DNA from: Monocercomonoides exilis PA203
Taxonomy: Eukaryota; Protista; Preaxostyla
NCBI GenBank assembly: GCA_001643675.2
Contig: LSRY02000012.1
Coordinates: 992,001-1,056,000, forward strand
Length of the DNA stretch: 64,000 nucleotides
Direction: 5' to 3'
The position numbers and the translations under genes are program-made. Shown here one piece after another: positions 1-64,000 of this stretch. How positions within the stretch are numbered: the first letter of the stretch is position 1; every line of letters starts with the position of its first letter. The notes beneath the pieces were generated by a model. That model did no database searches and was not told where the DNA came from. It saw nothing but the letters and a program-made list of their open reading frames with translations.

Positions 1-215
1 TGTATTATGTGTATTTATGTCCAAAATTGTAAAAACAAGTGAAAAAAGTGTGTTTGTGCAGAATTTCCAAAAATAAAAAATTTGACCCTTAATTAATTAA
101 TGGAAAAATTAATTTTTATTTTTTTCTGTGATAAGTCACATCGCTTATAATCACAATCGGATATAGTCACAAAAAGTCGTGCAAAAACCGATGTGATTAT
201 ATCCGGTTTTGACTG
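1..215 (-). mobile_element. Partial mirror copy of the pogo-type MITE at 1155-1604 (inside the palindrome arm)
   Basis: TIR cgatgtgattatatccggttttgactg at 189-215, followed by TA at 216-217. Confidence 0.8.
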
Positions 216-1369
216 TATCATTGATATAATAACATTATGTTGTGTGACATCACATGTATTTCAAAAAATAAACCCATTTTTTTCAAATTTTTTGATCACA
301 AAAAGATCATCTCAGATGCATAATTTTTCAGTGAAAATGCCTGAAGTCTAATATTTTGTCCCATATGAAAATGAAAAGGATTTTAATATGAGAAGTGGAA
401 CTTGAAGTGGAAAACACATTTTTTTGTCCTGTTTATTTACAAAATGCAAGATTTTGACACTCGTTTGACGAACTTATTCAGAAAAAAACAGTTTGTTCCC
501 TTGAAAATAATAAACAACAATCTTTTGTTCATATAAAAAATTATTGCAACCAAGAAAATGGTAATTTTTTCCGAAAATAATTGGCTGATCCTTTTTGAAA
601 TCTAACTTTCGTTCGAGTTTTGATCAAATTTTTTTTCTCAATGGGATTTAGAAAAAAAATTGTTTCTGCAATAACTGCATCATAAATAATAAGTATTTTC
701 AATTCAAACTCAATTTTTCAAAATCCCATTGAGAAAAAAAATTTGATCAAAACTCGAACGAAAGTTAGATTTCAAAAAGGATCAGCCAATTATTTTCGGA
801 AAAAATTACCATTTTCTTGGTTGCAATAATTTTTTATATGAACAAAAGATTGTTGTTTATTATTTTCAAGGGAACAAACTGTTTTTTTCTGAATAAGTTC
901 GTCAAACGAGTGTCAAAATCTTGCATTTTGTAAATAAACAGGACAAAAAAATGTGTTTTCCACTTCAAGTTCCACTTCTCATATTAAAATCCTTTTCATT
1001 TTCATATGGGACAAAATATTAGACTTCAGGCATTTTCACTGAAAAATTATGCATCTGAGATGATCTTTTTGTGATCAAAAAATTTGAAAAAAATGGGTTT
1101 ATTTTTTGAAATACATGTGATGTCACACAACATAATGTTATTATATCAATGATACAGTCAAAACCGGATATAATCACATCGGTTTTTGCACGACTTTTTG
1201 TGACTATATCCGATTGTGATTATAAGCGATGTGACTTATCACAGAAAAAAATAAAAATTAATTTTTCCATTAATTAATTAAGGGTCAAATTTTTTATTTT
1301 TGGAAATTCTGCACAAACACACTTTTTTCACTTGTTTTTACAATTTTGGACATAAATACACATAATACA
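1..1369. repeat. Long perfect inverted repeat (palindrome): arms 1-649 / 721-1369, 71-bp quasi-palindromic spacer; left arm truncated by the window edge
   Basis: Position n pairs with 1370-n at every point checked. Examples: 1-22 tgtattatgtgtatttatgtcc vs 1348-1369 ggacataaatacacataataca; 601-649 vs 721-769. First mismatch is at 650/720. Confidence 0.95.
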
Positions 1370-2045
1370 GACTTATTTGAGCATATTTCTGAAAAATCAA
1401 AAAATAAAAATTTTTGATCAAAAAAACGATTTTTCATTGAAAAAACCACCCATTATAATTAAAAATGTGATTATATATTTTCAGCCCTGTGATTATATTC
1501 GATGAAAAATGAATGAAAAATTAGCTAAAAATGTCGGTGCATGTGAAAATGTGACTTTAAACGAATGTGATTGTATTCGATGTGATTATATCCGGTTTTG
1601 ACTGTATTTGCTTGCAGATATGAAAATCAAATTTATTTTGAAATCTGGTTAAGTTTAAAAATGTTATAAGTTAAACAATTTTTCCATGCTTTATGCATAA
1701 AAAGCTTGAAAGTCCGTATTTTCCCCCATATCGTGATTGTAATTGAAATAACATTTTTTTCTTTCAAAAATTGGGAGATATATTTCTCTTCAGGCATTTT
1801 CATTGAAAAAATTATACACTTTTCGTTGACGTTTTAAGAACAAAAAACACAATAAAAATGAGTTCATTTTTTGACATTCGTGAAATGTCATAATTCTTTA
1901 TGTTTTGATATCGATGATGCCTGTTTCAGGATATGAAAATTAAATTTATTTAATAATCTGAGAAAGCGTAATAAAGTTATAAGTGAAGCAATTTTTCAAT
2001 TTGTTGTACAAAAAAAGCTTTAATGTTCATATTTTCCACCAAATA
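1010..2045 (+). repeat. Diverged tandem repeat of ~312-bp units, interrupted by the MITE
   Basis: cttcaggcattttca at 1024 and 1788 (764 apart = 312 + 452 for MITE plus TSD). gatatgaaaat(c/t)aaatttattt at 1617 and 1930 (313 apart). Confidence 0.75.
1155..1604. mobile_element. Non-autonomous Tc1/mariner-pogo type MITE, 450 bp, 27-bp perfect TIRs, TA target-site duplication
   Basis: TA|CAGTCAAAACCGGATATAATCACATCG (1155-1181) ... CGATGTGATTATATCCGGTTTTGACTG|TA (1578-1604). Subterminal TGTGA(C/T)TATAT repeats are present. Removing the element restores colinearity with the neighbouring repeat unit at about 1900-1940. Confidence 0.9.
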
Positions 2046-2463
2046 ATAGAATTTTAATTAGCTTTAAATATTTATAATGAACACGAATTCCGTGAGAACA
2101 GAAAAGGAGTGAATCGTGTCTTTTATTCAATTTTTTTATTAGCATTTGTGACAATTGCAATTTTTTTTTTCTTTTGGGTGATTCTTTTTGAAATCATAAT
2201 TTTTTTCGGTGTGCTGTTTTTTTCAAAAATTGTTTGCCATTGGGTAAAGATTTTTTCATTCAATTGCTTTAGATATCAGAACTGTTTCAAAAACAAATGT
2301 TTAAGTTGAATTGAAAACGATGGACTTATGAAAATGCCTTTTAACTTTTCGGTGTTAATTTGCAAATATTCAAGGAAATTTTTGGATCCGAAAATTGTGA
2401 ATGTTCAAATATATTTTCAAAAAAAATCACCCATATATTTTCAAAAAAAATCACCCATATATA

Positions 2464-2518
2464 TGTCAAATTTTCTTTGAAAAGTTCCTTTCGTTTCATT
2501 TTCAAAAAAATTTTGACA
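2464..2518. mobile_element. 55-bp internally deleted derivative of the 244-bp foldback element
   Basis: TA|TGTCAAATTTTCTTTGAAAAGTTCCTTTCGTTTCATTTTCAAAAAAATTTTGACA|TA. The left 40 nt align with TGTCTCAATTTTTTTGAAAAGTTCCTTTTGTTTAATTTTC at 38291. Confidence 0.7.
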
Positions 2519-2856
2519 TATATATATTTGGTTTCGATTTAATCGACTATCGCAAAATTTTTTTTCAAAGAAAATTAATTAGAAGTAATTTTTCAAAAAA
2601 AAAACTTTCCCAAATGTTAGAAGATACGGCCTGATGAACTCAAATTTTAAGAAAAATTGAAATAATTCTTATTACTGATTCAAATGATTTTCCCTGTTTT
2701 TTCTAATATTGAATTTGAAAAAATACATAGAAAATGGAACCTAATATATTCATCGAGGGCTGAAAACGTCCTCAATGAAGAAGCAATGAATGATGCTACA
2801 CCGAAAATAACATAAACAATTTATATAATACAAATGAAAAATAAAGGATATTTGAG

Positions 2857-2923
2857 AAAAATAAAAATAAAAATAAAAATAAAAATAAAAATAAAAATAA
2901 AAATAAAAATAAAAATAAAAATA

Positions 2924-2952
<29 letters not shown>
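2857..2952 (+). repeat. (AAAAAT)n microsatellite
   Basis: About 16 direct copies. Confidence 0.95.
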
Positions 2953-2954
<2 letters not shown>

Positions 2955-3229
2955 AAAAATTAAACTGAAAAGAATAAATCCGATTTTGCTCACATGTAAT
3001 CACAAATGAGCACAAAAAATAAAATAATAAAACAAAAAGATTAAATATCAGCATCACTGGTTTAACTTATTTTATTTAAAAAAAGAACACAAAAATTACA
3101 AGTAAATAATAATGTATAATTTAATAATTATCTATTATCCTTATTTCCACTATTGCTCTTCCCAATCCTTTATGTGATCACATTTCTTCATGATAAAAAC
3201 AACAGATTCTTAAATTCTATGCAGATCTC

Positions 3230-6200
3230 TTAGTTATGCAGTGACCTTTTTCTCCTCACAATCACAATCGCAATGATCGCAATAGCAGCGACAACAACAA
3301 CAACTACTACAATTGGCACTACAATAGCAACAATCACTCCCGTGTTTGCTTTCTTATCATCATCTGGGACAGGATCATCTTTCGGATCATCATGGTTCTT
3401 CTTCAGATATTTCTCATAAACATCCTCAGGTTCCGAATTCTCGTCAGCTGCTCCCACGACCCACCCTGCATTTGCTTCAGTATAATCCTTCGCAAATTCG
3501 AATGCTCCCTCTTGCTTGCTGAATGCATCAAAATCTGGTGCAACAATGCACAATGATGCTACTGATGAATTATGTGCTGTGTTCGAGTTATCGATATCAA
3601 GATTGTTTGCAAGTGGAAGCAGCAACTGTGCTGTAGCCTTCGACATCTCAACATACATTGCTCCTGCATTCCCAGCTGGCGCTGTGCACGATTTGAATGA
3701 ACATTTGTTTGCTCTTCCCATTTTCACTGATGATGATTCTGATGTCATATTAATAATAATACCGGCAGATGCTCCATTCTCCGACTTTACATCCTTCATA
3801 GTCAGCCCTTCGATATTAACATTTGAAATTGAACCTGTTTCATCCTTGATGCTAATAGTTGCACCATTTATAACACTGACTTTGCTGATATCCACTCCTT
3901 CCAAATCGACATCACTTGCACAACTAATATCAAACAATGATTCTTGGAATTTCACTTCATTCGTATCGTCAGCACAAACAACTGCGCTCATCTTCAGCGC
4001 TCCGGTACTCACTTTCACAAGATGAATATTCGCTTTCTCTTCTCCTGTCACTGGCCGAACAAATCTGCAGTTGCTTATTGCCAACAATTCTGAGTCTGAT
4101 CCTGAAGCTATTAACGAAAATGGTCCTGCTTCACCATTCACAACTGATTCATCAGGATCTTCATTTTTGTTCAATGAAGCCGGGAATTTAAACGCCAAAT
4201 GATTGAACTCAACATTTCGTTTGCACGTGAACAGATCGCTTCCTGATTTAGCATCACAATTGATCTCAACTTCAGTTTCTATTTCAACATCCTCTGATTT
4301 ATCTACACCTTCAATTGTGATTCCTGATTCTTTATCGAATTCAACAGCATCTGCTTCGAGAGCTTCGTTGTTCTTTATAACCTTTATGAAATATCTTTCT
4401 CCGCAATTTGTATTATCAAATAATTTATATGCTTCACTCAGCTTCCCTTTTGGCTCTTCGTATTTCTTTCCTTTTCCTTCTCCTCCTTTCTTCACATATG
4501 CAACCGGAGGATCAAAGTATTTCGCTGTAAAGTCAATATCAACATCATTTTCTCCCTTTGCTGCAACAAACCAATCGTTCTTTTCAAGTGTGTAGTCTGC
4601 TGCAAAACTCTTCTTCATCTCGGCTGCTATTTCTTCATACAACCTTTCGGGTACTTCCAAATATAATCCTGTGTTCCTGACTGACTCACTTTCACCGATT
4701 GTACAATTCTTAAATATCAGCTCCATTGGTAAATCTGTTTCTGGCCATGTTAGCTGATTGGCTTCTGTTATTCCTGTAAGTTTCAAATAAATACCCCCAG
4801 ACTTCCCTTTTACACAGCTGCAATTCTCAAATTCGACATTTTCATATCCATTTACTGTGAATAAGCTGTGTTCGTGGTCACTTTCAAAATCCAATATTCC
4901 ACCTGTAGCATCTTCAGATTTACACTCTGAAAACGTGCATCCATTCATGTACACATCAACGGCATCGCTTTCCCCTGCAATCTTCACAACTGCACTTGTG
5001 CTAGATGCAATCTTCTTCAGTGTTACTGATTCCAATGTTACTCTTAATGCTCCTTTTGACAAGAACGGCGCTACAGAAAATCGAACTTCATCGGTATTGT
5101 CTGCACACTCAACATCGGTAATATTCAATTTGCCTGCACACACTTTAACAAGATGGAATCCAATTGTGATGTCTTGTGGTTCATCATTTGCAAACAAATC
5201 ATTTGAAGTCTCCACTTTTGATTGAGTAAATTTGCAGTGGCTTATGTTCAGCGATGTTGAGTCACTTCCTGCAACAATCAACGCCTTTTCTTCTCCATCG
5301 TTCTTTTTTGACCCACTCACAGTAGTGTCTGCTTTGAATTCAAAATTTAGATACATGAATTCCACAATTTTCTTACATGTGAAGAAATCCTTGTCTATTC
5401 CCACACTGCAACTGATATCAACTCTATCAGTTTCACATTTATTTCCATCACTACCAACACCCATGATCGTAATGTTCTTCTTGTCAAATTCTACTGAATC
5501 AGCTGTAAATGCTGCTTCATCTTTAACAACTTTTATCACGTATATTTCGCTGCTTTTTGGATTGTCAAATATCGTTAATGCTTTCGCAAGGTTACTTGAT
5601 GCTGCATTCAAAGTCCGTCCTTCACCAGTCCCATTATTTTTGGCAAATGCTTGGTGTGGATCAAAATATAATGCAGTAAAATCGATATCTGAATGACTAT
5701 CAGCTCCTTTTGCTGCGATAAACCAGTCATTCTTTTCCATTGTGTATTCCTTCGCAAAGCCATCTTTCATTGCTTTTGCAATATCTCCAATTAACGCTTC
5801 GGGAACTTCCAAATACAATCCTGTGTTTCTTACGGAATCTTCTTCTCCGGCTGTGCATTCTGTGAACACCAAACCGGTTCCTGCTTCTGGCCATGTTAAT
5901 TTAGAGGCATCTGTAATTCCTGTCATTTTAATATACATCCCTCCTGACTTCCCCTTTGCACAAGCACATTTCGAAAATGTTATTGCGCCTGTATTTCCAA
6001 CAGAAATTTTACTTTCAGTTTTATTGCTTTCAAAATATAATACTCCACTTGTTGCCGTTCCAGCTGGTTCTGTAGAACCGCATTCAGCGAATGTGCATTT
6101 GTCGAGTGTCAATACCACTGCGCCCTCAGTTCCACTATCTTCATTATCATGTCTTCCACCTTCATTATTATTTTCATTCCCAACAATCTTCACCACAGCA

Positions 6201-6922
6201 CCTGTGCTCGATACAATCTTCTTCAAATTCAATTCTATCAGTGAAATATCCGTAATAGTTCCCTCTGCTAAAAATGGCGTTGCCGAAAATGTAACTGCAT
6301 CATTGTCATCTGTGCATTCAACATTATTCATTGCTAGTGCTCCTGCGCCAACTTTCACAAGGTGGAAAGCAATAGGACTGTCTTCTGTTCCTTCATTATT
6401 CGTAAACATGTTTCCAGGAATTGTCGCTTTTGGACGAGAAAATTTGCAGTGGCTAATATTCACAGATGTTGATCCTTCCCCAGATGCAATCAATGCTTTT
6501 TCTCCTGCATTTGCGCTTGAACTTGAATCCGCATTTGCTTTGAATTCAAAATTTAGATACATGAATTCCACAATTTTCTCACATGTGAAGAAGTCGTTGT
6601 CTGTTCCCACACTGCAGCTTATACTAACTTCTGTGATCTCACTCCCATCATCATTAACTCCCATGATCGTAATGTTCTTCTTGTTAAATGTGATGACTTC
6701 TGCAATAAATGATGATGTGTCATTGACAACTTTGATCGCGACTGATTCATCTCCATCCGATTTCAGTTTATTGTAAGCAGTTGTCATGCTCTTAATTGCT
6801 TCGCTAGCACTTGTACCGTTTTTGCTATCTTCTCCGGTGAGTTTCACAAACACCTCTGTTAAATCATTCTCTTCAGAATATGTAGATAGCATAACTTGGG
6901 AAAATACGAAAATCAAAAGCAT
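3230..6922 (-). CDS. Type-I membrane surface/adhesin-like protein, 1230 aa, three ~380-400 aa internal repeats (probable beta-helix fold)
   Basis: Single long ORF with an N-terminal hydrophobic signal (MLLIFVFSQVMLSTYS). Repeated motifs: FFTCxKxVEFxxLxFxF, GKSGGxYxK, RNTGLYLEVP, KNDWFxAAKG. C-terminal TM VIVAIVVPIVVVVVVVAAIAIIAIVIV followed by RRKR. Confidence 0.85.
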   Translation of the reverse strand: MLLIFVFSQVMLSTYSEENDLTEVFVKLTGEDSKNGTSASEAIKSMTTAYNKLKSDGDESVAIKVVNDTSSFIAEVITFNKKNITIMGVNDDGSEITEVSISCSVGTDNDFFTCEKIVEFMYLNFEFKANADSSSSANAGEKALIASGEGSTSVNISHCKFSRPKATIPGNMFTNNEGTEDSPIAFHLVKVGAGALAMNNVECTDDNDAVTFSATPFLAEGTITDISLIELNLKKIVSSTGAVVKIVGNENNNEGGRHDNEDSGTEGAVVLTLDKCTFAECGSTEPAGTATSGVLYFESNKTESKISVGNTGAITFSKCACAKGKSGGMYIKMTGITDASKLTWPEAGTGLVFTECTAGEEDSVRNTGLYLEVPEALIGDIAKAMKDGFAKEYTMEKNDWFIAAKGADSHSDIDFTALYFDPHQAFAKNNGTGEGRTLNAASSNLAKALTIFDNPKSSEIYVIKVVKDEAAFTADSVEFDKKNITIMGVGSDGNKCETDRVDISCSVGIDKDFFTCKKIVEFMYLNFEFKADTTVSGSKKNDGEEKALIVAGSDSTSLNISHCKFTQSKVETSNDLFANDEPQDITIGFHLVKVCAGKLNITDVECADNTDEVRFSVAPFLSKGALRVTLESVTLKKIASSTSAVVKIAGESDAVDVYMNGCTFSECKSEDATGGILDFESDHEHSLFTVNGYENVEFENCSCVKGKSGGIYLKLTGITEANQLTWPETDLPMELIFKNCTIGESESVRNTGLYLEVPERLYEEIAAEMKKSFAADYTLEKNDWFVAAKGENDVDIDFTAKYFDPPVAYVKKGGEGKGKKYEEPKGKLSEAYKLFDNTNCGERYFIKVIKNNEALEADAVEFDKESGITIEGVDKSEDVEIETEVEINCDAKSGSDLFTCKRNVEFNHLAFKFPASLNKNEDPDESVVNGEAGPFSLIASGSDSELLAISNCRFVRPVTGEEKANIHLVKVSTGALKMSAVVCADDTNEVKFQESLFDISCASDVDLEGVDISKVSVINGATISIKDETGSISNVNIEGLTMKDVKSENGASAGIIINMTSESSSVKMGRANKCSFKSCTAPAGNAGAMYVEMSKATAQLLLPLANNLDIDNSNTAHNSSVASLCIVAPDFDAFSKQEGAFEFAKDYTEANAGWVVGAADENSEPEDVYEKYLKKNHDDPKDDPVPDDDKKANTGVIVAIVVPIVVVVVVVAAIAIIAIVIVRRKRSLHN

Positions 6923-7463
6923 TTCTGTTTATGTTCTTTTCTCTGCAACTATAAAGATTTACAGTTCCATAATACATGCATTAAAAAAGATGAACTATGG
7001 TTTTTGCAATAATTAGAAATAATATTTCTTCATTTAATAATTTATTCACAAATTCAGCCTTTCGGTCGTCTGTGGTGTTATTTTTTTAAAAGGTTAACTC
7101 GCTTTTTATTTAAATATTTTCGTAATCCATTCAAGCAACGGATATAACCATACTAGTTTGAAAAAGAAAGTTATTCAAACTTTAATAATAGTATAACGCA
7201 ATAGTTTCTGATAATAATAAACAATCATTAATGGAATATGAACATTAATGGATGAGATCCGAATAAATATTTTTTATTTGAATAATCAGACTAAATTTAA
7301 ATAAAGTGCCTTTATTTCAATTAAATACTGTTTATTCAAAATAAAAATCTTTATTCAATTTTTGTCCATTATTCTCGACTTTCAGCAAAATATTCTCCAT
7401 AGAACAAATAGAATCAAAAAAAAACACGATTATATAAATCACTGCTCATCACATTTCAAGTCG

Positions 7464-7614
7464 TCTCTCCTTCTCTCCTTCTCTCCTTCTCTCCTTCTCT
7501 CCTTCTCTCCTTCTCTCCTTCTCTCCTTCTCTCCTTCTCTCCTTCTCTCCTTCTCTCCTTCTCTCCTTCTCTCCTTCTCTCCTTCTCTCCTTCTCTCCTT
7601 CTCTCCTTCTCTCT
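7464..7614 (+). repeat. (CTTCTCTC)n 8-bp microsatellite
   Basis: Direct tandem copies. Confidence 0.95.
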
Positions 7615-10600
7615 CAAAAAAGAAAAAGAAATATTTTTATGGCAAAAGAGCACAAATGGAAAATGAAAAGACATGCTTTTTGGAGGAAACAGCATCTCCC
7701 AATCTCCATTCAACCAACGCAGCTCAACAACCCCAGCAAACAGAACATAGAGCTGCGGAACGGAAACAAGAGATGCACACGGCAGCTTTCTCTCTCATCT
7801 CCTAGAACAAAATCATTGCCAACAACGGAACTGATATCAATGCCTGAAGCAGGCTACGACAGGCGCCATGTGTCATAATCGTGTATTCCCTCAATGGATT
7901 CTCTCTCCAACTCCATCTTCACTTGGAGCAAATTACTCGCCTTCTGCGCTATTGACACAAAAATTACAGATAACGGCACAATCGCCACCACCATCGCCTC
8001 TTGCAATACCCAACACCACAATCCCTATCATCGCTTTTCTTCTTCTTCTTCTTCTTCTTCTTCTTCTTCTTCCCTTTTTCCCATTGCCTCGATGCCAAAG
8101 TTCAAGGATCTCTCATTATTTCTGCTCTTTCCGTCGTGCAAACGAACTGGGATCACCAATATTAGACCTTCATCCAGCGTCCCACTATTTGCAGTGCCTG
8201 TATCGCTTTATTAAAATCGCCATCAATGTTTTGCTTTAGGTGTGTTTGCGGCATCAGGCTATTTTTTTTTTAGATGAATCGAAGCAAATACAGATGAAAT
8301 GAAGATGCAACTTTGGAAGGATGGCATCAAAACTTTGCTTCTCCTTTTGAATAACTTTTCTCTTTTTTTCCATCTCAAGTTTGGATGATCATATTTCATC
8401 TATTTTGTTTGATTTGTAATGCTGGCCTTATTAAATGTTGTTGGAAAATCATCTTCAGAATTGACGTTTGCATGTCTTTTAGGTCTGAGTCGTCAAATTG
8501 CCTGGATAAGTTTATGCGCATGCATTATCCTTGGTATTTCTCAAAATGCCCATATTTGTGGGTTCTTGTCAGCTGCCAGAAACATGTCGTGCTGGAAAAG
8601 ATCGATCGAAAGCTGCTCCTTTCAAAATAAACTGCGGCAAGTCGGACAAGGCAAATGAAAAGGTTAAAACCTCTTTGCATTTCCGTAGAAGTTTGAAGAA
8701 TGGACCATCTGAATCAAAGGCAGAGAAGGAGGAGAATAGGTCGGATCTTCATCCTTCATGAAATCAAAACATATTCACGTTGTATTTATAGAGAGAAGAA
8801 AAGACTCTTTTCCATCGGCGTTTCCAATAGAGCAACTCGATTGATAAGTTTGTACCAGTTATTACAGCTAATGCTTTGAAAAGGTGCTTTCTTTTTTATT
8901 TAAAGGCTGTGAAAGCTATTGATACTGCCAGAAATGCTCTAAAAGAAGATGATTATTTTGTGGGTGAAGCATTTTGAGAGATGCAGCGCTAATGATAAAA
9001 AGAAAAAGACTTTTAATGTGTCAGCAACGTCGATAACAAAAAAAATAAGAAATCGAGGAGTATTTGAAGGCCATTCATTCGCTTTTAAAGGCGATTGCAT
9101 CCAGATGTTGCAAATGAAAAGGAAAGGGAGTTTCATCGGTTGTCCAAAGAAGAATGAGCTGATTCATAGAGGATCCTCTGAAAATGAATCAAAATGGTTG
9201 CCGATCACTTCATGTTGATGGAGTAGAAGCTGAAATATTGTATTTCCAGCTTCCATTTGAGAGATGCCATTGCTTTCTGCTGAAAGAAAATAACTAGATT
9301 GTACACTTCCTGCACGCGCCTCGGAAGAAACAATATTTTTGTTATATTTTTCGATCAATTTTCTTTCAACGAGCAGATAAGAGGTTTTCTCCGCCTTAAG
9401 CCTCCAATGAAATTGCTTGAAAACATGCGAGCATCTGCTGTTGAAATGGCCTGTAAAGCATTGCAATTTGTATCTTCACTGCTGGAGCCTTGCCATCCAA
9501 ATAATTCTTCAAATTATCCATTTTCCCCGCGATCAAATAGGCTTTCATAATTGAAGCATTTATTCTCGTTCTTTTGCCATTTGACATGCGCTTGCCCATG
9601 ATGATCAATGCTTCTTTTCCAAGCATAATCCGATAGTTGGGCTTTCATTTCATTCATCAAAACAATCCCTTCCGCCTTTACGAGCAGAGTCATCACTGAA
9701 AGCAAAATAACCAATAAAATATGTTAAGAGTGAAAATATCAAACGCTCTTGTTTTCAGTCCGAATCAACTTCTGGAAAAGGAAGAAAATTCTTTCTCTTT
9801 AGGAATTTTGCATTTTTCTTGTTTTCTTTTTTCTTCTGTCAAACTCCATTCTCATGTTAGAAATTAGGTCGATCACTAAAACTAAACAAATGCAATTCAT
9901 GAAGTGAATATGGCATGAAAATAATTTCTGCCTCATTCAAATCAACTGTTGGTTTGATCAAAAAGAAACAAAAGTTTTTCGCTTTTTTTTGTCTTATGCA
10001 GCCAAATAGATCGTTCTTTTCTTTGTTCTCACACTTCTTCTAAAGCTTTAAAAAAGCAACGTATAAGTTTTGGACTGTAACCTTTTCATTTTGCAAGATG
10101 ATAAACAGTGTTTGCATTTATCGATTTCTTTGTTGGTTGAAAAAACTTAGCACAGCAAACTGAATGCTTTTTTGCTGCAAACAGAGCGAGGTCGAGCATT
10201 TGTGATAAGTATGTAAGAGATTCATGTGGAGCCAGTGATTGAACATTTATCGAGTTTGTTTATTTTTAACTTTTTGGCACCTTCAATTTTTCTTGAATTA
10301 TTTTTGGATTTTTGTGAAATTTCTTGATGAATCAGGTGTGTGATGCGAGGATGAGAAAGCGCAGAAAGTTGAAAAAACGAACAAAATGCTTGAAGAGATT
10401 TATGAGAAAGTATTTGAGTCTGAAGAAACGAAAGAAGAATTCAGTGAAACAGACAAAATGGTCAAAGAAAAGAGAGTATGTTTGGACAATATCATTTAAT
10501 ATTTGCAAAAAGGCAAATATATAAAAAAAATAAGTTTTTTTATTTTTGGATGCTTTTTGCCATGTATCAGATTTGAGAAGAAGAGAAGAAGAAAAGAAGA

Positions 10601-11883
10601 AGTAATCATTGAGTTCGATGATGATGGCGAAATGTTCTTCATTCAATTTTCTTTTTTCTTTTTTTCCTTTTCTCATCGATATCATTCTGAGACTCCAATT
10701 GCTGTTGCACGTTTCATTTTTATGGATCTTCCTGAAAAAGCGACTCGGAACGCAGAAACGACAATTTGAATGCGTGATAAGCCTCAGAATGCTTTCTTCT
10801 TCTGTTGTCAGGCACACAGAGCCAAACCGGAGCCAACTGAAGTATTCGTCTGAATTCCTTTGACCTACCCAGATAATTTGAGGCTGATATGCCTTTGCTG
10901 CCAATTGAAATCCCAAGCGCAGCAAAAAGATAATCCTGTTGTTTCTTGTCCCATCGAAGGGGCATCCTGTGCATCCTTTGCATCTCCAACTTTCTCATCC
11001 GCTTTCTTCTTATTCCCTTCATCATCGTCTTCACTTTCGATATATTTTCCTTTTCCTTCTTCTTCATTGCTGTCACCTCCTTCTCGTTCCTCCGATGCAA
11101 CAGTATGAATATCGATTCATGTGAATCTGCAATTCTCGCTTTGATGCGTTTGAGTGCTTCCTTGCTGAGTCTCCCGCAATCTCCTTTGCTCCATTGTTTT
11201 TGCTCTTTTCTGTTTTCTTCTTTGAAAGATTTTGTTCTTTTCTTTTTCAAAAGAAAAATGAAAATGAAAAAATAAGTCTTGATTTTGAGAGAAGTGCTTT
11301 GCTGTGACATTATATTGAAAGATGCAAAGGAAAGATGGTTTTATTGCGTTGAAGAGCCATTCAATGTTGAACAAAAAAAATCTTCCCGGAACAGTTTTTC
11401 TCAAAATCCTTTCAAACATCAATTGAGCAAAAAATTAAACAATAACGGAAATGATGCATTTGGCTTATATAACTTGGCTTCAGTATTTTTCAATATTTGC
11501 GTTTATATTTTCAATATTTTTATTCGAAAACATGTTTTGAATTGTTCTTGTTTTTTCATCGAAATTTTTAAGTTTATCAAAGAAGTTCATTGAATGAAAG
11601 TTTTGTTTCCGTATTCATTAAAACATTGAGTTTCTTGAACTTTCTTGTGATAGATTTTTCACAAGATAATACTTGAAGTTTCTGTTCATGATCCCGTTTG
11701 CCTTAATAATAGTCTTTCGTACTGATTATTTTGATATTTGAGTTTTCTCAAAACATTTTTTGTAATTTGATGATATGAATGAAGTTTGAGTCTTTTTTAT
11801 TTTTAAATTTCTTTATTTGCTTTTGTTAAAAGAGTATATATCATTATTTTTCATCTTCACATTCTGATAATGATAATCAAAAA

Positions 11884-13347
11884 ATGGAACATCCATCGCT
11901 AGGATCAAGTATATCTAATTATAAATTTGTTGCATTCTTTTTTATTTTTTCTTTTGAATTAACATTAGAAAGTTTCAGTTTTAGAAAACATGGTACCGAA
12001 CAAATGAATTTCAAAAAAGAGTTTCCTTCATTAAAAACTTCTGAGAGATCCTTTATTTCCGATATGAACGTTTCATCTTTGATCCCAACTGGATCAAAGA
12101 CAATAGAGTCTTCAATTCCATTTGAAATTCAGTCAAGCGAATCGCATGACTCTTCTAATTTTTGTCAAATAAGCGGAAATTTCTTTGATCGTCCAAAGCA
12201 AAAATTATTGGTTGATTCGTTAAAAGCGGATTGGTTTACAGAAAATGAAAAAATCAGAGCTGTTACTGGAAATTATTCATCCATCAATGATAAAGAAAGA
12301 AACATCAATTCTCCAAGTTATGCGCTTACTCAAGATTTTGAAGCAGAAGTTACTTTTGATTCCAGACAACTTGCTGATTTTTTGAATGGGGAAACGAAAA
12401 GTGAAGCATATCAACTTGCAATAACAGGTGGAAATTCAACCATACATGATGAAGACATTGAAATTGAAGGAAGAAAAAAATCAGGAATAGTTCGATATCA
12501 CATGAATATTTTGCTAAATAGGTGGGGGACAGAGGATAAAAAGTTTGTTCTTGAAATGCAAGATAGTGATTCCATTTCGAATATTGGATTTGAAAATGAT
12601 GCAAAGAAAAAATTAGTCAGAAAGAAAATTAACTTAATTAAGAAACAGATACAAGAAGCCAAAGAATTTGTGAAAGTTTTTGGAGTATGGCCAAAGAAAA
12701 CCTGGATGACGGATGATGCTGAAGTCGAACTGTGGGAAGAAGAGGAAAAGAAATGGAGGGAAGAAGAAGAGAAAGGGAGAAATATCACAATTGAAGAATT
12801 GAGAACTGCAATTCAAGAAGCTGAAGAGAAAGGATCAGAAGCAGAAGAATTGAACAGATTAAGAATGCTCATAAAGAAAGCGAAAGAAAAAGATGAAGAA
12901 GAAATTAAAAAGCAAACTTTATCATCGTTGGAAGTTTTTGATGAAGAAGTCCATAAAAAATTTGGATCTGTGACAACAACAAAGAATGACGAATCAGGTT
13001 TGATCCATTTCTTTGATTTGAAAGCGAAATCGAGAAGTTCTAACAAACTGCATCATCACTCGAAAGAAGGAAGTAAAAATAACACAGAAGATAAAATAGA
13101 TTGCTTGTCAAAAAAGGAAGAAATTAGCGAAAATAAAGAGCAGCTTCAGCCTGATTCAGCAAAGAGTTTATTAACCTCCGAAGAACGCAATGATCATTTT
13201 TGTTCATTTCAAGACTCGATGCATGAGCTGAGAAAACTTGAAGATGGCTATCATTTTATAAATACACAGATATCTGCTTCTAAATTGAATCAGCTTGGTT
13301 TGCCATTTGCTGACTTTATTTCTCTTTCTTTTGGAATTTGGGCTTTA

Positions 13348-13378
<31 letters not shown>

Positions 13379-14090
13379 TATTTATTTGTGTGAAGGCTTT
13401 CCATCGAATGTCAAAGTCTGCAACAATGCTTATTCACATCCTGAAATGAGCTTTTGTAGCAACAGCACTGACGATTATAAGCGAAATCTGAGAAAGAGAA
13501 ACCAGTTGAATGCATATCTTATGGCAAAAGGAGGAAGTTATTCAAAAGCTGCAGAACAAGAACGAAGGAATTGCTTTGCTCAAAAAATAGAAATGGAAAA
13601 TCAGGTTGCAGAAGATTGTGAAGCTCCAACGAAAGTTGTTTTGAATACAGTTGAAAGCAAGATCAAGCCATTGGAATACAACGATATTTTGTTTGACAAA
13701 GAAGAATTTTTCCCACGCTATATTGATGGAATGTGGAATCACAGAACTTTCAAGAGAATAAAGAAAACTGGGCGTGATCCAGAGAAATATGTGAAGGAAA
13801 TGGCATTGTTTGTTGAAGAATTGCTGAAATCAAATGTTCTGATTCAACAACTTTGGACACAATGTGATCAAAAAGAGGTGGAATTAAAAGAGCGTGAAAG
13901 CTACATCATTGAAAGGAAAACAAATTTTGCAGCTGTAAGAAAGGAATTATTTGAAGATTTGTTTTCTCATCGAGATTATGACATGGAGGATTTGTGGTTG
14001 AAAAAGAAGCTGAACTACGAAGTGAAAACTAAAAATAGAAAAGCAGCAAGCGTTGTATTTCGAATCGATTGGAAGAAAGAATTAGGATAG
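11884..14090 (+). CDS. Hypothetical protein, spliced (probable introns near 11908 and about 13298-13395), with Glu/Lys-rich coiled-coil segments
   Basis: Overlapping 521-aa and 250-aa ORFs, joinable across a T-rich GT..AG intron (gtttgcc...gtgtgaag). No family recognised. Confidence 0.65.
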
Positions 14091-14572
14091 TTGTTTGAGT
14101 AGCAGATTGATGAGAAATTGAAAAGTGGATACGATAAAAGAAAATTCAAGTGAAAAAGAAAATATTTTATCGAATTCTGTTGCATATCATGAAAAAGAAA
14201 ATTCATATGCACGTCTTTGTTCTATCTTTTTTAAATATAAAGCTTATTTTTTGTTAACTATAATAATAGTTTTTTTAACATTTGACAACAAATGAGATTT
14301 ATAAAAGTTAAACAAGTGAAATACATAAAACGTTCGTTATTTGAATGATCGTATGAAAGAGGGGAAAAAGAAAGCTTTATTAGATAGATATATCACGACA
14401 TTAATGATATTTGTTTCTCATTTTAAAATGAAAATATTAGGTTGTCATCTTATTTGAATAACTATTTATTCATCATTCCCAACTGAACCAAAAACATTTG
14501 AAAAAAAGAATTGAACAAAAAAAAGATGTTAAAAAATATATAATGGCAAAGTAATGAAATTGAACTTCGGAA

Positions 14573-16583
14573 ATGTCTAGCTCTAACTTCCGAAACAATA
14601 AAGCAGTGCTATCCTCCATTGATAAAACATCCTTTGAAAATCCGGAAGCAGTTAAGGAAGCATTTAGTTTTATTCTTGCGAATACAAAGAAATGCAAATC
14701 AGAATTATTATCATTAAGTTTCTGTGTGATTATATTTTTCTAAATTTTATAATTAATTATTTTTTTGATATTTTAGCTGTCAAAAATCTTGTAATCGATT
14801 GCCTATTCCCAATATATATTGAAGGAATACAATATCATTTTCCAATGCATTTTGTGTTTAATTCAGAATTTCCATTCACTCCTCCTCATGTTAAAATCGT
14901 ACCTACATCAGATATGTATATTCCATCAGCCCATCCAACTGTGAGGACAGATGGAACAGTTGAAGTCAGTGTTTTAAAGAATTGGAAAAGTTCAAATTCT
15001 GTAATGAACGTTTTTGAAGAAATGGCTTCATCATTCTCACAAAAATCTCCTTTGGTATTGAATGCTGACCTATTTCACTTTAACTTAAAATTTTATTTTC
15101 TTTCGATTTTGTTTTTGACAAAACAAATTAGCATTCTCGTTCATCCTTACCTACATCAACATATCCAAAGCAGCAGGCCACAGTCCAACTACCAAAATTT
15201 TTCCCAGATAAAATGGAATCAGATTTTATTTTGATAAATAAAGAAGACAGTGCAACTTCGAGCGCATCATCTGTTGAAGTTCAATCAATTCAAAGTACAA
15301 TCCCTAGCACAAGTCTAAATCCTCTTCCAGACGCATATCAGAAAATACAGACTGTTTATGATTCATCTTATTTGAAAACAGCATCTTCTTATCCAGCTTC
15401 TCCTTTATTAACTCGACCTTTTGGTACATTTCCCGTTCTTCCTGAACCAATTCCTTCTTCGTTAACTTCGCAGTCTTCTTATTCAAGTGCATCAGCAACA
15501 CCTCAGCTCCCAAAAAGAAATGGAGAAAATGAAGAAAAGACATCCGAACAGATAGGTTTATTATTTTTCCCAGTTTTTTATTTTCTGACAAATATTTAAT
15601 TTATGTTTTTCTTATTTGTTTGTTAGATGAAGAGAAAAGGCAATTGTCATTGATGTTGGGAGAATTAACAAATGAAGTCATGGTCGAAATATACCAAGAG
15701 AAGAATCGAGAAAGAGGAGAATTGCTAAAGTTTGACTTATCATTGCGTTTTTTTTGAAACCCTCATAACAATTTTTTTATCTCTCTTTAAATGTGTTTTT
15801 CTGATAATAACTACAAAAAATATTCAAACCGGAATTTTGTCAAAAAGAATGAAGCCCGTTTTGCAGGAACAGCTTCCTCTTCTTCAAAAAATACAGGACA
15901 ACTTGCTGGAAGATGAGGTTTTCAGATTTCTTCATTTTGCCAACTTTTAATGCATTTGTCATGTATTATTCATAAATAAAACAATATTTTGTTTTCCATA
16001 AAATTGAAAATCATATTTTCAATCACAAAGATAAAATTGACTTCAGCCCTATCTTTCATCCAAGACCGCAACATTCAAATAATGGCCTGGCTAAGCGAGC
16101 ATCCTGAAAAGCCTGTGATAACCGATGTGATAGAGGCAGCTGCTCCGGCTGATCCTGTTGAATTCAAGAAAATGCAACTGCGTGCTGAGCTGGATGCATT
16201 TGACAGCATAACTAAGAAGTTCAGCCGGATGCAGATGTCAGATGAAGAGTATCCACAGCGAATGATGGTGTGAAAAAGGAATTTTTTATATTTCTGGCAA
16301 TCAGAATGTCTTCTGTTGGAGTGAGTAATTCATGGAAAAATTCACATTGCTGCTTCAATTTTTTCTTTTTCTTTTTCTTTTTCTTTTTTGAAAACATAAT
16401 TTCAAATTTTGTTTATTAATGTTCAATTTCAATCACATTTTTTCTTTGCATTTCTAATTATCATTTATCATTTTCATTTCATTTTTCCCCTGCTTCTATT
16501 TATTAAAGGTGCTTCGAAAAATGGCAAAACAGCACATACAGAATCTGAAGGATTTCTACGCACTATCCCCATCAAGCACGTGA
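14573..16583 (+). CDS. TSG101: ESCRT-I subunit TSG101/Vps23 (UEV domain, Pro/Ser-rich linker, coiled coil, core box), multi-exon
   Basis: UEV motif FPIYIEGIQYHFPMHFVFNSEFPFTPPHVKIVPTSDMYIPSAHPTVRTDG...LKNW...FSQKSPL. C-terminal AELDAFD...VLRKMAKQH resembles the Vps23 core. ATG at 14573, TGA at 16581-16583. Confidence 0.8.
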
Positions 16584-16877
16584 TATCAATAGTTTTGATT
16601 CTATTCATTATCTTTTATATTTTGTTTTTCTTTTGAGGAAGCTTGCAGATTTATTTGTTTTTTTTTATTCTGTTTATGTTCAATTGTTTTATGTATTTTG
16701 TGTTCTTTTCGAATTTTAGTGATAGCTTTTTATTTCTTTTTATTTCTTTTTATTTTATTTTTTTCTTTTTTTAAAAAGAAATTATTTCTAAGAAGAAATT
16801 TCATTTTCTTCTGACATGACTTTACAAGAGAAGTGATGCATTTTAATTTTAAAATGAAAAATGAAAAAAATAAAAGC

Positions 16878-19800
16878 TCAATGAGGTGAATAAGATTCTG
16901 TAAAAGGAAAAGAAGTGCCTGTGAATGAGGTGGGTAAAAGATTGCTCTGTGCAGCATTAACTGCAGAAATGGGCAGAACTGGCTGGTGCATAAGCGAATT
17001 GACTGGCTGCACTGATTGAGGAGGAGGAGAAGGAGAAGGAGGATACAAAAAAGGTGAAGAGGAAGAGGAAGATGATGATGAGAATGAGGATGAAGATGAA
17101 GGCACAGAAGGAGAAGAGATAACCTGTGGCGGAAACGTTGCGACGCTTGGTGTAAACGCTGGCTGTGGTGGAAAGACAGCAGGAGAAGGAAGAGAAGAAG
17201 AAGAAGACTGCTGTGCGAAAGCTGGCTGGGAAGAGAAAGTGAGTGGTGATGGTATCACTGAACCAGAGTTCATTGGTGGAGGAGCAGTCATAGACGAAAC
17301 AGGAGCAGATGATGTGTAATTGGGGAAAGAGGTCAAAGAAGGAGCAAAGGAAGAGCTACTGCTGGGTGGAAGTGCTGCTGGAGAAGGCGGAAAAGGAGCA
17401 GAGATCATTTTGCTGATCTGCTCCTCGTCGACTTCCTCAGCCCGTCTGCGCTCTTCTTCCACAAACGGCTTCAGGAACTTCAGGACAATCAGCTTGGCCT
17501 GTTCTTTGACTCTGCTGTTCTTCGACTTGCACAGCTTCAGGATGAGCTCTATTCCATCTGCCGTGTCGATCTCATAAAGCACCCGGTTGTAGTTGTACGT
17601 CTGCAGGATGTCTCTTTCATCGTCGCTGAGCATCGCTGTCTGCTGCTCCAGCGTCGCCTTCAGCATCTCGTCCATGCGGATCTGCTGTTCTGGCTGCATC
17701 TCCTGCTTCTGCTGCGACTCATCCATCGAGTCCATCTTCTCTGCCAGCGCATCACTCGCTTCCTGCAGCGAGCTCTTCAGCACAGGCGCTTCACCAAAAG
17801 TGGACTTTGCAAGCAAAATCGTGCCGTCTTCCATGCATTGTGCTTCTTTCTTCCCAAAGACAAGAAGGATATACAGCGTCAAAAGAATCTCCGCCTGGAA
17901 ATTCGATGAAGGTGAGTTCAAGTTCGAGACTAGGGCAGTCACAAAGCCCGCCCGCACAACCATATCTGCGTTCTCCCAGCTGAGGTAGAACGTGTTTCGG
18001 ATGCAGACAAGCGCAGACAGCCTCGCTTCGATTGCGATGTTCGGGAGGAAAAACGCACGGATCGCCACTTCCAGCCCGTTGCTCTCCACAAAATGGGCTG
18101 AAAACTCGTTTTTTTGGCCAGACGTGATGTTCGAAAGGGCAAACAGCGCCTCTTTCTGTTGGATTGGGTTGTGCGCGTCGTCGCTGATGTTCACCAACAA
18201 GGGGATGATCCCTGCTTGGTCTAATTTCTGGGGTGGGGTAAGGGGGAGGGATGTTGAAAAGAAAAAAATTCAAAAAAAAAATATTTTTTTTCATAGTGGA
18301 ATTTGATAAATAGAATAGACATAAAAATGGAAAAGGGAAAAGGGAAAAGAGAAAAGAATAAGATAAGGGATGATAAACAAATAAAATATTAAACGAGAAT
18401 ATCAAAGCAAATTCATAATTAATCGTGAAAATTTCAAAGAGGCCAAATTAAAAAAAAAAAAAAGATTCAAACATTCACTCCAAACCTCCACGTAATTATC
18501 TTCCAGATAAGCAATCCCGCAAATGGCTTTGACCCAAAAATACTTCAGCATTCGATCGGGCGACTGCAGATCATTCGCAATCATAGGCGCATAGTTTTGG
18601 TCAATTAAAAGCTAATATATATTTCAATAAAATTGAATCCATTTTTTTTCCCCCAATAAACAAAAATAATAGACCAAATTAAAAATGTGTTTTCGTAAAA
18701 GAAACGAGAAATTCGAAAATAATAATAAAATTGCAACAAATATATAGAAGCTTTAACTTTCTTTTTTTCAATCATTCAACCTACCTTAGCTAAACGCGTT
18801 GATTTCTCAGCAACTATTCCGATTGATGAAATAATTGCAATTCTTACAGAAAGTTTTGTAGACAGAATGGGAAGCAGCATGATTAATGCATCGATCGCAT
18901 CTTCCTGAATATCTGCCATCTTCAGCATAAGACCAACAAAATATGTTGACTGAATTAAAACACCACATGAAGTCTTTGTATCGATACTGTCATAATCCTT
19001 GCTCATTGCTTCTCTTTCTCCTTCTTCCACCATTTGCTCCCAAATCCCAGGTAATTTAACTATAGAAGATATTACAGAGAAAATTTTTGTATCAACTCCA
19101 CTTTTTTTTATAACGCTAATCGCTTGTCTTTTTTCTTCTGCAACATTTGAAAGAGCCCAAATTGCATGTATTTGTAGTTCAATGTTTGGGGAAGTGACAA
19201 GTCTAACAAGATGAGGAAACGCTGATGAGTATAACAGATTCATTGCATTTTGTCCCTCAACAACAGCAGCTATGAAAAATTCATAATTAATTTTTAGAAA
19301 AATATTGAATTACAAACTCAGATGTACAAGGCACATAGCCGCAAGAACCTGCAAAAAAATTTATAAAAAACATTGCGATAAAAGGAAATAAATATTGTCA
19401 CACTTGAATTTGTGGAAGATCATCGCGCGCCAAAAAGTTTCCACATAGTGTGTAAAAATCAAATTTACAAACATATTCTGCAATATGAGGATCAAATAAT
19501 CGTAATGTGTCATTTAATGAATTTAATGCTTGAATAATAGATTCTGTTGAAGGTGATTTAAGCTGCTCCATAATGCTTGGAATTTGTTTTTCCTTTTTAG
19601 ATAGAGAAATAATGCAGAAAAAAATGAATCAAAATTTCGAAATAAAAAGCCATAAGCAAACATATTGCATAATAGTTTTATGCTTTCTAAGATTTGCAAC
19701 TCTCGCTCTTTGCAATTCTAGTTGTGATTTTCTTCCACGAAATCGTTTAGTCGATAAATCATCTTCAAAATCTCCTCTCCTCGCTCCATCTTCATCCTCA

Positions 19801-19880
19801 CTATTAAAAGTTCGAAATCTATTTGTTGACCGATCTTGTACAGACCACGGGAAGGGGGAAGCCTCGCTTCCTCCACTCAT
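16878..19880 (-). CDS. Importin-alpha-like armadillo-repeat protein with Pro/Ser-rich tail, multi-exon
   Basis: Basic IBB-like N-terminus (KRFRGRKSQLELQRARVANLRKHK). ARM motifs FPHLVRLVTSPNIELQIHAIWALSNVA and QQKEALFALSNITSG. GT-AG introns. Confidence 0.75.
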
Positions 19881-19964
19881 ATATTTGAGAAATTTAAGTT
19901 AAGGGAATTTTTCAAAAAATAAAATGGCAATAGTGATCTGTGAATTGTTTGAAAGATATTCATA

Positions 19965-21692
19965 ATGAGCCTTAAAGACTGTATGGTGGTTTTTATCATA
20001 TCGCTTAATACTTTTATTTAATTTCTTGCATTTCATTTGATAAAAATTGAACTTCTAACCTGTTTATGTTTAAATTTTCACAGATCAAGTCTTGAAACAA
20101 ATCGGCAAGGGCTCATTTGGAAAAGTGTATTTAGTGTTTCATCGAACTAGAAAGAGGCATTATGTTCTAAAGGCGATACCTCTTACCGATCCAAAAGAAA
20201 CAGCAGTTGCTCAAAAAGAAGTGCGAATGCTTGCAATGTTCAATAATCCTTTTATTGTTCGTTACGGTGAAAGCTTCATTGATCAAAGGCAATTTTGCAT
20301 TGTGATGGAATACTGTGATGATGGTGATTTAAATGGATACATCCAACTTTGCAAGAAAAGAAAACAACTTATTCCTGTTGAGGTTATCAATTTTTCGTTT
20401 AAATTTGTAACATATATTCTTTATAAAAATAGCAAGTCTTAGACTGGTTTACTCAAATGACAATTGGCCTCGATTTTATTCACAGTAAAAAAGTGTTGCA
20501 TCGAGATATCAAAGCACAAAATATCTTTCTAACAAAGCAAGGCTTTATAAAACTTGGTGATTTTGGGATATCCAGAACTTTGTCAGGAACAATGGATCTT
20601 GCTCACACACTCGTTGGAACACCTTATTACATGTCTCCTGAATTGAGTCAAAACAAACCGTATACACTTTCTTCAAATTCAATTTATAATTTTTCAACTA
20701 TTTTTTTAAACATTAATTATGTTACAGCTACGGTTATAAATCCGATGTTTGGGCATTAGGGTGCTTATTGTATGAGATGTGCACATTGAACCATCCATTT
20801 GAAGCACGCAACTATCAAGAGCTTGTTGTGAAGATTTCTCAAGGCAGATTCCAACCAATTCCTTCAAGTTACGGACGCAATTTGCAAGATTTGATAACAA
20901 AAATGCTGCGTCAGGTTTGCAAATAAAAAACAATCAACATTGCACATTTCAATAAAAAAATATATCCGTTTTTTATTTGATCACACATACATTTATGTTA
21001 TATTTGATTATATAAACAACCATTATATATTTTTTTTCTCTTTCTCATAATTCCCATCTTTCCAGAGTCCGCACAGCCGTCCATCCACCCAAGAGATACT
21101 CGATCTCCCCTTCATCAGAGAGCGTATGACGTCTCTGCTCGAAGAGAGCATCAACCGCTCAGCCCCGCCAAACCCGCCGCCTCTTCTCTCACTGCTTTCA
21201 AAGAAGCCATTGACGGAGGCACCGCTGCAGTCGCAATTACAGAGAGACACAGAAAGAGGAGAAGAAGAAAGAGAAAGAGAGAGAAAGAGGATCAGAGACG
21301 AAGAGAGGAGAAAGGAGATTGAGGCGCTGAAGCTGCCGGCAATGCGGGAGATGCTGCCACGCCCTGCGTCTTCATACGCCTCTGCTGGTGCTTCTTCTTC
21401 TTCTTCTTCTCGTCAATCAACTACAAGACAACCACCTCAGCCTCATCTTCAGCCACAGTCCTCTCAACAACATCAGATTCCACAGCTTTCTCTTCATTCA
21501 CAGTCCAATCAGCAGGCAAATCACCAAGCGCCATACAGACAGCGCTCACCTTCACCGAATCCAGCTCCTCCGTCTTCTTCCTCTTCTTCCTCTTCTCCTT
21601 CACATCCTTCTTATGTTCCTTCCTCACCTCGTGCTTCCTCCCCCAGGCTGATGAAAGGGCGTGTCTCTTCTGCTTCAAGAATTCCTCCACCT

Positions 21693-21725
<33 letters not shown>

Positions 21726-23591
21726 CATCACAACATACCCGATCTTTCCTCCATCCCTGCCCAGATATCTGCCCTTCCTTCTCAACACCACGAGCCCCCA
21801 GCTTCCCCTCGCTGCTCTTCTCCTCGTCTGAATGTTTTATCTCGACATTCATCTTCCTCTTCCTCTTCTTCTTCTTCTTCACATTACAATTCTCCACCTC
21901 ACTCTCCACCCTCCAGCCACACTCCAAAGCTTCCCTCTCCTCCTTCTCCACTTCCACACATCTCTGAACCTTCTTCCTCCTCTTCTTCTTCTTCCTCCTC
22001 TTCTTCTTCAGTCATCTCCTCTCAGAAGGAGTCACTTGTCCAGAGGCGGCTGCAGTTGGAAAAGGAAGCAGAAAACTGTGCTGAGCGTATTGCTGCCATG
22101 CAGAAGAACTTGGAAAGAGTCGAAGACAGCATCAAGGGAAGCTACGGGGCAGTGCCTGCGCTGCTGATAGGGAGAAAGATGGCGTTGAATGATGAAGAGA
22201 GAGAAAGAGAAGATAGAGAAGAAGAAGAAGGAGAAGATGATGGAAAGATAATGAAGAGGGAGATTATTGAGAAGAGGCCGCTGAGCGCGAGGGGATCGAA
22301 TGAGAGAGAAAAAGGGAGGTTGGAAGCTGGAAGGCAGTCTGTGCATTTCCGCCTTCCTATTTCTGGTTCTGGTTCTTCTTCTTCTTCTTCTTCAGAAGAG
22401 AAACGGCAGCCACAGCAACTTCATTCAAACGCCTTTCACACTGCACATGGCAATATCCCATCCTCCTCCTCCTCATCTTCTTCTTCCTCCTCCTCCTCCT
22501 CCTCTTCCTCTTCCTCTTCCTCCACATCAAACCCCTCTTCCACATCGACCACTTCGTCAGCCCCTTCTCCTTCTGTCTCTCCCATCAGCGCCTCCCCCAT
22601 CACCCACCACAGATCTTCCAAGTCAACAATGTTTGATCTTCCTCCAATTCCTTCGTTCAAATCGAGATTTCACAGCGAGAAAGAAGATGGACAGCATGAG
22701 ATGATTAGAAATGGTTTGTGGCTTATCTTTTTCTTTCTTATTTATTTTTCTTCTTTTCTTCTTTTCTTTTTCTTTTTCTTTAATTTTTCTTTTCTTTTCT
22801 TTTATTCAATGTTCGATTTTTTTTTTTTTTTGATTGATTTTCTTTCTTTCTTTCTTCTTTTTCCATTTTTCCCCTCCTCCTTCTTTGTTTTCATCCTTCT
22901 CTTCTCTTTTATCTTCAGTCCCTCGTTCAGCCACACCTGAGCCCATTCCCATTTCTGCTCGTGCTCCAAGCCTCTCCCACCCTCCCCTCACACGTCGTGG
23001 TTCTATTTCATCTTCCTCTCATTCTTCCTCTTCCTCTTCTTCTTCTTCTACTACTACTACTACTACTACTTCTTCTTCTTCTTCAATTGCTCCTTTCAAA
23101 TCTTCCTCTTCTTCCTCTTCTTCCTCTTCTCATTCAACCCCATCCTCTTCTCCTCCACCTCTGTCTGCCATTCCACCTCCCTCAGAGCTCAAACAACTGG
23201 GCAGACCAGCTTCTGTCGCAGCTGTTTCCCATCCTTCGTCTCATCAGCAGGTTTCTCGCTCAAATGCTTCTTCTTCTTCCTCTTCCTCCTCTTCTCCTTC
23301 TCCTTCTCCTTCCTCTTCTCCTTCCTCTTCTCCTTCTACCACATCTGCTTCTTCATCTAATAACAACAGTAATAGTAACAATGCAAGCAATGTTAGCAAT
23401 ACAAACTCCAATGCTAATTCCAACTCCAATTCTTCTTCTTCTTCCTCCTCTTCCTCCTCTTCCTCTTCTCAATTATCACTCGAAGAACGAAAGAAACGCA
23501 ATCTCCTGTTGTTCCAGCGCAACTGTGCAGGAATGAGGGATGTAGCATTGGATCTGCGGAATCCAAGGGCGAAACCATTTCAGCTGGGGAG

Positions 23592-23628
<37 letters not shown>

Positions 23629-23874
23629 GAAAGAGAAAGAGAAAGGCAAAGGGAGATTGAGATGCTGAGGCAGTGGGGGGAGAAGCTGAATGGGGCAGTG
23701 AAGAAATCGACAGCAGCAGCGTCAGAAAAATCGAAGAGAGGAGAAGAAAACAAGAAAGTGGAAGGGAAGAGCGAGAAAGAAGGAGGAGCAGGGAAAGAGG
23801 AAGAAGTTGGGAAACGTAACCAGCAGAAGCATACAACTAAGCAAACAACCTCATCATCATCTTCTTCCTCTTCT

Positions 23875-23906
<32 letters not shown>

Positions 23907-24678
23907 TTCTTCTTCAAAACCTTCTGCTCTCCCCTCGCTCAATCTATGCACCGACCACACACACCAGAAGCTGCTGTCAGAGACGAAAAGATTGGAGTTA
24001 GTGAAAAAGGAGATAGAAGAGCTGACGATGAAAGAAGAAGCAGTCGAAAAAGAAGAGGAAGAGCAGAAAAGATACGAAGATGCGCTGTCGCTGTATCTGC
24101 AGCTGCTGAAGACGCCGGCAAAGAAGCCAGTGGGAGAGAAAGATCAATCAACAGGTGCATCTGTAGCTAATGGAGGAGCTGGTTCTGCTTCTGGAAGTGG
24201 AAGTGGAAGTGGAAGTGGCTCGGGATCTGCTCATGGGAATGAACTGAGTGATTCATTTGTGGTGAAGCATAGAGGATCTTCTTCTTCTTCTTCTTCTTCT
24301 TCTTCTTCTTCTTCTTCTTCTTCACATCACGTTGCATCTCATCTTCAGACGTCCTCCGAACAGGAAATGCATAACGATGAAAAAGAAAGAGAACCAGGAA
24401 GAGATAGAGACAGAGACAGAGAAAGAGAAAGAGAAAGAGAAAGAACAAAAGAGAAAGAAGCCGAGCGTCTAAGAGAACAACTGGAGTCACAGATGGGACA
24501 GCGGTGTTTTGATGCCGTGTATGAATATCTGCAGTCAAGTGATGATGCGATCACAGCAGCAGATGAAGAGCTTTTATCTGACTTGGAGATTAAGCAGATG
24601 ATGGGCAGCAAAAACCCTTCTCTTGCGCTGAAGGTGAGGACGCTGATACAAATAGAGGATGAGCTGGTGAGCATTTGA
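19965..24678 (+). CDS. NEK (NIMA-related) Ser/Thr kinase with long low-complexity C-terminus
   Basis: IGKGSFGKVY, HRDIKAQNIFL, KLGDFGISR, LVGTPYYMSPE, YGYKSDVWALG. Introns at 19981-20083, 20383-20432, 20660-20727, 20915-21065 and 22714-22918. NEK-type C-terminal helix ERLREQLESQMG..FDAVYEYL. Confidence 0.92.
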
Positions 24679-25136
24679 AAGTGGATTGTTAATCTGTTGT
24701 TTGTTTTCTATCTATCTATCTATCTTTTTATTTTTTTTGACTTTTTATGTTTTTCTTCTTTAAAGGTTTTGTACATTCAATAATTCATTCTCTTTTATTC
24801 AAATGTTATTAAAAATGGTGTGTGCTTATTTTTTGGATCTTTTTCAGTTTTATGTTTGTTTTGTTTTGTTTTTTAAATACAACTTGTGTTTATTTGTTAT
24901 CTTAAAATAGATTTCTTTTCTCTTTTTTGCCTATTTCTTGTTCTTTTTCTAATCTGCTATTTTATCTTTTATTCATTTTTTCATCAATTTTTTTTTTTTT
25001 TACTTTCTTTTCTTTTTCTTAATCTGTTTAAAATACATTCAGGAATTTCATTCCTTTAAGCTTTATTTTCAATTCTTCTATTTCTTCTTCTTTTTCTTCT
25101 TTCTTTCTTTCTTCTTTTAGTTTCTCTTTCTTTCTC

Positions 25137-25169
<33 letters not shown>

Positions 25170-25803
25170 TTCTCTCACTCACTCACTCTAAATGCTTTTT
25201 AAATGAAATATTATCTCAAACCACCTCATATCTTTACTCCCTCAACACCTTCCTTTTATCACTTCACCAGCATGTTAACATGTTGCAGCTGCACATCAAT
25301 TTCCTGGTTATTTATTTATTTATTTCTAATTTCTATCTTCTTTCTATCTATCTTCTTTCTTTCTTTCTTTCTTTCTTTCGATTTTTCCACTTCTCCTAAA
25401 GAAGCATGAAATGTGTGATGAATGATTTTAAAAAAGAATAAATAAAACCAGCACGCTTTGGGCAACATAAATAAGAAATGTGAAGTGCTAATGAAAAAAA
25501 AAAGTGTAAAAGGAAAAGTTTGAAAAAAAATGAAAAAAATGTGAAAATAGAGAAAAGAACATAAAATAAATTAAAAACGAAATAATAACAATAAAAATAA
25601 AGGAGAAAGAAATAAAGCGACGTGGCATGAGAAGCATAAACAGTATATTCTTTACAAGCATCAAAAACATTCTTCAAAACACATTTGAATGGAGAACAAG
25701 AAAAGCTAAGGCTTCTCCTTTTTTGATTAACAAAGTTGTTTGATAAAAAACAGATGGAATAACATTTTCATTTCAAAAAAAGAAAATAACACCAACACCC
25801 AAC

Positions 25804-28800
25804 TTAATTAACATCCTCGTTGAAATCAAATCCATCAAATGCTGCATCCATCTTCTCCCAGTTCTCATCCGAAATGTGTGGATGCACCGCTGGCGACCCT
25901 GGAGGCGTGTCATATGCCGGCTCTGCCAAAAACTCCTCATCCACAAACGACAAGTCCAAATCCCCCTTCGGAAGCCTCGGCACAAACGGGGAAGGGATCA
26001 GCTTCCTTCGCAATTTCGGGAAGGAAATGCCTTTGAATAGCGGGTGCTGCTTCAGCTGGTGCCCGCCCAGCACTCCGCGTGCACGCCGCTCGCGCCACAA
26101 GAAGTCGCTGTCGTCTTCAGAACTTCCACTCTCACTCTGCTCTTTCTCTCCTTCACTGTTGCTGCTGCTTGTACTTGATGCAGAAGCTGAAGCAGAGGCA
26201 GCAGCAGCAGCATGAGCAGCCGCCGCCGCCGCACCTGCAGCGCCTGTTGTGCTTGTAGCACTTGCAGCATCCCTCTTCTGTGCCCTCAGCTTCCTCCTCT
26301 CTCTCCTCTCTCTCCTCCGCTTCTTCTTTTCGTTCCTCTGTTTTTCTTCCTCTGCTCTCCGGCGCGCCACATAAGAGATGCGCTCATAGCGTTCAGGTGG
26401 CAAAGAGCCCAGCCGATGTGAAGGCTCAGCAATGAGAAGGCGGCGGATGAAGTCTTGTGCCACTTCTGGAATGTATGATGGCATGGAATACTCACACTGA
26501 AGGGATGTGGAAAGAAGTGAAATTATTTGGGAGGGGAAGGGAGGGGAAGGGAGGGAGGGATAAAGGAAATTTGTTTATTTTATTAAAGAGAAGGAAAGAA
26601 GATAAAAGATTAGCATGTGAATTGAAGGAAGAAAAGTTGTTTGAAAAATGATCGATGGAAAAAGAAATGATCATTTCATTAATAAAAAGAAAGAAGAAAA
26701 GAAAGAAAGAAAAGAAAAGCACAAATAGCATTAATCAAAACATAAAGAAGAAAAAATAAATGAGCAAACAGCCAAAGTCTTTCTTCTCATTTCGAAAGGA
26801 GAATCAGCCACAAATGGATGATCACCCACAAGCATCACATAGAAAAGATAGCCAACATTCCACCAGTCAACAGCTTTTGTATACGGTCGTCCAAGCATAA
26901 CCTCAGGAGCTATTAAAATAATGATGATGATGAAAAGACAGCAGGGATAAATAGAAAATATCAAGACAAGTTTAAAAAAAAAAAAAAAAGGGAAAACATT
27001 TTTTTTTTACAATTATATATGTGTAAATCATACCCATATATTCTTCAGTCCCGCAGTATGTTCCAGTCGTCGCTGCTTTCCTCTCCTTCCTCTCACCCGT
27101 CTTCGCCTCAGACGCTTCTCTCTCTCTGCGCGCTTTTGCCTTCTCAGCTCTTTTCGCTCTTCTTTCCTCTCTCTCTTTGATCTTCTGCTCAATCAGCCCT
27201 CTCTTCTCCTCGCTCTGCCTTCTCCTTTCCTGCCTGTTGTGCCTCAGCCGCTGCCACTTCTCGTCTCTTCCCTCTGCTCCTTCCCCAGCTTCATCATCGT
27301 CTTCGTCGCTGCTCTCGTCTTCCACCTCCTCTTCTTCCAGCTCCTCTGACCCTTCACTCTCGTCATCTTCCTCTTCTTCCAGAATCTTCGCCAGCCCAAA
27401 GTCAATCAGCATCACGTGCCCATCGCGCTGCAGCAGCACATTTTCGGGCTTGAGGTCGCGGTAGACAATGTGTTTGCGGTGCAGATGGTGGATCACATCG
27501 ACTATTTCAGCAATCAGGAACCGCGCTACGTCTGGTTTGAATCGGATGTTTCTGAGAAAAATAAAGAGTGTGAAAAGAATAAGAATTATATGAAAAAAAA
27601 AATGTTTTTTTTGAATAAACATTTTGAAAAAAAAGGAATAACATTGTTGCAGAAAATCGAATAATTCAAGTCGCACAAAAACACAACCAAATATGATAAT
27701 AAAAAAGAAAAAGAAGAAAGACAACTTCTTTTCACACCTTGTTAAATGAATAAACAGTTCCCCACCATTTGCATAATCTGTCACCATGTACAGCTTCTCG
27801 CTTGTCTGAAAAGCGTAATGCAGCCTCTCAATAAACATATGCTCAATTGTTGCCATCACTGTGCGCTCAGTGATTGTGTGCAACTGCTGCTGGTGTTTGA
27901 AAATATGAGACTTCTTTAAGATCTTCATTGCATAAATATGACCGTCGTATCCGTTCTTCGACTGCGCTGCAAACTCCGGAGTCTTCCTCACTTGCAGCAC
28001 TTTCCCAAAGCTGCCTTTCCCAACACACGCCAGCAGCTCAAAATCTTTGACAGTGACTTTGTTAGCTTCGCGGGTGATTGAATGGCCTAGTGGAACAGCA
28101 GGCTGAGATGGAGGTGGAAGAACTGGTTCAGCTGATAGTATTCTAGCGATATGTTTGGGCTTTGCTCCAGGCATGGTCGGAGAAGGGCCGGATAGAGCTG
28201 TAGAGAAAGCTGATGAACCCACAAACGGAGAAGGCTTCAACGAAGATGAAGCAGAATCATCAGAAAGAGTTGAGCGAGAAGACGTTGTTGGAGGAGCAGT
28301 ACCTGTATCGCCAGAAGCGTCCATTTGCTCAAATTCTCCATCGCTATCTGCATCAGCGACAAGCCATTCTTCTGGAGTGAATTGCTTCTCATCATCTTTA
28401 ATTTCCTGAAATAAAAAAATATCAATAACAAATCAAAGTTAGTCGTTTGTTTTTTAAAGTTTTCAAAGCGTACAAATTGAGCTTTATCTTCTTTGTCTAG
28501 ATATTTTCTTCCTATTTTTAGCGCATCTATAGTATCTAAAATAACTTTTAATTGATCCAAATTTTGCGCTTCAAATTTGTAGTTTACAATTGCAGAAATT
28601 GTAAATTCCATTGGATTTGATTTTAATTGTTTAACGCCAAGAATGGTGTCATTTTGCATCCATCTTTGGAGTGTATCACCCGTGAAATTTCGAATTCCAT
28701 CATCGGACAAAGTTAGCTTTCTACTCTTCCTCTTTCCTGTTTGACTTATTTTTGTAACATCAAAAGAAGGCTGCTGAGATTGGTTGTTTTGCTTTCGAAG

Positions 28801-28848
28801 CGAAAATTTGTTTTGAAAAATAGTTGTACGTAATTTTGTTTGTGACAT
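25804..28848 (-). CDS. AGC-family kinase (Akt/SGK-like) with N-terminal PH-like domain
   Basis: VGKGSFGKVLQV, YAMKILKK, LHYAFQTSEKLYMV, YRDLKPENVLL, DFGLAK, TYCGTEEYM|APE, YTKAVDWW, and AGC tail PSPFVP...FDGFDF. Introns at 28406-28473, 27552-27737, 26910-27033 and 26497-26769. Confidence 0.9.
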
Positions 28849-29338
28849 ACAGATCTCATACCTTACTAAAAATATTCAAAGAATTTTTTTTTGTGAGAAC
28901 AACTCAATAATGATTCAAATGATTTAATGAAAGAAGTTTTTTATCGAAGAAATTCATATTTTTCATTAGGCAGTGCTGAAAATTGTATTATTCAATAGAA
29001 TAGAAGTTCGGAGATTTTAAAAATTCGAAATATTTGTTTTATTTTTTGAAAATAGTTTATTTATTTTCACAATTTTCGAAGTGCTATCCAATCATTTGAG
29101 ATATAAAAATACTTTTTCAAAATATTTGTTTTTATTATTGTCTTTTGAAAATGAATTATTGACATGAGACTTAAGATTTCTCTTGTTCATGAATCCATCC
29201 ATCTAGATGAAAAATGAGTTTTCAAAAACAAATGTCAAAATTATATCCGCAATATAAATAAACGTCATTTTTCGGATTTTTTCGCTGCCCTTAATAAAAA
29301 AAGAATAATAAAATTGGCTTTTTCCTGCTTTTTAGGAA

Positions 29339-32300
29339 ATGTCAAAAACTGTCACAGTAACTTATGGTCCGAGATTGCTTTTGCTATATTGTTCTCGAAG
29401 ATTATAAATTGTTTTAATTTTTATTCACATGTTTCTTTCGATAATTGAAAAAAACACGATTTGTGAATTTTTGCAAATTTTTTGTTGCTAAAGGACTTCG
29501 AAAAGCTAAAATAAATGCAACTCCAGGATTGCCAATGCAAGAATTGTTGCAAAAAGCGTGTTCAGAATTGTCTGTTCCAGTTTCAAATGCCCAATTATGC
29601 TTGAAAGGAAAGCCAATCGACATGTCAATGCCTTTTCGATTGACCGGAATCGCTTCTGGCGCAGTTTTAGAATTGAAATTTCAGAAAAGCGGTTATTTTT
29701 TTGAATTTAATTTTGAGAAAACATTTTTATCCAATGATTTTCACAATTTTTCAGACAAGTCACAAATATCTTTAGCACTTGCATATAATGGCCGTCGTTA
29801 CATAGGCCAATTTAACCCTGCTTGTTCGCTGTGGGGAGTTCTTAAACTTTTTGAAAAAGGAACATTACTGAATCTAACAAGATATGTTGCACCAAATCCT
29901 GACATTGTAAGGCAAAGAGGAATAAGTAATGGAGGTAGCAGTGAACTATTTTGGTGGGAGCCTTCTGTTATATACATTCATAGAGAAGTTTGAAATTGAT
30001 TTTTATTTGACAACACAATAAAATAATTTTTCACTTACATCATGTCGAATTGTTAAAAAAATTCAGATTAAAGGGATAAATGATTTGACAGATGCGACTC
30101 TATCTTCCCTTGGCATTTCCAGCGGATCTGCATCAATGAGATTAATGCATACTGCAACAATGAAGCATCTTGATGATGTAATAGATGAAATTGAAATAGG
30201 TTTGATAAAGATCATAATTAGAAATTCCGATATAATTTATTCTTTTGTAAGCTGACGTGATGTGGGCTTCTCTTCAGGACTCATTTGACAGAGCTGCACA
30301 GCAGCAGCAGCAGCAGCCACAGCCACAAAATCAGTCATCATCAGCACCAGCAAAGTCTCTTCCCACCAATCCTCCCAATCAAAGTTCGACTTCTTCTCAA
30401 TCTCCTGCTTTTTCATCTCATCCATCTTCATCTGCACAACTCACTTCACTCTCGCAGACAAAACCCATTTCTGCTTCTGCTTCTGCTTCAACCTCCGCTT
30501 CTGTCTCTGTCTCTGTCTCTGCCTCTGCCTCTGCCTCTGCTTCTGCTTCTTCGACCAGCACACAACCTTCTTCTCCTCCGCTGTCATCAGTCAACCCATT
30601 CGCCGACATCACACTTGGCGAGCCAATTTCATTTCTCTCCGCATTCCGCGAAGAGCAGACACAGCCTGATCCCTTCTCTCCCATCAGCCAGGGCCCCATT
30701 CCTGGCTATCTTCCCACAGTGCCTACTGAAAGGAAGCCTTCTCCACTTGGCTCTCCTCTGAGTGGGCTGATGGGCAATGAGGAGATTTCGACATCTCTGC
30801 TGATGGAAGATAAAGATGAAAGATATGACTCACGTTCTGCACTCGAAAACGAAAAACCAGAGGTTAAAAGGGATAACGAGAGAAACGAGAGAAAAAGTGA
30901 ACGAAAGATGGAAGAAGAGCGAAAAGGAGGAGAAAAAGAAGGAGAAGGAGAAGAAAACGAACGTATGGAGCCAAAAGTTGATGATGAATCAGCAGCATTT
31001 GACGCAGATGATGATTGGTTTCTCGGATTTGGAGACGAAGATGTGAGTCAGTTCAATGAAGCCGATGATTGGCTGCTTCAGGCAAGGGATGACTACAAAC
31101 ACAGGATGAAAGCTCCGAAGCTGAGTGGAGATGGAGATGAGTTCTTTTTTGGAGCATCTCCTGATGAAGAGTTGCTGCTCCCTTCGAAGACATCTCTAAC
31201 TTCTCCTTCTGCTTCGACTCAGTCATATTATTCTGCTTCCACATCTTCCTTCTCCTCCTCCTCTTCTTCTTCTTCTTCCTCTATCTCAACAGCTACTTCA
31301 GCCAGCACATCTGCTTCACCCTCCGCCTCTTCTCGCATGAGCAGGCTGCCTCCTTCTCCTTTGTATCTTGTGGCGTCTCGTTCTGACCACGGCAGGATTA
31401 TCTACCGCCCGCCCACGACTTCTGCCTCGCAGCTTTCTCGTTCTGTGGAGAAGGCCACAAAAGCAATGGGAGAGGCAGCGTATTCGCAGACAAAGGAGGA
31501 AAAGAACAGGTCGTATGCAAAGCTCGTTGATGACAATGCGAAGGCTTCGCAGATCTCGCTGAAGAAGTCTAACAGAAGAACAGAAACGGGGAATGGACTT
31601 GTTTGTCGCTTTAATTTCAATGATGTTTTTATTAATTTCAAATCTTCTTTGAAAAAATTCCTATCAATAATTGAATCTTATAAAACAATCTTTTCATTAA
31701 TAATTGTTCTTGTCCATTCAAATTCAATTTATATTCTATTTTATTTTTTTTTTCTCTAGTCATCACTTCGTATTGTATTTCCAAATGGCTACACGATGGT
31801 TGGACTGTTCATTGCTCCGACGCATAAGATCAAAGATGTCGATCGGTGGGTGCAAGAGACACTTTATGACTGGAGATCACAGTTTACACTCAGTTTGCAA
31901 TGATTCCTTCTTTGCTTATTCTTACTTTTGAATAAAACTTTTTTATTTTATGTTTCTTTTTGCTCTGAATGTGCTTGTCCGTTTTTATCATATCATTGTT
32001 GTTATTATTCATTCAGTTACAACTTTCCCAGTAACTCGCCTGACAAACAAGGAGATGACGCTAAAAGAAGCCAAACTGTATCCTTCTTCTGTGCTTTATT
32101 TCTCTTCAGACTCCTGTTCGGCAACCGCAACAGGACAGAAACAGCCCATTTCTCTTTCAGCCGACTTTGCCAGTCGGGCGCGCCCGCATCCGTCTGACAC
32201 CACACTTCCCTCGTCCAACAAGAGCTCTTCCAAAAAAGACGCAACTGCACAAAAACCCGATCCACATCAAGGTGAAATGCCCTCAAGCGCAGAGGCATCG

Positions 32301-32399
32301 AAAAAGACGGAAAAGAAGCAGTCTGGAGGAAAGTTCTTTGAAAAGATGAGGAACAAAATGAAGGGCTGGGGGTACAACGAAGGGCAAACAGCGAGTTGA
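29339..32399 (+). CDS. ASPSCR1: ASPSCR1/TUG (UBXD9)-like p97 adaptor: N-terminal TUG-UBL, C-terminal UBX, multi-exon
   Basis: RKAKINATPGLPMQELLQKAC...LKGKPIDMSMPFRLTGIASGAVLEL (TUG-UBL1). LRIVFPNGYTMVGLF...MTLKEAKLYPSSVLYF (UBX). Confidence 0.8.
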
Positions 32400-32834
32400 T
32401 AGTAATTATTTTGGATATGTTTTGTTCGACTCCTGTTTCTGTTTCCAGAGAAAGTGTGAACATTAATAACTTTTTTCTGTTATGCATAATTTTGATTGAG
32501 TTAAAGCGTGAGTCATACTTATTTATAAGTCTGTATTATGTCTTTTTATTTATTTATTTATTTTCTTTTGTAAAATATTTTGCTTTTAATTCTGATTTTT
32601 CCTTTTATTTTGATTTCTGGCATACATTTGAGGTAAATTGTAAAGTTCTTTTTTATTTTGGAAATTACAAATAAGCAAAAATAAGCATTGGGATGAGGTA
32701 AATATGAGTCTGCAAAAATAAATGTTGAATGAATTTGAAATAACTTCAAAAAAATAGAACGAAAGAAAATCATTAAATTCGATTAAAACAACAAAATCTG
32801 ACTAACACATGTTACAAGATGCTGAAAAAAGCAA

Positions 32835-34526
32835 TTATAATTCATCACTCGCCGAAGGACGTTCGTTAAGCAGTGCATCATAATAGTCCCTGCGGATCAT
32901 CAGTTCTTTTATAAGCGTGTCTTCCCTGCTGTAAGCCCCTGTTCCCATCAGCACTTCAATTTCTCTGCTGACTCTGGCTCTTTCTTCTTTCAGATCTGCT
33001 TCTTGGGGAATTACTTGCGGCCTTGCTATTCTCCTTCCAATAAGGCTGATAAAAGGCGCATAACCGTCTGGAAACACAAGAGGCGGTAAAGAAGATGGTG
33101 AATTAAAAGCGGCTGGGGTCGGATTATTCAATGAAGTGTGTGATTGAGCGCTCTGTTGATGATCTGGAGGAATAGATGATTGCTGTGATTGCTTGATTGA
33201 TGAAGGTGTGGGTGTGGGTGTGGCAGAGTTTGAAGGCGGATGAAGTGAATGAAGTGAAGAACGGGAAGAGTGCCGAGACAGCGAAGGTTGTGAATTGTCA
33301 GAGGATGGAAAGCGATAAAATGAAGTTTGAGTCTCGTTTTCCGATGTGACGTGATCGTGTCGCAGTTTCGCTTGAAGTGAAGAGCGAGAACCCCGATCAT
33401 CAGGAGAACCAGGGATGGTGGGGGGAGAAAGAGGAGTTTCTGGACGGAGAATTTGTGGTGAAGATTGAGATGAAGAAGAATGCTGTGAAAGTTGAGAACC
33501 AGAGGCTTTCTCAATGGATTCTCGAATTCGTTTCAATCGTAATTCTTCTGCTTCTAATTCTTGTTGCAAACGTTTCTATGTTTGAGTTGAAAAGAAAAAA
33601 AATGTGTACGTTAATAAAAAATAAAGTATAAATTTTTTTAATGAAGTGAAATGAATTATTTTTTCTTTGATATAAATTTTTTACAAGCCAGACCTGATGC
33701 GCTTCTTTTTCTTTGTCTATGGAAGAAAGAATAAGCTTTAACTGTTCTTCTGCTTTGTTCCTTGCATCTAATGCAGATTGTAGTAATTTTTCTCTTTGTT
33801 GAGTTTCGGCAACAAAATTAGCCTTTTGCGCTGAAAGATAACTTTCCCTATTAGATTCAAAATATTTTAAATATTGTTCTTGCTCAGTGATTTTACGATG
33901 AATTCTTTCTATGTCTTGTTGTATTGGATTCTTTTTTCGTTCAATTTGTGCTCGTTTTTCTTCTTGTTTCTTAAATTTTAAAAATTTTATAATTCAAAAC
34001 AAACAGCGAAAAGAAAGTATAAGTTTCTATTTAAAAAAAATCATATAAGGCACACAATTTGTAAGTCCCTCAGCTTAGCTTGCGACTCAAGAACTCCTGC
34101 CGCTTTTTCTTTTTCAGTAAGATGAATAAGTTCTTGTTCCTTTTTTTGAAGAACATCCAATGCTAACTGATTTTTCGAAGTTAATTCAATTTTTGCATCC
34201 ACCTCTGAAGTTAGTCGATTCAATTCTTCTTCTTTTGTTTTCTTTTCAGGTGCCCACATTTTCATATATTTTGTCAAAATGATAGTTTGTTGCTGTTTTA
34301 GTTCTTCATCAAATTGCAATGTTACTGCCTTCTTCCATGCTTCAATCTAAATAGATAAAGTATCATTTTTCGATGACAAATTACTAACATAAAAAAAAAT
34401 ACAATCAAATACCTGTAATGCGACATTGTACTCTGGAGAAAGCCTATCAACTGATTTCCCTTTTAATAAATGATAAATAGCATGTTGTACATTTTATTAT
34501 CATTTCAAACCTTTTTGTTTTGCCAT
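32835..34526 (-). CDS. CEP120-like coiled-coil protein (C-terminal half only), multi-exon
   Basis: SPEYNVALQ|IEAWKKAVTLQFDEELKQQ resembles the CEP120 EYKAALELEMWK segment. REIEVLMGTGAYSREDTLIKEL resembles the CEP120 terminal LxTGVYxxEDxII motif. Candidate ATG at 34526 (MAKQKG). Confidence 0.65.
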
Positions 34527-35160
34527 TTGAAGCAAAAACAATTTTCAAATGGAATTAATATTTATTACTGGATTTGATCAATTTTAAAAATTTTTAGAAA
34601 AAAATTTTAATGTTTGTCACTTGTCATATGTTTTGAAAATCAAAAATAATTTTATTGAACATATAATTAATGCTTTAATTTGAATTGTTAGCAAAAAATT
34701 TGATTTGGACAACAGAAAATAATTACTTTTCATAGTTCTTAATTTGCCTTTTATTAGAAAAAGATCATTTCCGATGCGTGCTGAAATATTTATTTTTCTT
34801 ATTTTTCATTTTTATATATATTATTGCTCATTCAATGAAAAATGAATAAGTGGATTTATCTTTATTGCAAATTTTTGTAATTTTGAAAATACTTCAAGTT
34901 TGTTTTTTTGAGGCTGATAATGTAAATTTTGGTGATAAACTTTTATTTTTTTTGTTTTTGGCTCTTTTTTTCCTGTTCTCTTCTTTTATGGATAGTTAGT
35001 TTTCGAAAATATTTGTAAAAAGATGAAATAAAAAATAAAAACTTGAATATGAAATTTGTGATTCACATTTAATGAATTTTCAGAAAAACAACATCTTAAG
35101 AAATAAATCTCTGTGCTGAAATTGTAGTTATTTGTTTATCTATAGACTTCAAAAACCACA

Positions 35161-35404
35161 TGTCTAAAATTTTTTGAAAAGTTCCTTTTGTTTAATTTTC
35201 AGGTCAAAATGGAAAATGAATATTTTCATCAAAATTTCATTCCAACTCTCAAAAATTCACCATTATGGAAATAATTGCATTAATAAACATTTGCTTCCAT
35301 GCCAGTGAATTTTTGAGAGTTGGAATGAAATTTTGATGAAAATATTCAGTTTCCATTTTTACCTGAAAATCAAACAAAAGGAACTTTTCAAAAAAAAAGA
35401 GACA
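35161..35404. mobile_element. 244-bp foldback/hairpin element, copy 1 (100-bp arms, 44-bp spacer)
   Basis: TGTCT...AGACA ends. Seven substitutions relative to copy 2, with an identical spacer. Confidence 0.9.
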
Positions 35405-35416
35405 TATTATGAAATA

Positions 35417-37762
35417 CCATCGGTGGAAAAAGCGGTCGTTTGTGGGAAAAGCGGTAGTTGGAGGAACTGAAATAATGCAATTTTTCTACCCTGTTATTCT
35501 TTTGATATGGACTGAAGCATTTTGAATTTTGATAATTATTGCTTGTCGAACAGAAATATGAATAAATAAATGAAAAAAAGGTCTTAAACTTTATCATCAA
35601 CAGCCTGTTTTTATATAAAAAAGAAATGTGAATTGGAAAAATAAGAGTAACGCAGTTCAGAAAAATAAATATCTTCATTTGAATCAACTTCAAAATAAAA
35701 ATTGATACATTCAAATTGTTGTGGTTTCAATATCTGAATCGGATTCATCTTCAATTTTTCTCCTTTTTCTTGTTCTTAACTTTGTTTTCTGATCAAAAGT
35801 TAATGTTCACTCCTCTTCGTGAATGCAATTGATTTTGTTTCCGTAAACTTAATTATCAGCAATTCTTTTTTTTCGATGTCTTATTTTTCTTTTCTTCATT
35901 ATCTCCGAACCTTTGTTTTCGTTTTGCTCAGCTTCTTCTTCTACTCCTTTTTCCTCGTTTGCAATTGCTTTTTCGTGTGTTATTTCCGTTTCCTTAATCT
36001 CAATCGCAGGTATTTGTTGACTTTTTTCTTTTAATTGTCGTTTTTATTTTGGAGAAAAAACTCCAAAAACGCTTTTCTTTAGATCTGTTGCGGACAAATT
36101 TGAAGAAGATGATGTTTTTGACGACAAAGCTGTGCCGCATTCTTTGGATAGCACAGGAGCAGCAGCAACAGGATGAACTCCAGTGTTTAAAAATGCAGAT
36201 TTTATAACAGACGGAGAACTTGCAGCAGACAAAGCTTCTGGCAACACATCTGCCAAAGCTCTTCGGAAAGAAGAAGTCGTTAAATTTGTAGGTCTAACAA
36301 ATGAATTTTGAAGAACAAGTATAAATCTTGAGAACACGCAATTGTCACACGGCTGTTAAAGGTGTGTCATATTCTGAGGAAAGGTTTCGATGATGATATT
36401 GTTATGATTAGCAAACGAAATAACCTCCGAATCAAAATGAGTACGGTGATTGTCCAATAATAACAGAGCTTCCTTTGATTAGACATTTTCAGTTTATTCG
36501 CTATCAGCGGAATCCATTTCTGAATCATGATAAATCGAAATGTTTCCGAATTTATCCAACCTAATGAAGAACCAATATAAAATATATTTGAAGATGATAA
36601 AAAAGAAAACTCTTGTGGAATCTTTTTTCGTGTGTATATTTATATATATGGAAGATGAGACCCGTCAGCACAAATGCAAACACATAAAGTCGCATTTTCG
36701 GTTTTTTGTTATGCGGGAGGAGAAGGCGGCGTTTGGTTTTTGAGGCAAACAATAAGCTTTTATGTTCCTTCTCCAATACGAACAGAAGATTCATCAAAGT
36801 TGTATATTTATGTCGAATCAATGTTGTTCGTTGTTATAATGGAAGACAACTTTTGGAACCATTCACGAATTGTTTCTGGTGATTGCGTACGGATTTTTGC
36901 AATTTCAATAGGCCTGGAAATGCATGCCTTTAATATTGAGCTTCTTTTTATGAGATCAAAGGCCTATTTCGAATTGACTTTTTTCCTTTCTTTGTCCCTT
37001 TCACAACTTGTATTTCAAACTTCCTGGATCTAAAAAAACAAAGCTATCAAAAAAATAAAAAGATCAATTCGCAAAACCATCGATTGAATGTACTTCACTC
37101 TGATAATTTTTTGTTCGGACAGCAGTGCGATGACTTGTTTTTCAACTCTTTCCAGTTGTTCACTTGTAATTATTGATGGGCGGCCAATTTTCCACACTTC
37201 CCGATTTGCTTTCATCGCCGCTATTCCTCTTTCCCATACACCGTTTGAAATAGCTTTGGATCCCACAGCAGTTTTCCACGTTGCATCATATTTCTTTTTT
37301 ATTTCGAAGAACTTTTGTGATGGAGATAAATATTTTCGGAAGTCGGATGTAGCCATCAAACGATGAAGAATGTTTGGAGTGATTTTTTTTGTGGCGTCCA
37401 TTATTATTCATTCGATCAAAAACTTTTTTGATAAAGTTTTATTTAAAAAGATCAAAATTTGTTTACAAACAGCTATTCCAGAATAAATCACATTATATTC
37501 AAGTTATTTCTTCTGATTATTCAATTCGATGAAGTATTATTGATAATAGCAGTTTGAACAAACTGCTGTTTAAATTACGAAGGTTCAGAGAACTTTTCTG
37601 TCTTATAACCAAAAGATAAATAAATAATATATCTCGTTGAACTTTCTCAGGTGTGAATGTTCTTATTCTTTTTAATTGAAATGTTTTTTTCCAAAAGACT
37701 CTTCTTTTCAAACTACTAGAACTACCGCTTTTCCCACCAACGACCGCTTTTTCCACCGATAG
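35417..37762 (-). mobile_element. Decayed pogo-like (Tc1/mariner superfamily, DD35D) DNA transposon, ~2.35 kb
   Basis: ~43-bp TIR TA|CCATCGGTGGAAAAAGCGGTCGTTTGTGGGAAAAGCGGTAGTT, with its reverse complement ending at 37762 (two mismatches; right flank is TG). Contains a DDE transposase. Confidence 0.9.
35800..37401 (-). pseudogene. pogo/CENP-B-type (DDE_1) transposase pseudogene with a 48-bp intron (37030-37077); 3' end approximate
   Basis: IYNFDESS ... LLLLDNHRTHF ... FPQNMTHL*QPCDNCVF, with 35 residues between the 2nd and 3rd Asp. Multiple stops and a frameshift. Confidence 0.85.
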
Positions 37763-38290
37763 TGTCTTTCTTTTTAATCAAGATTTTCATAAGGTTTGGC
37801 ATTCGTTTGCAATAGCGTTTCTGTTTTGTATTTATAAAAATATTTTTGTCCTGCTTCAAATCTTGTTCTTTTCCATTCATTTCTTCTTCACTTTTCACGC
37901 ACTGACAGATACCAAAAAAAAACCTTTTAATGTTTATGAATTATGTTAATACTTTTCATACAATATAAATGTTTATTTTTATTGAAATTGGTTGTTATCT
38001 ACACTGTTTTACATGACTTTTTTAAACAATTGTTGAGAATAAAAGTTTGATTGAGGATTGTTTGGAATCATTTCAACATAATGAATGGTATTTAAACAGA
38101 GCATTGTTAATTATTTGCTTTTATATTTTTGAAAAATTGCCTCATTTATTGTGTCCATTCTTCAATCAAAAAATCAAATATATAATGGTTGCTAATTAAC
38201 TGATTATCCCTGTTATAATTTGGCAGCATTTGCTTTTTAAAGTATGAACTTTATGTGAGTCTTCAAATAAAATATATTTCATTCATGATA

Positions 38291-38534
38291 TGTCTCAATT
38301 TTTTTGAAAAGTTCCTTTTGTTTAATTTTCAGGTCAAAATGGAAAATGAATATTTTCATCAAAATTTCATTCCAACTCTCAAAAATTCACCATTATGGAA
38401 ATAATTGCATTAATAAACATTTGCTTCCATGCCAGTGAATTTTTGAGAGTTGGAATGAAATTTTGATGAAAATATTCATTTTCCATTTTGACCTGAAAAT
38501 TAAACAAAAGGAACTTTTCAAAAAAATTGAGACA
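38291..38534. mobile_element. 244-bp foldback/hairpin element, copy 2 (perfect 100-bp arms, flanked by TA)
   Basis: 38291-38390 is the exact reverse complement of 38435-38534. Spacer is cattatggaaataattgcattaataaacatttgcttccatgcca. Confidence 0.92.
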
Positions 38535-38545
38535 TATTATAAGAA

Positions 38546-39870
38546 ATGCTCCAGGAACTGAAGATTTGCACAGTTGATGAGCAGAAACAAAAATTTGAAA
38601 AAGTATTCAGTTTTCTTCCTGAAATAAATGGCAAAGAATTTAAGGCTATTTTTTCAAAAGAAATCTTTGAGGAAATTGAAACAATGATCGAAGAAAATAT
38701 ATTATCGCTCGAAAATTCTTTTTGTTTGCTGAAGAGATTTGGGTGTTGGAAAGTGCAAAAAGAAAAGTTTATTTTTGGTTTTTGTATGTCTTCGTTGAAA
38801 AAAAGATTTGAGAAGATGATCATTGAAGATGAGAAGAAGAAAGAACGAAAAAATGAAAAGATGCTAATTGATCTATGTGTGAAGTTTCGAACGTTTGGAG
38901 TTTACAGAACTTGTCAATTGCCTCCCAACGATTTACATGAAGTCTGTGTTAGTTTCCTTCTGAAAGTTGTTTTAAAGAAAATGAAAAATTCGGATGCACA
39001 AAGTGAAGTTGAAGAAGCATTATTGGCATTGAGTAATATTTGCGAGAATCACGTTTGTAAATTGTCATTTCATTATCTTTATTCAGATTTTGAATAATGT
39101 GTTAAAAAAGACTGTTTGCGAAAAATTGTTCTTGAAGGAGGTTGTTGATATCGTCAAGTATCATCAGGAGCATTACGATTTCACATATCTTGCTTATCAA
39201 TCGATTTGGTATTTTCTTGCAAACAGATGTTGGAGAAGCTCTGAAGTTAAAAATGTGATTGTGAATGATCTGCATTTTGTAGAAGAAGCAATGCGAGTAT
39301 TAGAAGAGCTGGAGAGATTCGTTGAATTGAGTAAAAGCAAAGAGAAAATATTTAGAAAGAAAGAAAAATCGTTTATTTTGAGATGAAACAAGACATTAAA
39401 AGATTGTTGTTCTATTTGTAGCATTTCAAATAGCGACTATGTGAAAATAATAAGAAGCATTGTTAGGTTGTGCAGAGCTGCTCAGGGTTACAATGGAAAG
39501 ATAATAATTGGATACTATTTTGAATTTTTCCATTATTTTTCCCACCCAAAAAACGAAAACGCAGAAGGATTTTTAGAAAGTGGAGCTGTTGATTTTTTTT
39601 TAAAGGAACTTTTGCATCCAACGTTTGACCTTTTTGAAATACACTGTTGTTTTGTTGTCTTTTGGAAACTTTTAGAAAGTCTAAACAAAAGTGTGAATAA
39701 GAAAACAGATTGGGCAAAACTGAAGATTATTAAGAAGAAGTTATATAAAGTACAATAGGAAGAAGGATTTGAAGATTGCATCATTAGTTTCACCGGAGCA
39801 TTTCTTCTTCAAATTTTAGGAATGTCCGTTCTGCTTTAGGATCCCAATAATTTTATTATATGTTACTGAA
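38546..39870 (+). pseudogene. Disrupted member of a lineage-specific multicopy helical-repeat family (Monocercomonoides-type)
   Basis: Motifs EQKQK, SSLKKRFEKMI..E.KK...LIDLC, CVSFLLKVVLKK..EVEEALLALSNI, YHQEH..TYLAYQSIW, EEGFEDCIISF. In-frame TGA (39384) and TAG (39756) fall where W and E are expected. Confidence 0.65.
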
Positions 39871-39872
39871 TA

Positions 39873-42371
39873 CCATTGGTGCCAAAACCGGGACCTTTCG
39901 CGAAACCCTGAACCATTCGCAATCCAGAAATAAAAAATAATCGCAATCAATACCTTTTTCCACTTTCAAAAAAAACATAATACAAATTCAAATAAAAAAT
40001 ACTCGAAGGATAAATGAAATTACATACACACCATTTTCTTGTATTGATATAATATCTCCATGAAAAACGTCATAAAATTTCCTGATATTTCAGAAACATC
40101 AAAGAAATTTTTGACGAAACAAAAACACACAGTGATAAAACAAAAAAGAAATAATATTTCATATGATTTTTCTTGATTTCACTTTGTGTTTTTTCAAAAC
40201 GGATTTTTTATTGCTTCGATCAATTCCATAATGCGTTATGGAAAAAACTCAAACAAATATTTGCAAGTTGCAAAAAGTTATTACAAAATCTTGTTATAGA
40301 AAAATTAAATCTAGATCGCAAAAACTTTTTGAAGCAAAGAAAGAAATTCCAATTTCATGCAGAGAAGCTACGAAAGCGCAATTAATTTCTTAATCATCTT
40401 GGTTCCGTGCAAAAAAAGCAGAAAATAAAGGGCGAATTGTTGGAAGGATCAGTGTGAAACTTGCGATTTCTGATTCAGAATCGGAAATAATAGATAATCA
40501 GGTTTTATCGAAATTATCTGAACATGAAATAGTGGGAGTTTCAGATGTCCAATCAATGGTATTTCTATTTTATTGTTTGAAATTTTATTTATTTTCTTTA
40601 TTTCAGTGCGTTGAGTTGAAGCAAAAAAGAATGGAGAGCGCAAACAAAGAGGTAACCTTTGATTAGAAATATGCTTACAAATTGTTGAAAAGAAGCGAAA
40701 TCATTCACACTGCTGTCGCGAAACCGTTGGAAGCTGCAAAGATTATTGCACAATCACCAGAATCCATTAGAACATGGTTTGCTGATTTGGCTGACTTGGA
40801 TAAAAAGTATAATATCGTTGGATCAGCCATTTTCAATTTTGACGAAACTTCTGTTCGATTTGGACAAGAAGCGTCAAAACTTTTTGTTTGCCTGAAGGAT
40901 CAACTTCCTCCTTCACCTCCAGCTCCACAAAAGGTCTCGAATGCAACAATGTGTTTCTGTGTGTGTGCTGATGGCTCATGTTTGAATCATTATTTGCTCT
41001 GGCCAAACAGGTCGATCCCTGACGAGTTTTCGAATTTTCCTTCATTTTCCATCAAATATCTTTACGCAAGCTCCGGATGGATCACAAACGATTTATTAAC
41101 GACGATTTTTATCAATGATTGGCTGATTCATATCAAAGAGAAAGTGAAGCCAACTCGCTTGAGGAGAGCATTAATTCTGATGGATCATCATGTTACGCAT
41201 TTCTGCCCTGAAGTTATTACAGCTGCAAAAAATTCCCATATAATTATTGAGTATTTCCCTCAGAATATTACTCATTTCCACAACCTTGTTACAGTTGCAT
41301 TTCTTCCATGTTTTAATTTGTGCAAAACAACTTGCTTCATACACCACATCCATTTTCGTTGCGAACATACAGGTTTTCCTTTTCTCGAGTTCTATGAGAT
41401 ATAACAGCAGCAACAGTTCAGCCTTCCACAATTAGAATTGCTTTTTTGAAAACAGGTGTTTGGCCTATAACAGCAACTGAAGTTCTATCACGAGTTTGTG
41501 GATCTGCAAAACAAATCTCTGGAGGGAAGAAAGTTATCAAGTCATCTACGGATCTTCAATCAGAATTGTTCGGAAAATTTTCACCGACAAAGAAAATGGA
41601 TAAAAAAACGAATTTTGATGAAAAATCTGCAATAACACAACCAAGTTGCCTTAAAGACACAAATGACTTACAAAGAGAGCTGGATGTTTTATGCAACCGT
41701 GTTGCACAAATAAAGAAGCAATTGGAAGATGCAACAGGTTCAAAGAATGAAGAGGATGAAAACTTGAACGTGATGAAAAAAGAAAAAGTGACAATTGTGA
41801 AGGAAGAAGATTCAATTTTTGATATGAAGAAATCAGAAAAACGAAGATAGCTGGACATTCTACAAGATGATATGGATGCATTAGAAGTAGATGAATTAAA
41901 AGAATCAATCACCAAAATTTGGGCGAAAGCAAAACGTTTGACAGCTTCAAGGGTGAGATATGTTGGCATGATGACAAGATGCCTATCTCCAATAATCATT
42001 TAAAAAAATAAGAAGGCTCGTGAAAACTGCTTCTTGAAAAAGAAAATGCAAAAACAAAAAGAAGTATAATGAAATGAAAAGAGATTCATCACTAATTCAA
42101 TTATCTGTTGGCAGAATCATAATTGTTGTTTAGAAATGTTTTATGTGTGAAAAAACAATTTATTAGGTTTTCCTCAATCGTTGAATGATTTTCCTATCAT
42201 TTCATCAGTTTTGAAACCGTTTGATAACAAACATGCAATGGCTTTTTAAATTCATTGGTAAACAAAGGAGAATTTCAAATAAAAAATTTCATAAAATGAA
42301 AAATATTATCAATGTTCAGTTTCATAAAAAGTTCCGGATTTCGCGAAAGGTCCCGGTTTTGGCACCAATGG
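39873..42371 (+). mobile_element. Decayed pogo-like DNA transposon, 2499 bp, 33-bp perfect (41-bp imperfect) TIRs, TA TSD
   Basis: TA|CCATTGGTGCCAAAACCGGGACCTTTCGCGAAA ... TTTCGCGAAAGGTCCCGGTTTTGGCACCAATGG|TA. Confidence 0.93.
40238..42003 (+). pseudogene. pogo/CENP-B-type (DDE_1) transposase pseudogene with a 48-bp intron (40559-40606); 3' end approximate
   Basis: IFNFDETS, CVCADGS, SSGWIT, ALILMDHHVTHF, FPQNITH (frameshift) QPCY, FLKTGVWP. Contains stops and frameshifts; the third Asp is replaced. Confidence 0.85.
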
Positions 42372-42987
42372 TATATGAAACAACGCTTATCATCAGCAAA
42401 TCATAATCAATTCCATTATAAATTGAAATTTCTGAAAGAAATAAACAATTGTTAGACCATTTTCCGAAAATGATTGAGGCAACAAAATTATGTGATGCTT
42501 TCTGATACCAAAAAGGATATATGATAGAGCTTCCTTGAAATGGATTAAACAAATATTTTCAAACTCAATAAATTGCATTTCCGATATTTTCATAAAAATG
42601 TATCGTTTCATTTATTCTTTTCTTTCTTTTTTTTCTAAATTTGCATTACGATCCAAATGATTATTTAGTGATTAAAGATAAAAATCATCATCGAAATTAA
42701 AATAAACAAATAATTTACTTGAGCTTTTGCTTGATTTTTACTCCAGATGATATTATTACCAAATATAAAAATTTTTGTGTTATTTTTTGTAAATGAGTCC
42801 GGAGAAAGTCATAAGTCAATTTTCAAGATTGATGCATGTGTGAAACAATTGCTTAAACTCGTGTAAAAGAAAAATTAGTTTTGATCCTGTTTCTTTAAAC
42901 TATGTTGGCGAAATTTAAATTGCATGAACAACAAAAATTTTCTGAAAAGAGAAAAACGATCTTTCTGGCCATAATAAATTGGTTAAA

Positions 42988-44899
42988 ATGAAGTTTGGTT
43001 TATTTATGCGTTTATATGCAAATAAATATTTAAAATGAATGAATATATTTAATGGAAATTATAGCACTGAGCTAAAATGGTGGAATGATAATCGAGCTAA
43101 TTTGAGTTTTTTAAGCACCGATGACACAATAAAGCTTAAGCATTTTCCTATAACCACTGCAGATTTAAGAAGAGATTATTTCGCAAAAGGCAAAAAAGAA
43201 GAATTTAGTAATGAAGTTATGTCTAAATGTAATTTTTCTCAAGAATTGTCTTCAAAGATAGCAGATGAAATGTGGTCAGCACTTGAACAAGATACTTACT
43301 TTATTGAATCGCTTCGAAAGGAACAAGATCTCCATAAGGGAATTATTAATCTAGGAGAAGTTTGATATATGTTTTTAAAAGTATTGTTCTGAAATTGATC
43401 TTTTATATTTATAGTGTACATTAGCGTTACAAAAGAACATAGCAGGAGTTGCTTTCGACACTCAGCAATTACGAAAGGAGATTCCCGCAATTGTGAATGA
43501 GACTGCGTCGCTTCCAATTGAATCCATGCAGCATCAACTTGCATTGATGGAAGAATCTTTAAATTCTCGAATCGACAAACTTGAAAAAGCTGTAAGAGAG
43601 AATGCAACCTATGTTCAAATATTAGTAGGATTGATACGCGGAGAAAGAGAAGCAGAAGAAATGCGAATAAAAGCAATCGAACAGGCTGAAAGAAAGAAAA
43701 TTGAAGAAGAAATGGCAAAAGAAAGAGCTAAAGTTGAAGAGGAGATGAGAATTGCTGAAGAAGAGAGGAGAAGAAGGGAAGAAGAAGAAGAACGACTTCG
43801 AGTGAAGACAGAAGAAGAACTTGCTGCAGAGCGAGCTATTTTGGAAGCGAAACGGCGTGAAGAGGAAGAAGCCAGACGAAAAATAACAGAAAGGCATAAC
43901 AGAATTGCTTCAATCAAAGAAGCACTTCAAAAATCTGTTGAGGTGCAGATAAAAACTGCTCGCCTGGTGAGCTTGTTACCTCAAAGCGTCAAAGTCAGCT
44001 CGAACGGGAGAAGCGCAGTGTGGAAGGCATTCAATCCATGTGTGCTGTACTTGCCTGTGTTCCCGTTCCAAACGCTCGACAGCCACACCAATGGACTCCT
44101 CACTGGAGACCTTGCATTAACACCCGAAGAGAGAGACGAAGATCTTGCCAGCGAGATCATCTCTGGCGGTGTGTGGGTCTGTGAATGGAAAATTACGCAG
44201 GACAATGAAGAATCGGTTGTGCTGCAGTGTGCCATTGGGATTGTCGATGCTGCTGTGATACCAACCTCTGAAGCATCTCCTTCATTGGCTCACTCAATGC
44301 CTTCAATGTCTTCGTCTTCCACACCTTCTTCAGATGCTGACTCGTCTCTGAGTGAAAGCTCGCTTTCTGCATCAGCTTCGCCCGATGCTTCGCCTGCACA
44401 TTCGCTCACACTCTCACAGTCAGACACGTCACGTTCCGAAGACATCCTCACGGCCAATGACAATGTTGGAATGAAAGCGTATGGCTGTGTCTATCAGTCT
44501 GGTCAGGGAGATTGTGTGCAAAAGAAGCGACGTCTGAAGGGAAATGCAGCGTATGGCAAAGGTGACACCATTGGTGTTGAGGTCGACATGGAAACGCGAC
44601 GTATTGGATGGACAAAGAACGGGAAGCCACAGCCAGTTGTATTCAGTAACATTCCAAATAGAATTGCTTTTATTGTATGTATTTTGTAATATTTTATTTT
44701 TCTTTCTCTTCACGATTTCATTTTTTTTGCGTGTATGATATTATTTTTTTATCCATCATCCTTGCAAATCTTTTCCTCGATTCTTTAGTGTCGGTGCACA
44801 GAAGAAGGAGTCACTGTGAAATGCACCTCTCTCAAGAAGATTAGCCGAGCACAAGTCAGCGGCCACATCGATTCTGTGGAAACGCCTTGGGAATATTGA
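42988..44899 (+). CDS. Coiled-coil + SPRY/B30.2-domain protein, multi-exon (start tentative)
   Basis: Glu/Arg coiled coil followed by ISGGVWVCEWKI...AIGIV...GNAAYGKGDTIGVEVDMETRRIGWTKNGKPQPVVFSNIP. Last exon ends PWEY* at 44899. Confidence 0.75.
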
Positions 44900-45136
44900 T
44901 CTGGACTCTGATGAAAACACACTGAGTGCTTCTGTCTTTCTCGCTTCTTTCATCTTCATACATCTTATTGTCTAACATTTGTTCTTATTATAATTGTTAG
45001 TGGTTGCACTTCATCTTTTCATGAGTGAAAAAAACTGTAAAAAGCTAATAAAAATAAAATTAAACAGCGAAATGAGTCGAAAATCTGTTTTGAAGAAATA
45101 AAAATTGATAGAAAGACATGAAAATTGAGAAAGAGA

Positions 45137-47883
45137 CTAAGAATGTGCCTCTTCTTCTCCTGCAAGAGACGCGGCTGTGGATGCAATGGCCGATTTCATC
45201 TGCTGTCGTGCTGTTTCGATGAATCTGCGCTGGTCTCGTTTCACTAAAGAAGTACACAAAATATGACATAATAAGATTTGAATGTTAAAAAAAAGATTGT
45301 TTTAAACAGTGATTGATGCAATTATTTCAGTTAAAGGAAATAAGATGAAAATGGAAGAAGAAGAATTTCTAACCTTGCTCGCGAAGAAGACCATGTTCGA
45401 CTTCTGGGAAGAGGAATGAAGTGACCAGATCTTTCACCACTTTTTCCGGATCTCTCTGAAAGTTACAAATCAACAAAAAGGTTTTCATTTAAGGGTGGGA
45501 AAAAATAAAGAAAGAAAAGAAAAGAAAGAAACAGAGTGAGAAAGAGAGAAAAGAAAGAGGAAAAGCAAATGAGCAATTATAATTTTGCAAAAGAATAATG
45601 AGTTAAATGAAGAAAGATTAAAAAATGAGACCTGTTCGACTTGGTACAACACATCTCCCAATCTGCCAGCCAATACACGAGCTTCCATAACAGCGTTCTT
45701 CTTTGCAGCTGAAAAGAGAAAAATGATTAGATGATAAAATAAAAAGATATTCCAAAATTGAAGAAAATATGTTAATCAAAAAAGAAAAAGAAAAAGAAAT
45801 CATAAATTAAAATAAGTCACAAATAATTGAAAAAAAATTCGCAATAATGCAAGAACATTCTCTTTAAAAATCAGCAATTCTCACCAAATACAAACCAGCA
45901 TCGCACGAGTCTGCAATAATCGACTCCAAGAACGCGTCCACTGTTCTGTGCTGTGTGTGCATCACCTGTCTCATTCTCTCGTCTTCTCTCGCTCTCTTCT
46001 CTTCCTCCTCCTGTCTGCGCCCGCTCTCTGCCGCCTCTCTCAGTCTTCTGCTTCTCTCTGCCAGCTGCACCATCGCTGCCACACGCCTCTCCTCCCTCAC
46101 TCTCACCAGCTCTGCAGACAGCGTGTCCAGCGTAGCACCAATAACCTCTCCAACTGCGCCACTGACAATCGCCCTGGCAGCCTTTTCTTGTGCCTCAGCC
46201 AACTCAGCTTTAGCATCCTCGTCCAGGCCAGCCATGTCGAACTCAGCCTGCTCTTTCCTCTGCCTTAGGTCTTCTTCAAGACGGAGCTCGCGGATCAAGT
46301 CAGCACGCTTCATCTTGCCTTCCAGCATCATCGTCTGCACGGCCCTTCCTCTCAGCAAGCGCTGCAGCAACAGCGCAGCTCCATATCTTTCGTCGTCTGT
46401 CGCAGCGCCTTCTCCTCCTTCGCCTTCCATTTCGACTGTTGGTGTCGGTGGACGCACAGGAATATGCTTCGTCTTCTTCTTCTTTTCGCCTTCTCTTTCA
46501 ACCGATCCTGTTGAGGCAGCTGTGCCAGGTCGCTTCTGGGCTCGCAACGCTGCCTCCATCTCGCGAATGTGTCCGTCTATTTTCAGCTGCTGCCGCTCAG
46601 CCATTGTCTTTGGCTTGGGCTTTGATGGCAAACGGACAGGGCGAGTGAGAACAGAAAGAGGAAGATCTCGCTCGAGAATTTCAAGACCTGTTGTATTAAA
46701 AAAAAGAATGAAAAGAAATAGATTTATAAAAAAAAAAAGGCACATTTGTGTATAAATAAAATTTGTTAGAAATTCAAAGATAAAATCAAATTATTATTAT
46801 TTTTTTTTGAATTGTTCAATTTTATAATCAGAAAGCAGACCTTCGAATGTTTCATTGTACACATTCCGAACAGTTACGCGAGCAACTGCTCTTTCACCGA
46901 CAAGTCCATCGCGCGGCAGAGGAGCATACACTTTTGATTCAAAATTGTGATATTCCTCAACTCGATCCCTCTTCTTTCTTTGTCTTCCTTCAGGTTCTCG
47001 TGCTTCGATTGCGAAATGCCTCAGATTTTTAACTCTTTCTCTTTCAATTGTATGTACAGAAACATCTTTTGTAGCTTCTTTTTCTTCTTTTATTTTCATA
47101 AGTCTTTCTTTCATCACATTCTCCCGAGCTTGTTCTCGAGATGCTAATGCAGTTCTCAGCGCATTAATCCTCCTTTCATGAGCTGCTTTAACTTCCTCTT
47201 CTCTTTCCATCCAATCGTCTAAATCGCATTGCGCAAAATGTTTAACGCGTGCCTTAAAAGCACGAGGATCTGATCCTGTTGGAAGTCTTGCTTCTTTTTC
47301 GCGTCTTTCTTGAGCTTTTTCAATTTGAGCAACTTCGAAAGCTCCAGCAGGAAGTCCATGCCCGTAAGTAAATGAAATAAGCGCAACTATATCTGGATCC
47401 GGTTGGCCGGGTGGAATTATGGATGGAGGAGTGTATGGATCGGTCTGGGCCTCAGAATCTCTAAAACAAAGAAATGACCAACGAGAGCAAACAAAATAAC
47501 CAAACCTATAATCTGTTTGAATTGCCATTTCTCGAGTTTTAACAGTTGTTCCATCAGCTCTGACAACTGTATCTATTTCACTGTTATTATGCAAACGTAT
47601 AAACATTTATTGAAAATTTTCATTTAATAAGTTTGAGAAAAGAAAATGTAAACCCTTGCTGTATAAGTCCACCCCCGAATGTCAAGTGTGGATGCCTAAA
47701 TAAATTTTGTTGAATATTTCGACGATTAGCTCGTTGATTCCCTTTGATTATTAATAGATAAAAAATTGGACCAAACAAATTAAAAGTCAAAAAGAACTTA
47801 ACAATCAAAAAAATGAATAAGCTACCATTTGGAAGTGTCAACGTATGAGTTGTAGTTCCTTGCTGAGCCGAGCGTCGAAACAT
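45137..47883 (-). CDS. CFAP91: Cilia- and flagella-associated protein 91 (MAATS1/AAT-1), multi-exon
   Basis: AIQTDYR|DSEAQTDPYTP, TYGHGLPAG..EV..IE, YHNFESKVYAPLPRDG, RPPTPTV, LLQRLLRGRAVQTMMLEGK, AERSRRLREAAESGRRQEEE. Confidence 0.9.
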
Positions 47884-48152
47884 TTTTTCAACGAACTTAG
47901 ACAAGTTATGGGCTAAAAACAAAAAATTTGATTTCTAATATCATTGATGAGTATCATTAAGGTTTTTTATTTATTAAAAATCAATACACAAATACCTTTA
48001 TTAATATTATCAAATATAAACAAATTAAAATACAACCATATAAAAAGAACACTCGCAAAGCAGCTTAAAGCGTTTGAACATTTTATTTTTTTGTAGTCAA
48101 TGCGCATTCGTTATTTTATTCAATACAGCTCAAAATTTTGATTATTTAGTTT

Positions 48153-51100
48153 ATGTCAACAAAAATGAATTCAGCCGAACACTCGTCACAAAGTTCACCT
48201 GAGCATTTTCAGCATACTCGAATAATCAACTCGAAAAGTCCTTCAGCTGAAATGTCGTCACTAAGCCAGAAGAAAGAGAATAAACAAAAATCAAATGATT
48301 ATTTATCCAATAAAAATGTAACAAAAAGCGAAACACAGAAAAAAGTTGACACATTGAAAACAAATACGATTGGTATTAAGCGCTTTCAAGGGAATGAGCA
48401 GGACGAAGCAAATTCGAACGATGAAAGCGATCACGAATTGGATCATGATCAAATTATAAAAATTGCTCAGGATGAGATATTATTTCTAAATTCTGCTCTG
48501 AAAACCAAAGAACAAGAGCTACAAGAAACAAAAAGAAGGCTTCAGGGTGCAATTGAGCGTCATCGAATTGAAAAAGAGGAAATTTATCAAAAGACAGTGG
48601 AAGATACAATTCAACAAGCTGATGCACGGCTTAACGAAGAAATCACAAAAGCAACTCAACCGCTAGAAGTTAAAGTTAAAGCTTTAAATGAAGAGAATAT
48701 CAAGTTAAAAAAGAGAATTGCAACTCAACGTGAAGAAATATATAAATATAAGCATGCTCTGAATGATGCAAACCAAAAATTTGAAGAAGAAAAGAAAAGA
48801 AACGAAGAGCTATCACAAAAACTGAAAATGGCACAATCGCGAGCATCGTCATTGAGCGTTGTCCTTCAGAGGATGAAAGAGGAACGCACAAAAGAGCGTA
48901 AAGCAAATGAAGAAGAAAAGCAGCAACTGAAAAAAGAAAATGAAATGCTTCAAAAAAGACACAAAGTAATCCTCGCACGAATGACACGCGAAGCAGCCGA
49001 AAAAGAAAAACAGCAGTCGAACAAGGAAAACGAAGAGCATCAACAAGAATCGGAGAGCAATTCTCCACAAGAAGAAGTTAAAACGATTAAAAGCGAAGCT
49101 CCAAAACAAGATAACGAATATTCTGAATCTGATCCTGTCGAAAAAGTCAAATCAGAACCCGCAAAAGATCAGCAAGAAAAGAGTTCACCTGCTGCGAAAA
49201 CTGAGAACAAAGAGGAAGCCAACGAGAATGAGACGATTGAAGAGCTTTTGAAACGGCTGGGTTTGGATGAGTATATTCCAGAGACTTGCATTCATGATTC
49301 TTCTGAAGAAGGCGAACAAAAGAAATTAGAGGAATCTTTTAAAAGCTCACCAACTTTGTGTGAAAGCAGCCATAATAGCAAAGAACAGTCTGTTTTGGAA
49401 GTGAGCCCTTCTCATTCAGCAAAGACGCCAAAGAAGCAACAAGAACCGCATGCTGAATCATCAGCTCAGTCAACAACGCTCCGTGCGCCTGCACTCACGT
49501 CAGTCTCTTCCACATTCATTGCAGCATCCACTTCGAGTCCTCCTTCTTCCAAGCACGCTTCTGATGATGATGCTGTTAATGTTACTCCAAAAACATCTCC
49601 TTTACAAAATAAAACTAGTTCAATAACGCCTCCACAAACTGACCAACCACACACTCATTCACCCATTTCACAAAATTCACCATTGAAGCGCACGAGCCCT
49701 CTCCCTCCTCCTCCTCCTCCTCCTCCTCCTCCTCCTCCTCCTCCTCCTCCTCCTCCTCCTCCCCTTCATTCTCCTCCTCTTCGTTCTCCACCATCTGTTC
49801 TCAGCAATTCATCTGTAATTCCTCCTTCAGAGGGACAACACCAGCTTCTTTCTCCTCCTTCGCAACTCTCTTCTTCCCTGTCTCCACAAACAGATTCTTC
49901 TTATCTTCTGCCGTTTGGCCACCACATCTCAACACCTTCTATCCAAACGGCCCATCTCACCCAGCCACTCGACCCTCTTCCCATCTCTTCTTCTTCTGCT
50001 TCTTCTTCCTCTTCTTCCTCTGCAATGCTCTACAATCCATATCTCTTTGCAAACTCTGCCCAGCTCGCCCCAACCCTTTCCATAGCACACACTCCATATT
50101 TTGCTGACCCGCTCACTGCTGTTCCCATTTCACCGTTGCATTCACTTGCTTTTCATTCTCAGCCATCTCCTGCTTCACCTTATTTCTCACTGACAGACTT
50201 TGTGAGATATCACATCCCATTGGCAGCAGAGGAAGAGAACAAGTTAGCATCTTCAAAACATAAAAGGAATTCGAAAAGCAAAACGCATCATGAAGGAAAA
50301 GAGAAGGAGAAGGAGAAGGAGAAGGAGAAAGAAGAAAGACATGATAAACGAACGAAAAAGGCAAAAGAAAAGAAAGAAAGATCAAAGGAGCATAAGTCAA
50401 AGAGTGAACATGATGAACAAAAAGAAGAGAAGAAGAAATCAATTAAAAAGAATGTTGAGAAAGGAAACGACAAAGACAAAGATAAAAAGGAAAAGAAAGA
50501 GAAAGAGAAAGAGAAAGGCAGAGAAAAGGAAAAGGAAAAGAAAGAGCGAAAAGAAAAGACAAAAGAAAAAGAAATTGAGAACGAAGGCAAAACAACAAAA
50601 AAAGATTCAACTCCTAATCATCACAGAAGCAAGTCCAAAAAGAAGGATAAAAAAGAACATGTTTCATCATCTCGTTCTCCATCGTCTGAAAAAGATAGTC
50701 CGCTCTCTTTATCATCAACATCATCTGAATCATCTGAATCAGAAGAATCAGAAGAATCAAAAGACTCAGAAGCATCTAATAAAAATTCATTGAGAAAAGG
50801 TTCAGCCAAAAGTGATAGAAGCTCTTTGGATGATGAAGTTAAGGACGGAGAAGCAAAAGATGATGAAAAATTATCAGAAAGCAAAGAAGATGGAATAAAG
50901 CAGAAACAAAAAGAGCTTGAAGAATCTGCAAAAGGCGATGAATTAAAAGACGAAGGCAATCAAACAAAACAAGATTCGTTCAATAAAAATGAATCTGAAG
51001 ATCGCAAATCCATAACAGATGGTCCAACCTTTATTGAAGCGAAACCCGAAGACACTGGACTTTCTCCAGTACTGACACCTCCTTTCTCTCAAAAGCGTAA

Positions 51101-52988
51101 ATTCGCTCAGCCAGACACTCTTCGTCAGTCTGTGAGCTCATTGCAAACAGCACCTGAGCCTTCTCCTCTGCCGTCGATCTTGCCAACCGCGATGCCATCA
51201 CCTCCGCCTTCACCATCGCATTCTGTTGTGTCGATGAATTGGGAAGAGAAGAAGCGCTCGTCTGCGAAAGAAAGGCATCCCAAACAGCAAATGGCTGATT
51301 CTTCTGTGAAAACATCGCAGCATCATCACGAGGAAGAGCCTTCTTCAAACAAGAATGAGAACTTGGATGTGCATCCGGAGAAGGAAATAGAGAAAGAAAT
51401 GAACAAAGCAACAGAAACATCAACACCAGAGCAGACTCAAAAATCTGAATCTCCTCAAAGGAACCCTCAAAATAGTCCCTTAAACGCCAAAATGCGTCTT
51501 TCATCTCCAATTCTTTCCTCCCATCAGCCACCTGTTGAACCTCCTGTCATTCCTTCTGCCACTCCAATTGTCTGTGAGCCGCACCACGTCGTCACTCTCA
51601 ACACCATCTTGCCAATGATCGGGTATTTGGCTGCATCGAGCGATGGCCTGTCTCTTTCTGCACTTCACGACTCCTTCTCTTCCCTGAGCTCCTCATTGGA
51701 CTCCCTTCCTTTCGCAACAAACCAGTCACAGCACACGTTTTTGCAGCTGCTTTTGGCGCTTCTGCAGTATGACCTCGCACATCCTGAGTCACCTGACCCT
51801 CCGACGTTTCCTCTAACCACACTGAACGGCATCAAAACAGACGACGAAAGCGCTCCCTCGTTTGGCTCGCGGCTGGTTTCGGTCCTGCTTCACATCGCAA
51901 AGAACAACAACCCTTCGCCTTCTGCCAGAAGCGGAACAGTCACATCCATCACACCTGTTCCTTCAACTCCTTCTGGGCGCAGAAAAACAGAAGAATACCC
52001 AACATCAGAAAAAGTGAATGCTGATGAAGACAAGTCTTTCAATTCGCCTGCTTCTGCAAGCAACACCAGCCGTTCGCGCTCACTCTCAGTCTCAACCTCT
52101 CCACCTGTGCGGCACAAAAGCCCCTTCCGCCCATCTGCAGACACCACCCCCACAACTGAGGATCAGAACACGTGGTCGCTCTGTCTTTTATCTTCTCTCG
52201 CGCTCTGCCGGCTGTCTCCGCTGCATTGCCCACAGGAACTGGCAGCGCAGACGTGCCTGTATGCACTCTATCTGATTGGAGAGTGTTTGGATAACTGCTC
52301 AACGACACTTGTGCTGGAGGAGTTCTTCAGCAACAGCGGAATAGCTTTTCTTATCCCCTTGTTGCTACTTCTAATGAAAAGCTCTCATTCATCATCATCG
52401 CTTCAGCAGCCTGATGTGTCAGCAACATCTTCACTGGACAGTCCATATGAGCTCAACTTTACAGTTGTTGAATCAGTCGCTCGTCTTCTTCTGCGAATTG
52501 TGACTCCTCCGTCTGATGCATCTGGTCAATCTGCTTCTTCCTCTTCGATTTCTTCTGCTTCTGCTTCTTCTGCTTCTTCTGCTTCGATTGTCATTCCTCG
52601 TTTTTCACAGATAGCTCAAACACTTTGGCTTCAGACCCTTCTCCTGCGATCTTTGTTCACTTCATTGACAACTTTACTCTCTAAAGCAACCAAAGTGACT
52701 GCAGAAAAAGGAAGAATTGACTCTTCACTTAAGAATGAAGATGATAGGTTGATAGCAACAGCTGCTTTCTCCACAACACTCTATTTGAGCTGCCTGTGCC
52801 GAAGGGTGTATCTTCTCTGCCGTGTTTCTGTGAAGAATGCATCGCTTCTCAGTCAATTGAAAGAGTTGATCAGCAGAAGAGCAGAACTCGTGAGAATGCA
52901 AGTTGTTCCAGAGCACCCGCTTCTCGAGTCGAATCTGCACTTCATCTCCTCCGCTGTTGACTCATCTCTCTCAGATTGTGTTTTATAG
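48153..52988 (+). CDS. 1611-aa coiled-coil/low-complexity protein, possibly CCDC138-like
   Basis: Single ORF with an N-terminal coiled coil, poly-Pro and Lys/Glu tracts. C-terminal helical region (LPF..HTFLQLL, LLSSLAL, ELAAQ, terminal PEHPLLESNL) recalls CCDC138. Confidence 0.55.
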   Translation: MSTKMNSAEHSSQSSPEHFQHTRIINSKSPSAEMSSLSQKKENKQKSNDYLSNKNVTKSETQKKVDTLKTNTIGIKRFQGNEQDEANSNDESDHELDHDQIIKIAQDEILFLNSALKTKEQELQETKRRLQGAIERHRIEKEEIYQKTVEDTIQQADARLNEEITKATQPLEVKVKALNEENIKLKKRIATQREEIYKYKHALNDANQKFEEEKKRNEELSQKLKMAQSRASSLSVVLQRMKEERTKERKANEEEKQQLKKENEMLQKRHKVILARMTREAAEKEKQQSNKENEEHQQESESNSPQEEVKTIKSEAPKQDNEYSESDPVEKVKSEPAKDQQEKSSPAAKTENKEEANENETIEELLKRLGLDEYIPETCIHDSSEEGEQKKLEESFKSSPTLCESSHNSKEQSVLEVSPSHSAKTPKKQQEPHAESSAQSTTLRAPALTSVSSTFIAASTSSPPSSKHASDDDAVNVTPKTSPLQNKTSSITPPQTDQPHTHSPISQNSPLKRTSPLPPPPPPPPPPPPPPPPPPPPLHSPPLRSPPSVLSNSSVIPPSEGQHQLLSPPSQLSSSLSPQTDSSYLLPFGHHISTPSIQTAHLTQPLDPLPISSSSASSSSSSSAMLYNPYLFANSAQLAPTLSIAHTPYFADPLTAVPISPLHSLAFHSQPSPASPYFSLTDFVRYHIPLAAEEENKLASSKHKRNSKSKTHHEGKEKEKEKEKEKEERHDKRTKKAKEKKERSKEHKSKSEHDEQKEEKKKSIKKNVEKGNDKDKDKKEKKEKEKEKGREKEKEKKERKEKTKEKEIENEGKTTKKDSTPNHHRSKSKKKDKKEHVSSSRSPSSEKDSPLSLSSTSSESSESEESEESKDSEASNKNSLRKGSAKSDRSSLDDEVKDGEAKDDEKLSESKEDGIKQKQKELEESAKGDELKDEGNQTKQDSFNKNESEDRKSITDGPTFIEAKPEDTGLSPVLTPPFSQKRKFAQPDTLRQSVSSLQTAPEPSPLPSILPTAMPSPPPSPSHSVVSMNWEEKKRSSAKERHPKQQMADSSVKTSQHHHEEEPSSNKNENLDVHPEKEIEKEMNKATETSTPEQTQKSESPQRNPQNSPLNAKMRLSSPILSSHQPPVEPPVIPSATPIVCEPHHVVTLNTILPMIGYLAASSDGLSLSALHDSFSSLSSSLDSLPFATNQSQHTFLQLLLALLQYDLAHPESPDPPTFPLTTLNGIKTDDESAPSFGSRLVSVLLHIAKNNNPSPSARSGTVTSITPVPSTPSGRRKTEEYPTSEKVNADEDKSFNSPASASNTSRSRSLSVSTSPPVRHKSPFRPSADTTPTTEDQNTWSLCLLSSLALCRLSPLHCPQELAAQTCLYALYLIGECLDNCSTTLVLEEFFSNSGIAFLIPLLLLLMKSSHSSSSLQQPDVSATSSLDSPYELNFTVVESVARLLLRIVTPPSDASGQSASSSSISSASASSASSASIVIPRFSQIAQTLWLQTLLLRSLFTSLTTLLSKATKVTAEKGRIDSSLKNEDDRLIATAAFSTTLYLSCLCRRVYLLCRVSVKNASLLSQLKELISRRAELVRMQVVPEHPLLESNLHFISSAVDSSLSDCVL

Positions 52989-53235
52989 AGGAAAAAAAAG
53001 AATGCTTTTATTTATTTGTTTTTCAGTTAACTTTATTTTATTTTCATTTTTTTTTTTAATTTTCAGTGTGTGAGATGAAAATGAGAACAAAAAATTAAAA
53101 AATTAAAAAAAGGCGATGGTTGCAAAATAAAATCTATGTGAAATGTAAAAAAATCTTTAAAACACATTTAAATATCATATGAATGAAAGACAGAATAACG
53201 AAATGCTCAATAAAATACAATGCCCTTTGCTTGCA

Positions 53236-56200
53236 TCATCCATCTAATTGGATATCATCTTCTTTTTCCTCGTCTTGTTCGCCAGTTTGAGAATCATCTT
53301 CTTCTTTCTCCTCTTCTCCCTCCTTCTCTTCTTTTTCTTCTTTTTCTTCTTCTCCAACTTTCTTCTCCTCTTCCTTCTTCTCCCACCACCTCCCTTTTCT
53401 CTTCCCCCCTTCTCCTTCTCCTTCTCCTTCCTCTTCTTCTCCCACCGTATCCCTCAGCTCCTCCGGAAGCGTTTCCTTCCAATAGTCCTCCCTCAGCAGC
53501 GGATCTTCCTCGCTCTTCCCAATTTTGCTCAAAATCGACAGAATCGTCTTCCCTTCCCCAGCAAACCCTGCTTCTTCCTCTTTGTCCTTCTCGTGGATCG
53601 TCTTCAGCTCCTCCTCAAGTTGCTTCAGCTCCGCTTTCTCTCTTTTTTTCTCTCTTTCCTTTCGCAAATACTCGTTTGCGGCGCTTTTGGCAGTCTCCAC
53701 CGTGATGAGCGTGGCATCAGTTGCTGTGGTTGCTGCGGTTGAGGTGGATTTGAGGGATTTTTTAGAGGAAGAGGAAGAAGAAGAGGAGGAGGAGGAGGAT
53801 GACGATGACGATGATGAAGGAGTAGCAGGAACCGAAGCAACAGCAGCACTCCAATACGAGTGATACGAAGGCTGCTCTTTTGATACCAGCGACACGGAAG
53901 GCGGTGAAAGCGGAGGTTCTTCTCCATTTTGAGCATTCACCAAAGCAGCTGAGGTTAAAGTGGAAGCGAGCGAGGCAGTTTCTCCTTTGATCTGTGTGTT
54001 GACAGGCAGCTCCTTCTCAATCTCGCTCAGCCGCATGTCAATCTCAACCAGCTTGCGCAGATCAGCTGTGGTTGGCTGGTATGCGATCCCTGGCTTCATA
54101 CGGGGATGGAATACAGAACCAGAAGAAGAAGAGGAGGAGGAGGAAGAGGAAGAAGAAGAAGTATAAGAAGAAAAAGCAGAGATTGAAGCTCTCCCCGACA
54201 GAGGTGGCTGTGTTATTGCTCTGCTGTGCTGCAGTGCCGATGCTGACGATGGAAGAGTCGCTGTTGATTCTCTTGTTGACTGAGAGGCAGCAGAAGCCAA
54301 AGAAGCTCTATCTGTGTCTGGACGAGGCAGAAGAACAGGCAGAAGAGGAGGAGGACGCATAGTGAGGAGCGGGTTGGCGTCTCCGCTGCTTCCATTTGGA
54401 CTTGCTTGAAGTGATTTCTGCTTCTTAAGCTCTGCTTTCAGCATTCTTTCTCGCTCTTTCTCTTTCTTCCTTTCTTTCTTTTCGTACAGCTCCAAAAGCT
54501 TTCTTTGCAGCTCTTCATCGTCTGTGTCTACTGGAATATCCACATAATCTAGTTCATCGGACTCATCTTCTGATACATCGCCAATCTCTTCGTTTTCTTG
54601 GTCTTTCGATTCGTTTTCTTTGTCTTCTTCTTCTTCTTCCTTTGAATATCTCTCTTCTGTCGCATTCTGTCCATCTTTCTCTTCTCCTTCTCCTTTTTCT
54701 TTTTCTTTTTCTTTTTCTTTTTCTTCCTCATTCACTCTTCCTCCTTCTCCTCCTCCTCCTCCTCCTCCTCCTTCCCTCTTCTCCTCTTCCCTCTCCTTCT
54801 CCTGCTGATACCCCATCGCCCCGTAGTACGCCTCCAAGTCATACAAATCATCTTCGTTCTCCTTCATCAGCGCATCCACCCTTTCCTCTTCCTTCGGCTT
54901 CAGCCTCTTGTGCAACGCAGCTGAGCCAAGCTTGATGTTCCTCTCGATGTATGAGAACCCGCCATATCCTCGTTGCAGACGCATGGCAGTGGCAGATGCA
55001 ATAGAAGAGGTGGAAGAAGAAGATGATGATGATGAAGGCTTTGCAGCGTTTGGAGCAGATGGTACAGGCTGGTTTGTCTGGTTAGCAAGAGCAAAAGAAG
55101 AGAGAGAGGCGAATGACTGGCGCGGTTGCGTGCTCCGCTGAGACCGAGATGACAAGGCAGAAGAAGAAGACGAAGAAGAAGCAGAAGAAGCAGAAGAAGC
55201 CTTCGAAACATTACTGGAAGTACTAACATTCGATGCGACTGTGCTTCTCGTTGATCCAAGATCCAACTCTCTTCCTCTTTGGCTCATTCCCATCTGCCCC
55301 ATCCGCCCTGTCTGCTTCATCTGTCTCATCTGCTTTGCCTGCTCTCGTTCGGCTTCTGCATCCATCAGCTCCATCATCACCGCCACAACCGCCTCTTCCC
55401 CGCTCAGCCCCCTCTTCCCCGCTTCAATGCTTGCCTTCTGCCTCCACTCTTTCTCCTTCCTTTCTTCCTCCTCTTTCTCCTCCCTCTCTCTCTGCAGCGC
55501 CTTCACCCGCGCACTCAGCACCGCCTCTGCCCTCATCAGCACCCCCAGCTCTTTGTCCATCTGGTTGATCTCTGCGATCGCCTGTGCTGCTTTCTTCCCT
55601 TCCTTTCCCGCAAACAGCTTCGGATGCATCAGCTCCAGCAGCCGGCTGTCGATCACCCGCGCCTCAGCACACTCTGCAATCGTCTCGTCCAGCCCTTCGG
55701 GAAAGTCCACCAGCGCCTCTCCGTCGATCGTCTTGCTCTGAAGCGACGAAATGAACTCGGAAAGAGCGTCCCTTGCTTCTTTCTGCTCCTGCTGGATAGC
55801 CTCAATCTCGCTCTGCAGCGCAGCCACTTCGCTTCCCTCGGCAAACGCCTCCAGCGCAACATCGTCAGCGGTAAGGGGAGGAGTCAAGAGAGGGTCAGTG
55901 GGGTACTCGTCTTCTGTATTCCCACTCACGTCTCCATCGCTACCACTACTACTACCACTGCTTCTGCTGCTGGATGGACGAGATATTTCAAGCGGATCCT
56001 GCATTGCTGACGGGCTTGACGGTGTTGTTGTTGTTGGAGTGATTAGCCCATCAAGCGAAGAAGAAGAAGAAGAAGAATGCATAGAGTCTCGTGAGCGATT
56101 ACGCAGCACCTGTGTGAGGAACACGCCGTCACGTGATTGAGTAGAAGAGAGTGTGGCGGTGGATGACAACGTCGATGAAAGAGGGCGGATGTGGTGCTTC

Positions 56201-57258
56201 AGTGCCAGCTGCTCAGCAGCGCTCTGCCCTTCCATTCCAAGAAGGCTCCGGCTGTCAATCACAATCTCCATCATGTTCCCGTTTTGCCTCGTCTGGACGC
56301 CTCTGCCGAAATCTGTGCTTGTATCACCGTCAGACTCCTGAGCAGATAGCTCGAAGTCGCCTGGTTCTGACGAAGCAGTCGGGCGTTTGTAGCGAATGAT
56401 GCTCTGAACGGCTGGGTCGACGCTGTATGTCGAATGAGTCGGCATCAGCATCTCAAGCGCGCTCACCTGCGGGATCGGCACGTGGCTGTGAAGACTCGAC
56501 TGCTCTGGGAACAGCTCTGACAAGCCTTCTGCACGCCAGCGGCCGCTTCCCTGGCGGAGCTGAGCCTTCTGCAGGCGGCTTTCGTCCATAGACGATGACA
56601 GCGGAACGGTCTCAATCGAGAAGAATCTCTCGTCCTGCTCGTCGAGATCGGCTTTGGCCAAAGGTTTCTGGCTGTCCGCATTCGATGAAGTGTGCGACGG
56701 GCTCGATGGGCGTGTCGACGACGATGATGATGCCCTGCGCGATAATGTAGGCCGTGAAGTGTGTGTACGTGATGGTGATGGAAGACGTGAAGTGGATGCG
56801 CGAAGAGGTTGATCGAGAGATGATAAATGGGGAGCCCCGGACTTCGTTGTGGGTTGTTTGGACACATTTAGTGGGGGTAATCTAATAGGTCTATTTGTAG
56901 TTTGTGATGATGATAGTGTAACTGGCTGAATTTTCGGTACAGTTATTGGCTTTGAAGTGGAATAAAACACCGTTTGTTTTTGTGTCCGACTTGAGCTTGG
57001 AGGTGTACTTGGTTTTGATAAAGAAGGTGAAATTGGCCTAACGCTTGATGGAGTCCGAGGAGTTGAAGATGGACGAAGAGATTTTGTAGGCGTTGTGTTA
57101 CGAGGGGTGGAAGGCTTTGACTCGGGTCTGACGGATTGATGAGAAGATGATGACCTTCTTGGAGATGGTGGCAAAGGCATTCGAGAAGATTGTGGAGAAA
57201 TCTGCCTTTGTGGAGCTTGTATTGTCGTAATATGAAGTGTAGGGGTTTTTTGATTCAT
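53236..57258 (-). CDS. FSIP1 (fibrous sheath-interacting protein 1)-like protein, 1340 aa
   Basis: Collinear blocks AIAEINQMDKEL, YIERNIKLG...EEERVDALM, YQPTTADLRKLVEIDMRL and EYLRKEREKKREKAELKQLEEEL resemble FSIP1 conserved segments. Confidence 0.65.
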   Translation of the reverse strand: MNQKTPTLHITTIQAPQRQISPQSSRMPLPPSPRRSSSSHQSVRPESKPSTPRNTTPTKSLRPSSTPRTPSSVRPISPSLSKPSTPPSSSRTQKQTVFYSTSKPITVPKIQPVTLSSSQTTNRPIRLPPLNVSKQPTTKSGAPHLSSLDQPLRASTSRLPSPSRTHTSRPTLSRRASSSSSTRPSSPSHTSSNADSQKPLAKADLDEQDERFFSIETVPLSSSMDESRLQKAQLRQGSGRWRAEGLSELFPEQSSLHSHVPIPQVSALEMLMPTHSTYSVDPAVQSIIRYKRPTASSEPGDFELSAQESDGDTSTDFGRGVQTRQNGNMMEIVIDSRSLLGMEGQSAAEQLALKHHIRPLSSTLSSTATLSSTQSRDGVFLTQVLRNRSRDSMHSSSSSSSLDGLITPTTTTPSSPSAMQDPLEISRPSSSRSSGSSSGSDGDVSGNTEDEYPTDPLLTPPLTADDVALEAFAEGSEVAALQSEIEAIQQEQKEARDALSEFISSLQSKTIDGEALVDFPEGLDETIAECAEARVIDSRLLELMHPKLFAGKEGKKAAQAIAEINQMDKELGVLMRAEAVLSARVKALQREREEKEEEERKEKEWRQKASIEAGKRGLSGEEAVVAVMMELMDAEAEREQAKQMRQMKQTGRMGQMGMSQRGRELDLGSTRSTVASNVSTSSNVSKASSASSASSSSSSSALSSRSQRSTQPRQSFASLSSFALANQTNQPVPSAPNAAKPSSSSSSSSTSSIASATAMRLQRGYGGFSYIERNIKLGSAALHKRLKPKEEERVDALMKENEDDLYDLEAYYGAMGYQQEKEREEEKREGGGGGGGGEGGRVNEEEKEKEKEKEKGEGEEKDGQNATEERYSKEEEEEDKENESKDQENEEIGDVSEDESDELDYVDIPVDTDDEELQRKLLELYEKKERKKEKERERMLKAELKKQKSLQASPNGSSGDANPLLTMRPPPLLPVLLPRPDTDRASLASAASQSTRESTATLPSSASALQHSRAITQPPLSGRASISAFSSYTSSSSSSSSSSSSSGSVFHPRMKPGIAYQPTTADLRKLVEIDMRLSEIEKELPVNTQIKGETASLASTLTSAALVNAQNGEEPPLSPPSVSLVSKEQPSYHSYWSAAVASVPATPSSSSSSSSSSSSSSSSSSKKSLKSTSTAATTATDATLITVETAKSAANEYLRKEREKKREKAELKQLEEELKTIHEKDKEEEAGFAGEGKTILSILSKIGKSEEDPLLREDYWKETLPEELRDTVGEEEEGEGEGEGGKRKGRWWEKKEEEKKVGEEEKEEKEEKEGEEEKEEDDSQTGEQDEEKEDDIQLDG

Positions 57259-57636
57259 GGCAAATCAAGAAAACAGACAATTCAACTTTTATTCAAAAGA
57301 AACAAAAATGAAATCAAATCAAAGATTAATATATATATATAAGTTATTAAAGACCCATTTACCAAAATAAAAAAATAGCTTTTAAAATAATAAATTTAAG
57401 AACATGCAAATTATGTTCAATAACCTCTAAAAGTTAATAAAAAACAAACGAAACAAAAAAATCAACTTCAAAAAATTCGTCATTTTCTTTATATTTTTTT
57501 TGTTTAATTTTCATACATTTTTCCAATAAATTCCAACTTTTAACAAAAAAAAATGTTGACAATAAACTGTGATGGGTCATGTTTTTATAGCATATGGGTA
57601 ACAGTTTGATCCTTGAATTGGAAAATTTGCGTTTAA

Positions 57637-58250
57637 ATGTCGGAAACAACTCATTTTCCTTCTCCACCTATTCATCCTCCAAAAAAGAAAATAGAAGAAA
57701 TAAATGAAAAAGAAAAGCTTGCGGCAACATTGAATCAAAAAGAGCAAAAAGATAAAATATCAACAAGAGATTTTGGAACGGCTGAAAGCCCAGAATCAAC
57801 TCTTCCTATAAGATTCAGAGGAGGTATGTTTATTTTTATTATTATTTTAGTCATCTTTTTTTGTTATGCGTAAACGTTTCTTCAATTTTATTTTTGAAGA
57901 CAACCTTAAATATCAGCCAGTGAAACAACATCCTCTTTATCGTACATCAAACTCAGCATATGGTCATAAAGTTCCTGAAGAGAGACACATGCCTTCTAAG
58001 TTTCAATATTTTCTGTTTCTTTTTTGTACGAAAAATAAGTTAATTTATTTATTTAGATACGTACCAAAAGGAACAAGCTTTGTGAAATCATTTACAGGAG
58101 GATTTACTGTATTTCTATTTTTATTATTTCATTCATTATAAATTTTAAAATTGTTTTTTGTATCTCTATTTTGAAATTAACATATTTTAGGCATCTACCG
58201 CTCTTAATACGTCTCAAACGCGTTCTCGTTATGTAGACATTCCTGAATGA
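57637..58250 (+). CDS. Piercer of microtubule wall (PIERCE1/2, FAP182-like) microtubule inner protein, 4 exons
   Basis: LPIRF...QHPLYRTSNSAYG...HMPSK|YVPKGTSF...ALNTS; the YRTSNxxYG signature is present. Confidence 0.8.
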
Positions 58251-58345
58251 ACTTTCAATATATCATTTCAAATATATCACGGATAGTTAATTTTTCAAAA
58301 ATTTTTCAGATATTTTGATCTTCCCAGTATAATATCAAATTATCA

Positions 58346-59017
58346 ATGCTTGTTGGTTTATTTCTTATTCTATTTATTTTACACTTCATTGCATCAACAC
58401 TGAATTTTAATTTTTTATTGTCCATATTTTCCTTTATTTTTTACAAGATCAAATTTCTCCGGAAGCGTTATACGGTTGATGACTTTTGTTTTGAAAATTA
58501 AAAGAATAGGAAATTTTTTATTTTCAATATTTAAGAATTGACAAGAAATATTATTGATCCTGAATATCCTCAAACTCTTGAAGAACTTAGCATTATTTCT
58601 CCAGATTCATTTCACATTGATCTTAAGAAACGTCATGTCACAGTTATATTTACTCCCACTGTTCCTCATTGCTCAATGTGCATGCTTATTGGATTATCAA
58701 TAATTACGCGACTTAGAACTTCTCTTCCAAAGAACATGAAAGTTTGTTTATTTTTTCACTTTTAATAACTTTTGGCAATAATTGAATCGTTTCAAGATAT
58801 TTATCAAACTCACTCCGGGCACACACGAAGATGAAGAAGGAGGTTTATATTTGCTTTTTCTTTTTTCTTTTTTTCAAGTAGTTCAGTTAACAAGCAATTG
58901 TGCGATAAAGAACGTGTTGCTGCTGCCATGGAAAACCCACGATTAGCAGCAGTTGTTTATAAGTGCATTGATGGAAAAGCTAAGCAAGATTCAGCGACTT
59001 CTGGAAAAGCAACGTGA
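58346..59017 (+). CDS. CIA2: Cytosolic Fe-S cluster assembly targeting factor CIA2 (FAM96/MIP18), multi-exon
   Basis: IIDPEYPQTLEEL, FTPTVPHCSMCMLIGL, PGTH, VNKQLCDKERVAAAMENP. Confidence 0.93.
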
Positions 59018-59185
59018 ACATTTTGTAATCATTAAAAATACACTTTTAATCATTTCATTAAGAATCCTTGGAATAAAAAGGAAAAACACTCATTTTAATC
59101 CAAAACATCAATATAATGTTGGCTTCTTACAAAAATTAATGTAAAAAAATGCTTATTTGATTTATAAATACTAAATCCAGAGTTT

Positions 59186-59907
59186 TCACTCTGTTCCAAA
59201 ATATCTATCTCCAAAGTCCCCAATTCCTGGAACTATGTATTTTTTTTCATTGAGGCCCTCATCAAGTGCAACGGAAACTATTTTGATCTTTGGATATGCA
59301 GAAAGAACGGCTTTCACTCCTTCGGGAACAGCAACCATATTCAAAAACAAAATGTTTTGTTCCAGAACTCCATTTTTCAACAATTCTCCGATAGCACATA
59401 TTGCAGATCCACCTGTAGCAAGCATGGGGTCAAGCAAAAGAACATTTCTGTGGGATATATCCTTTGGAATTTTGGTGTAAAAATGTTGGCAGGTCCCAGA
59501 ACCATCTTCCTTTCTCTGAATGAGTATCTTACCAATTCGAACATGTGGCAACACTTGTCGCAATGCATTTTCCATACTTTCTCCTGCTCGAATAATGGAA
59601 ACTCCGCAAAGTTTTGTTCCAAACTCTAGACCCTGAATGAACAAAAATCTATGTTTCAAAAAAAAGATCGATTGAATATTTAACAAACATCAACAGGAAC
59701 TTCCGTAGGTGTAATGATTGCTTTTTTGGAAAATGGAAGATAAGCAAGACCTTCTTCCATAAGAATACGAAAAAGACGATCAGAATAAAACACAAAATCT
59801 GATCGCTGAGTAGTACGATCGCGTAGGATTGTCATAAGAGCAATTATTTGAGGTGTTTGTGGAACCAATGAAAACTGTGGAAAATCTAAGAGTGGATGAG
59901 ATTCCAT
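59186..59907 (-). CDS. UPRT: Uracil phosphoribosyltransferase, one intron
   Basis: TILRD...DFVFYSDRL, CGVSIIRAGESME, RIGKILIQR, LLDPMLATGGSA, YIVPGIGDFGDRYFGT. Confidence 0.96.
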
Positions 59908-60187
59908 CAAAATGTATTAAAAATATAAAACAAAAATATAAATGTTTATTATGCAGTTGATCCCAATTGATCTTTTTTCGTTAAAAATATGCAGAAATTA
60001 GCTTTGGAAAAATATATCTCATTTCTTTTTAATGTTTATTATAAAAAAGCAATTGAATTATTAAATAAATATTATTATTTTTCTATTTATATTTTGAATA
60101 ACAAAATATTCATAATTTTTCGATTGTGATTAATTTTAATAAAGATCCAATTGCTAATTTTCAAATAGAATTATTCAATTAAAATAA

Positions 60188-60701
60188 GTTCAAATTGGCA
60201 GATCCTTTTTGAAACCAAACTTTTGTTCGAGTTATGATGAAAATTATTACAGTTTGTGCAAAAAATACAGGACAATGCAAAAAATTCTTAACAACATCAA
60301 TATCTCAATCACCGCAAGAGGAATAATTCTGTTAATTTTCCTTAAAATATATCTCATTAATACAAACTCCTTTGATATTCAAAACTTTCAAAATGGCTTC
60401 ATTTGTGCTCAGAAAAAATTGTTATTTAATTCTCGGAGAAATAGAATTTTGAGTTTCTCCTTGTTTTTTATTTTAATTTTTTCCGAGCACAAATGAAGCT
60501 ATTTTGAAAGTCTCTTTTATCAAATGAGTTTGTATTGGTGAGGTATATTAAGAGGAAAATTGTCAGAATTATTCCTCTTGCAGTTATTGTGAAATCGATC
60601 TTGTCCGGTATTTTGTGCGATTTCCGGTATTTCATGCGATATCTGTATCTAATTGATTGGGAATTGCCTGGTTGGCTGACAAAAGTCCTTTCAAATTGAA
60701 C
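60188..60701. repeat. Diverged ~510-bp foldback element (symmetry centre about 60447); outer boundaries approximate
   Basis: 60314-60420 and 60475-60581 are imperfect reverse complements (gcaagaggaataattctg ... cttcatttgtgctc). The inner stem ggagaaa/tttctcc shares the same axis. Confidence 0.85.
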
Positions 60702-60733
<32 letters not shown>

Positions 60734-60776
60734 AAAAAAAAAAAAGAAAAAAAGAAAAAGAAAAAGAAAAAGAAAA
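60702..60776 (+). repeat. Poly(A)/(GAAAA) tract
   Basis: Seen directly in the sequence. Confidence 0.9.
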
Positions 60777-62171
60777 CAAAATTTCACAGTGTGTAATAAG
60801 TGAAAATAAAAAAACAAACAGTAAATAAATAGAATAAAACTTGTTAAAAAGGATTTTTAAAATGCTGAAAACTATTTCTCATTTCTCGACATTTTGCAAG
60901 CAAAAACAAAAAAAGTGCCAATTAATGAAAAAGTCCCATTAAAAAGTTGACCCTGCTTTGCTTTCTTTTGAATACTGCTTGTTTGCCTCTTCCTCAGCCA
61001 AGCCAGCCCAAGCACCTCCACAGCCAGTTGTCATATCGCTTCTTCCAGCTTCCTGTGATCCTGTTTGATTCTTTCCACGAACTCTTGGTGCGCTATCGGA
61101 GAACATCATTTTGTTGCATTTCCTTCTCCTTCATCTGCCTCTTTTCGCTCATCCAGCACTGTAGATGCAGTCACTGCAGTTAAACTGTATCGCGCAATCC
61201 AACATCATCCATGCTCCATTCATCGCATTTTCTGCAATTTATCCTTCTCTTCGTAATATATGCTTTCCATTTCACTTCTTCAAGCTGATTCGTTGAATTG
61301 CGTGCTGATAGAAGCCATCACAAAATTTTTTGGTAAATCACCATTGGTAACAGAGACGGAGAAAATCGATAAGAAGATTTTCAAAAGCACATTAACTTTT
61401 TCCACTGAAAAGATCCATTTTCCAACCGTCTTTTTGCACACCGAAGCTTAAATCGATGAAAGCACATGAATTGGCAGAATTGAAAATAATCACAGAGGAA
61501 TTTGGAAATATTTTGCAAAGTTCCTTCTCGCCAAATAATCCATAGCTGCCATTCGATGTTGTCATGCTCTGCGACATTTGAAAAGAAAGTATCAACTGTA
61601 AGAGTTTACAACAATGACTACGAAAACTGTTTATCTTCTCCTGCACTCCAGAATAACGAGACAGATCGATATATTGATTCAGCTGAAGGAGATGGGGATA
61701 CGAAGAAGTTGAAGGTGCTCAGCGAAAGGACGTCCAATGAACTGCACCAGCAAAAAGAAGCATTTAAACATATCCCATCACGTGAAGAGGAAGCTTCATT
61801 GTCTATTCAAATAAAACATTAACATTCTGATTATTAAGGTCGACTGCCCTCGAAGCGATTCATATTTGAGCAATTGTTAAAGGAAAAAAATAAAATAAAA
61901 CAAATTAATTAATAGATGTGATGTTTTAACAAACAAAATTATGAATAATCAGTGAAAATAAGTTTTTTTAATTTTTTGAAAACTGACTCAGATTTTCAAT
62001 TAATGATGGATGTGACAAAAATCAAAACAGTTGCAACACATATTTTGGTGCTTGCCTTTAGTTAGCAAAAACTTTAACTTTGATTAATTTTTAAAAATAA
62101 ATCAACTTTTATGTGAAAGATGAAAATGATTCCCATAAAAAGTTAAAAACTATCATAAAAAACATTTAAAA

Positions 62172-64000
62172 ATGAGTTTTGGAAAAATTGAAACTCTTAA
62201 CCAAATCAAAAAATTTTTATTAATTATTCTTTATTGCATCCATAATGTCTGCTCCGAAGATAAGGATTTAGTAGAAGCAGTTGAAAGTGCTCAAAAAACA
62301 GGATCTCCTCCATATCCACGCGAAGGTTCATTCATCCAGTACATAAACAATCCCAAAAGAAAAGGATTATTCATTGGGGGCGGGAGGGATTATGATGGAA
62401 ATGTCATGAAAGATGCATATTTTTTTGATTTAAAGCTTAAATTATGGAATATTGTTGAAACAAATTCACTTGATTTACTCCCTGATCGATATATGTGCAT
62501 ATCATTTTGTACAGAAGATGTTATATATATTTGGGGAGGCCTCAGTTGTTGTGGGTTGACAAAAGAGTTACTTTCATATGATTTTGAAAGAGGCTCTTGG
62601 GAAATCTTCCCGCAATCAGGAAGGATTCCCTGCGAGAGATATGCTCCTTGCAAAGCAGAAACAAAGTCGCGTGTTTATATTTTTGGAGGGCAAGGATCTC
62701 ATGGACTATTAAATGACATATGGGAACTAGACAAACAGACATTTTTGTGGCGATGCCTCCGAGAAAATAATGCTTCAAAAAATCCACCCCCGCTACGCGA
62801 TGGAGGAGCATGCGTGTTCAAAGGTTATTTATTTGTTTATGGAGGACTGACAAGTAATATTGATGACGAGCCAAATGTTTACAGAATAAACTTATCAAAT
62901 CCTGATGATTGCAAATTTATTGAATTAATTTCTTCTCATCATTTTGTTGGAGCTGCTTTTCACTCTGGATTTACGAGTTATGTTACGGAAACGGAGTGCT
63001 ATGGAATTATGTGGAGCGGAAAAGAAGGTTCGTTGAAAGAACCGACAAATAATGCATTTATCTTGAATCTTACCGCTGCTGGATTTGACTCTGACGTTAA
63101 AAATGCAACAACGAATTATATTTATTTTTATTTTTATCCAAGCATTAAAAAATTTGGACCATCATGCACGATGGATGAAGAAGGAACTATTTATGCATTT
63201 GGAGGAAAAGACGAATATTCCGCATCAAACAGAATTTTACAAATGTCAAAAGAAAATTGGTTAAGTGCACAAACCCGAAAAGACATCATTTCACATATGG
63301 CCAATGAATCAGTGCCTTTTGTTAATCCTCAAAAAAATCAAGGTGAAATTGTATCTGAATTGACAAAAGATGCTTTTGAAGTTTCACTTCCTGTGACAAA
63401 GCACAAACTTGCTCAGTTAAGTGGAACTATGGCTGTTATTGGGGGATACAACCCTGAATTAAAGATGATGATGGAAACAAACAGAGAATTTACTCCAAGA
63501 TCAGAGTTCTGGTATAAATATCGTGAATCACGTTATGATTCTGAAAGATGTCCTTCAGTTGCAGAAGCTGCAATTGCTGCATCGAATGGAAGAATTTTTG
63601 TATTTGGCGGAGCGACTTACAATATAAACGGAGGTTTTGCATCAATGAGCAATGATCTTTTTGAATACAATGAAGTCACACAGTCTTGGCAAAAGATAAA
63701 AGTGAAAGGAGAGGAAAAACCACCGAAAATGTGCCGTTCTGGTGCCACAATATATGAATCAATACTGTACATTGTTGGAGGTTGTGATATCGACAATAAT
63801 ATACGTGATGAAGTATGGACATTCAATTTTGCTACATCAGAATGGCACAAAATTATGTTCGCTCTCTCCTCACTTCAGAGGCCAACTGTTTTTGTGAAAA
63901 GCATTATTCCTAGGAAATACTCAATTAATGGTAACAAAAGCAATCATCAACATTTAAAAAATACTCAGAATGGGCGGAAAGTTTTGAATGAAAAAGTTAA
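62172..64000 (+). CDS. Kelch-repeat protein with putative signal peptide, open to the window end (absent from the ORF track)
   Basis: Frame from ATG 62172 reads MSFGKIETLNQIKKFLLIILYCIHNVCS, then repeated kelch blades: LFIGGGRD..DAYFFDL..W, IYIWGG, VYIFGGQG..LNDIWEL..W, LFVYGG, IYAFGG, IFVFGG..NDLFEY..W, LYIVGG..DEVWTF..W. Confidence 0.85.
   Translation, partial: MSFGKIETLNQIKKFLLIILYCIHNVCSEDKDLVEAVESAQKTGSPPYPREGSFIQYINNPKRKGLFIGGGRDYDGNVMKDAYFFDLKLKLWNIVETNSLDLLPDRYMCISFCTEDVIYIWGGLSCCGLTKELLSYDFERGSWEIFPQSGRIPCERYAPCKAETKSRVYIFGGQGSHGLLNDIWELDKQTFLWRCLRENNASKNPPPLRDGGACVFKGYLFVYGGLTSNIDDEPNVYRINLSNPDDCKFIELISSHHFVGAAFHSGFTSYVTETECYGIMWSGKEGSLKEPTNNAFILNLTAAGFDSDVKNATTNYIYFYFYPSIKKFGPSCTMDEEGTIYAFGGKDEYSASNRILQMSKENWLSAQTRKDIISHMANESVPFVNPQKNQGEIVSELTKDAFEVSLPVTKHKLAQLSGTMAVIGGYNPELKMMMETNREFTPRSEFWYKYRESRYDSERCPSVAEAAIAASNGRIFVFGGATYNINGGFASMSNDLFEYNEVTQSWQKIKVKGEEKPPKMCRSGATIYESILYIVGGCDIDNNIRDEVWTFNFATSEWHKIMFALSSLQRPTVFVKSIIPRKYSINGNKSNHQHLKNTQNGRKVLNEKV

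What the first reader, a model, noticed from the sequence alone, without database searches (positions are those of the whole stretch)
1..60701. A family of non-coding foldback (hairpin) elements at several size scales, sharing ends, arm sequence and an asymmetric core motif
Seen directly: (a) palindrome 1-1369 with spacer core caATAACTGCATcataaa; (b,c) 244-bp hairpins at 35161 and 38291 with spacer core aaATAATTGCATtaataaa and TGTC..GACA ends; (d) a 55-bp collapsed copy at 2464; (e) a diverged hairpin at 60188-60701. In (e), segment 60194-60245 (aattggcagatcctttttgaaaccaaacttttgttcgagttatgat) aligns closely with 579-630 of palindrome (a). Its right end, read on the minus strand (tgttcaatttgaaaggacttttg), resembles the 244-bp terminus. 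It also carries caataactgca on the minus strand near 60580. The spacers of (a)-(c) are imperfectly self-complementary. The ends do not match any pogo TIR in this window. Inference: one uncharacterised foldback family with a conserved, possibly nicked or protein-bound, loop motif. It could be a MITE of an unidentified transposase or a hairpin-replication/resolution-type element.
Basis: partly seen in the sequence, partly recalled or inferred. Interest (0 to 1): 0.75.

Follow-up and report, generated by a model that had tools for sequence, protein, structure and literature searches.

The report
Ordinary miniature transposons, likely Sola type
These hairpins in the gut flagellate Monocercomonoides exilis are copies of abundant miniature jumping elements that duplicate four target bases on insertion, likely moved by a Sola-type transposase; the supposed loop motif is not conserved and the big palindrome is a mirror image of several stacked elements, likely an assembly artefact, so the finding is largely ordinary.

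Summary
The hairpins are real, but they are MITEs, not a hairpin-replication system. The host is Monocercomonoides exilis. Elements b, c, d, the centre of (a), the left end of e and a new copy f share a G-started terminus with TTTTGAAA at positions 11-18. Two published filled-versus-empty alignments show the duplication directly (ACCT, ATTT). Read-contig depth on the terminal 40 bp is 500-1,700 times the flanks, on the centres 2-35 times. The AATAAYTGCA core is not conserved: about 90% of depth from relatives of (a) reads AA for TG, and the a-versus-c match is at chance level. Palindrome (a) is not one element: it mirrors three nested MITEs plus low-copy DNA, is cut by the window edge inside one of them, and is more likely an assembly foldback than a real duplication. 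A Sola1 partner is inferred from target and terminus; no partner transposase was found. New member of a known kind; low interest.

The parts
38292..38533 (.). MITE c, 242 bp, G..C ends, 99-bp perfect arms, ATAT duplicated on both sides
   Evidence: loose ends of other copies break at 38288 and 38537
35162..35403 (.). MITE b, near-identical sister of c (7 differences in 242 bp), flanks ACAT/ATAT; 11-12 bp from a pogo-like TIR
2465..2517 (.). MITE d, 53-bp internally deleted copy (41-bp left end plus about 20 bp of right end) in an AT run
583..787 (.). MITE A, 205 bp, centre of palindrome (a); GGCTGATCC ends, AATT on both sides, 74-bp arms with one mismatch
   Evidence: loose ends at 788 in 69, 67, 19 and 20 contigs of the four runs
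2176..2456 (.).
60197..60248 (+). A-type left terminus of e after AATT (33 of 38 bases as in A); no matching right terminus found
60248..60647 (.). Decayed hairpin of e, 76% arms, 12-nt loop; AATAACTGCA lies in the right arm (60579-60588, minus), its mirror reads AATCACCGCA
   Evidence: copy number not measured
1..1369 (.). Palindrome (a): 656-bp arms mirrored around MITE A, made of low-copy DNA, part of MITE B1 and part of MITE C; left arm cut by the window edge
792..1003 (.). Low-copy DNA inside the right arm of (a) (mirror 367-578); the only stretch that tests whether the palindrome is doubled in the genome
   Evidence: X1 depth 145 against 102 single-copy; X2 exact contig 31.9 against 36.2, plus a variant contig at 27.2
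1008..1727 (.). MITE B1, G-ended, ATAT duplicated on both sides, interrupted by MITE C
   Evidence: loose ends at 1004 and joints 1153 to 1607/1615; aligns with B2 on both sides of C
1155..1604 (.). MITE C, 450 bp, 27-bp perfect TIR starting CAGT, TA duplicated: Tc1/pogo type, a different superfamily
   Evidence: another TA|CAGT copy in PMC8101967 supplement
1773..2040 (.). MITE B2, 268 bp, older uninterrupted relative of B1 (74-77%), flanks AATT/AAAT

Best explanation
The hairpins are non-coding MITEs of Monocercomonoides exilis with G..C ends and 4-bp A-N-N-T target duplications, likely cut out and pasted in trans by a Sola1-type DDD transposase that would bind the shared terminal 40 bp, while palindrome (a) is a mirror duplication of several nested MITEs and likely an assembly foldback. 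Shown: ends, target duplication, shared terminal box, high depth on the ends, mosaic build of (a), variability of the core. Inferred: the transposase binds the terminal repeat with the TTTTGAAA box, excises the element and joins it across a 4-bp staggered cut at an AT-rich site; sizes differ by internal deletion (d) and by inward extension of the arms (b, c); the asymmetric centre is leftover interior inherited from a common ancestor and drifts. My odds: cut-and-paste MITE with 4-bp duplication 0.93; Sola as mover 0.7, Sola1 0.6; (a) an assembly or read foldback 0.55.
For: Empty sites: in two Merlin alignments of PMC8101967 (S3 Appendix) one row carries a roughly 240-bp insertion with this terminus; 7 empty rows show ACCT once and the filled row twice; 3 empty rows show ATTT once and the filled row twice. 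Of 6 published copies seen with both flanks, 5 have clean 4-bp direct repeats (ACCT, ATTT, AAGT, ATAT, ATAT) and 1 is ambiguous. In the window B1, c and d have 4 of 4, b and B2 3 of 4, f 2 of 4; 12 of 14 independent flanks are AWWT against a background of 0.09. Loose ends of other copies break at the same boundaries. TTTTGAAA stands at position 11 behind 10 of 1,210 AWWT|G anchors, 9 of them element ends, against 0-4 at 27 other offsets. Insect Sola1 MITEs have AWWT/AWDT targets, a G start and the same box at 11-18 (PMC3845634 table 1); Sola has 4-bp duplications and variable ends (PMC10741241). Depth in X1: about 102 on flanks, 61,000-175,000 on the terminal 40 bp of c, 341 on its centre.
Against: No partner transposase was found: a Sola1 profile has no hit in the window (best E 0.22) and the genome could not be searched. 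Apart from G and the box, the insect Sola1 TIR matches these ends no better than background (12-15 of 38), and Repbase's rule of 10 of the first 11 bases is not met against it. ACCT is outside AWWT/AWDT. B-type ends lack the box. GGG-started copies would also fit Sola2 (recalled GRG rule). Contig depth is not a copy number. All four runs are one sample and may be the source of the window. The centre is not random: f keeps AACTG at the same place and one published copy reads GGAAATAATTACATT, so the motif is homologous by descent. For (a), X1 depth of 145 lies between one and two copies.
Confidence: 0.75

Rival explanations
1. Same MITEs, but moved by another DDE enzyme with a 4-bp A-N-N-T target: Sola2 or an undescribed oxymonad lineage.
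For: No Sola1 transposase was located; match to the one Sola1 TIR tested is limited to G and an 8-bp box; ACCT target; the commonest published copies start GGG, which fits the recalled Sola2 GRG start.
Against: A, e and b/c/d start GGC or GTC, not GRG; AWWT preference is called the hallmark of Sola1 (PMC3845634); Merlin (8 bp), ISL2EU (AT), Pangu (ANT), Spy (none), Tc1 (TA), IS481EU (TNT ends) do not fit the flanks.
Confidence: 0.25
2. Palindrome (a) is a real, young inverted duplication: a break beside MITE A let its hairpin prime synthesis and copy the flank (short-inverted-repeat route to palindromes, recalled from yeast and Tetrahymena work).
For: It is centred exactly on a hairpin MITE and keeps its 57-nt asymmetric centre and one private mismatch at 650; X1 depth on the low-copy part is 145 against 102.
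Against: In X2 the exact contig has single-copy depth (31.9 against 36.2) and the second copy is a variant with indels; X4 holds only a variant (14 changes, 2 gaps in 249 bases) that departs from the window at the B1 site. The arm runs to the very edge of the window. Foldback reads are 1-4% of genomic long reads (PMC12870357).
Confidence: 0.35
3. One reading: a hairpin-replicating or hairpin-resolving element whose conserved loop motif is nicked by an HUH enzyme or a telomere resolvase.
For: Spacers fold imperfectly; motif count 6 against 0.63; motif lies 12-15 bp left of the centre in both A and c.
Against: 4-bp target duplications at empty sites; TG is AA in 20 X1 contigs, 2,241 of 2,479 depth, and likewise in the other three runs; depth falls 200-500-fold from ends to centre in c; d lacks a centre; no HUH, Rep or recombinase domain among the 99 window ORFs scanned.
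Confidence: 0.03
4. Tc1/mariner/pogo MITEs with TA duplication and TGTC..GACA ends.
For: c and d read TA|TGTC..GACA|TA; two pogo-like elements and a true TA-type MITE (C) are in the window.
Against: A, e and B2 follow AATT, b follows ACAT, published copies duplicate ACCT, ATTT and AAGT; no TIR match to the pogo elements.
Confidence: 0.02

Closest known systems
Sola1 MITEs (Sola1_NA of Bombyx mori and Rhodnius prolixus; PMC3845634, passages and section 11 read)
   Same: 200-700 bp non-coding elements, G start, 4-bp AWWT/AWDT duplication, TTTTGAAA at TIR positions 11-18, TIR about 30-40 bp
   Different: No other TIR identity (12-15 of 38, background level); targets include ACCT; some subfamilies have arms of 70-100 bp; no partner transposase found; host is an oxymonad
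Merlin elements of Monocercomonoides (PMC8101967, passages, part 1 of section 11, parts of S3 Appendix read)
   Same: Same host, G-started TIR elements
   Different: 8-bp duplication and 23-29-bp TIRs; the MITEs here are inserted into Merlin copies and duplicate 4 bp
pogo/Tc1-mariner MITEs (pogo_NA, PMC3845634 table 1)
   Same: Fits element C only: TA duplication, CAGT start
   Different: Does not fit A, B, b, c, d, e or f
Long-read foldback artefact (PMC12870357, abstract and Background read)
   Same: Near-perfect inverted copy of one stretch, here running to the edge of the sequence
   Different: Not shown for this locus; raw reads could not be examined

Membership tests
MITE (non-autonomous TIR transposon) | Terminal inverted repeats | tested here: met
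MITE (non-autonomous TIR transposon) | Target-site duplication, shown at empty sites | tested here: met
   published copies of the same terminus type; window copies, flanks only
MITE (non-autonomous TIR transposon) | Small, AT-rich, no transposase | tested here: met
   53-281 bp; no Pfam family in the ORFs over them
MITE (non-autonomous TIR transposon) | High copy number | tested here: met
   696 X1 contigs laid on c and depth 600-1,700 times flanks on its ends; order of magnitude only
Sola1 | 4-bp duplication with AWWT/AWDT preference | tested here: met
   12 of 14 window flanks AWWT; published pairs ATAT, ATAT, ATTT, AAGT fit, ACCT does not
Sola1 | Autonomous partner with a Sola1 DDD transposase and the same ends | not testable with these tools
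   no genome held; none in the window; one search gives no organism names
Sola1 | Repbase rule: first 11 bases match a classified element with at most 1 mismatch | tested here: not met
   tested only against the one insect Sola1 TIR at hand; Repbase itself could not be searched, so membership stays 'likely', not filed
Sola2 | GRG..CYC ends (recalled) with 4-bp duplication | tested here: inconclusive
   GGG-started copies fit; GGC (A, e) and GTC (b, c, d) do not
Merlin | 8-bp duplication | tested here: not met
   B1 1 of 8, c 0 of 8, b 1 of 8; empty sites give 4 bp
Tc1/mariner/pogo | TA duplication | tested here: not met
   not met for A, B, b/c/d type, e, f; met for element C
PHIS (ISL2EU, Pangu, Spy) | AT, ANT or no duplication | tested here: not met
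   ACCT, ATTT and AAGT duplicated in full
IS481EU / Ginger | TNT/TGT ends with 4-bp duplication outside them | tested here: not met
   outside TGT..ACA, c has GATA/TATT and b CACA/TATT; empty sites put the T inside the duplication
HUH / hairpin-resolution elements | Invariant nick motif in a loop; no 4-bp duplication; Rep or resolvase gene (established knowledge, recalled) | tested here: not met

The most novel reading that the evidence does not exclude
The G-ended MITEs, with thousands of ends in at least three lineages, are moved by an undescribed oxymonad transposase lineage with A-N-N-T targets rather than by Sola, and their long perfect hairpins seed real foldback duplications such as (a), making them a driver of palindromes in the genome of the eukaryote without mitochondria.
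Probability: 0.1. Interest if true: 0.5.

Novelty: new member of a known kind. Interest (0 to 1): 0.2.

Why it matters
Modestly. About 35% of the published M. exilis assembly is unclassified repeat (PMC8767320); these MITE families with defined ends and targets would classify part of it, and a Sola1 partner would extend Sola to oxymonads (no such report in the held library; Repbase and Dfam not searchable). It also flags a possible false palindrome at the edge of this sequence. It does not point to a new replication or resolution mechanism.

Tried and rejected
Whole-genome search: no genome held. Exact b/c/d TIR pattern in metagenome and viral contigs: 0 hits each. No RNA holder listed; no statement on expression. 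Pfam on 12 plus 87 window ORFs: only a pogo DDE_1 fragment and host genes, no HUH, recombinase or Sola domain. Sola1 profile built from 7 proteins: no window hit; the library search returned 21,724 proteins without organism names, so it says nothing on the host; the Atlas look-up only tied the profile to DUF7869 in animals. Bao et al. 2009 (Sola) is not held: what I say of it is second-hand or recalled. Supplements of PMC8767320 (4 files) and PMC8516963 (10 files, 1 more unreadable) hold no repeat classification by the words searched. Earlier scan notes on this genome or sequence: none. Whole-length A-versus-c alignment: 14 of 500 mirrored shuffles reach it, and interiors alone 60 of 200, so only the ends carry the kinship. 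A interior versus e interior: 20 of 200 and 4 of 200, weak. Flip/flop of spacers cannot be defined, because the arms are symmetric; b and c have the same orientation.
Full report
Host and setting. A window protein is 99% identical to a uracil phosphoribosyltransferase named Monocercomonoides exilis. No whole genome was held, so outside evidence came from contigs of four public DNA runs of one sample and from M. exilis sequence printed in the supplement of a paper on Merlin transposons (PMC8101967). The published genome has 46% repeats, 35% unclassified (PMC8767320, passages).

The observation. Arms of (a) differ at one base of 656; b and c differ at 7 of 242 bases and have identical centres; c has 99-bp perfect arms. 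Segment 60193-60248 matches 579-634 (E 4e-13). The claimed likeness of the right end of e to the 244-bp terminus is at chance level (25 of 200 shuffles). AATAAYTGCA occurs 6 times against 0.63 expected (0.92 with local shuffles), but it was defined from these elements, b and c count once, two matches lie in no hairpin, and in e it is in an arm. The best match between the spacers of a and c is reached by 34 of 300 shuffles with one mismatch and 41 of 300 with three.

What other copies say about b, c, d. Laid at 80% on 38150-38680, run X1 gave about 102 depth on the flanks, 61,000 and up to 175,000 on the terminal 40 bp, 2,600-4,600 on the inner arms and 341 on the centre; the other three runs show the same shape. 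The tool warns that contig depth is no copy number, so I take only the order of magnitude: very many ends, tens of such arms, two to four such centres. Most copies leave the b/c sequence at 38331 into another interior. Loose ends break mostly at 38288 and 38537, just outside ATAT on each side; where they break at 38290, the loose part ends in AA, giving AAAT. So the family is defined by its ends, not by its centre, and b and c, 3.1 kb apart with different flanks, are probably a local hop (inferred).

The true ends and the target. In the supplement (file 4; long runs are cut to their first few hundred letters, so this is a small sample) I saw copies with the same terminus type, about 30 of 40 bases shared with c by hand count, continuing into the commonest interior. 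Two sit inside Merlin elements and give empty sites: 7 of 8 rows read ACCT once and the filled row has ACCT|GGGTG..CACCC|ACCT; 3 of 4 rows read ATTT once and the filled row has ATTT on both sides. Of 6 copies seen with both flanks, 5 have clean 4-bp direct repeats (ACCT, ATTT, AAGT, ATAT, ATAT) and 1 is ambiguous; single ends show ATAT, AAAT, ATTT and ATGT. This fixes the register as A-N-N-T|G and excludes TA, AT, 3-bp and 8-bp duplications. In the window, 12 of 14 independent flanks are AWWT (background 0.09); the boundaries of A, B1 and c are backed independently by loose ends, those of B2, f and e were set by alignment.

Kinship of the ends. In this register the centre of (a) (MITE A, 583-787) shares 25 of 38 terminal bases with b, c and d and 33 of 38 with the left end of e; no other of 1,210 AWWT|G anchors exceeds 21 against A. 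TTTTGAAA stands at positions 11-18 behind 10 anchors, 9 of them element ends, against 0-4 at other offsets. This also revealed f (2176-2456). Interiors alone are not significantly alike (60 of 200).

The core motif. Among relatives of A, bases 676-677 read AA instead of TG in 20 contigs (2,241 of 2,479 depth) in X1, 21-22 contigs in X2, 8 in X3 and 7-8 in X4. In the supplement AATAACTGCA has 0 hits; AATAATTGCA has 6, none shown in a MITE (hits 4-6 seen; hits 1-3 lie earlier in the file than hit 4, ahead of the M. exilis records). Against a flat dismissal: f keeps AACTG at the same place, one published copy reads GGAAATAATTACATT and several read GAAATAGCATT. The centre is therefore homologous by descent but free to change, which is what leftover interior does and a nick site does not.

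Palindrome (a). Laid on 610-1700, the contigs split the right arm into MITE A (loose ends at 788), low-copy DNA (792-1003), MITE B1 (loose ends at 1004, joints from 1153 to 1607-1615) and MITE C (1155-1604, TA, CAGT ends) inserted in B1 (alignments). Position 1369, the mirror of position 1, is base 215 of C's 450, so the palindrome has no element ends and its left extent is hidden by the window edge. The nested MITEs are 74-85% like their relatives while the arms are 99.85% alike, so the mirror is far younger than the insertions. On the low-copy part X2 has an exact contig at single-copy depth (31.9 against 36.2) and a variant at 27.2; X4 has only a variant, which leaves the window sequence at the B1 site; X3 has an exact contig; X1 has one exact contig at 145 against 102, which is ambiguous. 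This fits one exact and one diverged copy better than two identical arms. If the window comes from a long-read assembly, a foldback read centred on the hairpin is the simplest cause (PMC12870357, abstract and Background). I put 0.55 on that, 0.35 on a real young duplication and 0.10 on an older real palindrome whose arms were evened out in polishing. No listed contig bridges the centre of (a), and the lists are cut.

Mechanism. Shown: TIRs, 4-bp duplication, abundance of ends, no coding capacity. Inferred from established cut-and-paste chemistry: a DDE/D transposase supplied in trans binds the terminal repeat, excises the element and integrates it across a 4-bp stagger. Deletion gives d; arm extension by template switching in the hairpin would give the long arms of b and c (inferred, untested).

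Comparison with known families. Sola has 4-bp duplications and variable ends (PMC10741241, passage); AWWT/AWDT is called the hallmark of Sola1, and the insect Sola1 MITE has a G start and TTTTGAAA at 11-18 (PMC3845634, section 11). That makes Sola1 the best candidate, but the rest of that TIR matches at background level, Repbase's 11-base rule (PMC4455052, passage) is not met against it, and no partner was found. The original Sola paper was not held; the Sola2 GRG rule is recalled. Merlin, PHIS groups (PMC4482050, passages), IS481EU (PMC10045372, passages) and Tc1/pogo fail on the duplication. So the elements work like Sola1 MITEs and are likely, not provenly, members.

Novelty. Searches for Monocercomonoides with transposable elements and repeats (4 listings), Sola (2 listings unrelated by title) and 'miniature inverted' found no description; Repbase and Dfam could not be searched and may hold these families. 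Verdict: new members of a known kind, interest 0.2.

Noticed in passing
window 35416-37763 and 39870-42374: Two decayed pogo-like elements with different 41-44-bp TIRs starting CC after TA; the second holds a DDE_1 fragment at 40667-41401 (E 1.8e-06).
   Followed up: partly
window 1004-2525: A pile of at least five MITEs of three types (B1, C, B2, f, d) within 1.5 kb, nested or abutting, next to an (AAAAT)n run at 2860-2950.
   Followed up: yes
window 789-1005: A second, diverged copy of this low-copy stretch exists in runs X2 and X4 and departs from the window at the B1 insertion site: possibly an empty site or the true left arm of (a).
   Followed up: partly
window 38291-38534 and 38543-39758: MITE c ends 9 bp before a broken multi-frame ORF of an oxymonad repeat-like protein type (type recalled, no Pfam family).
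   Followed up: no
window 60197-60700: Element e fills most of the gap between the UPRT gene (59186-59916, minus) and a poly(A)-rich run at 60702-60781.
   Followed up: no
window 3230-6928: 1,232-aa predicted membrane-anchored surface protein with three internal repeats and no Pfam family above cut-off.
   Followed up: no
window 58535-58762 and 57851-58138: Fragments matching FeS_assembly_P (E 4.6e-06) and PIRC1_2 (E 7.6e-07); the first may be the cytosolic Fe-S assembly protein CIA2 (name recalled).
   Followed up: no
L001 2378-4150: Decayed insect-type Sola1 element in a metagenome contig, ATAT|GGACC end with transposase fragments; used only as a seed.
   Followed up: partly
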